Part shown: in pieces, positions 1 to 40,858 of the stretch
Layout of the letters: each line of letters starts with the position of its first letter
Numbering within the stretch: the first letter of the stretch is position 1
Sequence record: SRR31156797_10768
Direction: 5' to 3' (one strand)
DNA length: 40,858 bases
Translations under genes and position numbers: made by a program
Notes under the pieces: generated by a model
Database searches by the model: none
What the model was told of the DNA's origin: nothing
What the model saw: the letters and a program-made list of their open reading frames with translations, nothing else

Positions 1-25
1 CCTGGTTCGATTCCAGGTGGTACCA
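1..25 (+). tRNA. 3' end of a tRNA (T-arm, acceptor 3' strand, discriminator A); possibly tRNA-Phe; truncated by window edge
   Basis: CCTGG-TTCGATT-CCAGG T stem-loop followed by TGGTACC-A; CCA not encoded; anticodon lies outside the window, so identity is only by resemblance to Bacteroidota tRNA-Phe 3' ends. Confidence 0.8.
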
Positions 26-27
26 CG

Positions 28-62
28 AAAGAGGAGAAGATTTATATCTTTTCCTCTTTTTT
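28..62 (+). terminator. Intrinsic terminator after the tRNA
   Basis: AAAGAGGAGAAGAT-ttat-ATCTTTTCCTCTTT hairpin (one G-U pair) followed by a T-run. Confidence 0.75.
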
Positions 63-220
63 GTTTTTATTCAATTCTTTTTCCTCAAATTGTTGATTTT
101 TTCATCACTTTTTCCATAAATGTTTGTTCAGGCTCGAACTATTTTTAAAAAGCAAACGTTTTCGATTTAAAATAAAGGTTTTCAAGTGTCTAAGTTCTTT
201 TTTTATTTCAATTATTAGGA

Positions 221-228
221 TATTTTTG
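221..228 (+). promoter_or_regulatory. Bacteroidota -7 promoter element for gpmI
   Basis: TATTTTTG matches TAnnTTTG about 50 bp upstream of the ATG. Confidence 0.45.
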
Positions 229-277
229 CAAGACTTAGATATAGAATAACAGAATATTAGATATAAAATACTTCGAA

Positions 278-1807
278 ATGACAGATAATAAGAAAGCTTT
301 ATTGATGATCCTTGATGGATGGGGAATTGGAGACAAATCAAACTCTGATGTAATTTCATCAGTTGCAACTCCATACATGGATAGTTTGTTGGAAACTTAT
401 CCAAATTCTCAGTTACAAGCAGCAGGTAGATTTGTAGGATTACCTGAAGGACAGATGGGAAACTCTGAAGTAGGACACTTAAATATTGGTGCTGGTCGTG
501 TTGTTTATCAGGATTTGGTAAAAATCAACATGGCAGTAGAGGAAAACACTTTGAAAGATAACGAGCAAGTTGTGAAAGCGTTTACTCATGCAAAAGAGAA
601 TGGTAAAAAAGTTCATTTGATTGGTTTGATTGGTGATGGAGGAGTACACTCTTTAAGTTCACATGCAATTGCACTTTGTGATGCAGCTCAGGCTTTTGGA
701 TTAAAAGATGTTTTCGTTCATGGTTTAACTGATGGACGTGATACAGATCCTAAATCAGGTTTAGGTTTTGTAAGAACTTTTTCTGAGGCAATTGAAAAAA
801 CGGGTTCTGCGAAATTTGCTTCTATCATTGGTCGTTACTATGGAATGGATAGAGATACCAACTGGGATCGAGTAAAACTAGCTTACGATTTATATACAAA
901 GGGAGAAGGTAAAGCTACTTCAAGTGCAGTTGCAGCAATGGAAGAATCATATGCCGAAGGTGTAACTGATGAGTTTATTAAGCCTGCAGTTATGGTTGAT
1001 GTTAATGGAGCTCCTGTAGCTACAATTGAAAAAGGTGATGTTGTTATCTGTTTCAATTTCCGTACCGATCGCTTGCGCCAGATGACAACTGTATTTACTC
1101 AGGAAGATATTCAGGAGTTTGGTATGCATACTATGGATGTAGAATGGTACACCATGACTTGCTACAATGCCAACTTTAAAGGTGTAAATGTAATCTACGA
1201 TAAGGATAACGTTAAAAACACCATGGGTGAGGTTGTTGCAAATGCAGGCAGAAAGCAAATTCGTATTGCTGAAACTGAAAAATATGCTCATGTAACATTT
1301 TTCTTCTCTGGAGGACAGGAAGCTGAATTCGAAGGAGAGAGCCGACTGTTGGTTGCTTCGCCTAAAGTAGCAACTTACGATTTACAACCAGAAATGTCAG
1401 CTCCTGAAGTTGCTGATAAAATTACTGCTGAGTTGAATGCTAAATCTGCTGATTTTGTTTGTTTGAACTTTGCGAATGGCGATATGGTAGGTCATACAGG
1501 TGTTTACGAAGCAATCTCAAAAGCTGTTCAGGCTGTTGATAATTGTGCAAAACAAGTTGTGGAAGCTGCAAAAGCTAATGGTTATGATGTAATTATTATT
1601 GCAGATCACGGGAATGCTGATTTTGCCGTAAATGCTGATGGTTCACCAAATACTGCTCACTCATTAAATCCTGTTCCATGTATTTGGGTTACTGAAAATC
1701 CAAAAGAATTGGAAAATGGTATTCTTGCTGATGTTGCTCCAACATTATTGGACATCATGGAAATTGAGAAGCCTGAGGATATGACAGGAAAATCGTTGAT
1801 AAAATAA
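278..1807 (+). CDS. gpmI: 2,3-bisphosphoglycerate-independent phosphoglycerate mutase
   Basis: [14 protein letters not shown] (catalytic Ser), [45 protein letters not shown] motifs; 509 aa. Confidence 0.97.
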
Positions 1808-1830
1808 CAGATTGTAACTGTATATAGAAC

Positions 1831-1869
1831 ATTCCGTATTATCTTTGCGCGATAATACGGAATTTTTTT
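1831..1869 (+). terminator. Intrinsic terminator after gpmI
   Basis: ATTCCGTATTATC-N7-GATAATACGGAAT perfect 13-bp stem plus T-run. Confidence 0.8.
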
Positions 1870-1907
1870 ATCAGCTTGGCTGGTATAATTTTTAAAAGCA
1901 GGAAATA

Positions 1908-2492
1908 GTGTTACAGATAGGGAAAGCCATAGTAAGTCTTGATGTGATTGAAAAGAAATTCATTTGCGATTTCGGCAAATGTAAAGGTGCATGTTGTATC
2001 GAAGGAGATTCAGGCGCACCTTTAGACGAGGAAGAAAAAGCAATTCTTGAAGAAATCTATCCAGATATTAAAGAATATCTTACTGAAAAAGGAATTGAGG
2101 AGATTGAGAAGCAGGGTACTTCAGTGATTGATTCTGATGACGATTTGGTTACTCCCATTATTAATGATAAGGAATGTGTTTACACCATTTTTGAAAATGG
2201 ATCTGCTTTATGCGGTATCGAAAAGGCATATCTTGATGGAAAAATCAAATATCACAAGCCAATTTCATGTTCTCTATATCCAATTCGAATTGATAAATAT
2301 GCCGAATTCGATGCGGTAAATTATAACAAATGGGACATTTGTAAACCTGCTCGCGAATTGGGATTTAAGAATGGTACGCCTGTCTATAAATTTTTAAAAG
2401 AGCCATTGATTCGTAAATATGGAGAAGATTGGTATAAAGAATTGGAATATGCAGCAGAGAATATTGATGAAATCATGAAAATTAGAAAATAG
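1908..2492 (+). CDS. DUF3109-family Cys-rich protein (putative Zn/Fe-S binding)
   Basis: GTG start; FICDFGKCKGACCIEGDSGAPL, CGIEKAY, KPISCSLYPIR, WDICKPA, FLKEPLIRKYG pattern typical of Bacteroidota DUF3109. Confidence 0.8.
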   Translation: MLQIGKAIVSLDVIEKKFICDFGKCKGACCIEGDSGAPLDEEEKAILEEIYPDIKEYLTEKGIEEIEKQGTSVIDSDDDLVTPIINDKECVYTIFENGSALCGIEKAYLDGKIKYHKPISCSLYPIRIDKYAEFDAVNYNKWDICKPARELGFKNGTPVYKFLKEPLIRKYGEDWYKELEYAAENIDEIMKIRK

Positions 2493-2517
2493 CTAATTTT
2501 AAAGAGATATAAAGGAG

Positions 2518-2547
2518 AACAGCGATCGAAAGGTCGCTGTTTTTTTT
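2518..2547 (+). terminator. Intrinsic terminator
   Basis: AACAGCGATC-GAAA-GGTCGCTGTT with GNRA loop, followed by a T-run. Confidence 0.85.
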
Positions 2548-2665
2548 ATGCTAATTGTTTAGTAGGTTGTATTTTGTAAATAATTCTTAAATCTCATATA
2601 TAAATTCTCACGATCTATTGTATATTTACCTTCCAATTTATTTAAATACAATAAACACACTTAAT

Positions 2666-4039
2666 ATGGAGAATATTAAAGCATATATTGAAGAGAATCA
2701 GGAGAGATTCCTTGAAGAATTATTCGAATTAATTCGAATTCCTTCAATTAGCTCGATTGAAGCGAATAAGCCTGATATGTACAAAGCAGCTGAATGCTGG
2801 AAAAAATTAATGCTTGATGCAGGTGCTGATAAGGCTGTTGTAATGGAAACCGAAGGGAATCCAGTTACGTATGGTGAGAAAATTATCGATCCAAGTTTAC
2901 CAACTGTTATGGTTTACGGTCACATGGATGTTATGCCGGTTGATCCTATCGAACTTTGGGATACTGATCCTTTCGAGCCAGTAATTAAAGATGGTAAAAT
3001 TTGGGCTCGCGGTGCTGATGATGATAAAGGACAAGCTTTCATGCACGCGAAGGCTTTTGAATATATGGTGAAGAATGATTGCCTTCCATGTAACGTGAAG
3101 TTCATGATTGAAGGGGAAGAAGAAGTTGGTTCGCCAAACCTTCCTAAGTTCTGTGAAGATAACAAAGAGATGTTACAAGCTGATGTTATTTTAGTTTCTG
3201 ATACAGGAATGATTGCTCCGGATATACCATCGATTACTACAGGACTTCGTGGTTTAATGTATTGGGAAGTTGAAGTAACTGGTCCTAATCGCGATCTTCA
3301 TTCAGGATTGTTTGGTGGTGCTGTTGCTAACCCAATCAATGTATTGGCTAAGATGATTACACAAATGGTTGACGATAATGGTCACATTACCATTCCTGGA
3401 TTCTACGATGATGTTATCGAAGTTACTGCTGAAGAAAGAGCAATGATGGCTGAAGCACCATTTAATGAGGAAGAATACAAAAAAGCTATTGATGTGAAAG
3501 CATTGGCAGGTGAAAAAGGATTTTCTCCTTCAGAGCATACTGGTATCCGTCCATCATTTGATATTTGTGGTATTTGGGGTGGTTACATTGGAGAAGGTGC
3601 AAAAACAGTACTTCCTTCAAAAGCTCACGCTAAGATTTCTACTCGTTTGGTTCCTAACCAAAACTGGGAAAAGATTTCTGTTCTTTTCAAAGAGCATTTC
3701 GAAGCTATTGCTCCAGATTGTGTTAAAGTGGAGGTTACTCCATTACACGGTGGTCAGGGATATGTTTGTCCTATTGATTTCCCAGCTTATATTGCTGCTG
3801 AAAAAGCTTATACTGAAGTTTATGGTAGGCGTCCGGTTCCTGTTCGTTCAGGAGGTTCTATTCCAATCATTTCTTCTTTCGAAGAGATTTTGGGTATCAA
3901 ATCAGTATTAATGGGATTCGGATTGGAAAGTGATGCAATTCATTCACCAAACGAAAATTATCCATTGGAACAGTTTTTCAACGGAATCAACACAATTCCT
4001 TTGTTTTACAAGCACTATGCTGAATTGTTGAAAAAGTAA
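2666..4039 (+). CDS. M20 family metallo-dipeptidase (ArgE/DapE/CNDP2-like)
   Basis: YGHMDVMP, ARGADDDKGQ, EGEEEVGS, DLHSG, GGSIPI, IHSPNE motifs; start moved from TTG 2618 to the ATG at 2666 (MENIKAYI), which has a typical A/T-rich context. Confidence 0.9.
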   Translation: MENIKAYIEENQERFLEELFELIRIPSISSIEANKPDMYKAAECWKKLMLDAGADKAVVMETEGNPVTYGEKIIDPSLPTVMVYGHMDVMPVDPIELWDTDPFEPVIKDGKIWARGADDDKGQAFMHAKAFEYMVKNDCLPCNVKFMIEGEEEVGSPNLPKFCEDNKEMLQADVILVSDTGMIAPDIPSITTGLRGLMYWEVEVTGPNRDLHSGLFGGAVANPINVLAKMITQMVDDNGHITIPGFYDDVIEVTAEERAMMAEAPFNEEEYKKAIDVKALAGEKGFSPSEHTGIRPSFDICGIWGGYIGEGAKTVLPSKAHAKISTRLVPNQNWEKISVLFKEHFEAIAPDCVKVEVTPLHGGQGYVCPIDFPAYIAAEKAYTEVYGRRPVPVRSGGSIPIISSFEEILGIKSVLMGFGLESDAIHSPNENYPLEQFFNGINTIPLFYKHYAELLKK

Positions 4040-4060
4040 TTTGTTAAATTGCTATAAATT

Positions 4061-4092
4061 AAGGGTATTTCCATGTGAAATGCCTTTTTTTT
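4061..4092 (+). terminator. Intrinsic terminator after the dipeptidase
   Basis: AAGGGTATTTC-catgt-GAAATGCCTTT hairpin plus long T-run. Confidence 0.75.
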
Positions 4093-4116
4093 GTTGCAAA
4101 TCAAATTTTGGTATGA

Positions 4117-4124
4117 TAACTTTG
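4117..4124 (+). promoter_or_regulatory. Putative -7 promoter element for the GntR gene
   Basis: TAACTTTG matches TAnnTTTG; TTTG/GTTG lies about 20-23 bp upstream. Confidence 0.5.
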
Positions 4125-4361
4125 CATTCTGCTAATAAGGTTAGGGGATTCTTTATGTGATTGCAAAAATATTTATTATATTACATTGAATTATAATGAT
4201 AATTTCGATCAAAAGTCTTTATAACCTTGAATTTAGCTAAAACAATAGCTAAATTAGTAATGTATAAAATTGGATGATTTAGTAACGTTTTTTGTGTGGA
4301 AAGTTTGTGTGCTAAGATGTGAAACGTTAGAATCGGACAGCTTGAAGTAAATTTGTATTAC

Positions 4362-5078
4362 ATGGATGAAATTTTTGGAAAAATAGGTACGGCTCAAACA
4401 TTAAGTCAAAAAATCGAACGCCGAATCGAAGAAGCAATAAGACAAAAGAAGTTATTGGTTGGAACCAAATTACCTTCTGAGCGAGAATTGTGCGAAATGT
4501 TTGCTGTGAGTCGAACTGCTCTTCGCGAGGCTTTAAGAAGATTGAGTGCTCGAGGATTGATTCAGATCAAAAAAGGTAGTGGAATGTTCGTAAGCGAACT
4601 AAAAGTTGAAGATGCAATAGAATCTTTAAACTTATACTACGATTTAAGTTTCGATAGTGATCTGATTTCTCAAATTATTGAAGTTAGAAGAGTATTTGAA
4701 CCAGAAATTGCGAGAATTGCGGCCCTAAATAGAACAGATGAAGATTTGGCTGTTTTAAATAAAAATATTACTGACCTGGCTGATTGTGATCCGGATAATA
4801 CACAGCTAGAAGCAGATATTATCAATAAATTTCATTTAAATGTAGCCAAAGCAACAGGTAATAAGGTGATGATTATTTCAATGGAACCGATTTATTCATT
4901 GTTACCTAGAATGCGTAATTTAATTTATGCCAATGTAGATGGTGAAAAAGATTTTACTGTAAAGGCACATCGTTCCATTTTTGAAGCCATTCGAGATAAA
5001 AATGGAGATTCAGCTTATAAGGAAATGGCTCTTCAAATCGATCGTACATTAGAAATATATACTCAGCATTTAAAGTAA
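4362..5078 (+). CDS. GntR family, FadR subfamily transcriptional regulator (wHTH + FCD)
   Basis: KLPSERELCEMFAVSRTALREAL...GSGMFV wHTH; FCD-type EVRRVFE, FHLNVAKATGN, HRSIFEAI; ATG 4362 preferred over TTG 4353. Confidence 0.93.
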   Translation: MDEIFGKIGTAQTLSQKIERRIEEAIRQKKLLVGTKLPSERELCEMFAVSRTALREALRRLSARGLIQIKKGSGMFVSELKVEDAIESLNLYYDLSFDSDLISQIIEVRRVFEPEIARIAALNRTDEDLAVLNKNITDLADCDPDNTQLEADIINKFHLNVAKATGNKVMIISMEPIYSLLPRMRNLIYANVDGEKDFTVKAHRSIFEAIRDKNGDSAYKEMALQIDRTLEIYTQHLK

Positions 5079-5096
5079 AATTAAATGAGTGGATGT

Positions 5097-5137
5097 AAAA
5101 AGCGGAGTCTGAAACAAATTTTCAAACTCCGCTTTTT
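5097..5137. terminator. Bidirectional terminator between convergent gntR and murQ
   Basis: AAAAAGCGGAGTCTGAAA...TTTCAAACTCCGCTTTTT with an A-run and a T-run on either side. Confidence 0.8.
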
Positions 5138-5157
5138 GTATTATGTGCGTGTGGTAC

Positions 5158-5994
5158 TTATTCTTTTTTGTATGCTTCAATTGCTTTTTTTACTGAGCCA
5201 TGCTCAAGTAATAAACCTTTCGAGGATTCTTTGTCAAGTTTTAATTCTTCCATGATCATTATGGTTCCTCTCTCAATTAGTTTTTTATTGGTTAACTGCA
5301 TGTTTACCATTTTGTTACCTTTTACTCTCCCCAATTTTATCATCAAACTTGTAGTAATCATATTTAAAATTAGCTTTTGAGCGGTTCCGGCTTTTAACCT
5401 GGTACTTCCAGTTACAAACTCAGGTCCTACAATGGCTTCGATTACAATTTCGGCTTCTTTCGAAACAGGTGCCTCTGGATTGCAGGTAATGCAAGCAGTT
5501 AGTAGACCATGTTCACGAGCTTTTTTTACACCGCCAATTACATAAGGAGTTGTTCCCGATGCAGCAATTCCTAATACCGAATCATTATCGTTAATGTCAT
5601 AATCTTGAAGTTCTGCCCATGCTTTTTCAGGATCATCTTCAGCAGATTCAACAGCACTTCTTAATGCTTTTTCTCCTCCTGCTATCAAACCAATAACGAT
5701 ATTGGCGGGAACTCCAAATGTAGGAGGAAGTTCTGAAGCATCAAGAACGCCAAGTCTTCCACTAGTTCCTGCACCTAGATAAAATAATCTTCCACCCGAT
5801 TTAATTCGATCAATTAAAAGACTAACGAATTTTTCTATTGCAGGAATAGCTTTGTTAACTGCCAAATGAATTTGACCATCCTCTTGATTAATTCCAAGAA
5901 GTAATTCGTTTACCGACATCTTCTCCAGATCAGAAAAATTTGATGGTGCTTCTGTTATTTTGTTATTGGTTTTCTTATTTGGTGTTTTATTCAT
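5158..5994 (-). CDS. murQ: N-acetylmuramic acid 6-phosphate etherase
   Basis: GRLFYLGAGTSGRLGVLDASELPPTF, AVESAED, GIAASGTTPYV, GPEFVTGSTRLKAGTAQKLILNMI, GNKMV. Confidence 0.96.
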   Translation of the reverse strand: MNKTPNKKTNNKITEAPSNFSDLEKMSVNELLLGINQEDGQIHLAVNKAIPAIEKFVSLLIDRIKSGGRLFYLGAGTSGRLGVLDASELPPTFGVPANIVIGLIAGGEKALRSAVESAEDDPEKAWAELQDYDINDNDSVLGIAASGTTPYVIGGVKKAREHGLLTACITCNPEAPVSKEAEIVIEAIVGPEFVTGSTRLKAGTAQKLILNMITTSLMIKLGRVKGNKMVNMQLTNKKLIERGTIMIMEELKLDKESSKGLLLEHGSVKKAIEAYKKE

Positions 5995-6004
5995 GTTTCA
6001 AATC

Positions 6005-6835
6005 TTATTCTTCGATATGGAATTTAATCAAGCCTTCAAGCGGGCTCTTGATTATTTTGCCTAATTGTAGTTTCATTTGTTCAGCAACTACATTTAATTC
6101 GTTTTTAAAATAGTATGCAACACTTCCTATAAAATGAATTGGAAGTGATGAATGATTATTATATTGAGTGATGTTGCGTTCAAAAAACCTGGTGAATTCT
6201 TCTTGAACTAAATTAGTTACATAAGAGTGTTCTATATTTTCGGAAAGAAAAACTGTAAACTGAGCCAAAAAACGGCTCGGTGCTTCTTCTCTGTATACTT
6301 TGTTAATAATATCAGCATATTCTAAATCATGTTTTTTATAAAATGCTTTAGTGATGTCTTCTGGGGCTACTCCTTTTAAAATGTCAGCAATCAGCCTTTT
6401 CCCAAGTACAGCGCCACTTCCTTCATCTCCTAAAATATATCCTAACGGACGAACATTGTGAATGATAGTTTCACCATCATAAAGGCATGAATTTGATCCC
6501 GTCCCAATAATACACGCAATTCCTTTTTCTCTTCCACAAACCGATCTTGCGGCGGCTAAAACATCACTATGAATTTCGCTTGATGCATGCGGAAATACTT
6601 TAAATAAGGCATCTTTTACTTTTTGTTTAGTGCCATCGGTAGCGCAACCTGCTCCATAGAAAAAGATTTGATCAATTGACTGAAAACTTTCAAGAGATTT
6701 AATATTCTCAATTATTGAATTGATGTCTTGATGAAAAGGGTTTATTCCTAAAGTTTGTACTTGTTTATGAACATGCCCTTCATTTAAAAGAATCCAATCC
6801 GTTTTTGTTGATCCGCTTTCCGCAATTAAAATCAT
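6005..6835 (-). CDS. murK: BadF/BadG/BcrA/BcrD-type sugar kinase, probable MurNAc kinase (MurK-like)
   Basis: MILIAESGSTKTDW, FFYGAGC, IIGTGSNS, GYILGDEGSGA, FIGSVA; directly upstream of murQ as in Tannerella; start set to ATG 6835; substrate inferred from context. Confidence 0.75.
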   Translation of the reverse strand: MILIAESGSTKTDWILLNEGHVHKQVQTLGINPFHQDINSIIENIKSLESFQSIDQIFFYGAGCATDGTKQKVKDALFKVFPHASSEIHSDVLAAARSVCGREKGIACIIGTGSNSCLYDGETIIHNVRPLGYILGDEGSGAVLGKRLIADILKGVAPEDITKAFYKKHDLEYADIINKVYREEAPSRFLAQFTVFLSENIEHSYVTNLVQEEFTRFFERNITQYNNHSSLPIHFIGSVAYYFKNELNVVAEQMKLQLGKIIKSPLEGLIKFHIEE

Positions 6836-6851
6836 ATGTTTTTTATTTTTA

Positions 6852-6870
6852 TAACATGTATGATGAGTCA
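6852..6870. promoter_or_regulatory. Putative FadR-type operator, site 1 (murK-murQ)
   Basis: TAACATGTATGATGAGTCA, 15/19 identical to the palindrome at 21658; just upstream of the murK start. Confidence 0.6.
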
Positions 6871-6985
6871 CACTCTGAGGTGAAATTATATTTTAATTTA
6901 GAATTTATCAACTAAATAGCATAAGAAAAGCGTGCTGAAATTATCTCTAAATCCTTTTGTTAATAGGAATTCCACTTTCATGATA

Positions 6986-6993
6986 CAAATATA
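6986..6993 (-). promoter_or_regulatory. -7 promoter element for murK-murQ
   Basis: Reverse complement reads TATATTTG (TAnnTTTG). Confidence 0.5.
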
Positions 6994-7024
6994 TAAAAAA
7001 TATTTGCGGGTTAAAAGTATTATA

Positions 7025-7043
7025 TAACATGTAATACCAATTT
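7025..7043. promoter_or_regulatory. Putative FadR-type operator, site 2 (nagB operon)
   Basis: TAACATGTAATACCAATTT; 17/19 identical to site 6; overlaps the -33 TTTG (7042-7045). Confidence 0.65.
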
Positions 7044-7073
7044 TGGAAAATTTAAAATTCTATCCTATTTTTG
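7042..7073 (+). promoter_or_regulatory. Bacteroidota promoter for nagB (-33/-7)
   Basis: TTTG (7042-7045), 20-bp spacer, TATTTTTG (7066-7073). Confidence 0.65.
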
Positions 7074-7106
7074 ATTCGAAAGTAATTTAAATCAGGAGAT
7101 AGCAAA

Positions 7107-9089
7107 ATGGAAAATCAGATATTACAATTTGGAGGAGAGCTTGATGTAGCTAAGTTGTATTACCAACCATCAGATGAATTCGATAAAACGGTAATGACAA
7201 GATATGAAAAAATGCCTGCTGATATTTTTGCAACAGCTGAGAAAGGTGCAAAATGGGTTGCTCATGAAATTGCAAATTTAATTAGGAAGAAGGCAGATCA
7301 AAATGATTTTTGTGTGCTTGGATTGGCCACCGGTGCAACACCTTTAGGAGTTTATGCAGAATTAGTACGCTTGCATAAAGAGGACGGATTATCGTTTAAA
7401 AATGTGATTACTTTTAATTTGGATGAATATTATCCAATGGTAAATAAGAGTGCGCAAAGCTATAATTATTATATGGATGATGTATTATTTAACCATATTG
7501 ATATACCAAGAGAACAAATTAATGTTCCTGATGGAGAAGTGAGTAAAGAGGGAATATTTAAATATTGTTCTAATTACGAATTGAAAATTGATTCTTTCGG
7601 AGGTCTTGATCTTCAAATTTTAGGAATTGGTAGGACAGGTCATATTGGATTTAATGAACCTGGTTCACAATTAGATTCAAAGACTCGTTTAATCATGCTT
7701 GATTCATTAACAAGACGTGATGCTGCCAAAGATTTTAATGGATTGAATAAGGTGCCAAAAGCTGCTATTACAATGGGAGTTGGAACCATTTTTAAAGCAA
7801 AACGAGTTATTCTAATGGCTTGGGGTGAGGGAAAAGCTTCAATTGTAAAAAAGGCGTTGGAAGAAAGTCAGAGAGATTCAGTTCCAGCAAGTTATTTGCA
7901 GCGTCATGATGATGTGCAATTTGTTTTAGACGTACCAGCAGCGAATGATTTAACACGAGTGAAGCAGCCATGGTTGGTTGGTAGTGTTGAGTGGGATCGT
8001 TTTTGGATTAGAAAAGCAGTTGTTTGGCTTTGTAACACACTAGAGAAGCCCATATTAAAGCTTACCAATAGAGATTATAATGACAATGGCTTAAGTGAAC
8101 TTCTTGCGTGGTATGGATCGGCTTATGAGGTAAATATTAAAGTTTTTAATGACCTGCAGCATACAATATCTGGATGGCCAGGAGGAAAGCCAAATGCTGA
8201 AGATACTTATCGCCCGGAAAGAGCTGTGCCAGCAAGTAAAAGAGTTTTGGTTTTTAGTCCACATCCCGATGATGATGTGATTTCTATGGGTGGAACTTTA
8301 AAAAGATTAGTGGATCAGAATCATGAAGTTCATGTTGCTTATCAAACCTCTGGAAATATTGCTGTTGCTGATGATGAGGCAGTTCGTTACTTGTCTTTTG
8401 TAAAAAGTTTTGCAAGAACACACGATACTAACGAAGGGAATCTTCAGTGTGTTATCGAAGATATTCGTAAGTTTTTACTAGAGAATAAGGAGCCAGGAGG
8501 AATTGATACTCCTGAGGTAAGAAGAATGAAAGCTTTAATTCGAAGAGGAGAAGCTAAAGCTGCTTGTCGATTTGTGGGTGTTCGCTCAAAAAATCTTCAT
8601 TTTCTTGATCTTCCATTCTATGAAACAGGAAAAGTGAAAAAAAATCCAATAGGAGAAGAGGATGTTCAAATTCTTGTTAATTTATTAAGAAAGGTGAAAC
8701 CACACCAAATATTTGCAGCTGGAGATTGGTCCGATCCGCATGGAACTCATCGTGTTTGTTGGGAGGGAATTTATCAGGCTCTTCAAATTGTAAAAGATGA
8801 GGAATGGATGGATAGTTGTTATGTTTGGTTGTATAGAGGAGCTTGGCAGGAGTGGGATTTGGATGAAATACAAATGGCAGTTCCAATTAGTCCGGAAGAA
8901 TTACAACTTAAAAGGAATGCTATTTTACGTCATCAGTCGCAGATGGAATCAGCTCCTTATATGGGTGGAGATTCTCGTTTGTTCTGGCAAAGATCTGAAG
9001 ATAGAAACAGAGCAACAGCTAATTTATTTAATAAGTTAGGCTTAGCAGAATACGAAGCGATTGAAGCATTTGTCAGGTTTATTGTTTAG
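7107..9089 (+). CDS. nagB: Glucosamine-6-phosphate deaminase fused to a PIG-L/LmbE-family deacetylase domain
   Basis: N-terminal LGLATGATP, TFNLDEYY, LGIGRTGHIGFNEPG, AITMGVGTI; C-terminal FSPHPDDDVISMGG, RRGEA, DPHGTHR; 660 aa. Confidence 0.92.
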   Translation: MENQILQFGGELDVAKLYYQPSDEFDKTVMTRYEKMPADIFATAEKGAKWVAHEIANLIRKKADQNDFCVLGLATGATPLGVYAELVRLHKEDGLSFKNVITFNLDEYYPMVNKSAQSYNYYMDDVLFNHIDIPREQINVPDGEVSKEGIFKYCSNYELKIDSFGGLDLQILGIGRTGHIGFNEPGSQLDSKTRLIMLDSLTRRDAAKDFNGLNKVPKAAITMGVGTIFKAKRVILMAWGEGKASIVKKALEESQRDSVPASYLQRHDDVQFVLDVPAANDLTRVKQPWLVGSVEWDRFWIRKAVVWLCNTLEKPILKLTNRDYNDNGLSELLAWYGSAYEVNIKVFNDLQHTISGWPGGKPNAEDTYRPERAVPASKRVLVFSPHPDDDVISMGGTLKRLVDQNHEVHVAYQTSGNIAVADDEAVRYLSFVKSFARTHDTNEGNLQCVIEDIRKFLLENKEPGGIDTPEVRRMKALIRRGEAKAACRFVGVRSKNLHFLDLPFYETGKVKKNPIGEEDVQILVNLLRKVKPHQIFAAGDWSDPHGTHRVCWEGIYQALQIVKDEEWMDSCYVWLYRGAWQEWDLDEIQMAVPISPEELQLKRNAILRHQSQMESAPYMGGDSRLFWQRSEDRNRATANLFNKLGLAEYEAIEAFVRFIV

Positions 9090-9195
9090 ATTTATCAATG
9101 CTTTATTTGGTTTAGGATTTCTTTATCCTAATTTGAGTTTTTTTTTGTTCAATTGTTATTGATTTACAGTGATATATTCAACTATGAATACTATT

Positions 9196-12100
9196 ATGAA
9201 GAAACCATATTATAAAATAATCGGATTGCTTGTAATCATGTTGATTTTCAATTTGAACCTTCAGGCTTCTGAAAAATCTAATCGTAAAAAGCGAAAAGCA
9301 GAAAAAGCAGCTTTAGAATTTGTACAGCATGCTTCAGCTGATTTTATATACAAGTTTAAGCTTGATAGTCTTCGATTAAATTCTGACAGTAAAGAAATTG
9401 TTGTGTATATGAATTCAGTGTTTTCATATATTCCATTTCGTATTGAAACTGTTGATCAGTATCAAACGAATCTTAAAAAAAATTTAGGAAGAAAATTTCG
9501 AAATTATTCTGTTCGCATTGAAACGATGGGAATGGATATTACAAAATTGGTTCCAAATTTATATCGAAAGGAAAATCATTCTTTAGATAAGGATCGTTTA
9601 TCGGTTTTAAAAGATGAAACAAAACCCTTGGTTCGCAGATTGAGTGGAAATACAATACATTCTGGTTTAGACGGAAATCACATCGCATTATGGCATTCTC
9701 ATGGTTGGTATTACGAGAATACTTTGGATAGATGGGAATGGCAAAGAGCAAGAGTTTTTACCACAGTGGAAGATATGTGGACTATGGAGTTTGTTGTGCC
9801 TTATATTGCACCAATGTTGGAGAATGCCGGAGCTATCACCTTGTTTCCCCGTGAAAGAGATGTTCAGAAAAATGAGATTATTGTTGATGCAGATTGGAGT
9901 TCAGGAAATTCAGAGTGCAAGGAAATAGGAAGTTGGGAAACCAATACTCAAAAAGGATTTGCAAACAGATATCCATTTTATCTGGAAGGTGAGAATCCAT
10001 TTGATATGGGAAGTAGTAAGCAAATTGAAGCAAGTGAAAATTCAACTTCCAGTGTACAATATACTCCAGAAATCCCGCAAAAAGGTGAGTATGCTGTTTA
10101 TGTATCCTATTCTTCTGATGATGATAATGTAACGGATGCCCACTATTCCGTTCATCATTCTGGTGGAACTTCAGAGTTTTTAGTGAATCAAAGTATGGGT
10201 GGTAAAACCTGGATCTATCTAGGAACTTTCCTGTTCGAAAAAGGAAAAAATCCTTTAAAAGGAATGGTCGAGTTGAACAATCAAAGTAACGAGCATGGTA
10301 ACTGGGTTTCTGCTGATGCAGTTCGATTTGGGGGAGGAATGGGAAATATTGCTCGTGGTACAAGCGATGAACTTGAAAGTTTAAAAATAGAAAGAAATAA
10401 TTTAGGTTTTGAAATGGATTCTGCAGCTTGGCAAAAATACACAAGCAATCGTCCGCGATATCATGAGGCTGCCCGTTACTATTTACAATATGCGGGAATG
10501 CCAGATTCCATTGTTTATAGTATCAATAAAGATTATAAGGCTGATTATAGCAATCGAGGTAAAGAGGCTGCTAAGTTTCAGAAACGTGAAGAAGGTAAAA
10601 CGGATTACAAGGATGATTACATGAGCAGGGGCGAGTGGGTTGATTATTTAATCGGTGCTCCTTCTGGTCCTACAAAACAAGTTGATGTTAAAGGTTTAAG
10701 TATTCCAATAGATATGGCTTTAGCCTTTCATACTGATGCCGGTATTACGCCTAATGATAATATAATTGGAACTTTAGCTATTTATAATACAACAAGAGGA
10801 GATACTGATATTTTTCCTAACGGACAATCGAAATGGGCTAGTCGTGATTTATGTGATATTGTGCAAACTCAGGTGGTCGATGATATTAGAAAACTATACG
10901 AACCAAAGTGGAATAGAAGAGGAATGTGGAATAAGCAATATTCGGAATCATACCGACCAAAGGTTCCAACTATGCTATCCGAAATGTTGTCGCACCAGAA
11001 TTTCGCTGATATGTATCAGGCAATGGATCCAAAATTCAAGTTTGATGTTAGTAGAGCTTACTATAAAGGAATTCTAAAATTTTTATCAACTCAGGAAGGT
11101 AGAGAATATGTGGTGCAACCATTACCTGTTGATCATTTTAGAATTGATGAATCTGAGAATGGTATTAGGTTAAGCTGGAATGCCGTTGATGATGAATTGG
11201 AGCCAACAGCAAAAGCCGATAAATATAAAGTTTACACGCGAATAAATAATGGTGGTTTCGATAATGGAATTGTTGTAAATGATAATTCTTACGAAATTCA
11301 AAATCTTGAATCTAATGTTATTTATAGCTTTAAGGTTACAGCTCAAAACGATGGTGGTGAAAGTTTTCCTTCGGAGATATTGGCTTATTGTAAGGCGGAA
11401 AATGGACAGAAACCATTTCTTATAGTTAATGGATTTGATAGAGTTTCAGCTCCACAAGGTTTTGATGATGGAAGGTATGCTGGTTTTATGAGCTCTGCAG
11501 ATGAAGGTGTGGCTTATAAAAGAAATATTGCCTACGTCGGCGATCAATATGACTTAGATCGTAAATCAAAATGGTTGGACGATGATGCTTGTGGTCATGG
11601 TTCTTCCTATGCTGATCAGGAGGATAAAATAATACCAGGCAATAGTTTCGATTATCCTTATGTGCATGGTGAGACAATTAAAACAGCAGGTTTTGGTTTT
11701 GTATCTATGAGTGATGAGGCTTTTGAGGAACTGGAATGGAACTCAGAACAATATTTTGGATTGGATCTTATATTTGGAGAGGAAAAAACAACATCGAGAA
11801 TATACGGATTGGAGAATAAAAGTTTTACCATTTACACTCCGAAAATGCGCAAGGCAATTCAAAAATACATTCAATCAAAAAATGCTAAACTGATTTTATC
11901 AGGTGCCTATATTGGTACTGATATTAAATTGTGTGGAGATTCTTTAGTGAAAGAATTTACCGAAAAAGAATTGCATTATCTGTTCAGAACAAATTATGCC
12001 AGCAAGTCGGGATTAGTTTCACATCCAAATGGAGTGAGAAAAGATTTTGATGGCAACTATCGATTTGAAACCGGATTTAATCCAAATATATACAAAGTTG

Positions 12101-12306
12101 AAGCTCCTGATGCCATTGAACCTGTTGGGAAAAATGCAAGCGTATTTTTACGATATATCAAGAATAACAAAAGTGCAGGAGTTCTTTACAATGGCGATTA
12201 TCAATCGGTAATATTGGGATTTCCGTTTGAGACAATAAAGACTGAGGAAGGGAGAATAGATCTGATGTCTAAAGTTTTAAAGTTTTTTAATAAAGAGAAG
12301 AAATAA
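9196..12306 (+). CDS. Secreted multidomain protein: split Amidase_3-like domain with Golvesin/xanthan-lyase-C-like insert, FN3 domain and C-terminal domain; probable N-acetylmuramoyl-L-alanine amidase
   Basis: Signal peptide from ATG 9196; IALWHSHG, VED, MLENAGA-PRERD, ALAFHTDA, PTMLSEMLSHQN; insert GEYAVYVSY...WIYLGTF...ADAVRF; FN3 LSW...YKVY...YSFKVTAQNDGGES. Confidence 0.7.
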   Translation: MKKPYYKIIGLLVIMLIFNLNLQASEKSNRKKRKAEKAALEFVQHASADFIYKFKLDSLRLNSDSKEIVVYMNSVFSYIPFRIETVDQYQTNLKKNLGRKFRNYSVRIETMGMDITKLVPNLYRKENHSLDKDRLSVLKDETKPLVRRLSGNTIHSGLDGNHIALWHSHGWYYENTLDRWEWQRARVFTTVEDMWTMEFVVPYIAPMLENAGAITLFPRERDVQKNEIIVDADWSSGNSECKEIGSWETNTQKGFANRYPFYLEGENPFDMGSSKQIEASENSTSSVQYTPEIPQKGEYAVYVSYSSDDDNVTDAHYSVHHSGGTSEFLVNQSMGGKTWIYLGTFLFEKGKNPLKGMVELNNQSNEHGNWVSADAVRFGGGMGNIARGTSDELESLKIERNNLGFEMDSAAWQKYTSNRPRYHEAARYYLQYAGMPDSIVYSINKDYKADYSNRGKEAAKFQKREEGKTDYKDDYMSRGEWVDYLIGAPSGPTKQVDVKGLSIPIDMALAFHTDAGITPNDNIIGTLAIYNTTRGDTDIFPNGQSKWASRDLCDIVQTQVVDDIRKLYEPKWNRRGMWNKQYSESYRPKVPTMLSEMLSHQNFADMYQAMDPKFKFDVSRAYYKGILKFLSTQEGREYVVQPLPVDHFRIDESENGIRLSWNAVDDELEPTAKADKYKVYTRINNGGFDNGIVVNDNSYEIQNLESNVIYSFKVTAQNDGGESFPSEILAYCKAENGQKPFLIVNGFDRVSAPQGFDDGRYAGFMSSADEGVAYKRNIAYVGDQYDLDRKSKWLDDDACGHGSSYADQEDKIIPGNSFDYPYVHGETIKTAGFGFVSMSDEAFEELEWNSEQYFGLDLIFGEEKTTSRIYGLENKSFTIYTPKMRKAIQKYIQSKNAKLILSGAYIGTDIKLCGDSLVKEFTEKELHYLFRTNYASKSGLVSHPNGVRKDFDGNYRFETGFNPNIYKVEAPDAIEPVGKNASVFLRYIKNNKSAGVLYNGDYQSVILGFPFETIKTEEGRIDLMSKVLKFFNKEKK

Positions 12307-12323
12307 TAAAAAGACGATATAAA

Positions 12324-13781
12324 ATGAGTGCAAAAATTACATGTTTTATTCCTTTCGGAACAAAAGAAGAAACGACAATAACGGTAAATGAGTTAAAGCA
12401 ATCAGCTTTAGTTTCAAAAATTTATCTTGTTGGAGATACAAAAGGTGTAGAAGTTGAAGGTGCGGAGCAGTTAACAGATAAAACCTTATCCGCAGGGAAA
12501 ACCATTCAGGAGATGGCAGATAAAACGAAGACAGAGTATGTGTTTATCTATACAAAAACAAGTGCACTAACTTTAGGACAATTGGCATTGGATCGTTTTT
12601 ATAAGGTAGCCACTGATACAAATAGCGGATTGGTATATTCAAATCATAGGGCAATTAAAGATGGTAAAGTTGAAAATCTTCCTGTTATAGATTATCAGGA
12701 AGGAAGCTTGAGAGATGATTTCAATTTCGGTTCGGTTTTATTTTACGATGCAAAAGTTTTGAAAGATGCAGCGAAAGATGTGGATGTAAATTATGAACAT
12801 GCAGGATTGTATGCATTGCGATTGGCAGTTGCAGCTCGTTCAGAATTTATAAGAATTCCAGAGGTATTGTACACCGAAGAAGAATTGGATACAAGAAAAT
12901 CTGGAGAGAAGATTTTTGATTACGTTGATCCTAAAAACCGTTCTGTTCAAATTGAGATGGAGGTTGCATGTACGGTACATCTGAAAAGAATTGGAGCTTA
13001 TTTGGAACCTAAATTTGCTGATGTTGCTTTTGATGAGGGAAATTTTAAAGTGGAAGCTTCTGTTGTAATTCCGGTTCGAGATCGTGTAAAAACAATTGAA
13101 GATGCTATTAAATCAGTGCTTGCACAAAAAGCTAATGTCGATTTCAACTTGATAATTGTTGATAATTATTCTACTGACGGAACAACTGAAATCATCCAAA
13201 AATATGCGGAGCAGGATTCTCGTTTGATTCATATCATACCAAAAAGGAAAGATTTGGGTATTGGTGGATGTTGGAATGAAGCTGTAAGCAATGAGATGTG
13301 CGGAAAGTTTGCAATTCAGTTAGATAGTGATGATTTGTATGCAGATGAAACAACTGTTCAGCAAGTTGTTGATGCATTTTATAGAGAAAATTGTGCAATG
13401 GTAGTTGGTACCTATCAAATGGTGAATTTCGATTTGGAAGAAATTCCTCCTGGAATTATCGATCATAAAGAGTGGACACCGGATAATGGTAGAAATAATG
13501 CACTTCGAATTAACGGATTGGGAGCTCCCCGAGCTTTCTATACACCAGTATTGAGAAATAATCCTATTCCAAATGTAAACTATGGTGAAGATTATGCTTT
13601 AGGTTTGGCAATTTCACGTAAGTATCAGATTGGAAGAATTTACAATCCTATTTATTTGTGTCGTCGTTGGGATGATAATTCTGATGCGTCATTGGATATC
13701 GAAAAAATGAATGCGCATAATACTTATAAGGATAGAGTTCGAACTATTGAATTAAAGGCGAGAAAACTGCTGATTAAATAA
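12324..13781 (+). CDS. Glycosyltransferase family 2 protein with two GT-A-like halves
   Basis: SVVIPVRDR, IIVDNYSTDGT, QLDSDD (DxD), YGEDY; degenerate N-terminal half; no signal peptide or TM segment seen. Confidence 0.85.
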   Translation: MSAKITCFIPFGTKEETTITVNELKQSALVSKIYLVGDTKGVEVEGAEQLTDKTLSAGKTIQEMADKTKTEYVFIYTKTSALTLGQLALDRFYKVATDTNSGLVYSNHRAIKDGKVENLPVIDYQEGSLRDDFNFGSVLFYDAKVLKDAAKDVDVNYEHAGLYALRLAVAARSEFIRIPEVLYTEEELDTRKSGEKIFDYVDPKNRSVQIEMEVACTVHLKRIGAYLEPKFADVAFDEGNFKVEASVVIPVRDRVKTIEDAIKSVLAQKANVDFNLIIVDNYSTDGTTEIIQKYAEQDSRLIHIIPKRKDLGIGGCWNEAVSNEMCGKFAIQLDSDDLYADETTVQQVVDAFYRENCAMVVGTYQMVNFDLEEIPPGIIDHKEWTPDNGRNNALRINGLGAPRAFYTPVLRNNPIPNVNYGEDYALGLAISRKYQIGRIYNPIYLCRRWDDNSDASLDIEKMNAHNTYKDRVRTIELKARKLLIK

Positions 13782-13802
13782 GATATTGATAGAATAAAAA
13801 AC

Positions 13803-13828
13803 GGAGTTCTGTTAATTTACAGAGCTCC
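13803..13828. other. Intergenic hairpin (stabiliser/processing site or minus-strand terminator)
   Basis: GGAGTTCTGT-taattt-ACAGAGCTCC; A-run on the 5' side but no T-run on the + strand. Confidence 0.5.
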
Positions 13829-13843
13829 ATAGAATATTTGGAG

Positions 13844-14728
13844 ATGAGAAAATTACATTCGATTATACTAATTCTGCTTGTTGTTGTTGTTACTGCTTGC
13901 AGTGGTAATACGAAGTCTCAGGATAAAAAGGTTAATGAAATTAAGCTTTCCGATTCTACAGATCAAGCCATATTTAATTCTATAAAGGAAATAGTTAAGC
14001 AACAATCATTAGATTCTTTGTCTATTGATCTTAGAATAATTGAAATTGCAAAGATGTTCTTGCAAACTCCTTATGTTGGCGGAACTCTGGAAGGGGATGG
14101 ATCTGAAAAACTTCGGGTTAATTTAAGAGAATTGGATTGTACCACCTATCTCGAGAATGTTGTTGTGTTGTCTGCAATTGCAGATAGAAAAGATTTTAAG
14201 GAGAGCGATTTCCTAAAAGAGTTGGAAACATTGCGCTATAGAAACGGCAAGCTGATTGATTATACTTCTCGCCTACATTATTTTACAGATTGGATTTTTG
14301 AAAATGAATCAAAAGGAATTGTCAATAATATAACTGCAGATATTGGTGGTGTTAAGTACGAAAAGAATATCGATTTTATGAGTACTCATGTTAGTAGTTA
14401 TGCTGCACTAAAGGCAGATTCTTCTTTTGTGAAGGTAATCCGTGAAAACGAAAAAGCAATCAACAATAGGGAGATGTATTTTATCCCCGAAGAGGAAATA
14501 TCTAAAGTTGAAAATGAGATTCACAATGGAGATTTGATTGCCATAACCACCAAGATTAAAGGATTGGAAATTTCTCATGTTGGAATAGCACTACATGTGA
14601 ATGATCGATTGCATTTAATGCATGCATCAAGTCGTGCTAAAAAGGTTGTGATTTCAGAAATCCCTCTTGCAGAGATGTTATTGAAAAATAGATTGCAATC
14701 GGGAATTATGGTTGTGAGAGTGCAATAA
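13844..14728 (+). CDS. DUF1460-family (AmiA-type, NlpC/P60-fold) N-acetylmuramoyl-L-alanine amidase, lipoprotein
   Basis: Lipobox VVTAC; FLQTPYVGGTLE, LDCTTYLE (catalytic Cys), LRYRNG, SRLHYFTDW, SHVGI, LMHASS. Confidence 0.88.
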   Translation: MRKLHSIILILLVVVVTACSGNTKSQDKKVNEIKLSDSTDQAIFNSIKEIVKQQSLDSLSIDLRIIEIAKMFLQTPYVGGTLEGDGSEKLRVNLRELDCTTYLENVVVLSAIADRKDFKESDFLKELETLRYRNGKLIDYTSRLHYFTDWIFENESKGIVNNITADIGGVKYEKNIDFMSTHVSSYAALKADSSFVKVIRENEKAINNREMYFIPEEEISKVENEIHNGDLIAITTKIKGLEISHVGIALHVNDRLHLMHASSRAKKVVISEIPLAEMLLKNRLQSGIMVVRVQ

Positions 14729-14760
14729 AATTGAATATTTAATTACCAGTTATATAAAAC

Positions 14761-15744
14761 ATGGATATAAACTGCATAGAAAAATTAGAATGTTTATTGG
14801 AAAAAAAATCTTCCGATCAGATATTAAGTAGCTTTCTGAATCAGCAGGTGAGAGATTGGTCTCTTGCAAAAGGAAATTATAAAGGATTGGAAAAGGTTGA
14901 GGAGAAAGAGTTTGAATTTGATGGATTTAAAATGAAAGTGCAATTTAATCCGGAAAGAATTCGTTCCTCTGCAGCTAAGGTTGATCAAAAAAGTATTGAA
15001 AACCGTGCTTGTTTCCTTTGTTTGGATAATCTTCCAGCAGAACAAGGAGGCATAGCGCAAGGCGATGATTTTGTGATTTTAGTGAATCCATTTCCTATAA
15101 TTCCACAGCATTTTACCATTCCAAAAGTTGCTCACGTAGATCAGTCTTTCTTGGATAATTTACAGGGAATGTTATCTCTGGCAAAAGATATGCAAGGATA
15201 CACTTTGTTTTATAATGGACCAAAATGTGGTGCTTCCGCCCCTGATCATATGCATTTTCAGGCTGGGAATAAAGGATTCATGCCGGTAGAGTTTGAGTAT
15301 TTTTCGTTAAAAGATAAATCGGAGTTACACCTTAAAACGGAAGAAATTGAGGTGAGATCATTTAATCATTATTTAAGAAAAATGATTAGTGTGGAATCGA
15401 CTAATACGATGGATTTGATAAAAGTAGTTACTGATTTTTACATAACTTTTGCTGAAATACAATTAGAGGAGAAAGAACCGATGTTAAATGTAATTTGTTC
15501 GTATGTGGATGAAAAATACATTATGCATTTGTTTCCAAGAAAATTGCATCGTCCAACACAATATTTTGTCGAAGGAGGTAAGCAATTGTTAATAAGTCCT
15601 GCTTCGGTAGATTTCGGTGGTGTTTTTATTACCCCACGTCGCGAAGATTTTGAGAAAATAACAGCAAGTGATATTGAAGATATTTTTAAACAAACTTGTG
15701 TTGATGAAGACACTTTCTCTACTCTTTGTGAGAACTTGAAATAA
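14761..15744 (+). CDS. DUF4922-like HIT-superfamily nucleotidyltransferase/phosphorylase (HxHxQ class)
   Basis: QFNPERIRS, CFLC, LVNPFPI, YNGPKCGASAPDHMHFQAG, ISPASVDFGG; no signal peptide. Confidence 0.8.
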   Translation: MDINCIEKLECLLEKKSSDQILSSFLNQQVRDWSLAKGNYKGLEKVEEKEFEFDGFKMKVQFNPERIRSSAAKVDQKSIENRACFLCLDNLPAEQGGIAQGDDFVILVNPFPIIPQHFTIPKVAHVDQSFLDNLQGMLSLAKDMQGYTLFYNGPKCGASAPDHMHFQAGNKGFMPVEFEYFSLKDKSELHLKTEEIEVRSFNHYLRKMISVESTNTMDLIKVVTDFYITFAEIQLEEKEPMLNVICSYVDEKYIMHLFPRKLHRPTQYFVEGGKQLLISPASVDFGGVFITPRREDFEKITASDIEDIFKQTCVDEDTFSTLCENLK

Positions 15745-15755
15745 TCCAATTAACT

Positions 15756-17087
15756 ATGAAAATAAAAGAGCCACAACTACGAGTTGGAATAATGTACGAA
15801 AAAGAGATTTCGTTTCAATTAAACGGAATTTATGTACTTCAACAAAATGGAAAAAAATATACTGGAAATCAGCAAGCAAAATTTGTCGATGGAAAAATTG
15901 TTTTCGATGGATTATGCGAGAATGAATTGATTTTCGATCCTGAAAATGAAAAAGAGGGATGTTTTGATCTCTTTGGTGTTACCATTGGAATTAAATTTCA
16001 TTGGGAGAGAAAAGAGGATCAGAAATTTAAAGGATCCTTGCATTTTATTGTGGAAGAGGAGAAACTGACGGCAATTAATGTGCTTTCTCTGGAAGATTAT
16101 CTGATTAGCGTAATTTCTTCTGAAATGAGCGCTACAAGCAGTATGGAACTTTTAAAAGCACATGCTGTAATCTCAAGATCGTGGTTGATGGCTCAGGTAA
16201 TTAAAGGTGAGGAATTACTACAGTCAAATACAAATTACCAAAGCATTGTTGAGACGGAGGATTCCTATATTAGATGGTATGATAGAGAAGATCATGTTAA
16301 TTTCGATGTTTGTGCAGATGATCATTGTCAGCGCTATCAGGGAATTACCAGGCAATCAACTCAATTGGTAGTCGAGGCAATTGAATCTACGCGTGGTTTA
16401 GTCTTAACCAGTGATGGAAAAATTTGCGATGCTCGTTTCTCAAAGTGTTGTGGAGGAGTTGCTGAAACATTTGAAAATGTTTGGGAACTGGAAAATCACA
16501 AATACTTGCAAGCAGTAATTGATAATCCTCAAGCACCAGTTGGTTACGATATGAGCTTGAAAAAAGAAGAGGCTGCTGATCGATTTATTCGCACCTCTCC
16601 TGAGGCATTCTGCAATACTACGGATAAGGAAATTCTTTCGCAGGTTTTAAATGATTACGATCAGGAAACCATGGATTTTTATCGCTGGAAAGTAGAATAT
16701 ACTCAGGAGGAAATTTCAGAATTAATAGAGAGAAAAACAGGAAAAGAGTTTGGACAGATTTTGGATCTTATTCCAGGTGAACGTGGAGAATCAGGACGAT
16801 TAATTACAATGAAAATTGTAGGGAGTAAACGTTCATTAACCATTGGGAAGGAATTGGAAATTCGAAAAGTACTTTCTGAATCGCACCTATATAGTTCTGA
16901 ATTTGTAGTTGATAAATTGGATGTGCAAAATGGAGTTCCATCTAAATTTGTTTTGATTGGTGCTGGTTGGGGACATGGAGTTGGTCTTTGCCAGATAGGG
17001 GCAGCTGTAATGGGAGCCAAAGGATACAAACATGATGAAATTCTACTTCACTATTTTAGAGGAGCTGAATTGGAGAAAAGATATTGA
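15756..17087 (+). CDS. SpoIID/LytB domain protein (lytic-transglycosylase fold)
   Basis: LEDYLISVISSEM (catalytic Glu position), LKAHAVISRSW, DVCADDHCQRYQG, FSKCCGG, GAGWGHGVGLCQIGA, ILLHYF; no signal peptide. Confidence 0.9.
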   Translation: MKIKEPQLRVGIMYEKEISFQLNGIYVLQQNGKKYTGNQQAKFVDGKIVFDGLCENELIFDPENEKEGCFDLFGVTIGIKFHWERKEDQKFKGSLHFIVEEEKLTAINVLSLEDYLISVISSEMSATSSMELLKAHAVISRSWLMAQVIKGEELLQSNTNYQSIVETEDSYIRWYDREDHVNFDVCADDHCQRYQGITRQSTQLVVEAIESTRGLVLTSDGKICDARFSKCCGGVAETFENVWELENHKYLQAVIDNPQAPVGYDMSLKKEEAADRFIRTSPEAFCNTTDKEILSQVLNDYDQETMDFYRWKVEYTQEEISELIERKTGKEFGQILDLIPGERGESGRLITMKIVGSKRSLTIGKELEIRKVLSESHLYSSEFVVDKLDVQNGVPSKFVLIGAGWGHGVGLCQIGAAVMGAKGYKHDEILLHYFRGAELEKRY

Positions 17088-17090
17088 TTA

Positions 17091-17254
17091 TAGATATGAG
17101 ATTTAAGATGTGAGATATTAGACAGACTATTGTTGTGTTTTTTTTCTCACCTCTTAAGTGTCTAAAAATAAAAGAATGCATTATAAAATAAGATGTGGAA
17201 ATGTATATTTTATGAGATGTAAATAGTCTCAGATCTAACATCTTAAATCTAAAA
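17091..17254. repeat. Inverted repeat built from 7-nt tandem units flanking about 100 bp of spacer
   Basis: Arms 17099-17123 and 17226-17250 are reverse complements at 22/25; units tagatat/gagattt/aagatgt/gagatat on the left and tctcaga/tctaaca/tcttaaa/tctaaaa on the right. Confidence 0.7.
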
Positions 17255-17262
17255 AAAGAATA

Positions 17263-18564
17263 ATGTCTAAAATAAAATCAAAAACTCGCTCACCTTGGGC
17301 ATGGATTCCATCCTTATATTTTGCTGAAGGTATTCCCTACGTGGTTGTTATGACAGTTGCAGTTATCATGTACAAACGACTGGGAATTTCAAATACAGAT
17401 ATTGCACTTTATACTTCATGGTTGTACCTGCCTTGGATGATCAAACCATTTTGGAGTCCAATTGTTGATATTTTAAAAAGCAAGCGCTGGTGGATTGTAA
17501 GCATGCAACTGCTGATTGGTGCTGGTTTAGCAGGTGTTGCATTCACTGTTCCAACTACCTTCTTTTTTCAATCTACTTTGGCTTTCTTTTGGCTATTGGC
17601 TTTTAGTTCGGCTACTCATGATATAGCTGCCGATGGGTTTTACATGTATGCCTTAGATTCTCATAAACAATCATATTTTGTAGGTATTAGAAGTACTTTC
17701 TACCGTTTGGCAATGATTACTGGGCAAGGTTTGTTGATTATTTTGGCAGGATATTTTGAAACTGCAAACTTATTTGGGAATCCTGAGAATGATATTTCTA
17801 TGGCATGGTCTCTTACCTTTTTAATACTAGCTGCAGCTTTCATTATCATTTGCTTCTACCATAAATTTGCTTTGCCACATCCACAAGATGATGAGGAGAG
17901 AAAAGTGAAAAGTTTTTCTGGTGTTTTCGAAGGTTTTGGTGAGACCATTTCTGCGTTTTTCATGAAGAAAGATATTTTTAAAATTCTGGGATTGATCCTT
18001 GTTTATCGATTAGGGGAATCTCAGTTGGTTAAAATGGCTTCTCCTTTTCTTCTCGATCCTGCGGAAGTTGGAGGCTTGGGCTTATCAACCAGTGACGTTG
18101 GTTTGGTGTATGGAACAATTGGAATTCTCTTTTTAACTGTAGGAGGAATTCTTGGTGGTTATGTTGTATCTCGAAAAGGGTTAAAATATTGGCTATGGCC
18201 AATGGTAATTGCGATCAATCTACCCAATTTAGTATATGTATACCTTTCTTATGCATTGCCTGATTCTTTTGTGCTTGTTTGTGCATCGGTCGCTGTAGAG
18301 CAATTTGGCTATGGATTTGGATTTACGGCTTACATGCTTTATCAGATTTATGTATCCGAAGGAAAGCACAAAACGGCGCATTTTGCATTTTGCACGGGTT
18401 TAATGGCTGCGGGAATGATGTTTCCAGGTATGATTTCCGGCTGGATTCAGGAAATGATTGGATATCAGCATTTCTTTGTGTGGGTAATCATTTGTACCAT
18501 TCCAAGTTTTATTATGGTGAAATTAATTAAGGTTGATCCAAAGTTTGGTATCAAGCAAAAATAG
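17263..18564 (+). CDS. ampG: AmpG-family MFS muropeptide permease
   Basis: LYFAEGIP, LPWMIKPFWSPIVD, FSSATHDIAADG, LVYRLGE, EQFGYGFG; about 12 hydrophobic segments. Confidence 0.88.
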   Translation: MSKIKSKTRSPWAWIPSLYFAEGIPYVVVMTVAVIMYKRLGISNTDIALYTSWLYLPWMIKPFWSPIVDILKSKRWWIVSMQLLIGAGLAGVAFTVPTTFFFQSTLAFFWLLAFSSATHDIAADGFYMYALDSHKQSYFVGIRSTFYRLAMITGQGLLIILAGYFETANLFGNPENDISMAWSLTFLILAAAFIIICFYHKFALPHPQDDEERKVKSFSGVFEGFGETISAFFMKKDIFKILGLILVYRLGESQLVKMASPFLLDPAEVGGLGLSTSDVGLVYGTIGILFLTVGGILGGYVVSRKGLKYWLWPMVIAINLPNLVYVYLSYALPDSFVLVCASVAVEQFGYGFGFTAYMLYQIYVSEGKHKTAHFAFCTGLMAAGMMFPGMISGWIQEMIGYQHFFVWVIICTIPSFIMVKLIKVDPKFGIKQK

Positions 18565-18606
18565 TTTTTATAAGAATCAGATTATTAATGTCAGCTAAGT
18601 ATCACG

Positions 18607-19146
18607 ATGTCAAATATGAAAAAACGAATTGCATTTCTTGGAGATAGCTTAACTCATGCAGGAAGGTGGGAAGAGTTTTTTCCAAATGTCGATGTATTTA
18701 ATCATGGAATTCCAGGCGAGATCTCGATTGAAATTCTTTCACGTTTAAATGATGTGCTGCGAAAGCAACCTGATATTATTCTTGTGATGATGGGTATTAA
18801 TGATTTGGGAAGTGGAATCAATACGAAAGAGATTTTGAGTCATTACAGTCAACTTATTGATCGGGTTAAGAGAGAATCAAAGGCAAAATTAATTGTACAG
18901 AGTTTGCTACCTGTAAATTTTCAATTGTTCCCTATTACTATTTTTAATGCTGCGGATATTTTAAAATCGAATGACTTGTTGCAGTCTCTTTGCGAAAAGG
19001 AAGAAATCACTTTCGTGGATTTGTATTCATTTTTTACAACTGAATCCAATGAGTTGATGAAAGAGTACACCTATGATGGATTGCATTTAAACCATTCAGG
19101 ATATCGGATTTGGAAAAACAGATTATTGTCGGAAAACCTATTATAA
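18607..19146 (+). CDS. SGNH/GDSL-family esterase
   Basis: Block I FLGDSLT, block II NHGIPG, block III MGIND, block V DGLH; no signal peptide. Confidence 0.9.
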   Translation: MSNMKKRIAFLGDSLTHAGRWEEFFPNVDVFNHGIPGEISIEILSRLNDVLRKQPDIILVMMGINDLGSGINTKEILSHYSQLIDRVKRESKAKLIVQSLLPVNFQLFPITIFNAADILKSNDLLQSLCEKEEITFVDLYSFFTTESNELMKEYTYDGLHLNHSGYRIWKNRLLSENLL

Positions 19147-19150
19147 GATT

Positions 19151-20260
19151 ATGGAAAAATCAAAAAGATTAATGGCTTTGGATGCCTTTCGTGGATTAAC
19201 CATTGCAGCGATGATTACTGTTAATACTCCTGGAAGTTGGAGCCATGTTTATGCTCCGTTATTACATTCGGAATGGCATGGTTGCACTCCAACAGATTTA
19301 GTATTTCCATTTTTTTTATTTGCTGTTGGAGTGGCAATGTTTTTTGCTTTTGGAAAGTTTAATCATCAATTAAATGCAGAAGCTGGGAAGAAAATAGTAA
19401 AACGTACTGTTATTATATTTGGCATTGGTTTGTTGCTTAATGCATTTCCATTTTATCATATCAAGATGGAAAATTTAAGGATAATGGGCGTTCTGCAGCG
19501 AATTGCTTTGGCTTATGGTATTGGAGGTTTTCTTTGTTTGTCATTGAATAAAACAAGATTATTATATGTATCAGCAGCTATCTTATTTTCTTATTGGGGA
19601 TTGGTGTATTTCCTTGGCGGAGATAATCCTTATAGTCTAGAAGGTAACCCTACCATAGCTTTCGATACAATGATTTTAGGAGCAAGTCATATGTACAAAG
19701 GTTTTGGGATCACATTCGATCCTGAAGGTTTGTTTAGCACACTTCCAGCTATTGTCACGGTTATTTTAGGATATCTAACGGGAGCTTTAATTTCTAAATC
19801 GGAGAGGAAAAATATTGTTCCAAAACTATTAACGTTTGGAACTTTGGGAGTGATATTAGGACTGTTTTGGAGTTTAGGCTTTCCAATTAATAAACCGATT
19901 TGGTCGAGTTCCTATGTGATTTATACTGCTGGTTTGGCTCAATTGCTTATGGCAGTAATGATATATCTTATCGATATTCTGGATTATAAGAAATGGGCTC
20001 ACCCTTTTCTTGTTTTTGGAATGAATCCCTTATTTATTTTTGTACTTTCCGTTGTTTGGGTGAAAGTAATTATTTACATGCTTAGCTTTACTGATGATAC
20101 AGGAAAAGTGATGAATGGCTATTCTTGGTTGTATCAGAATGGATTTGCTTCATGGGCAGGAGCTTTGAATGGTTCTTTACTCTTTGCTTTGAGCCATATT
20201 TTGGTGTATTGGCTAATTGTGCTGTTTTTATATCGGAAACGTATTTTTATTAAGATATAA
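19151..20260 (+). CDS. HGSNAT-like (DUF1624/NagX-type) polytopic membrane acetyltransferase or sugar-uptake protein
   Basis: RLMALDAFRGLT, MITVN, LHSEWHGCTPTDLVFPFFLF, GVLQRIA, FDPEGLFS, PINKPIWSSSY, FGMNPL. Confidence 0.85.
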   Translation: MEKSKRLMALDAFRGLTIAAMITVNTPGSWSHVYAPLLHSEWHGCTPTDLVFPFFLFAVGVAMFFAFGKFNHQLNAEAGKKIVKRTVIIFGIGLLLNAFPFYHIKMENLRIMGVLQRIALAYGIGGFLCLSLNKTRLLYVSAAILFSYWGLVYFLGGDNPYSLEGNPTIAFDTMILGASHMYKGFGITFDPEGLFSTLPAIVTVILGYLTGALISKSERKNIVPKLLTFGTLGVILGLFWSLGFPINKPIWSSSYVIYTAGLAQLLMAVMIYLIDILDYKKWAHPFLVFGMNPLFIFVLSVVWVKVIIYMLSFTDDTGKVMNGYSWLYQNGFASWAGALNGSLLFALSHILVYWLIVLFLYRKRIFIKI

Positions 20261-20263
20261 GAG

Positions 20264-20289
20264 AAAAGCTTCGGAATTCCGAAGCTTTT
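20264..20289. terminator. Bidirectional terminator between convergent genes
   Basis: Perfect 26-bp palindrome AAAAGCTTCGGAATTCCGAAGCTTTT. Confidence 0.8.
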
Positions 20290-20299
20290 TTATTTTGCA

Positions 20300-21577
20300 T
20301 TATTGGTACAACCAATATTTTTTGGATCTCTCTTTAAATTCTTCAGAAGGATCATTCCAAAGTTTTATAATATCCTCTACTCTGTGGTTTTTAGAAAATA
20401 GAGTTCTTATTTTATTGCTACCACAAACTTTATCAAACATGCTTAATCGCGATTGATCACACATTTCGAAAATATTTTTTTCGGGATACATTCTATTTAG
20501 TTCTTGTAGAACGTAGAATTGTATTAAAGATAATGGAGCTTTTTGGATATCAGTAAAGTGAACCTGTACACCATGAATCATTTTCCCTTTGCTAACAGAG
20601 TAATATGGTTTGTAGTGAATTGGTCGAAAAAGAATGCCTGGTAAATTTAGATCATTCAGATTTTTAGAAAGGTCATCTGCATTTATCCATTCGGCTGCGA
20701 ACAATTCAAATGGCTGAGTATAACCTACACCTATTGATATTGTGTACAATTCCCCTAATATTCCTGAAATAGGATAATAAATTGCACTTAATGAGTTTGG
20801 AATGTGAGGCGATGTTGGAACCCAAGGCAATTGGGTATCTGCAAAAAGCATATTTCTTTTCCAGCCCTGCATTTTAATAACAGTTAATTTGCATTTATTT
20901 CCATTTTTCAATAATCCTTCATTGTTAATATAGTTTGCCAATTCGCCACAGGTAAGTCCGTAAACATATGGGATAGGAAATTGACTGACAAAGGAAATAT
21001 AATCTGACTCAACCAAACTGCCTTCTACCTTTAATCCACCAATAGGATTTGGACGATCCAATACAATTAACTCCAGATCGTTTTCTGCACAGGCTTCCAT
21101 TGCCAAGCCCATTGTACTGATATAAGTGTAGGAACGAACTCCGATATCCTGAATATCATAAACCAATGCATCCAATCCTTTGAGCATTTCAGCATTGGGC
21201 TTTTTATTTCTTCCATATAAGGAGTAAACTTTGAGCCCCGTTTTTTTATCGATGTAAGTTCCAACTTTATCTCCAGCTGCATGATCTCCACGAATTCCAT
21301 GCTCTGGACTATAAAGAGCTTTTACTTTAATTGCTGATGCTGCGTGTAAAAGATCTATAGTAGATTGAAGGTGTTGATTTACACCAGTTGGATTGGTAAT
21401 AATTCCAATAGATTTGCCATTTAAACTCTCAAAATTAGTTTTTTGTAGTACATCTATTCCTGTTAGTACTTTTTGAGCATTTATTTCATTTAGTGAAAGT
21501 ATATGAGTGAACACAAAAATTACAAGGAGTGTTAGTTGTGTTTTATTGATGCGGATGCGCTTGTTGGTCAGTTTCAT
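20300..21577 (-). CDS. namZ: Exo-beta-N-acetylmuramidase (DUF1343/GH171)
   Basis: IITNPTG, SPEHGIRG, YSLYG, YDIQDIGVRSYTYISTM, LDRPNP, GLTCGELA, WVPTSPHIP; N-terminal hydrophobic signal. Confidence 0.92.
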   Translation of the reverse strand: MKLTNKRIRINKTQLTLLVIFVFTHILSLNEINAQKVLTGIDVLQKTNFESLNGKSIGIITNPTGVNQHLQSTIDLLHAASAIKVKALYSPEHGIRGDHAAGDKVGTYIDKKTGLKVYSLYGRNKKPNAEMLKGLDALVYDIQDIGVRSYTYISTMGLAMEACAENDLELIVLDRPNPIGGLKVEGSLVESDYISFVSQFPIPYVYGLTCGELANYINNEGLLKNGNKCKLTVIKMQGWKRNMLFADTQLPWVPTSPHIPNSLSAIYYPISGILGELYTISIGVGYTQPFELFAAEWINADDLSKNLNDLNLPGILFRPIHYKPYYSVSKGKMIHGVQVHFTDIQKAPLSLIQFYVLQELNRMYPEKNIFEMCDQSRLSMFDKVCGSNKIRTLFSKNHRVEDIIKLWNDPSEEFKERSKKYWLYQ

Positions 21578-21631
21578 ATCTGTTTTTTATCTTTTGCAAT
21601 TTTGAATCTTGTTTTTTATAAAATACCATTG

Positions 21632-21657
21632 CAAAACTAATAAAATTTCTATTTTTG
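21632..21657. promoter_or_regulatory. Divergent -7 elements for namZ (minus) and GHL10 (plus)
   Basis: Minus strand TAGTTTTG (21632-21639); plus strand TATTTTTG (21650-21657). Confidence 0.55.
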
Positions 21658-21676
21658 TAACATGTATGACATGTTA
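21658..21676. promoter_or_regulatory. Putative FadR-type operator, site 3 (best copy)
   Basis: TAACATGT-ATG-ACATGTTA, perfect 8-3-8 inverted repeat directly after the plus-strand -7 element. Confidence 0.75.
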
Positions 21677-21862
21677 ATTAATTCTGCTAAATGACAAAAC
21701 TTTTACCCAAGCTTTTATTCTTTGTACTTATTGTTCTAAGAGTGGCTTGCAATCATTTTAACAAAAGTAAAAACAATTTAGCTTTTTTAATTGAGACAGG
21801 TGAATTCAAAATTGCCAATTAGATAATTGGACTTATGAAATGAATATTAGCAACGAATAGAA

Positions 21863-23356
21863 ATGAAAAGAATTGTAATAGTAGGAGTAATGATTTTTCT
21901 CAGTTTGAGTATTTCTGCAAAAAAGAAATCACCCAAAAGAGAAATGCGAGCTGTTTGGATTGCAACGGTAGATAATATCGATTGGCCATCAAAATCAGGA
22001 TTAAGTGTCGCAGAGCAGAAGGCAGAATTAATCGCTCATCTGGATCAGCACAAAAAGAATGGAATGAATGCTGTTATTTTTCAGGTTAGACCAGCAACCG
22101 ATGCTTTGTACGAATCTTTGTATGAACCATGGTCTCAGTGGCTGACTGGTAAGCAAGGACAAGCACCAGATCCATATTATGATCCATTGCAATTTGCAAT
22201 TGAAGAATGTCACAAACGCGCAATGGAATTGCATGCCTGGATGAATCCATATCGAGCAGTTTATTCATATAAAGATGCAGAAACAGATCCGAAGCACATA
22301 ACCAATACTCAACCTGAACTTTTTCTAACTTACGGGAAACACAAATATTTTAATCCTGGTTTACCAGAAACTAGAAACTATGTTTCGAAAATTGTTGGAG
22401 ATGTTGTTCGTAGATACGATGTGGATGCGATTCATTTTGATGATTATTTCTATCCCTATAAAATAAAAGGAGAAGCATTCCCGGATTCTTTAAGTTTTGC
22501 TAATCATGGTGGGAATTTTTATCCAAATCGAATTGATGATTGGAGAAGGGATAATGTAAATCAGGTAATCAAGCAGATTAATGATACCATTAAATCAATT
22601 AAGCCATGGATGCCATTTGGCATATCTCCTTTTGGAGTCTGGAGAAATAAGAATATGGATAGAAAAGGTTCACGCACTAAGGCTGGGCAAACCAATTACG
22701 ATGATTTGTATGCTGATGTTTTGCTTTGGCTAAAGAAGGATTGGATAGATTATGTAACTCCACAAATTTATTGGCACATTGGTAAAAAGGTGGCTAATTA
22801 CAAGATAATTGCAAAATGGTGGAATAAAAATTCCTTTGGTAAACCATGCTACATTGGGCAAGGAGCTTATAGATTGAATCCGAAATCAAGAGTGAAAGCA
22901 TGGCACAATTCCGATGAGATAATAACACAATTGAGACTCAATAGAAAGTTGAAACGAGTTGACGGTAGTATGTTTTTCTCATCAAAATCATTTACGAATA
23001 ACCTTTTAGGGATTAATGAAAAACTGCAATCTCAAATCTATCAGAAACCAACATTAATACCTGAATGCAAAACAATTGCTTCAATTCAGATATCTGCTCC
23101 TCGGAAGGTTGTTATTAGCAATGGAAATTTACAATGGGAATCAGTAAAAAATGCAAAATGTTATGTTGTTTATGTATTTGGTAAAAATGATAGAATACGA
23201 CTTGATAAGGCAGACTCTATTCTTTCAATTACTTCTCAGCCTAATTTGAAATTAAATAAAGGATTCGAAAATTATAAGTATGTAGTAACGGCTATAAGCA
23301 GAACAAATACAGAAAGTACTGCAAGTGATCCTATCGAATTTAAAAAAGAATTGTAA
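21863..23356 (+). CDS. GHL10 (DUF187; YddW/DigH-like) glycoside hydrolase with C-terminal FN3-like domain
   Basis: Signal peptide; REMRAVWIATVDNIDWPS, FQVRP, HAWMNPYR, YDVDAIHFDDYFYPY, FGISPFGVW, IDYVTPQIYW. Confidence 0.9.
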   Translation: MKRIVIVGVMIFLSLSISAKKKSPKREMRAVWIATVDNIDWPSKSGLSVAEQKAELIAHLDQHKKNGMNAVIFQVRPATDALYESLYEPWSQWLTGKQGQAPDPYYDPLQFAIEECHKRAMELHAWMNPYRAVYSYKDAETDPKHITNTQPELFLTYGKHKYFNPGLPETRNYVSKIVGDVVRRYDVDAIHFDDYFYPYKIKGEAFPDSLSFANHGGNFYPNRIDDWRRDNVNQVIKQINDTIKSIKPWMPFGISPFGVWRNKNMDRKGSRTKAGQTNYDDLYADVLLWLKKDWIDYVTPQIYWHIGKKVANYKIIAKWWNKNSFGKPCYIGQGAYRLNPKSRVKAWHNSDEIITQLRLNRKLKRVDGSMFFSSKSFTNNLLGINEKLQSQIYQKPTLIPECKTIASIQISAPRKVVISNGNLQWESVKNAKCYVVYVFGKNDRIRLDKADSILSITSQPNLKLNKGFENYKYVVTAISRTNTESTASDPIEFKKEL

Positions 23357-23434
23357 TAAATATCACCTTAATCAAAGATTAAAAATTACTTGAGAAAAGA
23401 ATTAGGATTGCAAATTTGATATAAATGAAATTTT

Positions 23435-23461
23435 CCTCCTTGCAAATCTAAAGGAGGTTTT
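23435..23461 (+). terminator. Weak hairpin/terminator between GHL10 and the SSS gene
   Basis: CCTCCTT-N9-AAGGAGG followed by TTTT. Confidence 0.4.
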
Positions 23462-23507
23462 AGTTTGTCAATTTTTTCTTAAAATACCTAAACCTAACAT
23501 TATACTA

Positions 23508-24947
23508 ATGAATACTTGGATTGTTTTTGGAGTAGTTTTTGGCTATTTCGCACTATTGATGCTTGTGTCGTGGTTGACCTCACGAAATAGCAGTAACGAG
23601 ACTTTTTTTACCGGAAACCGACGATCGCCATGGTATTTGGTGGCTTTTGGGATGATTGGAGCATCTTTATCAGGTGTTACTTTTATATCGGTTCCTGGAG
23701 AAGTTGGAAATACGGGTTGGAGTTATTTTCAATTTGTTTTGGGTAATTTGGTTGGTTATTGGGTGGTAGCCAGAGCATTAATTCCACTTTATTATAAGTT
23801 GAAATTGGTTTCGATTTACACTTATTTAAATCAAAGGTTTGGTTTTAGAACCTATAAAACAGGATCATTTTTCTTTATTGTTTCTCAAACTATTGGCGCT
23901 TCCTTTCGTTTATTTTTGGTTGCTGGAGTTTTACAATTGGCTTTTTTTAATGCTTTTAATATCCCCTTTTGGGCTACCGTATTAATTACCATTATATTGA
24001 TTTGGTGCTATACTTTTCGCGGAGGAATTAAAACCATTGTTTGGACAGATACATTTCAGACATTATTTATGTTGGGATCTGTTATTATAACAATTATTGT
24101 GATTGCGAATAGATTAGATTATAATGCTTTCGATATGATTTATAATATCGGGGAGCATGAATATTCTAAAATATTTAGTTGGGATTGGCAATCGCCACGA
24201 AATTTCTTCAAGCAATTTTTAGCCGGTATTGCTGTTGTAATTGTTATGAATGGTTTGGATCAGAATATGATGCAAAAAAATCTTACCTGTAAGAATACTA
24301 AAGAAGCTCAAAAAAATGTGTATTATTTTAGTTTCTCTTTTGTGCTGGCCAACATCTTGTTTCTATCCTTAGGTGTGTTGCTCTACGTTTTTGCGCAACA
24401 ACAAGGAATTTCATTGCCTACTAAAAGTGATGATATGTATGCATTTTTGGCTTTGAATCATTTTGGTTTATTAGCAGGAATTGTATTTCTTCTTGGGATA
24501 ACTGCTGCTGCATACTCAAGTGCTGATTCTGCACTAACAGCATTAACTACATCCTTTTGTGTTGATTTTTTAGGAGGAGATGTTACAAAAAGAAAAAGAC
24601 TTTTGATACACCTGATGTTTTCTGCTATCATGTTTTTTGTAATTGTACTGTTTGATATTTTAAATAACGATAGTGTTGTTACAGCAGTGTTTAAAGTTGC
24701 TGGTTATACTTATGGACCATTATTAGGGTTATTTGCATTTGGTATGGGAAATAAGAGATTGGTTCATGATAAATGGGTTCCAATTGTATGTGTATTATCT
24801 CCTGTTTTAACTTATTTGCTCAATTACTATTCTGTTGAATTACTATGGGGATATCGCTTTGGATTTGAACTTCTTATTGCAAATGGATTAATAACCTTTG
24901 CAGGATTATGGATTGTTTCATACTCAGAAAAAGAAAGTAAGAGTTAA
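23508..24947 (+). CDS. Sodium:solute symporter (SSS family), candidate amino-sugar (MurNAc/anhMurNAc) importer
   Basis: FFTGNRRSPW, SLSGVTFISVPG, YTFRGGIKTIVWTDTFQ, GLDQNMMQK, AAAYSSADSALTAL; substrate inferred from context only. Confidence 0.85.
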   Translation: MNTWIVFGVVFGYFALLMLVSWLTSRNSSNETFFTGNRRSPWYLVAFGMIGASLSGVTFISVPGEVGNTGWSYFQFVLGNLVGYWVVARALIPLYYKLKLVSIYTYLNQRFGFRTYKTGSFFFIVSQTIGASFRLFLVAGVLQLAFFNAFNIPFWATVLITIILIWCYTFRGGIKTIVWTDTFQTLFMLGSVIITIIVIANRLDYNAFDMIYNIGEHEYSKIFSWDWQSPRNFFKQFLAGIAVVIVMNGLDQNMMQKNLTCKNTKEAQKNVYYFSFSFVLANILFLSLGVLLYVFAQQQGISLPTKSDDMYAFLALNHFGLLAGIVFLLGITAAAYSSADSALTALTTSFCVDFLGGDVTKRKRLLIHLMFSAIMFFVIVLFDILNNDSVVTAVFKVAGYTYGPLLGLFAFGMGNKRLVHDKWVPIVCVLSPVLTYLLNYYSVELLWGYRFGFELLIANGLITFAGLWIVSYSEKESKS

Positions 24948-24972
24948 GCGAGTATTACATTTGGCATTAAAT

Positions 24973-25010
24973 AATAAAGGTGGGATCTATTCTTAGATCC
25001 CACCTTTATT
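24973..25010. terminator. Bidirectional terminator
   Basis: AATAAAGGTGGGATCTA-ttct-TAGATCCCACCTTTATT perfect 17-bp stem between convergent genes. Confidence 0.85.
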
Positions 25011-25039
25011 TTATATTGATTGTAAAATTGCTTTAAATC

Positions 25040-26974
25040 TTAGTTTTCGCTTGAATTCTTTTCCTTGAATACTCGTATTGCATCGTAAATTCCCTGGTGT
25101 ATAGCTGTTCTTATATTCTTAGTGTAGATTTCTCTGCTTTTTCTGCTTGGGTGAACTCTGTTTGATAGAAAAATGTAAATCAATTGTTCTTTTGGATCTG
25201 CCCAAACAAATGTGCCGGTAAAGCCAGAATGACCAAAACTTTCGCTACTTGCACCATAAGCTGGGTAACATTTTTGAAGAGATAAAGTATCATTCCCAAA
25301 TAATGGTTTATCAAAACCTAAGCCTCTTCTGTTATTGTTTTCGGGAAATTGGGTTTTTGTAAACTCTCTCATTGTTTTTTCTGAAATATATCTTTTCCCT
25401 CCATACTCTCCCATTTGCACATACATTTGAATAAGCTTTGCCAAGTCGTTTGCTGTTGAAAACAAACCAGCATTACCTGATATTCCGCCCATCATGGCAC
25501 AACCTTCATCATCTACATAACCATGGAGCAAAGTGTTTCTGAAGGCATTATCGTATTCAGTAGGAATGATTCTATCTGTAGAAAAGTTTTTGTAAGCATT
25601 AAAATCTAAAGTGTAAGCGCCTAAAGGCTTATAGAATTCATCTTTTATAAAATCATCGTAAGTGTTATTTGTTAGGTTTTCAATCATTTTTGGGAATAAG
25701 TAAAAAGATAAGCCGGAGTACTTGTAGTGTTTATCAGGAAGTAATTCAGACTTTTTTATAGCTTTATAGATTTTCTTTCTGTAATTCTTATTGAGAAACA
25801 TTTGAGGAGCTACTTCTACCGGATATTTTCGAGATTGTCTATAACTATAAGTTCGTTTTTTAAATTGATTGGAACTATCTACCGTATTTTTCCAAAATGC
25901 GATCCATGGTTTCAGTTGTGCCTGATGTGCCAATACATCTCTAAAAATGATATCTTGTTTATTCGTTCCCTTAAAATCTTTCCAATAGGATGAGAATTTT
26001 TCATCCATATTAATTTTACCATCGTCAACAAGTTGCATAATAGCTGGTAGCGGTCCTGTGATTTTTGTTACCGATGCTAAATCATAAATATCATTAGGCA
26101 ACACAGGTAACAGTTTGTTATAAGAGTGGTATCCGAAGCATTCATGATAAATTATTTTTCTGTCTTTGGCTACAAGTACCTGACAACCTGGGAATGCGTT
26201 AAATTCAAGACCAACTTTCGCAACTGAGTCGATTCTTTTATATAAGGTTTCAGAATCCATCCCTACTACTTCTGGAGATGTATATTGAAATCTGATTTCT
26301 CCTTTTGTTCTTATTCCTGTGTTAGTAGGATATTTACCAATTTCGTGACTTAGAACTCCTTTGGATGAGATTCCTCCAAAAATAATTTGTGCTGTAGATT
26401 TTTGTACTGGAATGGAAGAAGATTTCGCAAATAGTAGAGACGTTAATTTGTTATCACCTTTTCTTAAAATCTCAGCATCCGAAGAGTTAAATAAAGCTAC
26501 AATTGTGGTATTTGAGTTGGAAGTATTGGCAATGAATTTATCTGCAAGTTTAATGTTAGCATCTGAAATATTTCGAACACTTATAATAACGATATCTCTT
26601 GAATTTAAACTTGAATTAATTAAATCCTTTTTTTTATACAATGAATCGATATGAAGTTGATAACATTCAATTTTTGTATAATTTTTTAGCATTTGCTGAA
26701 AAGGCGAAATCACTTGTGTTGTGTCTTCACTGATAGAAATAGAAGTGATTCTGTTCTGTTCTAAATTTTGAATGGGAATAAGGTCATTTCTATTTTCCAA
26801 AATGCATATTGAATCAGCTACTTTTTTGACATTCTGAATAATTATATCCGCTGTTTTTGGGTGAAGTGATAATTCTGTTGAATGAGAATTATAGTTTTCG
26901 TGGGATTGTTCTTGAGCTTTTAAGACTGACGAACCGAAGTATATTAATACTACAAGTAAATATAGACGTATCAT
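25040..26974 (-). CDS. Secreted serine hydrolase (beta-lactamase/AmiE-NamA-like) preceded by a GH3 C-terminal-like domain
   Basis: Signal peptide; SICILENRNDLIPI...AQIIFGGISSKG (GH3-C-like); FPGCQVLVA, DLASVTK (SxxK), YKYSGL, GNAGLFS, FGHSGFTG, LSNRVHP. Confidence 0.82.
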   Translation of the reverse strand: MIRLYLLVVLIYFGSSVLKAQEQSHENYNSHSTELSLHPKTADIIIQNVKKVADSICILENRNDLIPIQNLEQNRITSISISEDTTQVISPFQQMLKNYTKIECYQLHIDSLYKKKDLINSSLNSRDIVIISVRNISDANIKLADKFIANTSNSNTTIVALFNSSDAEILRKGDNKLTSLLFAKSSSIPVQKSTAQIIFGGISSKGVLSHEIGKYPTNTGIRTKGEIRFQYTSPEVVGMDSETLYKRIDSVAKVGLEFNAFPGCQVLVAKDRKIIYHECFGYHSYNKLLPVLPNDIYDLASVTKITGPLPAIMQLVDDGKINMDEKFSSYWKDFKGTNKQDIIFRDVLAHQAQLKPWIAFWKNTVDSSNQFKKRTYSYRQSRKYPVEVAPQMFLNKNYRKKIYKAIKKSELLPDKHYKYSGLSFYLFPKMIENLTNNTYDDFIKDEFYKPLGAYTLDFNAYKNFSTDRIIPTEYDNAFRNTLLHGYVDDEGCAMMGGISGNAGLFSTANDLAKLIQMYVQMGEYGGKRYISEKTMREFTKTQFPENNNRRGLGFDKPLFGNDTLSLQKCYPAYGASSESFGHSGFTGTFVWADPKEQLIYIFLSNRVHPSRKSREIYTKNIRTAIHQGIYDAIRVFKEKNSSEN

Positions 26975-27021
26975 AAAATAGTAAATTATTAAAATATGAG
27001 GTAAATATATATATATTCACC

Positions 27022-27040
27022 ATATTTGTAATACATCATA
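27022..27040. promoter_or_regulatory. Putative operator, site 4 (serine hydrolase side)
   Basis: ATATTTGT-AAT-ACATCATA; keeps the TGT-N3-ACA core, weaker flanks. Confidence 0.45.
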
Positions 27041-27217
27041 TCAAAAAAATAATATTCAAATTCACACTTAAATTAAAGTGTGTAATAAAAATTAGGATAC
27101 AACTATAATAGCTTATACCGTTGTATTTACCTTTATGATTTAGACTTTTGAATGGAATTATCTTGTTATTAAATATTATAAAGAGTAGGATTAATCTAAA
27201 ATCAATCGGATAATAGA

Positions 27218-27236
27218 TAACTTGTATGATATGTTG
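27218..27236. promoter_or_regulatory. Putative operator, site 5 (anmK)
   Basis: TAACTTGTATGATATGTTG, 16/19 identical to site 3. Confidence 0.65.
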
Positions 27237-27293
27237 AGGGATTAATGCTTAAGAAAAGGTAAACACGAATCAAAATTTTAAGAATTTGTACAT

Positions 27294-28397
27294 ATGAGTA
27301 AGTATATAGGCGTAATGTCGGGTACTAGTTTAGATGGTGTTGATGCTGTACTGGTTTCAATTAAGAACGATAATGTTGAGGTTATTAAAAGTGTATCTCA
27401 TGATTTTCCATCTGATTTGGTTGATAACCTTAAGAAATTACTGGAAACAGGAATCGTTTCTTTGCAGAAGCTCGGGGAAATTAATTACCGCTTGGGTTTG
27501 GTTTATGCTAATTGTGTTAATGATTTAATTGTTGAGGCAGGGATAAGGTCTGAAGAGGTAAAGGCAATCGGTTGTCATGGGCAAACTGTATTTCATGATC
27601 CTAGAAGCAAGTATCCTTTCTCGATCCAGCTTGGAGATGGTAATGTGTTAGCTGCAAAAACTGGAATTGATGCAATTATTGATTTTAGAGGAATGGATAT
27701 TGCTTTTGGTGGAGAGGGGGCTCCTTTGACACCTGCTTTTCACCAAAAATTTTTTAAAGATAAAAAGGAGAAGAGAGTGATTTTAAACCTTGGAGGAATT
27801 GCTAATGTAACAGTTCTGAACGAAGATAAAATATTGGGATTTGATACAGGACCAGCAAATTGTTTGATCGATTTATGGATTCAAAACGAATTGGGAAAAC
27901 AGTTTGATAAGAATGGAGATTGGGCTCGATCTGGTACTATTCATGCCGAATTGTTGGCTCATTTTATGAATGAAGATTATTTTAAACTTAAAGCTCCAAA
28001 GAGTACTGGCAAGGAATTATTCAATCTAGAGTGGATTAAAGAAAAACTAGTTGATTTTCCGAATATTTCGAATAAAGATATACAAGCTACAATTACAGAC
28101 TTAACAGCTAAGTCAATTGCAGAGGCCATTCATCTTTATGCTTCTAATATAGAGGCAGTATATATATGTGGTGGAGGTGCTTTTAATTTATATCTGCGCG
28201 AAAGAATAGGTCATTATCTGCCGGGAATAAAAATATCTACTACTTCGGACTTAGGTATTCCTGAGCAATTGGTTGAAGCTGTTGCATTTGCATGGTTGGC
28301 TTATCAAAGAGTTAATGAGTTACCTGGTAATTTACCAAGTGTGACCGGATCAGGTAATACCGCCATTCTTGGATGTGTTTATAAATATATGGGGTAG
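27294..28397 (+). CDS. anmK: Anhydro-N-acetylmuramic acid kinase
   Basis: YIGVMSGTSLDGVD, IGCHGQTVFH, DFRGMDIAFGGEGAPL, LNLGGIAN, GFDTGPAN, PKSTGKELF, CGGGAFN, VEAVAFAWLA, GNLPSVTG. Confidence 0.96.
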   Translation: MSKYIGVMSGTSLDGVDAVLVSIKNDNVEVIKSVSHDFPSDLVDNLKKLLETGIVSLQKLGEINYRLGLVYANCVNDLIVEAGIRSEEVKAIGCHGQTVFHDPRSKYPFSIQLGDGNVLAAKTGIDAIIDFRGMDIAFGGEGAPLTPAFHQKFFKDKKEKRVILNLGGIANVTVLNEDKILGFDTGPANCLIDLWIQNELGKQFDKNGDWARSGTIHAELLAHFMNEDYFKLKAPKSTGKELFNLEWIKEKLVDFPNISNKDIQATITDLTAKSIAEAIHLYASNIEAVYICGGGAFNLYLRERIGHYLPGIKISTTSDLGIPEQLVEAVAFAWLAYQRVNELPGNLPSVTGSGNTAILGCVYKYMG

Positions 28398-28659
28398 TGT
28401 TCAGTTATACTAACCTATTGCCTTTTTCGATCAAGTAGATATTAATATGTAGGTTTTTGTACTACAAATTTTAATAATCTTGTAGTATTTGTACAAATTG
28501 TATGTTCCTTTTGTTGAACTTGACTTCAGTTTTACTATTTGTGTACTGCCTATGTGTAGTTGCCTGTAAGTTGTAGTTTGTCATATTTAGGTGTAAATCT
28601 GAACGATGGGATGTGTTGTAAAACATGCAATTATGTCTTGGCTTTCAGTGTATGTGTTA

Positions 28660-28694
28660 TATTTTTGGAATCATGTAAGATGTAATACCAATTA
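28660..28694 (+). promoter_or_regulatory. -7 element plus putative operator site 6 for ykfC-ykfB-susC-susD
   Basis: TATTTTTG (28660-28667) then TAAGATGTAATACCAATTA (28676-28694), 17/19 identical to site 2, ending 10 bp before the ATG. Confidence 0.65.
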
Positions 28695-28704
28695 TTTTAA
28701 TGCA

Positions 28705-29880
28705 ATGAAACAAATTTCATTTATAGTACTCTTTTTAATGTGTGTAGCTTGTTCTAATAATTTGGAATTATTACAGCGAGTGGAGCAAATAACTAATGGG
28801 ATTAAAAATAAGATGGCTCCAGATAGTAGGGAGACCATATTTCAAATAAAATTTTATTTCGAAAAAAATAATAAGTTAGTGATTAGGGGTGAAACTTCTC
28901 TGCCAGATGCGAAAGTTGCCTTGCTGACAGCTGTTAAAGAATTAGGAGTTCAATGTATAGATAGTGTATGCTTACTACCTGATGAGAAATTGGGAGAAAG
29001 AAATTGGGCTCTGATAAATTTAAGTGTTGTTAATCTTAGAGCAAATCCAAGGCATTCGGCAGAGCTTGTTTCTCAAGCCATAATGGGTACTCCCGTAAAA
29101 ATCCTTAAGAAAGAAAATTTCTGGTATTTAGTTCAAACTCCCGATAAATATATTGCTTGGGTTGATGCAGCTGCATTAAATCTCAGAAATGAGCAGGAGA
29201 TGCAAGAGTGGAGAGAATCAAAAAGAGTGATTTTTAAACCATCTTTTGAGGTTGCTTCTGGTGGTAATGGGAAAGAAGTAGTTACCGATATTGTTGCAGG
29301 ATCTATTCTTGAGATTGATGCAACATTGGGAAAAAGTTTTCTATTGAAATTACCTGATGGTCGCTCTATTAAATTGGATAAAAATAAGTGTGAGAAGTTT
29401 AATGAATGGAAAGTGAGAAATATCACTGATGTAACTATTTTAACTTTAACAGCAAAACAATTTATGGGAAGACCTTATTTATGGGGTGGCACTTCTTCAA
29501 AGGGAGTGGATTGTAGTGGTTTTGTAAAGTCAGTTTACTTTATGAATGGTATAATCCTTGCGCGAGATGCCTCTCTTCAGTTTCTTCATGGTCAGCCTAT
29601 TTTGCCAAGCCAAGGATTTAGGGATTTAAGAGAAGGTGATTTGGTGTTTTTTGGTAGAAAGGCTACCGAGGAGTCATCTCAAAAAGTTACTCATGTGGGA
29701 ATGTATATGAAGGATGGTGAATTTATTCATTCGTCTGGTCGTGTTAAGATTAATAGTTTCGATCCGAAAGCTTATAATTTTAGTAATTATAGAACTGTGA
29801 GTTGGTTGGGAGGACGAAGAATTTTAAATAGAATCGGCGAAGAAGGAATAGTACGTGTAGCAAATCATCCATGGTATTAA
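28705..29880 (+). CDS. ykfC: SH3b-NlpC/P60 gamma-D-Glu-diaminoacid endopeptidase (YkfC/dipeptidyl-peptidase VI-like), lipoprotein
   Basis: Start moved to ATG 28705 (MKQISFIVLFLMCVAC lipobox); NLRANP..SAELVSQAIMGTPVKIL, PYLWGGTS..GVDCSGF, LARDASLQ, GDLVFFG, THVGMY, FIHSSG. Confidence 0.88.
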   Translation: MKQISFIVLFLMCVACSNNLELLQRVEQITNGIKNKMAPDSRETIFQIKFYFEKNNKLVIRGETSLPDAKVALLTAVKELGVQCIDSVCLLPDEKLGERNWALINLSVVNLRANPRHSAELVSQAIMGTPVKILKKENFWYLVQTPDKYIAWVDAAALNLRNEQEMQEWRESKRVIFKPSFEVASGGNGKEVVTDIVAGSILEIDATLGKSFLLKLPDGRSIKLDKNKCEKFNEWKVRNITDVTILTLTAKQFMGRPYLWGGTSSKGVDCSGFVKSVYFMNGIILARDASLQFLHGQPILPSQGFRDLREGDLVFFGRKATEESSQKVTHVGMYMKDGEFIHSSGRVKINSFDPKAYNFSNYRTVSWLGGRRILNRIGEEGIVRVANHPWY

Positions 29881-29895
29881 AAGAAATAACTACAA

Positions 29896-31035
29896 ATGAA
29901 AATTGATAGAAGGAAATTTTTAGGGAATACAGGTTTGTTGCTAGGTGCTAGTTGTGTACTCCCATTGAATGGCGGTTGTGGTAATATAAGTGCCAATGAA
30001 TCTAATTATAAAGGTAAAGGATTAAAGTTAAGCTTTGAGCCGTATGATTTACAATTGAAACATGTTTTCACTATCGCATCTTTTTCAAGAACAACAACAC
30101 CGGTTATGCTCGTGAAAATTGAGTGGGGTGGAGTTGTTGGTTATGGTGAAGCTTCTATGCCTCCCTATTTAGGAGAATCTCACGAAACGGCGACTAAATT
30201 TTTAAAAAGTCTTAAACTAAATCAATTTCACGATCCATTTCGATTAAATGAGATATTATCATATGTTGATGGTGTTGCAAATGGGAATTGTGCAGCGAAA
30301 GCTTCTATCGATATTGCTTTGCATGATTTGATAGGAAAACTAATGGAAAAGCCATGGTTTAAAATATGGGGGTATAATAAAGAGGATACGCCAGTAACAA
30401 CTTTTACAATTGGCATTGATAAACCTGATGTTGTTGTTGAAAAAGTTAAGGAAGCTGTACCATATAAAATGCTTAAGGTAAAAATTGGTAGAGGTAATGA
30501 TGAGGAAATGATCAAGACAATTCGGACTGTTACCAATATCCCTTTATGTGTTGATGTGAATCAAGGGTGGAAAGATAAACATGAAGCCTTGGATAAAATT
30601 CATTGGTTGAAGGAACAAGGTGTTGTATTTGTTGAGCAACCGATGGATAAGCATGATTTAAATACCATGGCGTGGTTGACACAGCATAGTCCTCTTCCAA
30701 CAATTGCTGATGAAGGTATTCAGCGTTTAGCAGATATACCAAACTTGAGTGGGGCTTATTCAGGTATCAATATCAAATTAATGAAATGTACAGGTATGCG
30801 TGAGGCGCATAAAATGATGAATTTGGCTCGATCCTTAGATATGAAAGTAATGATAGGTTGTATGACCGAAACTTCTGTTGGAGTGAGTGCAGCTGCTCAA
30901 CTTTCTCCTATGGTTGATTGGGCTGATTTGGATGGGAATTTATTAATATCGAATGATCCATTTAAAGGTGTAACAGTTAAGGAAGGTAAAGTGATATTAC
31001 CAGATCAATCAGGAATAGGAGTAATTAAATTGTAA
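29896..31035 (+). CDS. ykfB: L-Ala-D/L-Glu dipeptide epimerase (enolase superfamily) with twin-arginine signal
   Basis: DRRKFL Tat motif; GYGEA, AKASIDIALHDL, LKVKIG, VDVNQGW, VEQP, IADEG, NIKLMKCTG, MIGCMTE, ADLDG. Confidence 0.88.
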   Translation: MKIDRRKFLGNTGLLLGASCVLPLNGGCGNISANESNYKGKGLKLSFEPYDLQLKHVFTIASFSRTTTPVMLVKIEWGGVVGYGEASMPPYLGESHETATKFLKSLKLNQFHDPFRLNEILSYVDGVANGNCAAKASIDIALHDLIGKLMEKPWFKIWGYNKEDTPVTTFTIGIDKPDVVVEKVKEAVPYKMLKVKIGRGNDEEMIKTIRTVTNIPLCVDVNQGWKDKHEALDKIHWLKEQGVVFVEQPMDKHDLNTMAWLTQHSPLPTIADEGIQRLADIPNLSGAYSGINIKLMKCTGMREAHKMMNLARSLDMKVMIGCMTETSVGVSAAAQLSPMVDWADLDGNLLISNDPFKGVTVKEGKVILPDQSGIGVIKL

Positions 31036-31079
31036 TCTAAATATAACACTATATAATTTGCTAATCTAAATTTAATACT

Positions 31080-34000
31080 ATGAAAAAAATTGCGTGCTTA
31101 GCGTTAATTATACTTCTTAGCTGGCAGATATCCTGGGCACAGGAATTGCTAGTGAAGGGTACGGTTACAGGTAGCGATAATGTAACTTTACCAGGGGTAT
31201 CAATTGTACAAAAAGGAACTTCTACAGGAACCATTACCGATATTGATGGTAAATACGAAGTGAAAGCAGAAGTTGGTGCTACTTTGGTATTTACTTTTGT
31301 TGGAATGGAACCTCAAGAGATTGTGCTCACAGGACAACAAGTTATTGACGTAGTGCTGATACCTCAGTCGATTGGAGTTGACGAAGTTGTAGTTACAGCT
31401 TTGGGAATTAAAAAGAGTAAAAAATCTTTGGGGTATGCAGTTCAGAATATAAAATCTGATGAATTACTTGCTGGTAACCAGAGTAATATGGTTAATACTT
31501 TGCAAGGGAAAATTGCAGGGGTAAGCATTAGTAGTGCTGGTGGATCACCAGGAGCTTCGTCGATTATCATGATTAGAGGTGGTTCTTCATTAAGTGGAAA
31601 TAACCAACCTTTATTTATTGTTGATGGATTACCTATCGATAACTCTACGAACTCGAGTTCTGAAGTTGCAAGTGCTAACCGTGCTTCCGATATTAATCCA
31701 GAGGATATAGAATCTATATCTGTATTGAAAGGTGCTACAGCCGCTGCTCTTTATGGTATACAAGCCGCTGAAGGTGCTATTATCATTACAACTAAAAAAG
31801 GTAAAACAGGTGAAGGTAAAATTTCATTCTCTTCTACTTTATCTGTTGATGAGGTTATAGGTACTCCTGATATACAGAATACCTTCGGACAGGGAAGTTA
31901 CGAATACAATAGCGATGGAGATATTCTTGGTTACGACCCATCACCAGGAATACACTTACAGTCTTGGGGTGATGTAATTCCTGAAGGAACTCCTACTTAT
32001 GATAATATTAGTAACTTATTCGAGAAGGCAGTCACACAAAAATACAATGTGAACTACTCAGGAGGTAATGATCAAACAAATATATTTGCTTCTGCATCTT
32101 ATTTAGATCAAAATGGTGTTATCGAAAACACAGGTTACGAAAAACTGAACCTTACTTTTAACGCACAGTCGAAATTTAGAAAAAACTTGACTATTGGTGT
32201 TAATGCTAAGTATATTAATACTCAAACTAAAAGTAATAAACAAGGCACCTCTTCGGGTGGTTCTTTTATAAGTATGCTTAAATATCCTGTTACCTACGAT
32301 GCTCGTGATTATGCAAACGAAGATGGTACACAAAAGATATTTATGGATTCAAAAGAAGATCAAGAATTTGATAATCCTTACTGGAGTCTTGACAATTCTC
32401 CTAATACTGATGAGGTTGATAGATTAATTGGACAAGTTAATTTGAATTATAAACCTCTCGATTATCTTACAATTTCTTATCGTTTAGGAACCGACTATTA
32501 TTCTCAATTTAATAAGAAGATTACTGATTTTGGATCTCTTATAAAAGGTAGATCTGATGGTTACCTAAGGCAGTATGAGAAGACTAGTCGTTTAGTGACT
32601 TCTACGCTTCTTGTTATGATGAATAAAACTTTCGACGAAGATTATTCTCTTGACGTAACTTTAGGACATACAGTGGACGAAAAGAAGACAAGAACAACCT
32701 ATACAGGAGGTAATAAGTTTCAAGCTCCTGATATTTATAGTGTGTCAAATATTGCTGCTGATGACCAAACTCTTTCCGAATCTAAATATAGAAGAAGAAG
32801 TATGGGTGTTTTTGGTGAAGCTAAGTTTGGCTGGAAAAACATAGCATTTTTAAATGTAACCGGAAGAAACGACTGGTCTTCTACCTTACCGATTGGAGAT
32901 CATTCATTCTTCTATCCATCTGTAGGTACTTCTGTTGTTGTTTCCGATCTTCTTAATGAATTAGGTACTGATATTACTTCAGATAAGTTCCTTTCATACC
33001 TTAAGTTGAGAGCTACCTGGGCACAGGTTGGTAAAGATGCAAGCGCTCATATGTCAGAATCTTATTTAACACTACGTTCATGGCACTATGTTCCTGTTTC
33101 TGATGGTTATACTTGGAATTCAGACCAAGCTGGTAATCCAAATTTGAAACCTGAATTTACCACTTCATTTGAAATTGGTATGGATGCTCGCTTTTTCAAG
33201 AATAGAGTTAAATTGGATTTTAGTTACTACCATAGTTTATCTGAAGATCAACTCTTAAATGTGAGACTACCGCCGGCTGCAGGTGCTTATATTGCTCAGC
33301 TAAATGGTGGATCTGTTAAAAACGAAGGATACGAAGCTTTAGTTAATGTTTCTTTATTTCCTAGATCTAGTGAATTCCAGTGGGATATGTCTTTCAATTT
33401 TGCAAAAATGGAAAGTACTGTTTATGATCTTCCTGGTGAATTAGTTGAGGTAAATAACGATCAGTCGTGGACATGGAATAGCACAGCTTTAGGTGCTGCT
33501 GTCTTGGATGGTAATCTTTTCGGATTAAAGGGTAAAAGACCAAAGAGAAACGAAAATGGTGATAGGATAGTTAATAGCGATGGAAATTATTCGCTTGGCG
33601 AGGATATCTTTCCGGATGTTGATCGTATGCCAGATTGGACCATGGGGATTATCAATTCAATGTCGTACAAAAATTTCAGATTGTCATTCCTTGTCGATAT
33701 GAGTATTGGTGGAGATGTTTACAATGCTACTGAAGCTGCATTAACTTATTATGGTTTAAGTACTACTTCAGAGAACCGATCTATGACCGAAACAATGGTT
33801 TTGGATGGTGTTATGGCAAATGGTGTAGATGCTGATGGAAATACGATTTATGAGAAAAATACGACTCCTATCTTGAGAGATCAGAGATACTATCAAGATC
33901 AGTATGCTCAAAATGCTGAGAACTTTATTGAGGATGCTACATACGTTAAACTTAGATATGTAACACTTTCTTATAATCTTCCTAAGACTCTTCTTGATAA

Positions 34001-34190
34001 GATTGGTTTCGATGGAATGGAAGTTTTTGCAACTGGTAGAAATCTAATAATGATTTCTGATTACTCAGGTGTTGATCCTGAAATTGCTTCTTTTGGTGCC
34101 TCTGTTAGTGGTTCTGGAGCTATAGGTCTTGATAATCTAAGTACTCCTAATACTAAAGGTTTTGATTTAGGTGTTAAAATTAATTTCTAA
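31080..34190 (+). CDS. susC: SusC/RagA TonB-dependent transporter
   Basis: Signal peptide; GTITDIDGKY, EVVVTALGI, PLFIVDG, DINPEDIESISVLKGATAAALYG, RNDWSSTLP, LKLRATW, C-terminal F. Confidence 0.97.
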   Translation: MKKIACLALIILLSWQISWAQELLVKGTVTGSDNVTLPGVSIVQKGTSTGTITDIDGKYEVKAEVGATLVFTFVGMEPQEIVLTGQQVIDVVLIPQSIGVDEVVVTALGIKKSKKSLGYAVQNIKSDELLAGNQSNMVNTLQGKIAGVSISSAGGSPGASSIIMIRGGSSLSGNNQPLFIVDGLPIDNSTNSSSEVASANRASDINPEDIESISVLKGATAAALYGIQAAEGAIIITTKKGKTGEGKISFSSTLSVDEVIGTPDIQNTFGQGSYEYNSDGDILGYDPSPGIHLQSWGDVIPEGTPTYDNISNLFEKAVTQKYNVNYSGGNDQTNIFASASYLDQNGVIENTGYEKLNLTFNAQSKFRKNLTIGVNAKYINTQTKSNKQGTSSGGSFISMLKYPVTYDARDYANEDGTQKIFMDSKEDQEFDNPYWSLDNSPNTDEVDRLIGQVNLNYKPLDYLTISYRLGTDYYSQFNKKITDFGSLIKGRSDGYLRQYEKTSRLVTSTLLVMMNKTFDEDYSLDVTLGHTVDEKKTRTTYTGGNKFQAPDIYSVSNIAADDQTLSESKYRRRSMGVFGEAKFGWKNIAFLNVTGRNDWSSTLPIGDHSFFYPSVGTSVVVSDLLNELGTDITSDKFLSYLKLRATWAQVGKDASAHMSESYLTLRSWHYVPVSDGYTWNSDQAGNPNLKPEFTTSFEIGMDARFFKNRVKLDFSYYHSLSEDQLLNVRLPPAAGAYIAQLNGGSVKNEGYEALVNVSLFPRSSEFQWDMSFNFAKMESTVYDLPGELVEVNNDQSWTWNSTALGAAVLDGNLFGLKGKRPKRNENGDRIVNSDGNYSLGEDIFPDVDRMPDWTMGIINSMSYKNFRLSFLVDMSIGGDVYNATEAALTYYGLSTTSENRSMTETMVLDGVMANGVDADGNTIYEKNTTPILRDQRYYQDQYAQNAENFIEDATYVKLRYVTLSYNLPKTLLDKIGFDGMEVFATGRNLIMISDYSGVDPEIASFGASVSGSGAIGLDNLSTPNTKGFDLGVKINF

Positions 34191-34201
34191 AATTGTAATA
34201 A

Positions 34202-35902
34202 ATGAAAAACTTAAATATAATTAGCGGAATTCTAGTTTTACTTTTGTTAGGAGGATTGGTTTCCTGTTCCGATGATTTTTTCGATGTTAATGAATCAGAA
34301 ACAAAACCATCGAATATGTCTTTGCCTCCTCAACAACGATTGATGGCTACGATAGATAATACTACCGGTTTTGGACAAAGTAGATTGTCTAGAGAAGGTA
34401 CTGTGCTCTCTTATCATATTACTGAAAGAACAACATATTATTCAAGATGGAGATGGGGAACGGTTTCTTATGCCGCTGAGCAGTATCTATATACTAATGC
34501 TCTTCCAAATACTGCCGATTTAATTGTTTTAGGTGAAGAATACAATTCGCCTCATTATTCTGCAGTTGGAAAAATATTAAGAGCGTATCTTTTTTCTATG
34601 GTTAGCGATCAGCTTGGTGATATAATAATGGAAGATTCGTATAATGCTAAAGATCAGCTTATTCTTACGCCAAAGTTAACTTCGCAAAAGGATGCTTATA
34701 AAGGAATACATGAGCTTATCGATGAAGCTCTTTTAGATTTTGATAAGCCAAATGAAATTGATCTAAATGTAATTGGTACAGATGTGATGTTCCAGGGTGA
34801 TGTTGAGAAGTGGAAGAAATTTGCCTGGGCTCTTAAGGCTCGTCTTCTTAATCATATGACTGCTAAAACTTCGGGTGATTTTAAATATGATCCAGCAGCT
34901 GTTATTGCTGCCTGTGGGAAAGCTATGAGTTCAAATGCAGACAATGCAAAAAGAGAATTTACTGGTGAAGAGACTCAAAATAATATCTATCCATGGTCTG
35001 ATACTGAAGGTGGAGAAGTAGAAGGTGCTTTTGATTCTCGTGCAGACAATTGGTCAAAGTTTTTTGTTGACAATCTTAAGGATCCATTAATTTTAAATAA
35101 TGAATCTGTCCCAGATCCACGCCTACCTCTTATCGTACAGCCTGCTTTAGATGCAGAGCTTTATGGCTTGACAGGTTTAGATATGTATCAAGGTGTTCCT
35201 ATGGGAACATATCGTGAAAATGGTTTTAATGGAGTAAAAGAGACGGTAGATTTTGTTGCTGGTGATATTAATCCGTTTACAGGAGAACCTTTTGAAGAGG
35301 ACATTACAATTGTTATGGATTCAACAGAATATTTCTCCAGAGGTCATCAATATGGTAAGCCTAATGGTCTGTTCTATACTAGTCCAAATTCTGATTGGTA
35401 TTTGATTACGTATGCCGAATGTAAATTTATTGAAGCTGAGGCAAACTTTAGAAATGGCGATAAAGGGGCTGCTTTTGCTGCATACAGAGAAGGTATTAAT
35501 GCAGATATGACAAATATGGGTGTTGATGCTGCTGAAATTGCTGCTTATTTAACTCAAGTTGATAATCTTGGTTCGGCAAATATTACTCTAGAGCGCATAA
35601 TGACTCAAAAACATATTGCAACGGTAATGAATCCTGAAACTTGGGTTGATTTACGTAGAGTTGAGTACGATAATACTTTTACAAGGCTTAAGAGACCTCA
35701 AAATCTTAATGCTAGTATATTCCCAGCTTCAGGTGATGAAGTTGATGGTAATGAGGTGTGGATTCGTGCTCTTAAATATGATAAAAGAAATATTGAGAGA
35801 AATTCAGCGAATTTACCTGATAATGATGATGCATCACGTTTCCCTACTAGAGTTTGGTGGAACACTCCTGATGCTGATGATGTAGTTGATTTAACGAAGT
35901 GA
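34202..35902 (+). CDS. susD: SusD/RagB lipoprotein
   Basis: Lipobox LVSC; ILRAYLFSMVSDQLGDI, GDVEKWKKFAWALKAR, DPRL, ITYAECKFIEAEA, ETWVDLRR; 11 bp downstream of susC. Confidence 0.92.
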   Translation: MKNLNIISGILVLLLLGGLVSCSDDFFDVNESETKPSNMSLPPQQRLMATIDNTTGFGQSRLSREGTVLSYHITERTTYYSRWRWGTVSYAAEQYLYTNALPNTADLIVLGEEYNSPHYSAVGKILRAYLFSMVSDQLGDIIMEDSYNAKDQLILTPKLTSQKDAYKGIHELIDEALLDFDKPNEIDLNVIGTDVMFQGDVEKWKKFAWALKARLLNHMTAKTSGDFKYDPAAVIAACGKAMSSNADNAKREFTGEETQNNIYPWSDTEGGEVEGAFDSRADNWSKFFVDNLKDPLILNNESVPDPRLPLIVQPALDAELYGLTGLDMYQGVPMGTYRENGFNGVKETVDFVAGDINPFTGEPFEEDITIVMDSTEYFSRGHQYGKPNGLFYTSPNSDWYLITYAECKFIEAEANFRNGDKGAAFAAYREGINADMTNMGVDAAEIAAYLTQVDNLGSANITLERIMTQKHIATVMNPETWVDLRRVEYDNTFTRLKRPQNLNASIFPASGDEVDGNEVWIRALKYDKRNIERNSANLPDNDDASRFPTRVWWNTPDADDVVDLTK

Positions 35903-35920
35903 TCTTTATTACTACCAATT

Positions 35921-35956
35921 TATAGCTGTCTTTTTTTAAGAGGCGGCTGTATTTTT
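35921..35956 (+). terminator. Intrinsic terminator after susD
   Basis: TATAGCTGTCTTTT...AAGAGGCGGCTGTA G-U-rich stem followed by TTTTT. Confidence 0.6.
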
Positions 35957-36040
35957 AGAAAAGAATAGCGGAGGGTGGAGTGATGACTTTAAGCTATAAA
36001 GTCAAACTTACACTGGTCGCAAGTTAGTTTAGTTAGTAAG

Positions 36041-36080
36041 CATTATAAAGTGTAGAGTAGCTACTTTGCACTTTATAATG
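36041..36080 (+). repeat. 40-bp near-perfect palindrome upstream of the NAGPA-like gene
   Basis: CATTATAAAGTGTAGAGTAG|CTACTTTGCACTTTATAATG; 18/20 Watson-Crick pairs, the other two are G-U on the plus strand. Confidence 0.8.
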
Positions 36081-36090
36081 TATTTGTTTA

Positions 36091-37305
36091 ATGCAAGTGA
36101 AGACACGATTTTTAATAAGCATAGTTGTGAAAAAGAACAAAGACAATACCTTAAATACTTATGGGAAATTGCACTTTCCAAGATTATTTTTTCTGGTTTT
36201 GTTTGCTTTTTTCGTTACGAACACCTTCGCTTCTGTTCCTCATACAACTAAGAATGAGAAAGAGGATGGTATAGTATATAGTAAGATTACTTTAAAGAAT
36301 GGACCTGTTGTTATTCATCAGTTACGCATTGATTTATCCAATCAAGATTTTGAGTTTTCAGGAGGTATAGCTAATTCATACTTAGGATTTGGTTTAGAGA
36401 AAACTTCGCAAATAGTAGAAGATGAAAAACAGAAGGGGCATAAAATCATAGCAGCTATAAATGCTGATTTTTTTTGTGGATTTAATCCCGTTTTTCAGAA
36501 TTGCATGATTATCGATGGAGAATTTGTGAAAGGAGTTAAAATGTCTAGAACTCTTTTTGCGGTAAACAAACAAGGTGATATTCGTTTGGATAACTATAAA
36601 TTTAATGGACTAGGTATTATCTGTAAAGATACGATTGCTTTCGACGGACTTAATGTACCTGTTGAAAATAACAAGTGTTGTTTCTATAATAAATACTACA
36701 GAAAAATGCCAGTTCAAAACGATTCTGTTATATACTGGAGAATTAAACCATTAGGCAAGTTCAAAATTGATTCTATTAGTGAATATCAAATAGTAGAGCA
36801 ATTGATTAATCCTGATTCTTTAAATTTTGTCTCAGATTCTAAATACATAGGAATTCATCAATCGCTGAATAGTAGGTTAAAAATAAATGATAGAATTGGA
36901 ATTCGATTAGGTGTTTTCCCTAAGGAAATTGATCCATATTTTATGATTGGGGGCTTACCAAGATTAATTCAAAATGGTAAAAGAATTAATCACTTTAAAG
37001 ATAGAGAAGGATTAACACGTAAAGGTTTTTGGAAAGATCGGCATCCAAGAACTGCGATTGGTATTGATCACAAAATCAATTGCATGTACATGCTTGTTGT
37101 TGATGGTCGTCAACCAGGATACAGTATGGGGATGAGCTTAAAGGAGCTTGGAAAATATCTTCAGAAAATTGGCTGCGATGAAGCTCTGAATTTTGATGGA
37201 GGTGGATCTTCAACATTGATTTTTGATCAAAAAATAATGAATCAACCCTCCGATAAGAAAGGGGAACGAAGTGTTTCTAATATATTCTATATAAAGAAGC
37301 GTTAG
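36091..37305 (+). CDS. Phosphodiester glycosidase (NAGPA/DUF2233) family protein, probably exported
   Basis: AAINADFF, RHPRTAIG, LVVDGRQ, SMGMSL, ALNFDGGGSS, PSD..GERSVSN; hydrophobic segment near the N-terminus; true start uncertain (GTG 36127 or TTG 36169 possible). Confidence 0.88.
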   Translation: MQVKTRFLISIVVKKNKDNTLNTYGKLHFPRLFFLVLFAFFVTNTFASVPHTTKNEKEDGIVYSKITLKNGPVVIHQLRIDLSNQDFEFSGGIANSYLGFGLEKTSQIVEDEKQKGHKIIAAINADFFCGFNPVFQNCMIIDGEFVKGVKMSRTLFAVNKQGDIRLDNYKFNGLGIICKDTIAFDGLNVPVENNKCCFYNKYYRKMPVQNDSVIYWRIKPLGKFKIDSISEYQIVEQLINPDSLNFVSDSKYIGIHQSLNSRLKINDRIGIRLGVFPKEIDPYFMIGGLPRLIQNGKRINHFKDREGLTRKGFWKDRHPRTAIGIDHKINCMYMLVVDGRQPGYSMGMSLKELGKYLQKIGCDEALNFDGGGSSTLIFDQKIMNQPSDKKGERSVSNIFYIKKR

Positions 37306-37362
37306 TTTGTAGAAATTAAAAAAATCCTGAATACTAATTCAGGTACATTGTAGTAGTAGTGT

Positions 37363-37395
37363 AGCAGGAGTTCTTTTGAGCTCCTGCTTTTTTTT
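37363..37395 (+). terminator. Intrinsic terminator
   Basis: AGCAGGAGTTC-tttt-GAGCTCCTGCT plus T-run. Confidence 0.85.
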
Positions 37396-37578
37396 AGTCT
37401 GAAAATTATCAAAGTCTATTTTTTTCGTAACTTCATCTGATATCCCATTCTGTTCAGATTCGTGCATTGTTTTGTACTGATAACGAACAATTACACTTAT
37501 AATTAATGTGGCTTAGTTTTTGATTCATAGTGTGATGGTGGTTTTGGTATTTAGTTTGACTTTTAGAAATCAGATTGT

Positions 37579-38769
37579 ATGAATATTGTTCGACGATTTA
37601 AAAAATATTTGTTTGTGATTCTTTTTATTGGAATAATAACTCCTTTATATGCCCAGAAGAAGAAATTAAGTTCAGGAGCTTTTTCAAAGTATGATAAAGT
37701 TTTTAGAGGAAATGTGAATGATATCAATTTGCCTGATTATACCGAAGGACCTCATATTTTTTGGATTGATGCAAAAACTGTACGTGCACAGTATATAGAC
37801 CATAAACATGATGGCAACACCATTAGTATTCGTGAAAAGAGAATTAAGGTTAAGCGAGATTCTATGTTGATTAAAGGGCAAAAGGGTGATCCGAACCAGT
37901 ATTTGTTACGAAAAGGTAAATATCCGGTTCAAGCTGCTCAGTTTAGTGATGTAAAAAAAATATTGGCTATTGGAGATGTTCACGGTGAATATGATACTAT
38001 GGTTAAGCTTTTGAAAAGTACAGGTGTAGTTGATGATGATTTAAATTGGTCTTGGGATAATGGTCATATTGTGTTTATAGGTGATATTTTTGATAGGGGA
38101 AATGGAGTAACGGAGAGTCTTTATCTAATAAAGAAATTGCAAAGACAAGCAAAATCGAGTGGTGGAAGGCTTCATTTGTTGTTGGGAAATCATGAAATCA
38201 TGGTTTTGATGAAAGATTCCAGATATGTGGCTCCCAAATACAAGCACATGTGCAAAAAGTTAATGCTAAATTATTCAAGATTTTTTAAAGAGGATACGGA
38301 ACTTGGCAAATGGTTGCGTTCACTTAATTCTGTTGTAAAAATTAATGATTTGCTTTTTGTTCATGGTGGTTTATCTCCAGATTTAGTAGAAAGAGATTTG
38401 AGTTTGGAACAAATAAATGATGATATTCGAATGAGTTTAAGTTCGAATCATGGGAAATCTCAGGAGGAGTTGATGAAAACTATTTATTTTCCTGGAAACC
38501 CACTTTGGTATCGTGGATATTTGATGAAAACAAGAAGTTACCCTTTAATAAGTAACGAAGAATTGAATAAGGTAATGCAATATTATAATATCAATCAAAT
38601 TTTCTTTGGACACACCGAAGTAGAATCTATTCGTTTTTTATACGACAATAGAGTAGCTGCCATAAATGTTCCCATGGGATATGATGATATAACTCCTCAG
38701 GTGCTAATGATTGATGAAGGAAAATATTACCGTTGCTTTATAGATGGAACAAAGGAGTTAGTTAAGTAA
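37579..38769 (+). CDS. Secreted PPP-family metallophosphoesterase (Shewanella-like phosphatase type)
   Basis: Signal peptide; IGDVHG, GDIFDRG, LGNHE, FVHGG, PLWYRGY, FGHT. Confidence 0.88.
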   Translation: MNIVRRFKKYLFVILFIGIITPLYAQKKKLSSGAFSKYDKVFRGNVNDINLPDYTEGPHIFWIDAKTVRAQYIDHKHDGNTISIREKRIKVKRDSMLIKGQKGDPNQYLLRKGKYPVQAAQFSDVKKILAIGDVHGEYDTMVKLLKSTGVVDDDLNWSWDNGHIVFIGDIFDRGNGVTESLYLIKKLQRQAKSSGGRLHLLLGNHEIMVLMKDSRYVAPKYKHMCKKLMLNYSRFFKEDTELGKWLRSLNSVVKINDLLFVHGGLSPDLVERDLSLEQINDDIRMSLSSNHGKSQEELMKTIYFPGNPLWYRGYLMKTRSYPLISNEELNKVMQYYNINQIFFGHTEVESIRFLYDNRVAAINVPMGYDDITPQVLMIDEGKYYRCFIDGTKELVK

Positions 38770-38783
38770 TAGCTTGGATAATT

Positions 38784-39878
38784 ATGATTTTATTAGAAAG
38801 TGAAAATAGAAGCAGGTGGCAAAAAATAGTTTTAACTGTAGTTTTAATTTTTTCAATAGGAATTGCTTCTGCGATATCAAAAAAAGAGAGAGATAGCATA
38901 CTTAATCTTCCAATGTTTAAAAAGGATGATTTATTAAAATATGAATTGAAAGGTGATTTAATAAGTCTATTAAATGATATTGGAGAGGATAGATCTTATC
39001 ACAAGTGCAAGCTTATATCTTTAAATGAGAGTAATACAAATCATCCAACTTTAAGTGTTAAGGTAAAAACCAGAGGAAATTTTCGTCGTCGTAAACAAAA
39101 TTGCAATTTTCCACCTCTTCGGTTTAAGTTTTCACCTAAGGAATTAACTGGAACTGTTTTCGAGGGGCAATCAAAATTGAAATATGTAAGTCATTGTCAA
39201 TCTTTAAAAGATAATTACGAACAGCATACAATAGAAGAGTATCTTATTTATAAGATGTACAATTTAGTTAGCGATCACAGTTACCGGGCACGCTTGATGC
39301 AAATGAGTTTTGTTGATGTAAATACAAATGATACCTTGGTTAAGTATGGCTTTTTTATTGAAGATAAGGATGATGTAGCTACACGATGTGGAAAATCAAT
39401 ATTGAACTTTAAAAATATTAAGCAATATGATATTCTAAGAAAAAACATGGTTATGCTCTCTTTGTTTCAATTGATGATTGGGAATTCAGATTGGGATGTA
39501 AGTAGACTGCATAATATTGACATATTGGCTGTAAGTGAAAATAGTATTCCTATGGTTGTTCCCTTTGATTTTGATTGGTCAGGTATTATCAATCATGATT
39601 ATTATACATTGTCTCCTAAAATTTCTCCGGATGCAAAATATAAAAGAATGTATAAAGGAATGAATTGGAGTGATGACGATTTAGAAGCTGCATTTGAAGA
39701 TTTTCGAGAACTTAAAATGTCGTTTTTGCAAACTATTACCGATTGTGAATATCTTAAAGATGAAAATAAAAATAGGCTAGTAGCATATATTGAAGAGTTT
39801 TATCAATTAATAGGTTCGAAAAAGGATGTTCGGAATGAAATTGTGAAAAAATCACAAAAATTACCATCAAATAAATAA
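38784..39878 (+). CDS. Secreted hypothetical protein with CotH-like atypical kinase motifs
   Basis: Signal-like N-terminus; VKTRGNFRR, PPLRFKF, KLKYVSHC, EEYLIYKMYN, FFIED, IGNSDW...HNI, VPFDFDWSG. Confidence 0.6.
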   Translation: MILLESENRSRWQKIVLTVVLIFSIGIASAISKKERDSILNLPMFKKDDLLKYELKGDLISLLNDIGEDRSYHKCKLISLNESNTNHPTLSVKVKTRGNFRRRKQNCNFPPLRFKFSPKELTGTVFEGQSKLKYVSHCQSLKDNYEQHTIEEYLIYKMYNLVSDHSYRARLMQMSFVDVNTNDTLVKYGFFIEDKDDVATRCGKSILNFKNIKQYDILRKNMVMLSLFQLMIGNSDWDVSRLHNIDILAVSENSIPMVVPFDFDWSGIINHDYYTLSPKISPDAKYKRMYKGMNWSDDDLEAAFEDFRELKMSFLQTITDCEYLKDENKNRLVAYIEEFYQLIGSKKDVRNEIVKKSQKLPSNK

Positions 39879-39908
39879 TTTCTTTTTAAAAAATATAGAT
39901 ATAAGCGC

Positions 39909-39955
39909 AAACGATAAAAATAAGGGGGTCTACTCTTATTTTTATCGTTTTTTTT
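39909..39955 (+). terminator. Intrinsic terminator
   Basis: AAACGATAAAAATAAGGG...CTCTTATTTTTATCGTTT long stem plus T-run. Confidence 0.85.
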
Positions 39956-39986
39956 ATTTGATACCCCTAGTTTATTAATAGAGTGC

Positions 39987-40018
39987 TTTGGTCAATTCAT
40001 TTATTTTTTTCAACTTTG
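39987..40018 (+). promoter_or_regulatory. Putative promoter for the GSIII gene
   Basis: TTTG (39987-39990), 20-bp spacer, CAACTTTG (one mismatch to TAnnTTTG). Confidence 0.45.
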
Positions 40019-40123
40019 TATTGTTATCACAAGGGGGTGTTGAGTTAAAATGTACAATTAATTTTGCTGAGTACCCCTTTTTTGATAATGTCAAAAGAAC
40101 TATTAACTAAAATTTTTCCCATT

Positions 40124-40858
40124 ATGGCCACCATTAGATTTCAAGCGTTAAGTGAACTCCTGAGTAGAAAACCGATTTCTGTTACTTTACCATCAAATAA
40201 AGTCACAGATTATTACGGAGATTTGGTTTTTAATGTAGATTCTATGAGAAAGTATCTTTCTCGAGATGCGTTTAAAGCTGTTATGGCTGCTAATGAAAAG
40301 GGAGGTTCTATCGATCGAAAAATGTCTGATGGAATTGCCTTGGGTATGAAATCATGGGCAATTGAAAAGGGTGCAACCCACTACACTCACTGGTTTCAGC
40401 CGCTAACCGATGGAACAGCTGAGAAGCATGATGGTTTTATTGATTATGGCGATGGTGGAAATATGATTGAAAATTTTTCGGGGAAATTATTAGCTCAGCA
40501 AGAGCCAGATGCTTCTTCTTTTCCATCAGGAGGAATTCGCCAAACCTTTGAAGCTCGTGGTTATACAGCCTGGGATGTATCTTCTCCTGCTTTTATTGTT
40601 GGAACAACTCTTTGTATTCCTACAATTTTTATTTCATATACTGGTGAAGCTCTTGATTACAAAACTCCACTTCTAAAAGCACTTGCAGCAGTTGACGAAG
40701 CGGCTGTTGATGTTTGTCAGTATTTCGATAAAAATGTAACAAAAGTACATGCTAACCTTGGTTGGGAGCAAGAATATTTTCTGATTGATGAAGCTCTTTT
40801 TCAGGCTAGACCAGACCTTGCTTTAACGGGTCGTACTTTAATGGGACACTCTTCTTCA
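40124..40858 (+). CDS. glnA: Glutamine synthetase type III, 5' part (runs off the window; absent from the ORF track)
   Basis: Manual translation MATIRFQALSELLSRKP...GATHYTHWFQPLTDGTAEKHDGF...QQEPDASSFPSGGIRQTFEARGYTAWD...LGWEQEYFL; an in-frame upstream ATG exists at 40088. Confidence 0.95.
   Translation, partial: MATIRFQALSELLSRKPISVTLPSNKVTDYYGDLVFNVDSMRKYLSRDAFKAVMAANEKGGSIDRKMSDGIALGMKSWAIEKGATHYTHWFQPLTDGTAEKHDGFIDYGDGGNMIENFSGKLLAQQEPDASSFPSGGIRQTFEARGYTAWDVSSPAFIVGTTLCIPTIFISYTGEALDYKTPLLKALAAVDEAAVDVCQYFDKNVTKVHANLGWEQEYFLIDEALFQARPDLALTGRTLMGHSSS

Follow-up and report, generated by a model that had tools for sequence, protein, structure and literature searches.

The closest described system is the peptidoglycan (PG) salvage operon of Tannerella forsythia. 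This organism grows on foreign PG by way of AmpG, MurT, MurK, and MurQ (PMC7670621; PMC5388701). The operon has no known outer-membrane importer. In the literature searched, no characterized PG-specific SusCD PUL was found, in keeping with the expectation of the first-pass annotation, and one survey notes PG-targeting GH families merely in "several predicted PULs" (Lapebie 2019).

The locus described here lies in a window of 40,858 nucleotides (the whole stretch of DNA analyzed) from a marine, Marinifilum-like member of the Bacteroidota. By annotation, its core order (Golvesin/Fn3, GT2, DUF4922, LytB, AmpG, NamZ, symporter, kinase, MurQ) mirrors the T. forsythia operon, in which the first gene, a "xanthan lyase", corresponds by annotation to the Golvesin/Fn3 protein. 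Judging by the families to which its products belong, we consider it fairly probable that this is a PG-fragment utilization locus built on the PUL plan.

Organization of the locus

An ORF listing combined with Pfam and NCBIfam scans yielded 22 contiguous ORFs between positions 4353 and 37305 (ATG at 4362), nearly all from PG or amino-sugar families, which bears out the earlier estimate of about 20 such genes. Signal peptides were judged by eye.

4353–5078, + strand: GntR/FCD-family regulator, NanR-like (PF00392, PF07729)
5158–5994, − strand: MurQ, MurNAc-6-phosphate etherase (NF003915, 364 bits, cut-off 168; TIGR00274, 303.7 bits, cut-off 302)
6005–6871, − strand: BadF-type sugar kinase of the MurK/GlcNAc-kinase family (weak PF01869; PDB relatives)
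7107–9089, + strand: NagB-like deaminase fused to a PIG-L deacetylase domain (NF002557, 1048 bits; TIGR00502 nagB, 255.5 bits, cut-off 236.9; PF02585)
9169–12306, + strand: exported 1045-aa Golvesin_C/Fn3 protein (PF25275, PF00041)
12324–13781, + strand: GT2 glycosyltransferase-family protein (PF00535), cytoplasmic by eye
13838–14728, + strand: AmiA-like (DUF1460) MurNAc-L-Ala amidase (PF07313, 183.6 bits), lipoprotein signal
14761–15744, + strand: DUF4922 protein (PF16269, 209.7 bits)
15756–17087, + strand: SpoIID/LytB-domain protein (TIGR02669, 170 bits, cut-off 83.3; PF08486)
17263–18564, + strand: AmpG-family MFS permease (TIGR00901, 180.9 bits, below the 350-bit cut-off)
18607–19146, + strand: GDSL esterase (PF13472), signal peptide absent
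19151–20260, + strand: NagX-like transmembrane glucosamine N-acetyltransferase (NF046061, 159.3 bits, below the 480-bit cut-off)
20300–21577, − strand: NamZ exo-beta-N-acetylmuramidase, exported (PF07075, 290.3 bits; PF20732, 139.3 bits), signal peptide
21863–23356, + strand: GHL10/Cwp19-like PG lytic transglycosylase, exported (PF02638, 264.8 bits)
23508–24947, + strand: sodium:solute symporter (PF00474; TIGR00813 below cut-off)
25040–26974, − strand: PBP4B-like beta-lactamase-fold protein, exported (PF00144, 146.5 bits; NF002968 PBP4B, 144.5 bits, below cut-off)
27294–28397, + strand: AnmK, anhydro-MurNAc kinase (PF03702, 459.5 bits; NF007139, 483.6 bits, cut-off 367)
28606–29880, + strand: YkfC-like SH3b-NlpC/P60 gamma-D-Glu-diamino-acid peptidase (PF00877, PF08239, PF18348)
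29896–31035, + strand: YkfB-like dipeptide epimerase of the enolase superfamily (PF13378, PF02746)
31080–34190, + strand: SusC/RagA-type TonB-dependent outer-membrane transporter (TIGR04056, 695.9 bits, cut-off 368.25; signature TIGR04057, 52.5 bits, cut-off 46.2; Plug and CarboxypepD_reg domains)
34202–35902, + strand: SusD-like lipoprotein, Cys followed by SDDFF (PF12771, 163.7 bits; PF12741, 80.1 bits)
35921–35951, + strand: terminator-like hairpin, 14 pairs and a T-run, directly 3' of susD
36091–37305, + strand: NAGPA-family phosphodiester glycosidase-like protein (PF09992, 115.4 bits)

The ORF coordinates confirm gaps of 15 bp (ykfC-ykfB), 44 bp (ykfB-susC), and 11 bp (susC-susD). Because these gaps are short and the first strong terminator-like hairpin comes just after susD, the four genes probably form a single transcription unit; co-transcription, for which gaps and hairpin are the evidence, had initially been put too strongly. 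Terminator-like sites numbered 18, against 8.3 ± 2.9 in shuffled sequences.

Regulator and cytoplasmic sugar genes

The regulator, whose top NCBIfam match is NanR (132 bits, under cut-off), probably controls the locus, as its position suggests. The BadF-type kinase gene lies 10 bp upstream of murQ, and its PDB relatives include 1zbs (E 1e-78) and 8ow9, a "putative novel MurNAc kinase" (E 9e-70), as well as 8oqk/8ow7, "N-acetylglucosamine kinase". The NagB-PIG-L fusion is predicted to convert GlcNAc-6-P to fructose-6-P, and the GDSL esterase may act as a de-O-acetylase. Weak likeness to Ap4A phosphorylase/nucleotidyl-transferases is seen in the DUF4922 protein (PDB 4i5t, at E 0.03 only). The NagX-like gene recurs beside SusCD relatives in loci L005 and L116. 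Inspection of N-termini revealed no export signal on MurQ, the sugar kinase, AnmK, or NagB-PIG-L. Equivalog scores of AmpG, NagX, PBP4B, symporter, and epimerase all fall below the NCBIfam cut-offs.

Exported enzymes and inner-membrane transporters

By eye, export signals are carried by AmiA, YkfC, YkfB, SusC, SusD, NamZ, GHL10, and the PBP4B-like and Golvesin/Fn3 proteins, while none was seen at the ORF start of the SpoIID/LytB-domain protein. The Golvesin_C/Fn3 protein contains a weak Amidase_3-like region (residues 515–636, E 0.001, below cut-off), and some of its relatives bear PF01520; in the PDB it matches nothing but the C-terminal domain of Paenibacillus xanthan lyase (6f2p), and its AF2 model is poor (pLDDT 60). 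Although likewise about 1000 aa long, this ORF is not a SusC, which leaves a single SusCD pair in the locus.

The AmiA-like amidase (PDB relatives 2p1g and 4h4j) is the only DUF1460 amidase present, where the first-pass annotation had spoken of several. AmiA acts on GlcNAc-anhMurNAc-peptide and generates free stem peptides, the only substrates cleaved by Bacteroides YkfC (summarized in PMC4600125). The YkfC-like protein of the locus aligns with PDB entries 3npf (E 1e-59) and 3pvq/4r0k (E 7e-58); its true start is likely the in-frame ATG at 28705, after which comes a sequence of signal-peptide or lipoprotein type. YkfB has a 42-aa N-terminal extension with the twin-arginine motif RRKFLG, and its PDB matches (3iji/3ijl/3ijq, E 2.8e-147) span residues 43–379 only.

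From its sequence, the GHL10 protein is a Cwp19-like lytic transglycosylase (PDB 5oq2 Cwp19, E 6.6e-96), which corrects the first reading; the GHL10 domain of Cwp19 produces 1,6-anhydro-muropeptides (PMC6016235). At its N-terminus, the PBP4B-like protein has an additional domain of about 230 aa, and it gives a weak GH3_C match (E 0.11). The AmpG-family permease is predicted to take up disaccharides or muropeptides across the inner membrane, and a homologue with 57% identity adjoins a related SusCD pair in L028. The symporter is a candidate MurT-like MurNAc transporter; its homologues (51–65% identity) follow SusD or GHL10 in L005, L068, L073, L075, and L116.

Genomic context of SusCD relatives

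SusD has 19 PDB SusD-family matches, with 5j5u on top (E 5.5e-16). A metagenome scan for relatives of the pair covered 80 loci, from which three same-species loci were dropped; a further eight lacked a SusD match passing the coverage filter. PG-family genes flank SusCD at 18 of 25 loci with SusD identity of at least 39% (16 of 25 when loci relying solely on YkfB-like matches are excluded, since such matches, at 32–40% identity, may be other enolase-superfamily enzymes). The proportion is 16/19 where the flank measures at least 3 kb, 14/38 at 33–38% SusD identity, and 0/6 below 33%. Among controls, such genes surround two of the 20 lowest-ranked SusC relatives and none of five distant SusD loci (L006–L010). 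The difference between 16/19 and 2/20 is significant (Fisher test, P = 3.4e-6).

Within the 25 close loci, Amidase_2 and YkfB-like genes occur nine times each, MurQ and GHL10 five times each, YkfC and the symporter three times each, and NagB-PIG-L twice. Directly after SusD, a MurNAc-L-Ala amidase is the most frequent gene (22/63 loci with SusD identity of at least 33%). L005, from Olivibacter, reads DeoR, then SusC-SusD-Amidase_2(lipoprotein)-NamZ-MurQ-symporter, then NagX; L075 reads MFS-GH20-MurQ-SusC-SusD-GHL10-symporter-YkfB-YkfC, then Amidase_2-NagB-PIG-L-ROK; and L018 of genome G246 has the ykfC-ykfB-susC order found here, with NAGPA and GHL10 downstream. With the query set used, no PG gene was detectable at three long loci (L064, L069, L070) that belong to the close SusD clade. 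The closest SusCD pair in the class sample (G669 L012; SusC 42%, SusD 36%) sits in a FecR/second-transporter context without PG genes. In 401 Bacteroidia genomes, a PG-family neighbor was found at only five of the 20 best SusC relatives, and SusC lies within 5 kb of only three of the 21 best YkfB orthologues.

Compared with control SusCD pairs, SusD relatives from other families and orders lie much more frequently beside MurQ, Amidase_2, GHL10, NamZ, a MurT-like symporter, and YkfB/YkfC, which supports a functional tie between SusCD and the PG genes. Since the context of the SusD clade is conserved elsewhere, the association of SusCD with PG genes is not due to chance. Nor is this set of genes confined to the present genome, as loci of the same kind are widespread. 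The susCD cassette itself appears to have been exchanged recently among Marinifilaceae species, independently of neighboring genes, and in L002 its position relative to ykfC differs.

Proposed function and alternative explanations

Wall fragments released by other bacteria are probably taken in by the importer and digested by the products of the locus. SusD, as a surface lipoprotein, would bind soluble muropeptides or short PG strands, and SusC, energized by TonB, would draw them across the outer membrane. In the periplasm, the Cwp19-like enzyme would cut glycan strands to anhydro-MurNAc ends and NamZ would take off terminal MurNAc. Stem peptides would be stripped by the AmiA-like lipoprotein, and probably also by the large Golvesin/Fn3 protein, trimmed by the PBP4B-like protein, and cut by YkfC at the gamma-D-Glu-diamino acid bond; the Tat-exported YkfB would convert L-Ala-D-Glu to L-Ala-L-Glu. 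Disaccharides and MurNAc would cross the inner membrane by way of AmpG and the MurT-like symporter. In the cytoplasm, MurNAc-6-P would be formed by AnmK and the MurK-like kinase, GlcNAc-6-P by MurQ, and fructose-6-P by NagB-PIG-L.

The original description of a self-contained route from surface capture to fructose-6-P was too strong. No GH3, GH20, or GH73 beta-N-acetylglucosaminidase was recognized in the window by Pfam and NCBIfam scans, and no L-Ala-L-Glu dipeptidase lies within the locus; in G001, a 97%-related genome, the nearest GH20 gene shares a contig with the locus but lies tens of kb from it, and GH3 genes are on a different contig. The exported enzymes bear ordinary signal peptides, so that none is evidently a surface-anchored endo-enzyme. 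Pfam scans and N-termini likewise revealed no endo-acting enzyme at the surface, no T9SS cargo domain, and no further glycan-binding surface lipoprotein in the locus, which makes intact sacculi unlikely substrates.

Of the earlier proposal of feeding on foreign walls, the import of exogenous fragments is supported, as the presence of an outer-membrane importer suggests it; feeding as such is indistinguishable from salvage or recapture by sequence. Salvage or recapture, with the cell's own leaked turnover products or neighbors' fragments supplying its wall synthesis, would fit the core gene order, which resembles the T. forsythia salvage operon by annotation, and the apparently anabolic GT2 and DUF4922 genes. 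Nevertheless, we regard it as unlikely: MurQ and NagB-PIG-L would feed glycolysis, and by established reasoning a cell generates its turnover products in the periplasm, making an outer-membrane importer unnecessary. Salvage by an auxotroph was rejected, as both MurA and MurB score above cut-off in G001 and G002, two close relatives, which hence have no MurNAc auxotrophy.

RagAB is a peptide importer, and SusCD might similarly import free stem peptides, with glycan handled separately or derived from the cell's own turnover. That susCD directly follows ykfC-ykfB and that the Tat-type signal of YkfB would place peptide processing in the periplasm speak for this explanation, which is nonetheless distinctly improbable. 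A MurNAc-L-Ala amidase, the commonest gene after SusD in relatives, would be required only for an imported species in which sugar and peptide are still linked, which argues against free-peptide import, and MurQ, GHL10, NamZ, and the MurT-like symporter also flank SusCD in relatives. Least probable is an incidental adjacency, with an ordinary PG recycling cluster next to a SusCD pair for the import of an unrelated glycan, for instance chitin oligomers or a different amino-sugar polymer. The seeming mobility of the cassette, its placement in L002, and the context of G669 L012 agree with this, and NagB, NagX, GH20, and ROK would equally fit chitin use; yet the SusD clade recurs with MurNAc-specific genes (MurQ, NamZ, Amidase_2, GHL10) across orders, far above controls.

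The NAGPA-family gene that ends the locus (PDB relatives 3ohg and 6ozd) is missing from L004 and recurs 4.4 kb downstream of SusCD in L018.

Sequence searches

Families were assigned to the 22 open reading frames (ORFs) listed at 4353-37305 by Pfam, NCBIfam and PDB-sequence searches, and protein location was judged by eye from the N-termini. For the metagenome scan, an alignment of 26 SusD relatives was used as query, yielding 80 loci. Neighbours of these loci were searched by tblastn with the window's 28 proteins plus an amidase from Olivibacter (E ≤ 1e-8, coverage > 35%). Scan tallies exclude three same-species loci (L052-L054) and eight in which no SusD match passed the coverage filter.

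Gene content of the locus

The window has a G+C content of about 34% and a GC skew that is positive and uniform throughout. The SusD encoded in the window shares 97% identity with its counterpart in an 'uncultured Marinifilum sp.' assembly, and 93-95% with those in two further assemblies, both Marinifilum, and in one Labilibaculum MAG; the source organism is therefore Marinifilum-like. ORF listing and family scans confirm a contiguous cluster of peptidoglycan (PG) and amino-sugar genes with a SusC/SusD pair (SusCD), as described in the first-pass annotation. MurQ, AnmK, NamZ, GHL10, an AmiA-like amidase, SpoIID/LytB, NagB-PIG-L, SusC and SusD score above curated cut-offs, whereas for AmpG, NagX, PBP4B, the symporter and the epimerase even the best match falls short of its cut-off. 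Proteins on which the argument depends are the following:

21863-23356, GHL10 protein: PF02638, 264.8 bits (cut-off 27.9); PDB 5oq2 (Cwp19), E = 6.6e-96, residues 23-390
YkfC, probable start at in-frame ATG 28705: SH3b-SH3b-NlpC/P60 (PF08239, PF18348, PF00877); PDB 3npf, E = 1e-59, and 3pvq/4r0k, E = 7e-58, residues 134-424
31080-34190 (+), SusC: TIGR04056, 695.9 bits (cut-off 368); TIGR04057 signature
34202-35902 (+), SusD: PF12771/PF12741; 11 bp after SusC

By sequence, the GHL10 protein is a member of the GHL10/Cwp19 lytic transglycosylase family with that predicted activity. The GHL10 domain of Clostridioides difficile Cwp19 degrades PG to 1,6-anhydro-muropeptides, according to the available text of PMC6016235. 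The locus would thus hold an enzyme cleaving glycan strands, and the product type suits AnmK and the AmiA-like amidase. YkfC has the architecture and likeness expected of a recycling-type γ-D-Glu-diamino-acid peptidase. In enzymes of this type, the free N-terminal L-Ala is bound by a conserved Tyr of SH3b1 and a conserved Asp of NlpC/P60 (PMC4600125). The YkfB-like epimerase falls below the NCBIfam cut-offs (NF011708, 126 bits against 343; NF041118, 130 against 500; best match DgcA, 202 against 400) and matches PDB 3iji/3ijl/3ijq at E = 2.8e-147. We take these three entries to be the dipeptide epimerase of Bacteroides thetaiotaomicron, and 3pvq/4r0k together with the 3iji family presumably represent B. 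ovatus and B. thetaiotaomicron proteins.

The AmpG-family permease reaches 180.9 bits with TIGR00901 against a cut-off of 350, yet this is its best match, and its predicted AmpG role is assigned by gene context only; the Tannerella forsythia AmpG is 27% identical to that of Escherichia coli (PMC7670621, available text). The same row (12324-17087) includes a GT2, a DUF4922 protein with weak Ap4A phosphorylase likeness and a SpoIID/LytB protein lacking a visible signal peptide. The T. forsythia operon legend has a like arrangement next to ampG (gtf, gtf, lytB). With GT2 and DUF4922 in the row, part of the material may be reused anabolically.

The 1045-aa ORF at 9169-12306 does not encode a second SusC; its product has Golvesin_C and Fn3 domains and a stretch that resembles Amidase_3 below threshold. 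It belongs to a very large family (E ≤ 1e-20 in 7287 of 8000 scored candidates, some with PF01520), and in the PDB it matches only the C-terminal domain of a xanthan lyase. An AF2 model from 22 sequences has a mean pLDDT of 60, with values below 50 in the putative amidase region. The PBP4B-like protein (25040-26974, -) has an additional domain of some 230 aa at its N-terminus, in which a match to the GH3 C-terminal domain is very weak (E = 0.11); a fusion of a GH3 NagZ with a beta-lactamase domain is known from Rhodothermus marinus (PMC6987092).

Linkage of SusCD to peptidoglycan genes in other genomes

With four Marinifilaceae loci set aside, the best relative of the pair in the genome collection is found in Olivibacter ginsenosidimutans (SusC 41%, SusD 36% identity). 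Here, SusC-SusD-Amidase_2-NamZ-MurQ-symporter form a row flanked by DeoR on one side and NagX on the other, and the amidase is a lipoprotein by eye. The protein database contains 138 SusD relatives at E ≤ 1e-30, among them a block at 39-45% identity from marine Flavobacteriaceae (Galbibacter, Gelidibacter, Zunongwangia, Maribacter, Salegentibacter, Lutibacter and others) and Marinilongibacter.

In the metagenome scan, a PG-family gene was present in 18 of 25 loci with a SusD identity of at least 39% (16 of the 19 whose flank beyond SusCD reached 3 kb), in 14 of 38 loci at 33-38% (mostly Amidase_2 right after SusD; 13/29 with at least 3 kb of flank) and in none of the six below 33%. As controls, PG genes occurred in 2 of 20 loci around the lowest-ranked SusC matches in a sample of 401 Bacteroidia genomes and in 0/5 distant SusD loci (L006-L010). 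The frequencies 16/19 and 2/20 differ strongly (Fisher test, p = 3.4e-6), bearing out a linkage of SusCD to PG genes elsewhere; its absence would have refuted the reading by the terms of the first-pass annotation. By this conserved context, the first-pass interpretation is supported in part, being right in its key inference that SusCD belongs with PG catabolism and thus points to exogenous wall fragments. A compact metagenome example (L075) has the order MFS-GH20-MurQ-SusC-SusD-GHL10-symporter-YkfB-YkfC, with Amidase_2-NagB-PIG-L-ROK on the opposite strand; its GH20, GHL10, YkfC and Amidase_2 proteins are lipoproteins by eye.

In eight loci (L057, L063, L081, L091, L102, L103, L104 and L123), the PG-linked pair has a tandem neighbour, a second SusC/SusD pair whose SusC is 30-37% identical. 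The two importers may serve different classes of fragment.

Linkage is not found everywhere. In three long loci from the close clade (L064, L069 and L070), the query set (28 window proteins and the Olivibacter amidase) matched no PG gene. Within the class sample, the most similar pair (L012, in Bacteroidia genome G669) stands in a FecR/STN-transporter context, a FecR-regulated second transporter with no PG gene; in the same genome, PG genes are joined to two other SusC lineages, as ykfC-ykfB-SusC (L035) and as GHL10-SusC-SusD with NamZ nearby (L144). In a coarse SusC search of the 401 Bacteroidia genomes, scoring two candidates per genome, 65 had a match at E ≤ 1e-130, and among the 20 best SusC relatives only five (L013, L017, L018, L026 and L028) have a PG-family neighbour. 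A phylum-wide SusD search of 401 genomes, with few candidates scored per genome, reached E ≤ 1e-30 in the Marinifilum relative only and in 0/400 others. YkfB-like matches occur in 114 of the 401 Bacteroidia genomes; among the 21 best orthologues outside Marinifilum, ykfC is adjacent in eight and SusC lies within 5 kb in three (G246, G669 and G230), G246 having the same gene order as the window. Because of the PG-free loci and the 5/20 and 3/21 counts, PG-linked SusCD pairs are recurrent, yet there is no single universal arrangement, and the ykfCB-susCD fusion is one of several layouts. The uniqueness claimed for the locus was accordingly too strong, as similar PG-linked SusCD rows exist in other genomes and metagenome loci.

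Conservation of the susCD cassette

Among Marinifilaceae species, the susCD cassette (31058-35950) is far more conserved than its neighbours (compared with L002, L003 and L004). Against Marinifilum sp. RC60d5 (L004), SusC and SusD have 94% and 96% protein identity, with third-codon-position identities of 0.80 and 0.77, whereas AnmK, YkfC, YkfB, the phosphoesterase, a 364-aa ORF and GlnA (94% aa identity) have third-position identities of only 0.46-0.59. In L002, a ykfC-like gene lies downstream of susCD, not upstream. From these comparisons, the susCD unit reads as recently exchanged between species. Alternatively, codon bias of highly expressed genes may have kept the third positions of susCD alike.

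Transcription units

The window has 18 terminator-like hairpins, an enrichment over its shuffles (8.3 ± 2.9). Those of high strength are at:

24973-25010, after the symporter gene
35921-35951 and 36040-36081, directly after susD
37363-37388, after the NAGPA gene
39909-39950, after the 364-aa ORF

The terminator scan found no hairpin of like strength from ykfC to susD, and ORF coordinates reproduce the gaps reported earlier (ykfC-ykfB 15 bp, ykfB-susC 44 bp, susC-susD 11 bp). The proposal that these four genes form one transcript was too strong: short gaps and hairpin placement fit a single unit without proving it. Across 11 RNA runs, shares were small (≤ 0.13). Contigs from four runs (13, 19, 25 and 58 contigs) cover parts of ykfC, ykfB, susC and susD, and seven contigs of run X1 are at least 99% alike to the window. 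None of the 32 contig pieces listed bridges the ykfB-susC gap. Several contigs start near 31057-31060, upstream of which relatives' contigs diverge from the window. In run X4, depth is high on susCD and about zero on ykfCB; most of its contigs are 90-95% alike to the window and carry no information on level or start. These RNA-library contigs are evidence neither of transcription nor of co-transcription.

The PG enzymes are distributed over 27 kb, in several predicted units and not in a single operon; the genes as a whole fall into about nine such units on both strands. A sigma-70 promoter scan gave 84 sites versus 85.9 in shuffles, and thus no excess; Bacteroidota promoters differ from the sigma-70 consensus. 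An exact TAnnTTTG was absent by eye from the 44-bp ykfB-susC gap.

Predicted protein location and pathway

Export signals were seen in YkfC, SusC, SusD, NamZ, GHL10, the PBP4B-like protein, the Golvesin/Fn3 protein and the downstream phosphoesterase, and a lipoprotein signal in the AmiA-like protein. In SusD, SDDFF comes directly after the lipoprotein Cys; such an acidic stretch is similar to the signal that directs lipoproteins to the cell surface in Bacteroidota. By eye, AmiA, SusD and perhaps YkfC have a lipoprotein Cys, and the remaining exported enzymes have none. No signal was visible in MurQ, the kinase, AnmK, NagB-PIG-L, GT2, DUF4922, the GDSL esterase and SpoIID/LytB, which is odd for the last. 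YkfB has a 42-aa N-terminal extension (29896-30021) with a twin-arginine-like motif, RRKFLG, absent from the solved homologue chain. In a class-wide search, most YkfB orthologues start at about residue 43, and those reaching the extension mostly have ykfC adjacent; in this sub-clade, the epimerase may be Tat-exported. From the signal readings, a probable three-compartment scheme follows, with steps outside the cell, in the periplasm and in the cytoplasm.

The pathway is not as complete and self-contained as first proposed. Family scans recognised no beta-N-acetylglucosaminidase in the window, and the GH20 and GH3 genes of the relative with 97% identical SusD (G001) lie elsewhere in its genome. 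Nor did Pfam scans of the window reveal a surface endo-acting enzyme, a T9SS C-terminal domain or a SusE/F family member. Since no surface endo-enzyme is evident, soluble fragments are the favoured substrate for import, ahead of intact sacculi. Even a GlcNAc-MurNAc-tetrapeptide monomer has a size close to the usual porin limit or beyond it, which makes a TonB-dependent importer sensible. Inside the cell, the MurQ and NagB-PIG-L route leads to fructose-6-P. Just upstream of the GntR regulator, an M20 'dipeptidase' is encoded at 2618-4039 (NF006053, 537 bits, cut-off 441); it could supply the L-Ala-L-Glu cleavage absent from the interval first annotated.

A need for external MurNAc is not indicated by the relatives G001 and G002 (SusD 97% and 95% identical), which by sequence keep both MurB (250.5 and 239.7 bits, cut-off 144.5) and MurA (449.9 and 445.9 bits, cut-off 392.7). 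In this they differ from T. forsythia, a MurNAc auxotroph according to the available text of PMC7670621.

Comparison with known systems

The closest described parallel is the GppX-regulated T. forsythia operon Tanf_08345-08385 ('xanthan lyase', gtf, gtf, lytB, ampG, ybbC/namZ1, murT, murK, murQ), of an organism that grows on foreign PG (legend and growth from the available text of PMC5388701 and PMC7670621). By annotation against the published legend, families and most of the order appear to match, with insertions in the window, whose corresponding genes are those for Golvesin/Fn3, GT2, DUF4922, SpoIID/LytB, AmpG, NamZ, SSF symporter, BadF-type kinase and MurQ. The window adds SusCD, AnmK, YkfC/YkfB, the AmiA-like amidase, GHL10, NagX and NagB-PIG-L, and its regulator is of GntR type instead of a hybrid two-component system. 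The available text of the two papers gives T. forsythia no outer-membrane importer and contains neither TonB nor SusD.

Probable members of all families of the B. thetaiotaomicron stem-peptide route (BT1087, AmiA domain; BT1314, YkfC; BT1313, YkfB-like) are present in the window, with YkfC and epimerase adjacent as in BT1313/BT1314. That periplasmic route was proposed for recycling of the own wall (Xu et al. 2015, PMC4600125, available text), and the same text mentions neither SusD nor TonB, whereas the window pair is joined to susCD. The twin-arginine extension likewise sets the window epimerase apart from the solved chain.

Like canonical Sus-like polysaccharide utilisation loci (PULs), the locus has adjacent susC and susD, glycan-cleaving enzymes, inner-membrane transporters and a candidate regulator together, and GHL10, NamZ, PG amidases and peptidases provide the enzymes expected next to the pair. 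It differs in its inferred glycopeptide substrate (PG fragments), in having no recognised surface endo-glycanase or SusE/F, and in a GntR-type regulator in place of HTCS, ECF/anti-sigma or SusR. PG-targeting families GH23, GH24, GH25 and GH73 are under-represented in PULs, although found in several predicted ones (Lapebie et al. 2019, PMC6499787, available text).

AmpG, AnmK, MurQ, the PBP4B-like protein and NamZ are shared with proteobacterial and Bacillus PG recycling (AmpG-AnmK-MurQ; NamZ/NagZ), which recovers own turnover products without a TonB-dependent importer. E. coli has a murQ-murP-yfeW linkage. Pfam and NCBIfam scans of the window detected none of NagZ, AmpD, LdcA and Mpl.

A candidate outer-membrane step in peptidoglycan scavenging

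Judged by gene content, the locus appears to combine the plans of a PUL and of PG salvage and recycling. No published experimental characterisation, nor any characterised PG-specific SusCD PUL, was found in the literature on PG, SusC/SusD, MurQ and MurNAc, subscription journals and supplements aside. The available text of a 2026 review of bacterial glycoside transporters contains neither MurNAc nor muramic, and peptidoglycan only in a reference title.

PG is a large, nitrogen-rich necromass pool in sediments, soils and guts. To our knowledge, how fragments above the porin limit enter across the outer membrane of Gram-negative scavengers is unexplained, even in T. forsythia. A SusCD clade travelling with MurQ, NamZ, amidases and a Cwp19-like enzyme is a testable candidate for this step. 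We tentatively propose, at somewhat less than even odds, that the clade is a dedicated muropeptide importer, supplying the missing outer-membrane step of PG scavenging in Bacteroidota as a widespread 'selfish' PUL class, with susCD swapped as a cassette and the genes downstream of it possibly handling phosphodiester-linked polymers of Gram-positive prey. If true, the PUL paradigm would reach a glycopeptide substrate, the gene pair would serve as a marker for cell-wall recycling in metagenomes and metatranscriptomes, and muropeptide removal by such loci could alter host sensing of immune-active molecules.

The region downstream of susD (36091-39878) encodes a NAGPA-family protein, a calcineurin-like phosphoesterase and the exported 364-aa ORF, each unit ending in a hairpin. 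Speculatively, these genes might act on phosphodiester-linked wall polymers. The 364-aa ORF (38784-39878) has no Pfam or PDB match, its lead in the ESM Atlas being CotH-kinase-like only. The NAGPA gene, missing from Marinifilum sp. RC60d5 (L004), recurs near SusCD in L018.

Follow-up and report, generated by a model that had tools for sequence, protein, structure and literature searches.

Our analysis of a 40,858-nucleotide stretch of DNA (hereafter the window) suggests that three of its genes, encoding a GT2 glycosyltransferase, a DUF4922 protein and a SpoIID/LytB protein (the trio), probably form a coupled cytoplasmic unit that processes muropeptides and substitutes for NagZ in Bacteroidota. 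If this is true, many Bacteroidota would probably degrade imported cell-wall sugars via the trio in place of NagZ.

The host locus, from a Marinifilum-like bacterium, is one for peptidoglycan utilisation; MurK-like kinase, MurQ and AnmK are also encoded in the window. Between positions 12324 and 18564, the + strand ORFs encode the GT2 protein, an AmiA-like lipoprotein, the DUF4922 protein, the SpoIID/LytB protein and AmpG, all co-oriented and separated by gaps of 11-175 nt. An earlier note on this DNA had claimed that three signal-less proteins are co-oriented with ampG, and ORFs, Pfam matches and hydrophobicity bear this out. Its account of the interval was right for the trio and AmpG but passed over the exported AmiA-like lipoprotein, whose gene lies there only in Marinifilum/Labilibaculum-type loci (L001-L003, L005, L013). 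The trio and AmpG sit in a single apparent operon (9169-20260). Both this unit and namZ, which converges on it, are closed by a hairpin terminator. Across 9000-20400, terminator-like sites did not exceed chance (5 found versus 5.9 expected), and none of the others lay at a + strand gene end. In many loci a Golvesin_C/fn3-type gene precedes that for GT2, and the product of the first operon gene corresponds by position to the 'xanthan lyase' Tanf_08345. The AmpG score is below the 350-bit cut-off of TIGR00901, as are all matches in our 121-genome sample; the cut-off was reached in 2 of 3 matching control genomes.

Table. Features of the locus, with positions in the window
Feature	Position	Strand	Evidence
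Golvesin_C/fn3 protein, secreted, 1045 aa	9169..12306	+	Pfam PF25275, PF00041; hydrophobic N-terminus; first operon gene
GT2, signal-less tandem GT-A, 485 aa	12324..13781	+	PF00535, 81 bits
AmiA-like lipoprotein, exported	13838..14728	+	PF07313; lipobox-type N-terminus MEMRKLHSIILILLVVVVTAC
DUF4922 protein, signal-less, 327 aa	14761..15744	+	PF16269, 210 bits
SpoIID/LytB protein, signal-less, 443 aa	15756..17087	+	PF08486, 84 bits; TIGR02669, 170 bits
AmpG-family MFS permease, 433 aa	17263..18564	+	TIGR00901, 181 bits; multiple hydrophobic segments
GDSL esterase, signal-less	18607..19146	+	Pfam/NCBIfam; N-terminus inspected
NagX, membrane protein	19151..20260	+	Pfam/NCBIfam and hydrophobicity; with the GDSL esterase, ends the apparent operon
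Bidirectional hairpin terminator	20262..20291	.	13-bp stem then T-run, both strands
NamZ (GH171) exo-muramidase, signal peptide	20300..21577	-	PF07075, PF20732; N-terminus

In the GT2 protein, which consists of two GT-A domains, the PF00535 match is confined to residues 246-380. The intact DxD claimed in the earlier note is present in the C-terminal domain (245-485), where D280, D334-S-D336-D337 and E422-D423 are found and QLDSDD (D334, D336, D337) is invariant in 36/36 aligned homologues; the N-terminal domain (1-~230) is degenerate, a GT-A fold without a canonical DxD (YTK78). AF2 models (pLDDT 89 and 90) were matched by Foldseek and VIA-align to K4CP, PmHS2, SpsA and TarS. Like the tandem GT-A polymerases K4CP (2z86) and PmHS2 (8viw), the protein carries two GT-A domains per chain; K4CP matched across both (Foldseek E 1e-20), and with VIA-align the full-length protein reached Z 22.4 and the isolated N-domain Z 17.5, at 16-18% identity. 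Unlike in these polymerases, the N-domain lacks the DxD and the conserved nucleotide-binding half, and neither polymer synthesis nor export is indicated. Since many invariant arginines (R395, R403, R411, R432, R438, R447, R448) lie around the C-domain, its partner may be anionic, for example the lactyl carboxylate of MurNAc.

By its sequence, the DUF4922 protein is assigned to the GalT/GDPGP1 branch of the HIT superfamily. Enzymes of the HxHxQ HIT type shift NMP from one phosphate acceptor to another. The HMHFQ motif, noted earlier, was found as H163-M-H165-F-Q167; H163, H165, F166 and Q167 are invariant in 20/20 homologues, and residue 164 is M or L. This motif is common to VTC2/GGP, GDPGP1 and Apa2, although similarity to any solved structure reaches just ~0.001 in E-value: the profile match to the Apa2 structure 4i5t (E 0.0011) covers the HxHxQ core. 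Pfam also gave a weak match to Ap4A_phos_N, the named Atlas clusters closest to the protein are those of GDP-L-galactose and GDP-D-glucose phosphorylases (score 0.92), and PF26216 (GDPGP1_C) is precomputed on all DUF4922 homologues among the matches listed. Unlike VTC2/GGP, GDPGP1 and Apa2, the DUF4922 family is bacterial and is fused or linked to GT2 and a SpoIID domain.

The third protein scores well above the TIGR02669 (SpoIID_LytB) cut-off of 83 bits. It shares the SEM glutamate and a C-terminal GHGVG motif with SpoIID of Bacillus and Clostridioides, a lytic transglycosylase acting on denuded glycan: S122-E123-M124, invariant in 29/29 homologues, aligns with the ASEM of structure 4RWR. It differs in having an extra N-terminal region, an insertion of ~100 residues, cytoplasmic partners and neither signal peptide nor membrane anchor, and proteins of its type belong to non-sporulating Gram-negative bacteria. 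The earlier note had assigned it no role.

A cytoplasmic location of all three proteins is supported by their predicted features. The whole length of each contained no hydrophobic 19-residue window (Kyte-Doolittle heuristic and inspection by eye, the means by which signal peptides were called throughout), and in the fetched loci 62 GT2, 80 DUF4922 and 60 SpoIID homologues align from their first residues with no signal-like extension. The proteins might instead be non-cytoplasmic, through mis-called starts or non-classical export, with SpoIID acting on the sacculus as usual; to our knowledge, all characterised SpoIID/LytB proteins do act outside the membrane. However, the SpoIID frame opens 11 nt past the preceding stop, so a longer N-terminus with an upstream in-frame start is impossible in the window. 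The 60 SpoIID homologues moreover share a conserved M..EP..VGI start, and two of them are DUF4922 fusions. Fusions in general argue the same way. When the best 120 DUF4922 proteins with a length of 574 aa or more were surveyed (2126 had E <= 0.001), their second domains were PF08486 (SpoIID) in 113, PF00535 (GT2) in 5 and WCX in 2, and in three Pfam-checked fusions SpoIID forms the C-terminal half, behind a nucleotide-dependent HIT enzyme. We thus regard an extracytoplasmic site of action as highly improbable.

Natural fusions exist at both junctions, GT2-DUF4922 and DUF4922-SpoIID (Pfam-verified in L052, P0219, P0127, P0156 and P0139), and P0219 was found on 53 contigs. In a sample of 80 loci, GT2 was immediately upstream of DUF4922 in 62 of the 71 evaluable, with an AmiA-like gene between them in 2 further loci; SpoIID lay at most 3.2 kb downstream in 54/76, and AmpG was on the same strand in 43/55. 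Most loci place the trio next to catabolic genes for a MurK-like kinase and MurQ. A phyletic profile of 121 sampled genomes of the phylum, of unstated completeness, gave a strong DUF4922 match in 18, all of which (18/18) also had a single full-length GT2 and a single SpoIID orthologue, on separate contigs in at least 8; a partial trio occurred only in G079 (GT2) and G123 (GT2 and SpoIID). The fusions and the 18/18 co-occurrence support the view that the trio acts as one functional unit. A loose association has been weighed against it, in which the SpoIID-like protein simply hydrolyses anhydro-muropeptides or MurNAc-GlcNAc, and GT2 and DUF4922 are unrelated housekeeping enzymes, removing for example stray NDP-sugars as proposed for animal GDPGP1. 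A hydrolase would be the simplest solution to the anhydro bond, and GDP-hexoses are substrates of animal and plant relatives of DUF4922 (Atlas lead; search listings). Nevertheless, fusion at both junctions and co-occurrence that includes unlinked genes argue for one pathway, and we consider a loose association quite unlikely.

The earlier note would have counted a lack of co-conservation with ampG as a refutation, and its idea withstood this check: we found AmpG in 17/18 trio genomes, the exception being G008, versus 27/103 others (Fisher p 4e-8; the sampled genomes are related, so that our Fisher p-values overstate independence). The idea of a cytoplasmic module replacing NagZ likewise gained from comparative genomics. 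A NagZ-like match (E <= 1e-30) was missing from just 6/121 genomes, 4 with the trio and 2 with a partial trio (p 1e-5). Non-trio AmpG genomes have a NagZ-like gene of 347-537 aa near ampG (12 noted), with no signal peptide in 4/4 proteins examined. In 13 trio genomes, all NagZ-like proteins examined have a signal-like hydrophobic N-terminus, and by these heuristic signal calls, with second copies in G008, G057 and G065 left out, a cytoplasmic NagZ was not found in 17/18 trio genomes; the possible exception is G089, whose 640-aa GH3 shows no obvious signal peptide. The sole GH20 of G001 is a lipoprotein. In classical AmpG-NagZ-AnmK recycling (E. coli, Pseudomonas), AmpG likewise imports GlcNAc-anhMurNAc, and bond cleavage and processing of the anhydro end are needed in the cytoplasm. 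This classical set (a signal-less NagZ, often AnmK, near ampG) is kept by the non-trio genomes of the phylum, whereas trio genomes have non-homologous enzymes, for which we propose nucleotide-dependent phosphorolysis rather than hydrolysis.

The trio would act on the GlcNAc-MurNAc and GlcNAc-1,6-anhydroMurNAc disaccharides imported by AmpG, filling the place of the cytoplasmic NagZ of classical recyclers. GT2 enzymes invert. Run in reverse, the intact C-terminal GT-A domain would convert GlcNAc-beta-1,4-(anh)MurNAc and NDP to NDP-alpha-GlcNAc and (anh)MurNAc, and immediate phosphorolysis by DUF4922 would turn NDP-GlcNAc and Pi into GlcNAc-1-P and NDP. GT2 reversal followed by DUF4922 phosphorolysis would thus make a two-protein inverting phosphorylase in which the nucleotide is catalytic. 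The SpoIID-like enzyme would handle the anomeric centre of MurNAc, either opening the 1,6-anhydro ring as a reversed lytic transglycosylase whose acceptor is water or a sugar, or cleaving MurNAc-beta-1,4-GlcNAc in imported fragments. Free MurNAc would pass to the MurK-like kinase and MurQ, or to AmgK/MurU. Catabolism via a reversed glycosyltransferase has a precedent in sucrose synthase with UDP-glucose pyrophosphorylase, where the glycosidic bond energy is also kept and the NDP-sugar is then turned into a sugar-1-phosphate; that system differs in its GT-B/GT4 enzyme, the high-energy bond of sucrose and PPi in place of Pi, and the analogy is a working model. Catalytic motifs are intact in the GT2 C-domain, DUF4922 and SpoIID, which favours such chemistry. 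Against it, we know of no GT-A/GT2 enzyme that runs physiologically in reverse, and the second half of the N-terminal GT-A domain, idle in this scheme, is strongly conserved. A beta-1,4 HexNAc bond is far lower in energy than an NDP-sugar, so GT2 reversal would be uphill by ~10-15 kJ/mol and would have to be pulled by removal of the NDP-sugar. No mutase for GlcNAc-1-P was identified in the locus. This particular chemistry is advanced tentatively and is less likely right than wrong; taken together with the role of the unit, it is our best explanation overall, with somewhat less than an even chance of being right.

Alternatively, the trio might run forward, in biosynthesis of a cytoplasmic glycoside or glycoconjugate. 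DUF4922 would then supply or proofread an NDP-sugar for the tandem GT2, joined in Ignavibacteria by a GT4, to build with, and the SpoIID-like protein would trim or cyclise what is built. The product, induced by the availability of wall fragments, could serve in signalling or storage or be the precursor of a glycan. The structurally known tandem GT-A proteins, K4CP and PmHS2, are synthases, and in Ignavibacteria-like genomes SpoIID is beside a GT4 glycosyltransferase while GT2-DUF4922 pairs stand apart from AmpG, an arrangement that looks biosynthetic rather than catabolic and counts against the proposed mechanism. The T. forsythia operon described below was also once labelled 'glycosylation related' (PMC5388701). 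Yet no flippase, polyprenyl-phosphate transferase or membrane anchor was found in the loci inspected, the trio goes with AmpG and with the absence of cytoplasmic NagZ, and in Bacteroidia it has catabolic genes around it (MurQ, kinase, NamZ, a D-lactate dehydrogenase-like protein). A biosynthetic role is therefore unlikely.

We give a similarly low probability to an ATP-free anabolic salvage of anhydroMurNAc to MurNAc-alpha-1-P that would bypass AnmK, MupP and AmgK. SpoIID, reversed, would spend the energy of the 1,6-anhydroMurNAc bond on MurNAc-beta-1,4-GlcNAc; reversed GT2 would convert this to NDP/UDP-alpha-MurNAc, which DUF4922 would equilibrate with MurNAc-alpha-1-P, the substrate of MurU. 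The bond specificity of SpoIID is MurNAc-GlcNAc and would match the GT2 substrate, putting all three enzymes in one line. AnmK is missing from 10/18 trio genomes, and in 4 (G033, G061, G105, G125) MurQ is missing as well, so that MurNAc could there only be reused. T. forsythia, without MurA/MurB and with no predicted AnmK, uses GlcNAc-anhMurNAc all the same (PMC7670621). But GlcNAc would still have to be removed from GlcNAc-anhMurNAc, the route is thermodynamically uphill, and DUF4922 would partly undo its product. MurQ is retained in 14/18 trio genomes and, with a MurK-like kinase, adjoins the trio in most loci. Since AnmK is present in 8/18 (depletion p 0.056), the trio is no simple AnmK replacement, although on our preferred reading, a substitute for NagZ, it may also cover part of the AnmK role in species without AnmK.

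Adjacent amgK-like and murU-like genes are kept in 3/3 trio genomes examined (G001, G105, G125), which also speaks against the ATP-free salvage. The earlier note's statement that the window has no NagZ, AmgK or MurU holds for the 28 ORFs scanned out of 30 with 120 aa or more, the other two being nested inside larger genes, but the nearest complete relative genome has an amgK-like/murU-like pair outside the trio locus. Because relatives carry such pairs, and use of AmgK/MurU is reported for T. forsythia (PMC7670621), the note's second suggestion of a non-homologous shortcut to UDP-MurNAc is weakened.

In gene order, the locus corresponds to the Tannerella forsythia ampG operon Tanf_08345-08370 (+murTKQ), which is co-transcribed and GppX-regulated (PMC5388701). 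Its order is that of the window: a secreted 'xanthan lyase'-like gene, gtf, gtf, lytB and ampG, with namZ, a kinase and murQ nearby. A similar cluster was noted in Bacteroides fragilis; 'unexplained', as the module had been called, is fair, though the gene cluster itself was already described in both species (PMC5388701; bioRxiv 2021.12.02.470905). The AmpG orthologue has been functionally characterised (PMC5388701, PMC7670621) and is reported to transport GlcNAc-MurNAc, the product released by the likewise characterised NamZ1, and GlcNAc-anhMurNAc, the upstream genes being given no known function (bioRxiv 2021.12.02.470905). Two operon genes were called 'glycosyltransferases', and neither the 'gtf' genes nor lytB has an assigned function in PMC5388701, PMC7670621 or bioRxiv 2021.12.02.470905; nor do fusions, co-occurrence or the NagZ pattern figure there. 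From the gene order shared with Dysgonomonas and Bacteroides loci, Tanf_08355 is probably the DUF4922 gene. New here are the tandem GT-A architecture, the co-occurrence, the fusions, the AmpG association and the NagZ pattern. Relative to the T. forsythia operon, the window additionally holds the AmiA-like lipoprotein, the GDSL esterase, NagX and AnmK.

By their Pfam and NCBIfam assignments, positions 12324-18564 sit inside a peptidoglycan-utilisation locus, whose mapped features are collected in the table. The window has a G+C content of about 35%, and since the closest homologues of its DUF4922 protein come from Marinifilum species (88-92% identity), its source is a Marinifilum-like member of the Bacteroidota. 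Gaps between genes of the plus-strand run measure 4-175 nt, and a single convincing terminator was found, a bidirectional hairpin. A sigma-70 promoter scan, with a model that does not cover Bacteroidota promoters, stayed at chance (47 found against 45.8 expected). The locus also carries genes for GHL10, a sodium:solute symporter, a beta-lactamase-fold protein, AnmK, NlpC/P60, an Ala-Glu epimerase, a SusC/SusD pair, NAGPA and a metallophosphoesterase.

Predicted features of the locus, with positions in the window
Feature	Position	Strand	Remarks
MurQ	5158-5994	-	Pfam/NCBIfam
MurK-like kinase	6005-6871	-	Pfam/NCBIfam
NagB-PIG-L fusion	7107-9089		Pfam/NCBIfam; 660 aa
Plus-strand run	9169-20260	+	Golvesin_C/fn3 (secreted), GT2, AmiA-like lipoprotein, DUF4922, SpoIID/LytB, AmpG, GDSL esterase, NagX
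GT2	12324-13781	+	signal-less
AmiA-like lipoprotein gene	13838-14728	+	exported; within 12324-18564
DUF4922 (HIT)	14761-15744	+	signal-less
SpoIID/LytB	15756-17087	+	signal-less
AmpG	17263-18564	+	433 aa
GDSL esterase and NagX	18607-20260	+	directly 3' of ampG
Bidirectional hairpin	20262-20291		terminator
MR_MLE (L-Ala-D/L-Glu epimerase-like)	29896-31035
NamZ gene			convergent with the plus-strand run

An earlier note had singled out a GT2, an HIT protein and a SpoIID-domain protein, all lacking signal peptides, next to AmpG. Pfam and NCBIfam searches and alignments of homologues recovered this trio with the motifs that had been named. The gene list held for the trio and AmpG but had omitted the exported AmiA-like gene; likewise, the DxD described as intact is so in the C-terminal domain of the GT2 (D334-S-D336-D337), whereas the N-terminal domain carries YTK78 at that position. 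PF00535 matched the GT2 at 81.1 bits (cut-off 23.3) over residues 246-380 only. D280 and the QLDSDD motif (D334, D336, D337) are invariant in all 36 homologues aligned; by analogy with SpsA, we take these to be the upstream nucleotide-binding Asp and the DxD metal/NDP motif. The AlphaFold2 model (pLDDT 89, pTM 0.85) contains two GT-A domains, and its best Foldseek matches were tandem GT-A proteins, namely the chondroitin polymerase K4CP (E 1e-20), PmHS2, LH3 and LARGE1. The C-terminal domain aligned to SpsA, TarS, TarP and PmHS2 with VIA-align Z scores of 18-21, and retains D280, the DxD and E422-D423 together with a ring of invariant arginines. The N-terminal domain, about 240 residues outside the Pfam match, also gave a GT-A fold when folded alone (pLDDT 90), matching K4CP (Z 17.5), WrtF (16.1) and SpsA (15.3). 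Its first 90 residues are nearly devoid of invariant positions and its second half is strongly conserved (R91, S128-L-R-D-D-F-x-F-G136, R166, E180, E187, R206, E211, E213). We read it as a degenerate GT-A domain that may serve to bind a partner protein or an acceptor. Its reading as a MurU-like nucleotidyltransferase, prompted by an IspD match (Z 12.8), was rejected because the domain alone matches GT2 enzymes better (Z 15-17.5) and has no conserved glycine-rich loop. We infer the donor of the GT2 and the direction of transfer. Forward biosynthesis of a glycoside by the trio is a rival reading at this point: the likeness to K4CP would suit it, and the association with AmpG considered below would suit breakdown.

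The second protein matched PF16269 at 210 bits. Of its H163-M-H165-F-Q167 motif, H163, H165, F166 and Q167 are invariant in 20/20 homologues, and the motif aligns to HKHLQ of Apa2. A profile of these homologues retrieved the yeast Ap4A phosphorylase Apa2 from the PDB (E 0.0011) over the HIT core including HxHxQ, better than the single sequence did (E 0.03, marginal); the Ap4A_phos_N match (20.3 bits) lies under its 23.1-bit cut-off. PF26216 (Atlas name GDPGP1_C) was found on all DUF4922 homologues listed, and the nearest named Atlas clusters, GDP-L-galactose and GDP-D-glucose phosphorylases (0.92, 182-187 shared features), are to be read as a lead only. Enzymes of the HxHxQ branch (GalT/GDPGP1/Apa) move NMP from an NDP-sugar or Ap4A to phosphate or a sugar-1-phosphate. 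In two long DUF4922 proteins (P0131, P0135) the domain stands behind a WCX (and WYL) domain, typical of ligand-sensing regulators.

The third protein matched TIGR02669 at 170 bits (cut-off 83.3) and PF08486 at 84 (cut-off 23). Its S122-E123-M124 is invariant in 29/29 homologues and aligned with ASEM of 4RWR, E123 presumably being the catalytic Glu. Characterised SpoIID/LytB members are extracytoplasmic, with a signal peptide or membrane anchor; in contrast, the window protein has no hydrophobic N-terminus and no upstream start, and it cannot be longer because its frame opens 11 nt past the preceding stop. Sixty homologues likewise start without a signal-like segment. Signal peptides were judged by a hydrophobicity heuristic and by eye: no trio protein has a hydrophobic N-terminus or a 19-residue hydrophobic window, as had been claimed, and the same heuristic gave clear hydrophobic segments in the Golvesin_C, AmiA-like, NamZ, GHL10, SusD and other proteins. 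Two SpoIID variants were seen. In P0148, a DUF4922-SpoIID fusion of 897 aa, SpoIID is split by an endonuclease-like domain (DUF559/REase_MTES_1575), which looks like the insertion of a mobile endonuclease. In G123, a sampled genome with a partial trio and no PF16269 match, the SpoIID match (G123:C1:352731-353807) falls in two pieces (model 65-254 and 285-441), perhaps because this copy has diverged or is decaying.

Fusions, adjacency and co-occurrence together indicate that GT2, DUF4922 and SpoIID are one unit at the level of gene organisation. A search for longer DUF4922 proteins gave 2126 at E ≤ 0.001; in the best 120 of the 2126, whose domains were read, SpoIID was present in 113, GT2 in 5 and WCX in 2. 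Pfam confirmed the DUF4922-SpoIID fusion in L052 (a locus from a Carboxylicivirga linearis isolate genome) and P0219 (53 contigs), and the GT2-DUF4922 fusion in P0127, P0156 and P0139. Adjacency was scored in 80 fetched DUF4922 loci, the denominators being evaluable loci. GT2 immediately precedes DUF4922 in 62/71, with an AmiA-like gene intervening in 2 more; SpoIID follows within 3.2 kb in 54/76, and AmpG is co-stranded in 43/55. This pattern is broken in Prolixibacteraceae-type loci, which read Golvesin-DUF4922-NamZ paralogue, and in loci of Ignavibacteria, Melioribacter and Acidobacteriota type, where GT2-DUF4922 stands alone or SpoIID-GT4 lies upstream. Of the genomes with dispersed genes, five were examined, and each of these carries exactly one full-length GT2 and one SpoIID orthologue.

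Genome-level tests used relatives of the window, mainly G001, the nearest complete genome, a Marinifilum chromosome that holds locus L001 and encodes a DUF4922 sharing 79% identity with that of the window. Among 121 genomes evenly drawn from the phylum of G001, 18 had a strong DUF4922, and all 18 also had the GT2 (E ≤ 1e-179) and SpoIID (E ≤ 1e-157). Parts of the trio occurred alone only in G079 (GT2) and G123 (GT2 and SpoIID); weak partial PF16269 matches occurred in two further genomes. The Fisher p of about 1e-19 is inflated by relatedness among the genomes. At least 8 of the 18 genomes have the trio spread over more than one contig, so the co-occurrence is not merely inherited synteny. A loose association of the three proteins is a further rival reading; the fusions and the 18/18 co-occurrence argue against it. 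A complex prediction for GT2 and DUF4922 (ipSAE 0.00 in two runs, made without alignments or controls) carries no weight either way.

Two of the variant arrangements have further features. In Ignavibacteria-like genomes (L088 7776-10222, L094 8070-10507, L080 7272-9977, G005:C2:100457-102897) a signal-less SpoIID gene is followed by a GT4 gene, their stop and start overlapping or adjacent, with housekeeping batA-like and hflX-like genes next. This GT4 matched generic GT4 models only, and with it as query no counterpart was found in three Bacteroidia genomes. In Prolixibacteraceae-type genomes (L081-L083, L073 7014-9938) the GT2 stands apart from DUF4922 and directly adjoins a GHL10 (PF02638) gene; there, DUF4922 is flanked on one side by a Golvesin_C protein and on the other by a NamZ paralogue sharing about 33% identity.

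We then considered AmpG and NagZ, the usual cytoplasmic beta-N-acetylglucosaminidase. The window AmpG scored 180.9 bits against TIGR00901, under the 350 cut-off; this was nevertheless its best-scoring family, matched at full length, with multiple hydrophobic segments. None of the matches in the 121 genomes reaches that cut-off, as against 2 of the 3 control genomes with a match, so it looks tuned to Proteobacteria. The orthologue from T. forsythia functions as an AmpG (PMC5388701, PMC7670621). Calling AmpG by TIGR00901 at E ≤ 1e-20, we found it in 17/18 trio genomes and 27/103 others. NagZ-like matches (NF003740, E ≤ 1e-30) occurred in 115/121 genomes, the six without being the trio genomes G013, G033, G061 and G077 and the partial G079 and G123. 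In non-trio genomes with AmpG, a short NagZ-like gene lies near ampG in 12 cases by coordinates, and all four such proteins read (G088, G060, G032, G026) are signal-less. By contrast, the NagZ-like proteins read in 13 trio genomes (G001, G008, G037 with three copies, G041, G045, G057, G065, G073, G101, G105, G109, G113 and G125; in G008, G057 and G065 one of two copies each) have a lipobox or a signal-like hydrophobic segment at their N-terminus. Among the copies read, no signal-less NagZ-like protein was found in the 18 trio genomes, a 640-aa GH3 protein in G089 being a possible exception. The single GH20 enzyme of G001 is a lipoprotein. Judged by gene content, the phylum thus has two alternative sets around AmpG, one being the trio and the other a signal-less NagZ that is often accompanied by AnmK. 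This pattern is the strongest support for the earlier proposal that the module replaces NagZ, and we consider that the trio is probably a coupled cytoplasmic muropeptide-processing unit substituting for that enzyme.

Many Bacteroidales encode a GH9+CE4 protein between SpoIID and AmpG. It was weighed as another cytoplasmic alternative to NagZ and set aside, since its signal peptide marks it as secreted. These CelD_N, GH9 and polysaccharide-deacetylase fusions (L028 12188-14731, L033 12260-14731, and L014 12316-14788 in two frames) may act in periplasmic deacetylation followed by cleavage of GlcN-containing wall fragments. In many Bacteroidales AmpG itself is longer, at 553-625 aa (L017 12358-14217, L036 14738-16585, L060 14804-16681 and others); in the sampled genomes TIGR00901 matches only its C-terminal half, indicating an insertion or extra domain.

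The other recycling genes bear on what else the trio could do. AnmK was found in 8/18 trio genomes against 72/103 others (p 0.056), being present in the window and absent from G001. A rival reading is that anhMurNAc is salvaged without ATP to give NDP-MurNAc or MurNAc-1-P, which the trio genomes lacking AnmK would fit. MurQ showed no association (14/18 against 70/103, p 0.58), and G033, G061, G105 and G125, all trio genomes, have neither AnmK nor MurQ. Adjacent amgK-like and murU-like genes, named AmgK and MurU by NCBIfam under the curated cut-offs, were found in G001, G105 and G125. These retained pairs and the unassociated MurQ argue against the trio being a replacement for AmgK/MurU or being bound to catabolism through MurQ; the alternative first offered for the trio, a shortcut to UDP-MurNAc, is weakened by the same pairs.

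The gene cluster itself is known. It had been presented as unexplained, and its gene order (a secreted Golvesin or 'xanthan lyase' protein, GT2, a second 'gtf', lytB and ampG, with namZ, a kinase and murQ nearby) matches that given for T. forsythia in a figure legend of PMC5388701; Dysgonomonas and Bacteroides loci share the order. The accessible part of PMC5388701 gives Tanf_08345-08370 as xanthan lyase, gtf, gtf, lytB, ampG and ybbC/namZ1, co-transcribed with murTKQ and activated by GppX. Conserved gene order suggests that Tanf_08355 is the DUF4922 protein. In the available text of bioRxiv 2021.12.02.470905, TfAmpG transports GlcNAc-MurNAc and GlcNAc-anhMurNAc, secreted NamZ1 releases GlcNAc-MurNAc from glycans, Tanf_08360 is a 'putative lytic transglycosylase', and Tanf_08350 and Tanf_08355 have no assigned function. 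The available text of PMC7670621 states that MurNAc enters AmgK/MurU or MurK/MurQ, and that T. forsythia uses GlcNAc-anhMurNAc with no AnmK predicted, by a strategy that 'remains to be explored'. Searches that did not reach most subscription journals, so that a published characterisation may have been missed, returned, for DUF4922, only plant and animal GGP and GDPGP1 papers, and for Tanf_08350/08355/08360, TfLytB or a GlcNAc-MurNAc phosphorylase only the 2017, 2020 and 2021 reports; the old tags TF1058/TF1059 otherwise gave unrelated bioinformatics papers only. Titles and abstracts of the 2022-2026 T. forsythia MurNAc literature held nothing on the trio genes, and a 2023 MurK paper mentions AmpG in its references only. 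In the literature searched, neither an assigned function for the cluster nor the three-way coupling, the fusions or the NagZ pattern was found in print. The earlier observation is thus confirmed and extended, and its interpretation partly supported by these genomic comparisons.

After import by AmpG, the cell would have to cleave GlcNAc-beta-1,4-MurNAc and, where AnmK is absent, open the 1,6-anhydro ring. The GT2, running in reverse with NDP, would convert the imported disaccharide to NDP-GlcNAc and (anh)MurNAc; DUF4922 would convert NDP-GlcNAc and Pi to GlcNAc-1-P and NDP; and SpoIID would handle the anhydro end or MurNAc-GlcNAc bonds. The net reaction would be phosphorolysis with a catalytic nucleotide, close coupling pulling the unfavourable first step. 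We favour this mechanism because it makes the most economical use of the fused and co-inherited parts (an inverting GT-A, a phosphorylase-like and a lytic-transglycosylase-like protein); as a particular chemistry, reversed GT2 with DUF4922 phosphorolysis is doubtful. We infer each of its steps. It is weakest in the thermodynamics of step one, the fate of GlcNAc-1-P, a strongly conserved N-domain without a role and the GT4 partner in Ignavibacteria-like genomes; to our knowledge a reversed GT-A enzyme is also without precedent. A broader version, in which all three proteins act jointly as an energy-conserving 'reverse polymerase' for peptidoglycan sugars, we consider quite unlikely. There, the cytoplasmic SpoIID-type enzyme would re-use the bond energy of 1,6-anhydroMurNAc, the reversed tandem GT-A would turn beta-1,4 disaccharide bonds into NDP-GlcNAc (possibly NDP-MurNAc), and the GDPGP1-like HIT phosphorylase would recycle the nucleotide.

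Among the Bacteroidota are Bacteroides, abundant in the gut, and T. forsythia, a periodontal pathogen auxotrophic for MurNAc. How GlcNAc-(anh)MurNAc is handled inside them after AmpG import is left unexplained in the available text of PMC5388701, PMC7670621 and bioRxiv 2021.12.02.470905. The genomic evidence singles out three proteins as one cytoplasmic unit that appears where a cytoplasmic NagZ is missing, which makes the question accessible to direct experiment. If true, the 'reverse polymerase' would be the first glycoside phosphorylase built from two proteins and catalysed by a nucleotide, and would give both groups of organisms a recycling route independent of NagZ and AnmK. The phosphorolysis model, if right, would also mean a new mode of glycoside cleavage, a new cytoplasmic role for the SpoIID fold and a physiological reverse GT-A reaction, and would matter for how gut and oral microbes scavenge and release muropeptides.

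The GDSL esterase, which is signal-less, and NagX, a multi-pass membrane protein matching a glucosamine N-acetyltransferase model well under its cut-off, might together reverse O-acetylation and N-deacetylation of foreign peptidoglycan ahead of catabolism. The NagB-like deaminase fused to a PIG-L/LmbE deacetylase domain (NF002557 at 1048 bits), also signal-less, is a candidate cytoplasmic deacetylase-deaminase for GlcNAc-6-P leaving MurQ. Two fetched loci (L058 14906-17872, L014 16427-19030) encode a large FAD-oxidase/4Fe-4S/CCG protein like D-lactate dehydrogenase, in keeping with consumption of the D-lactate that MurQ releases. Finally, the N-terminus of the MR_MLE protein, MKIDRRKFLGNTGLLLGASC, resembles a twin-arginine or lipoprotein export signal, so that this epimerase may act in the periplasm, not the cytoplasm.
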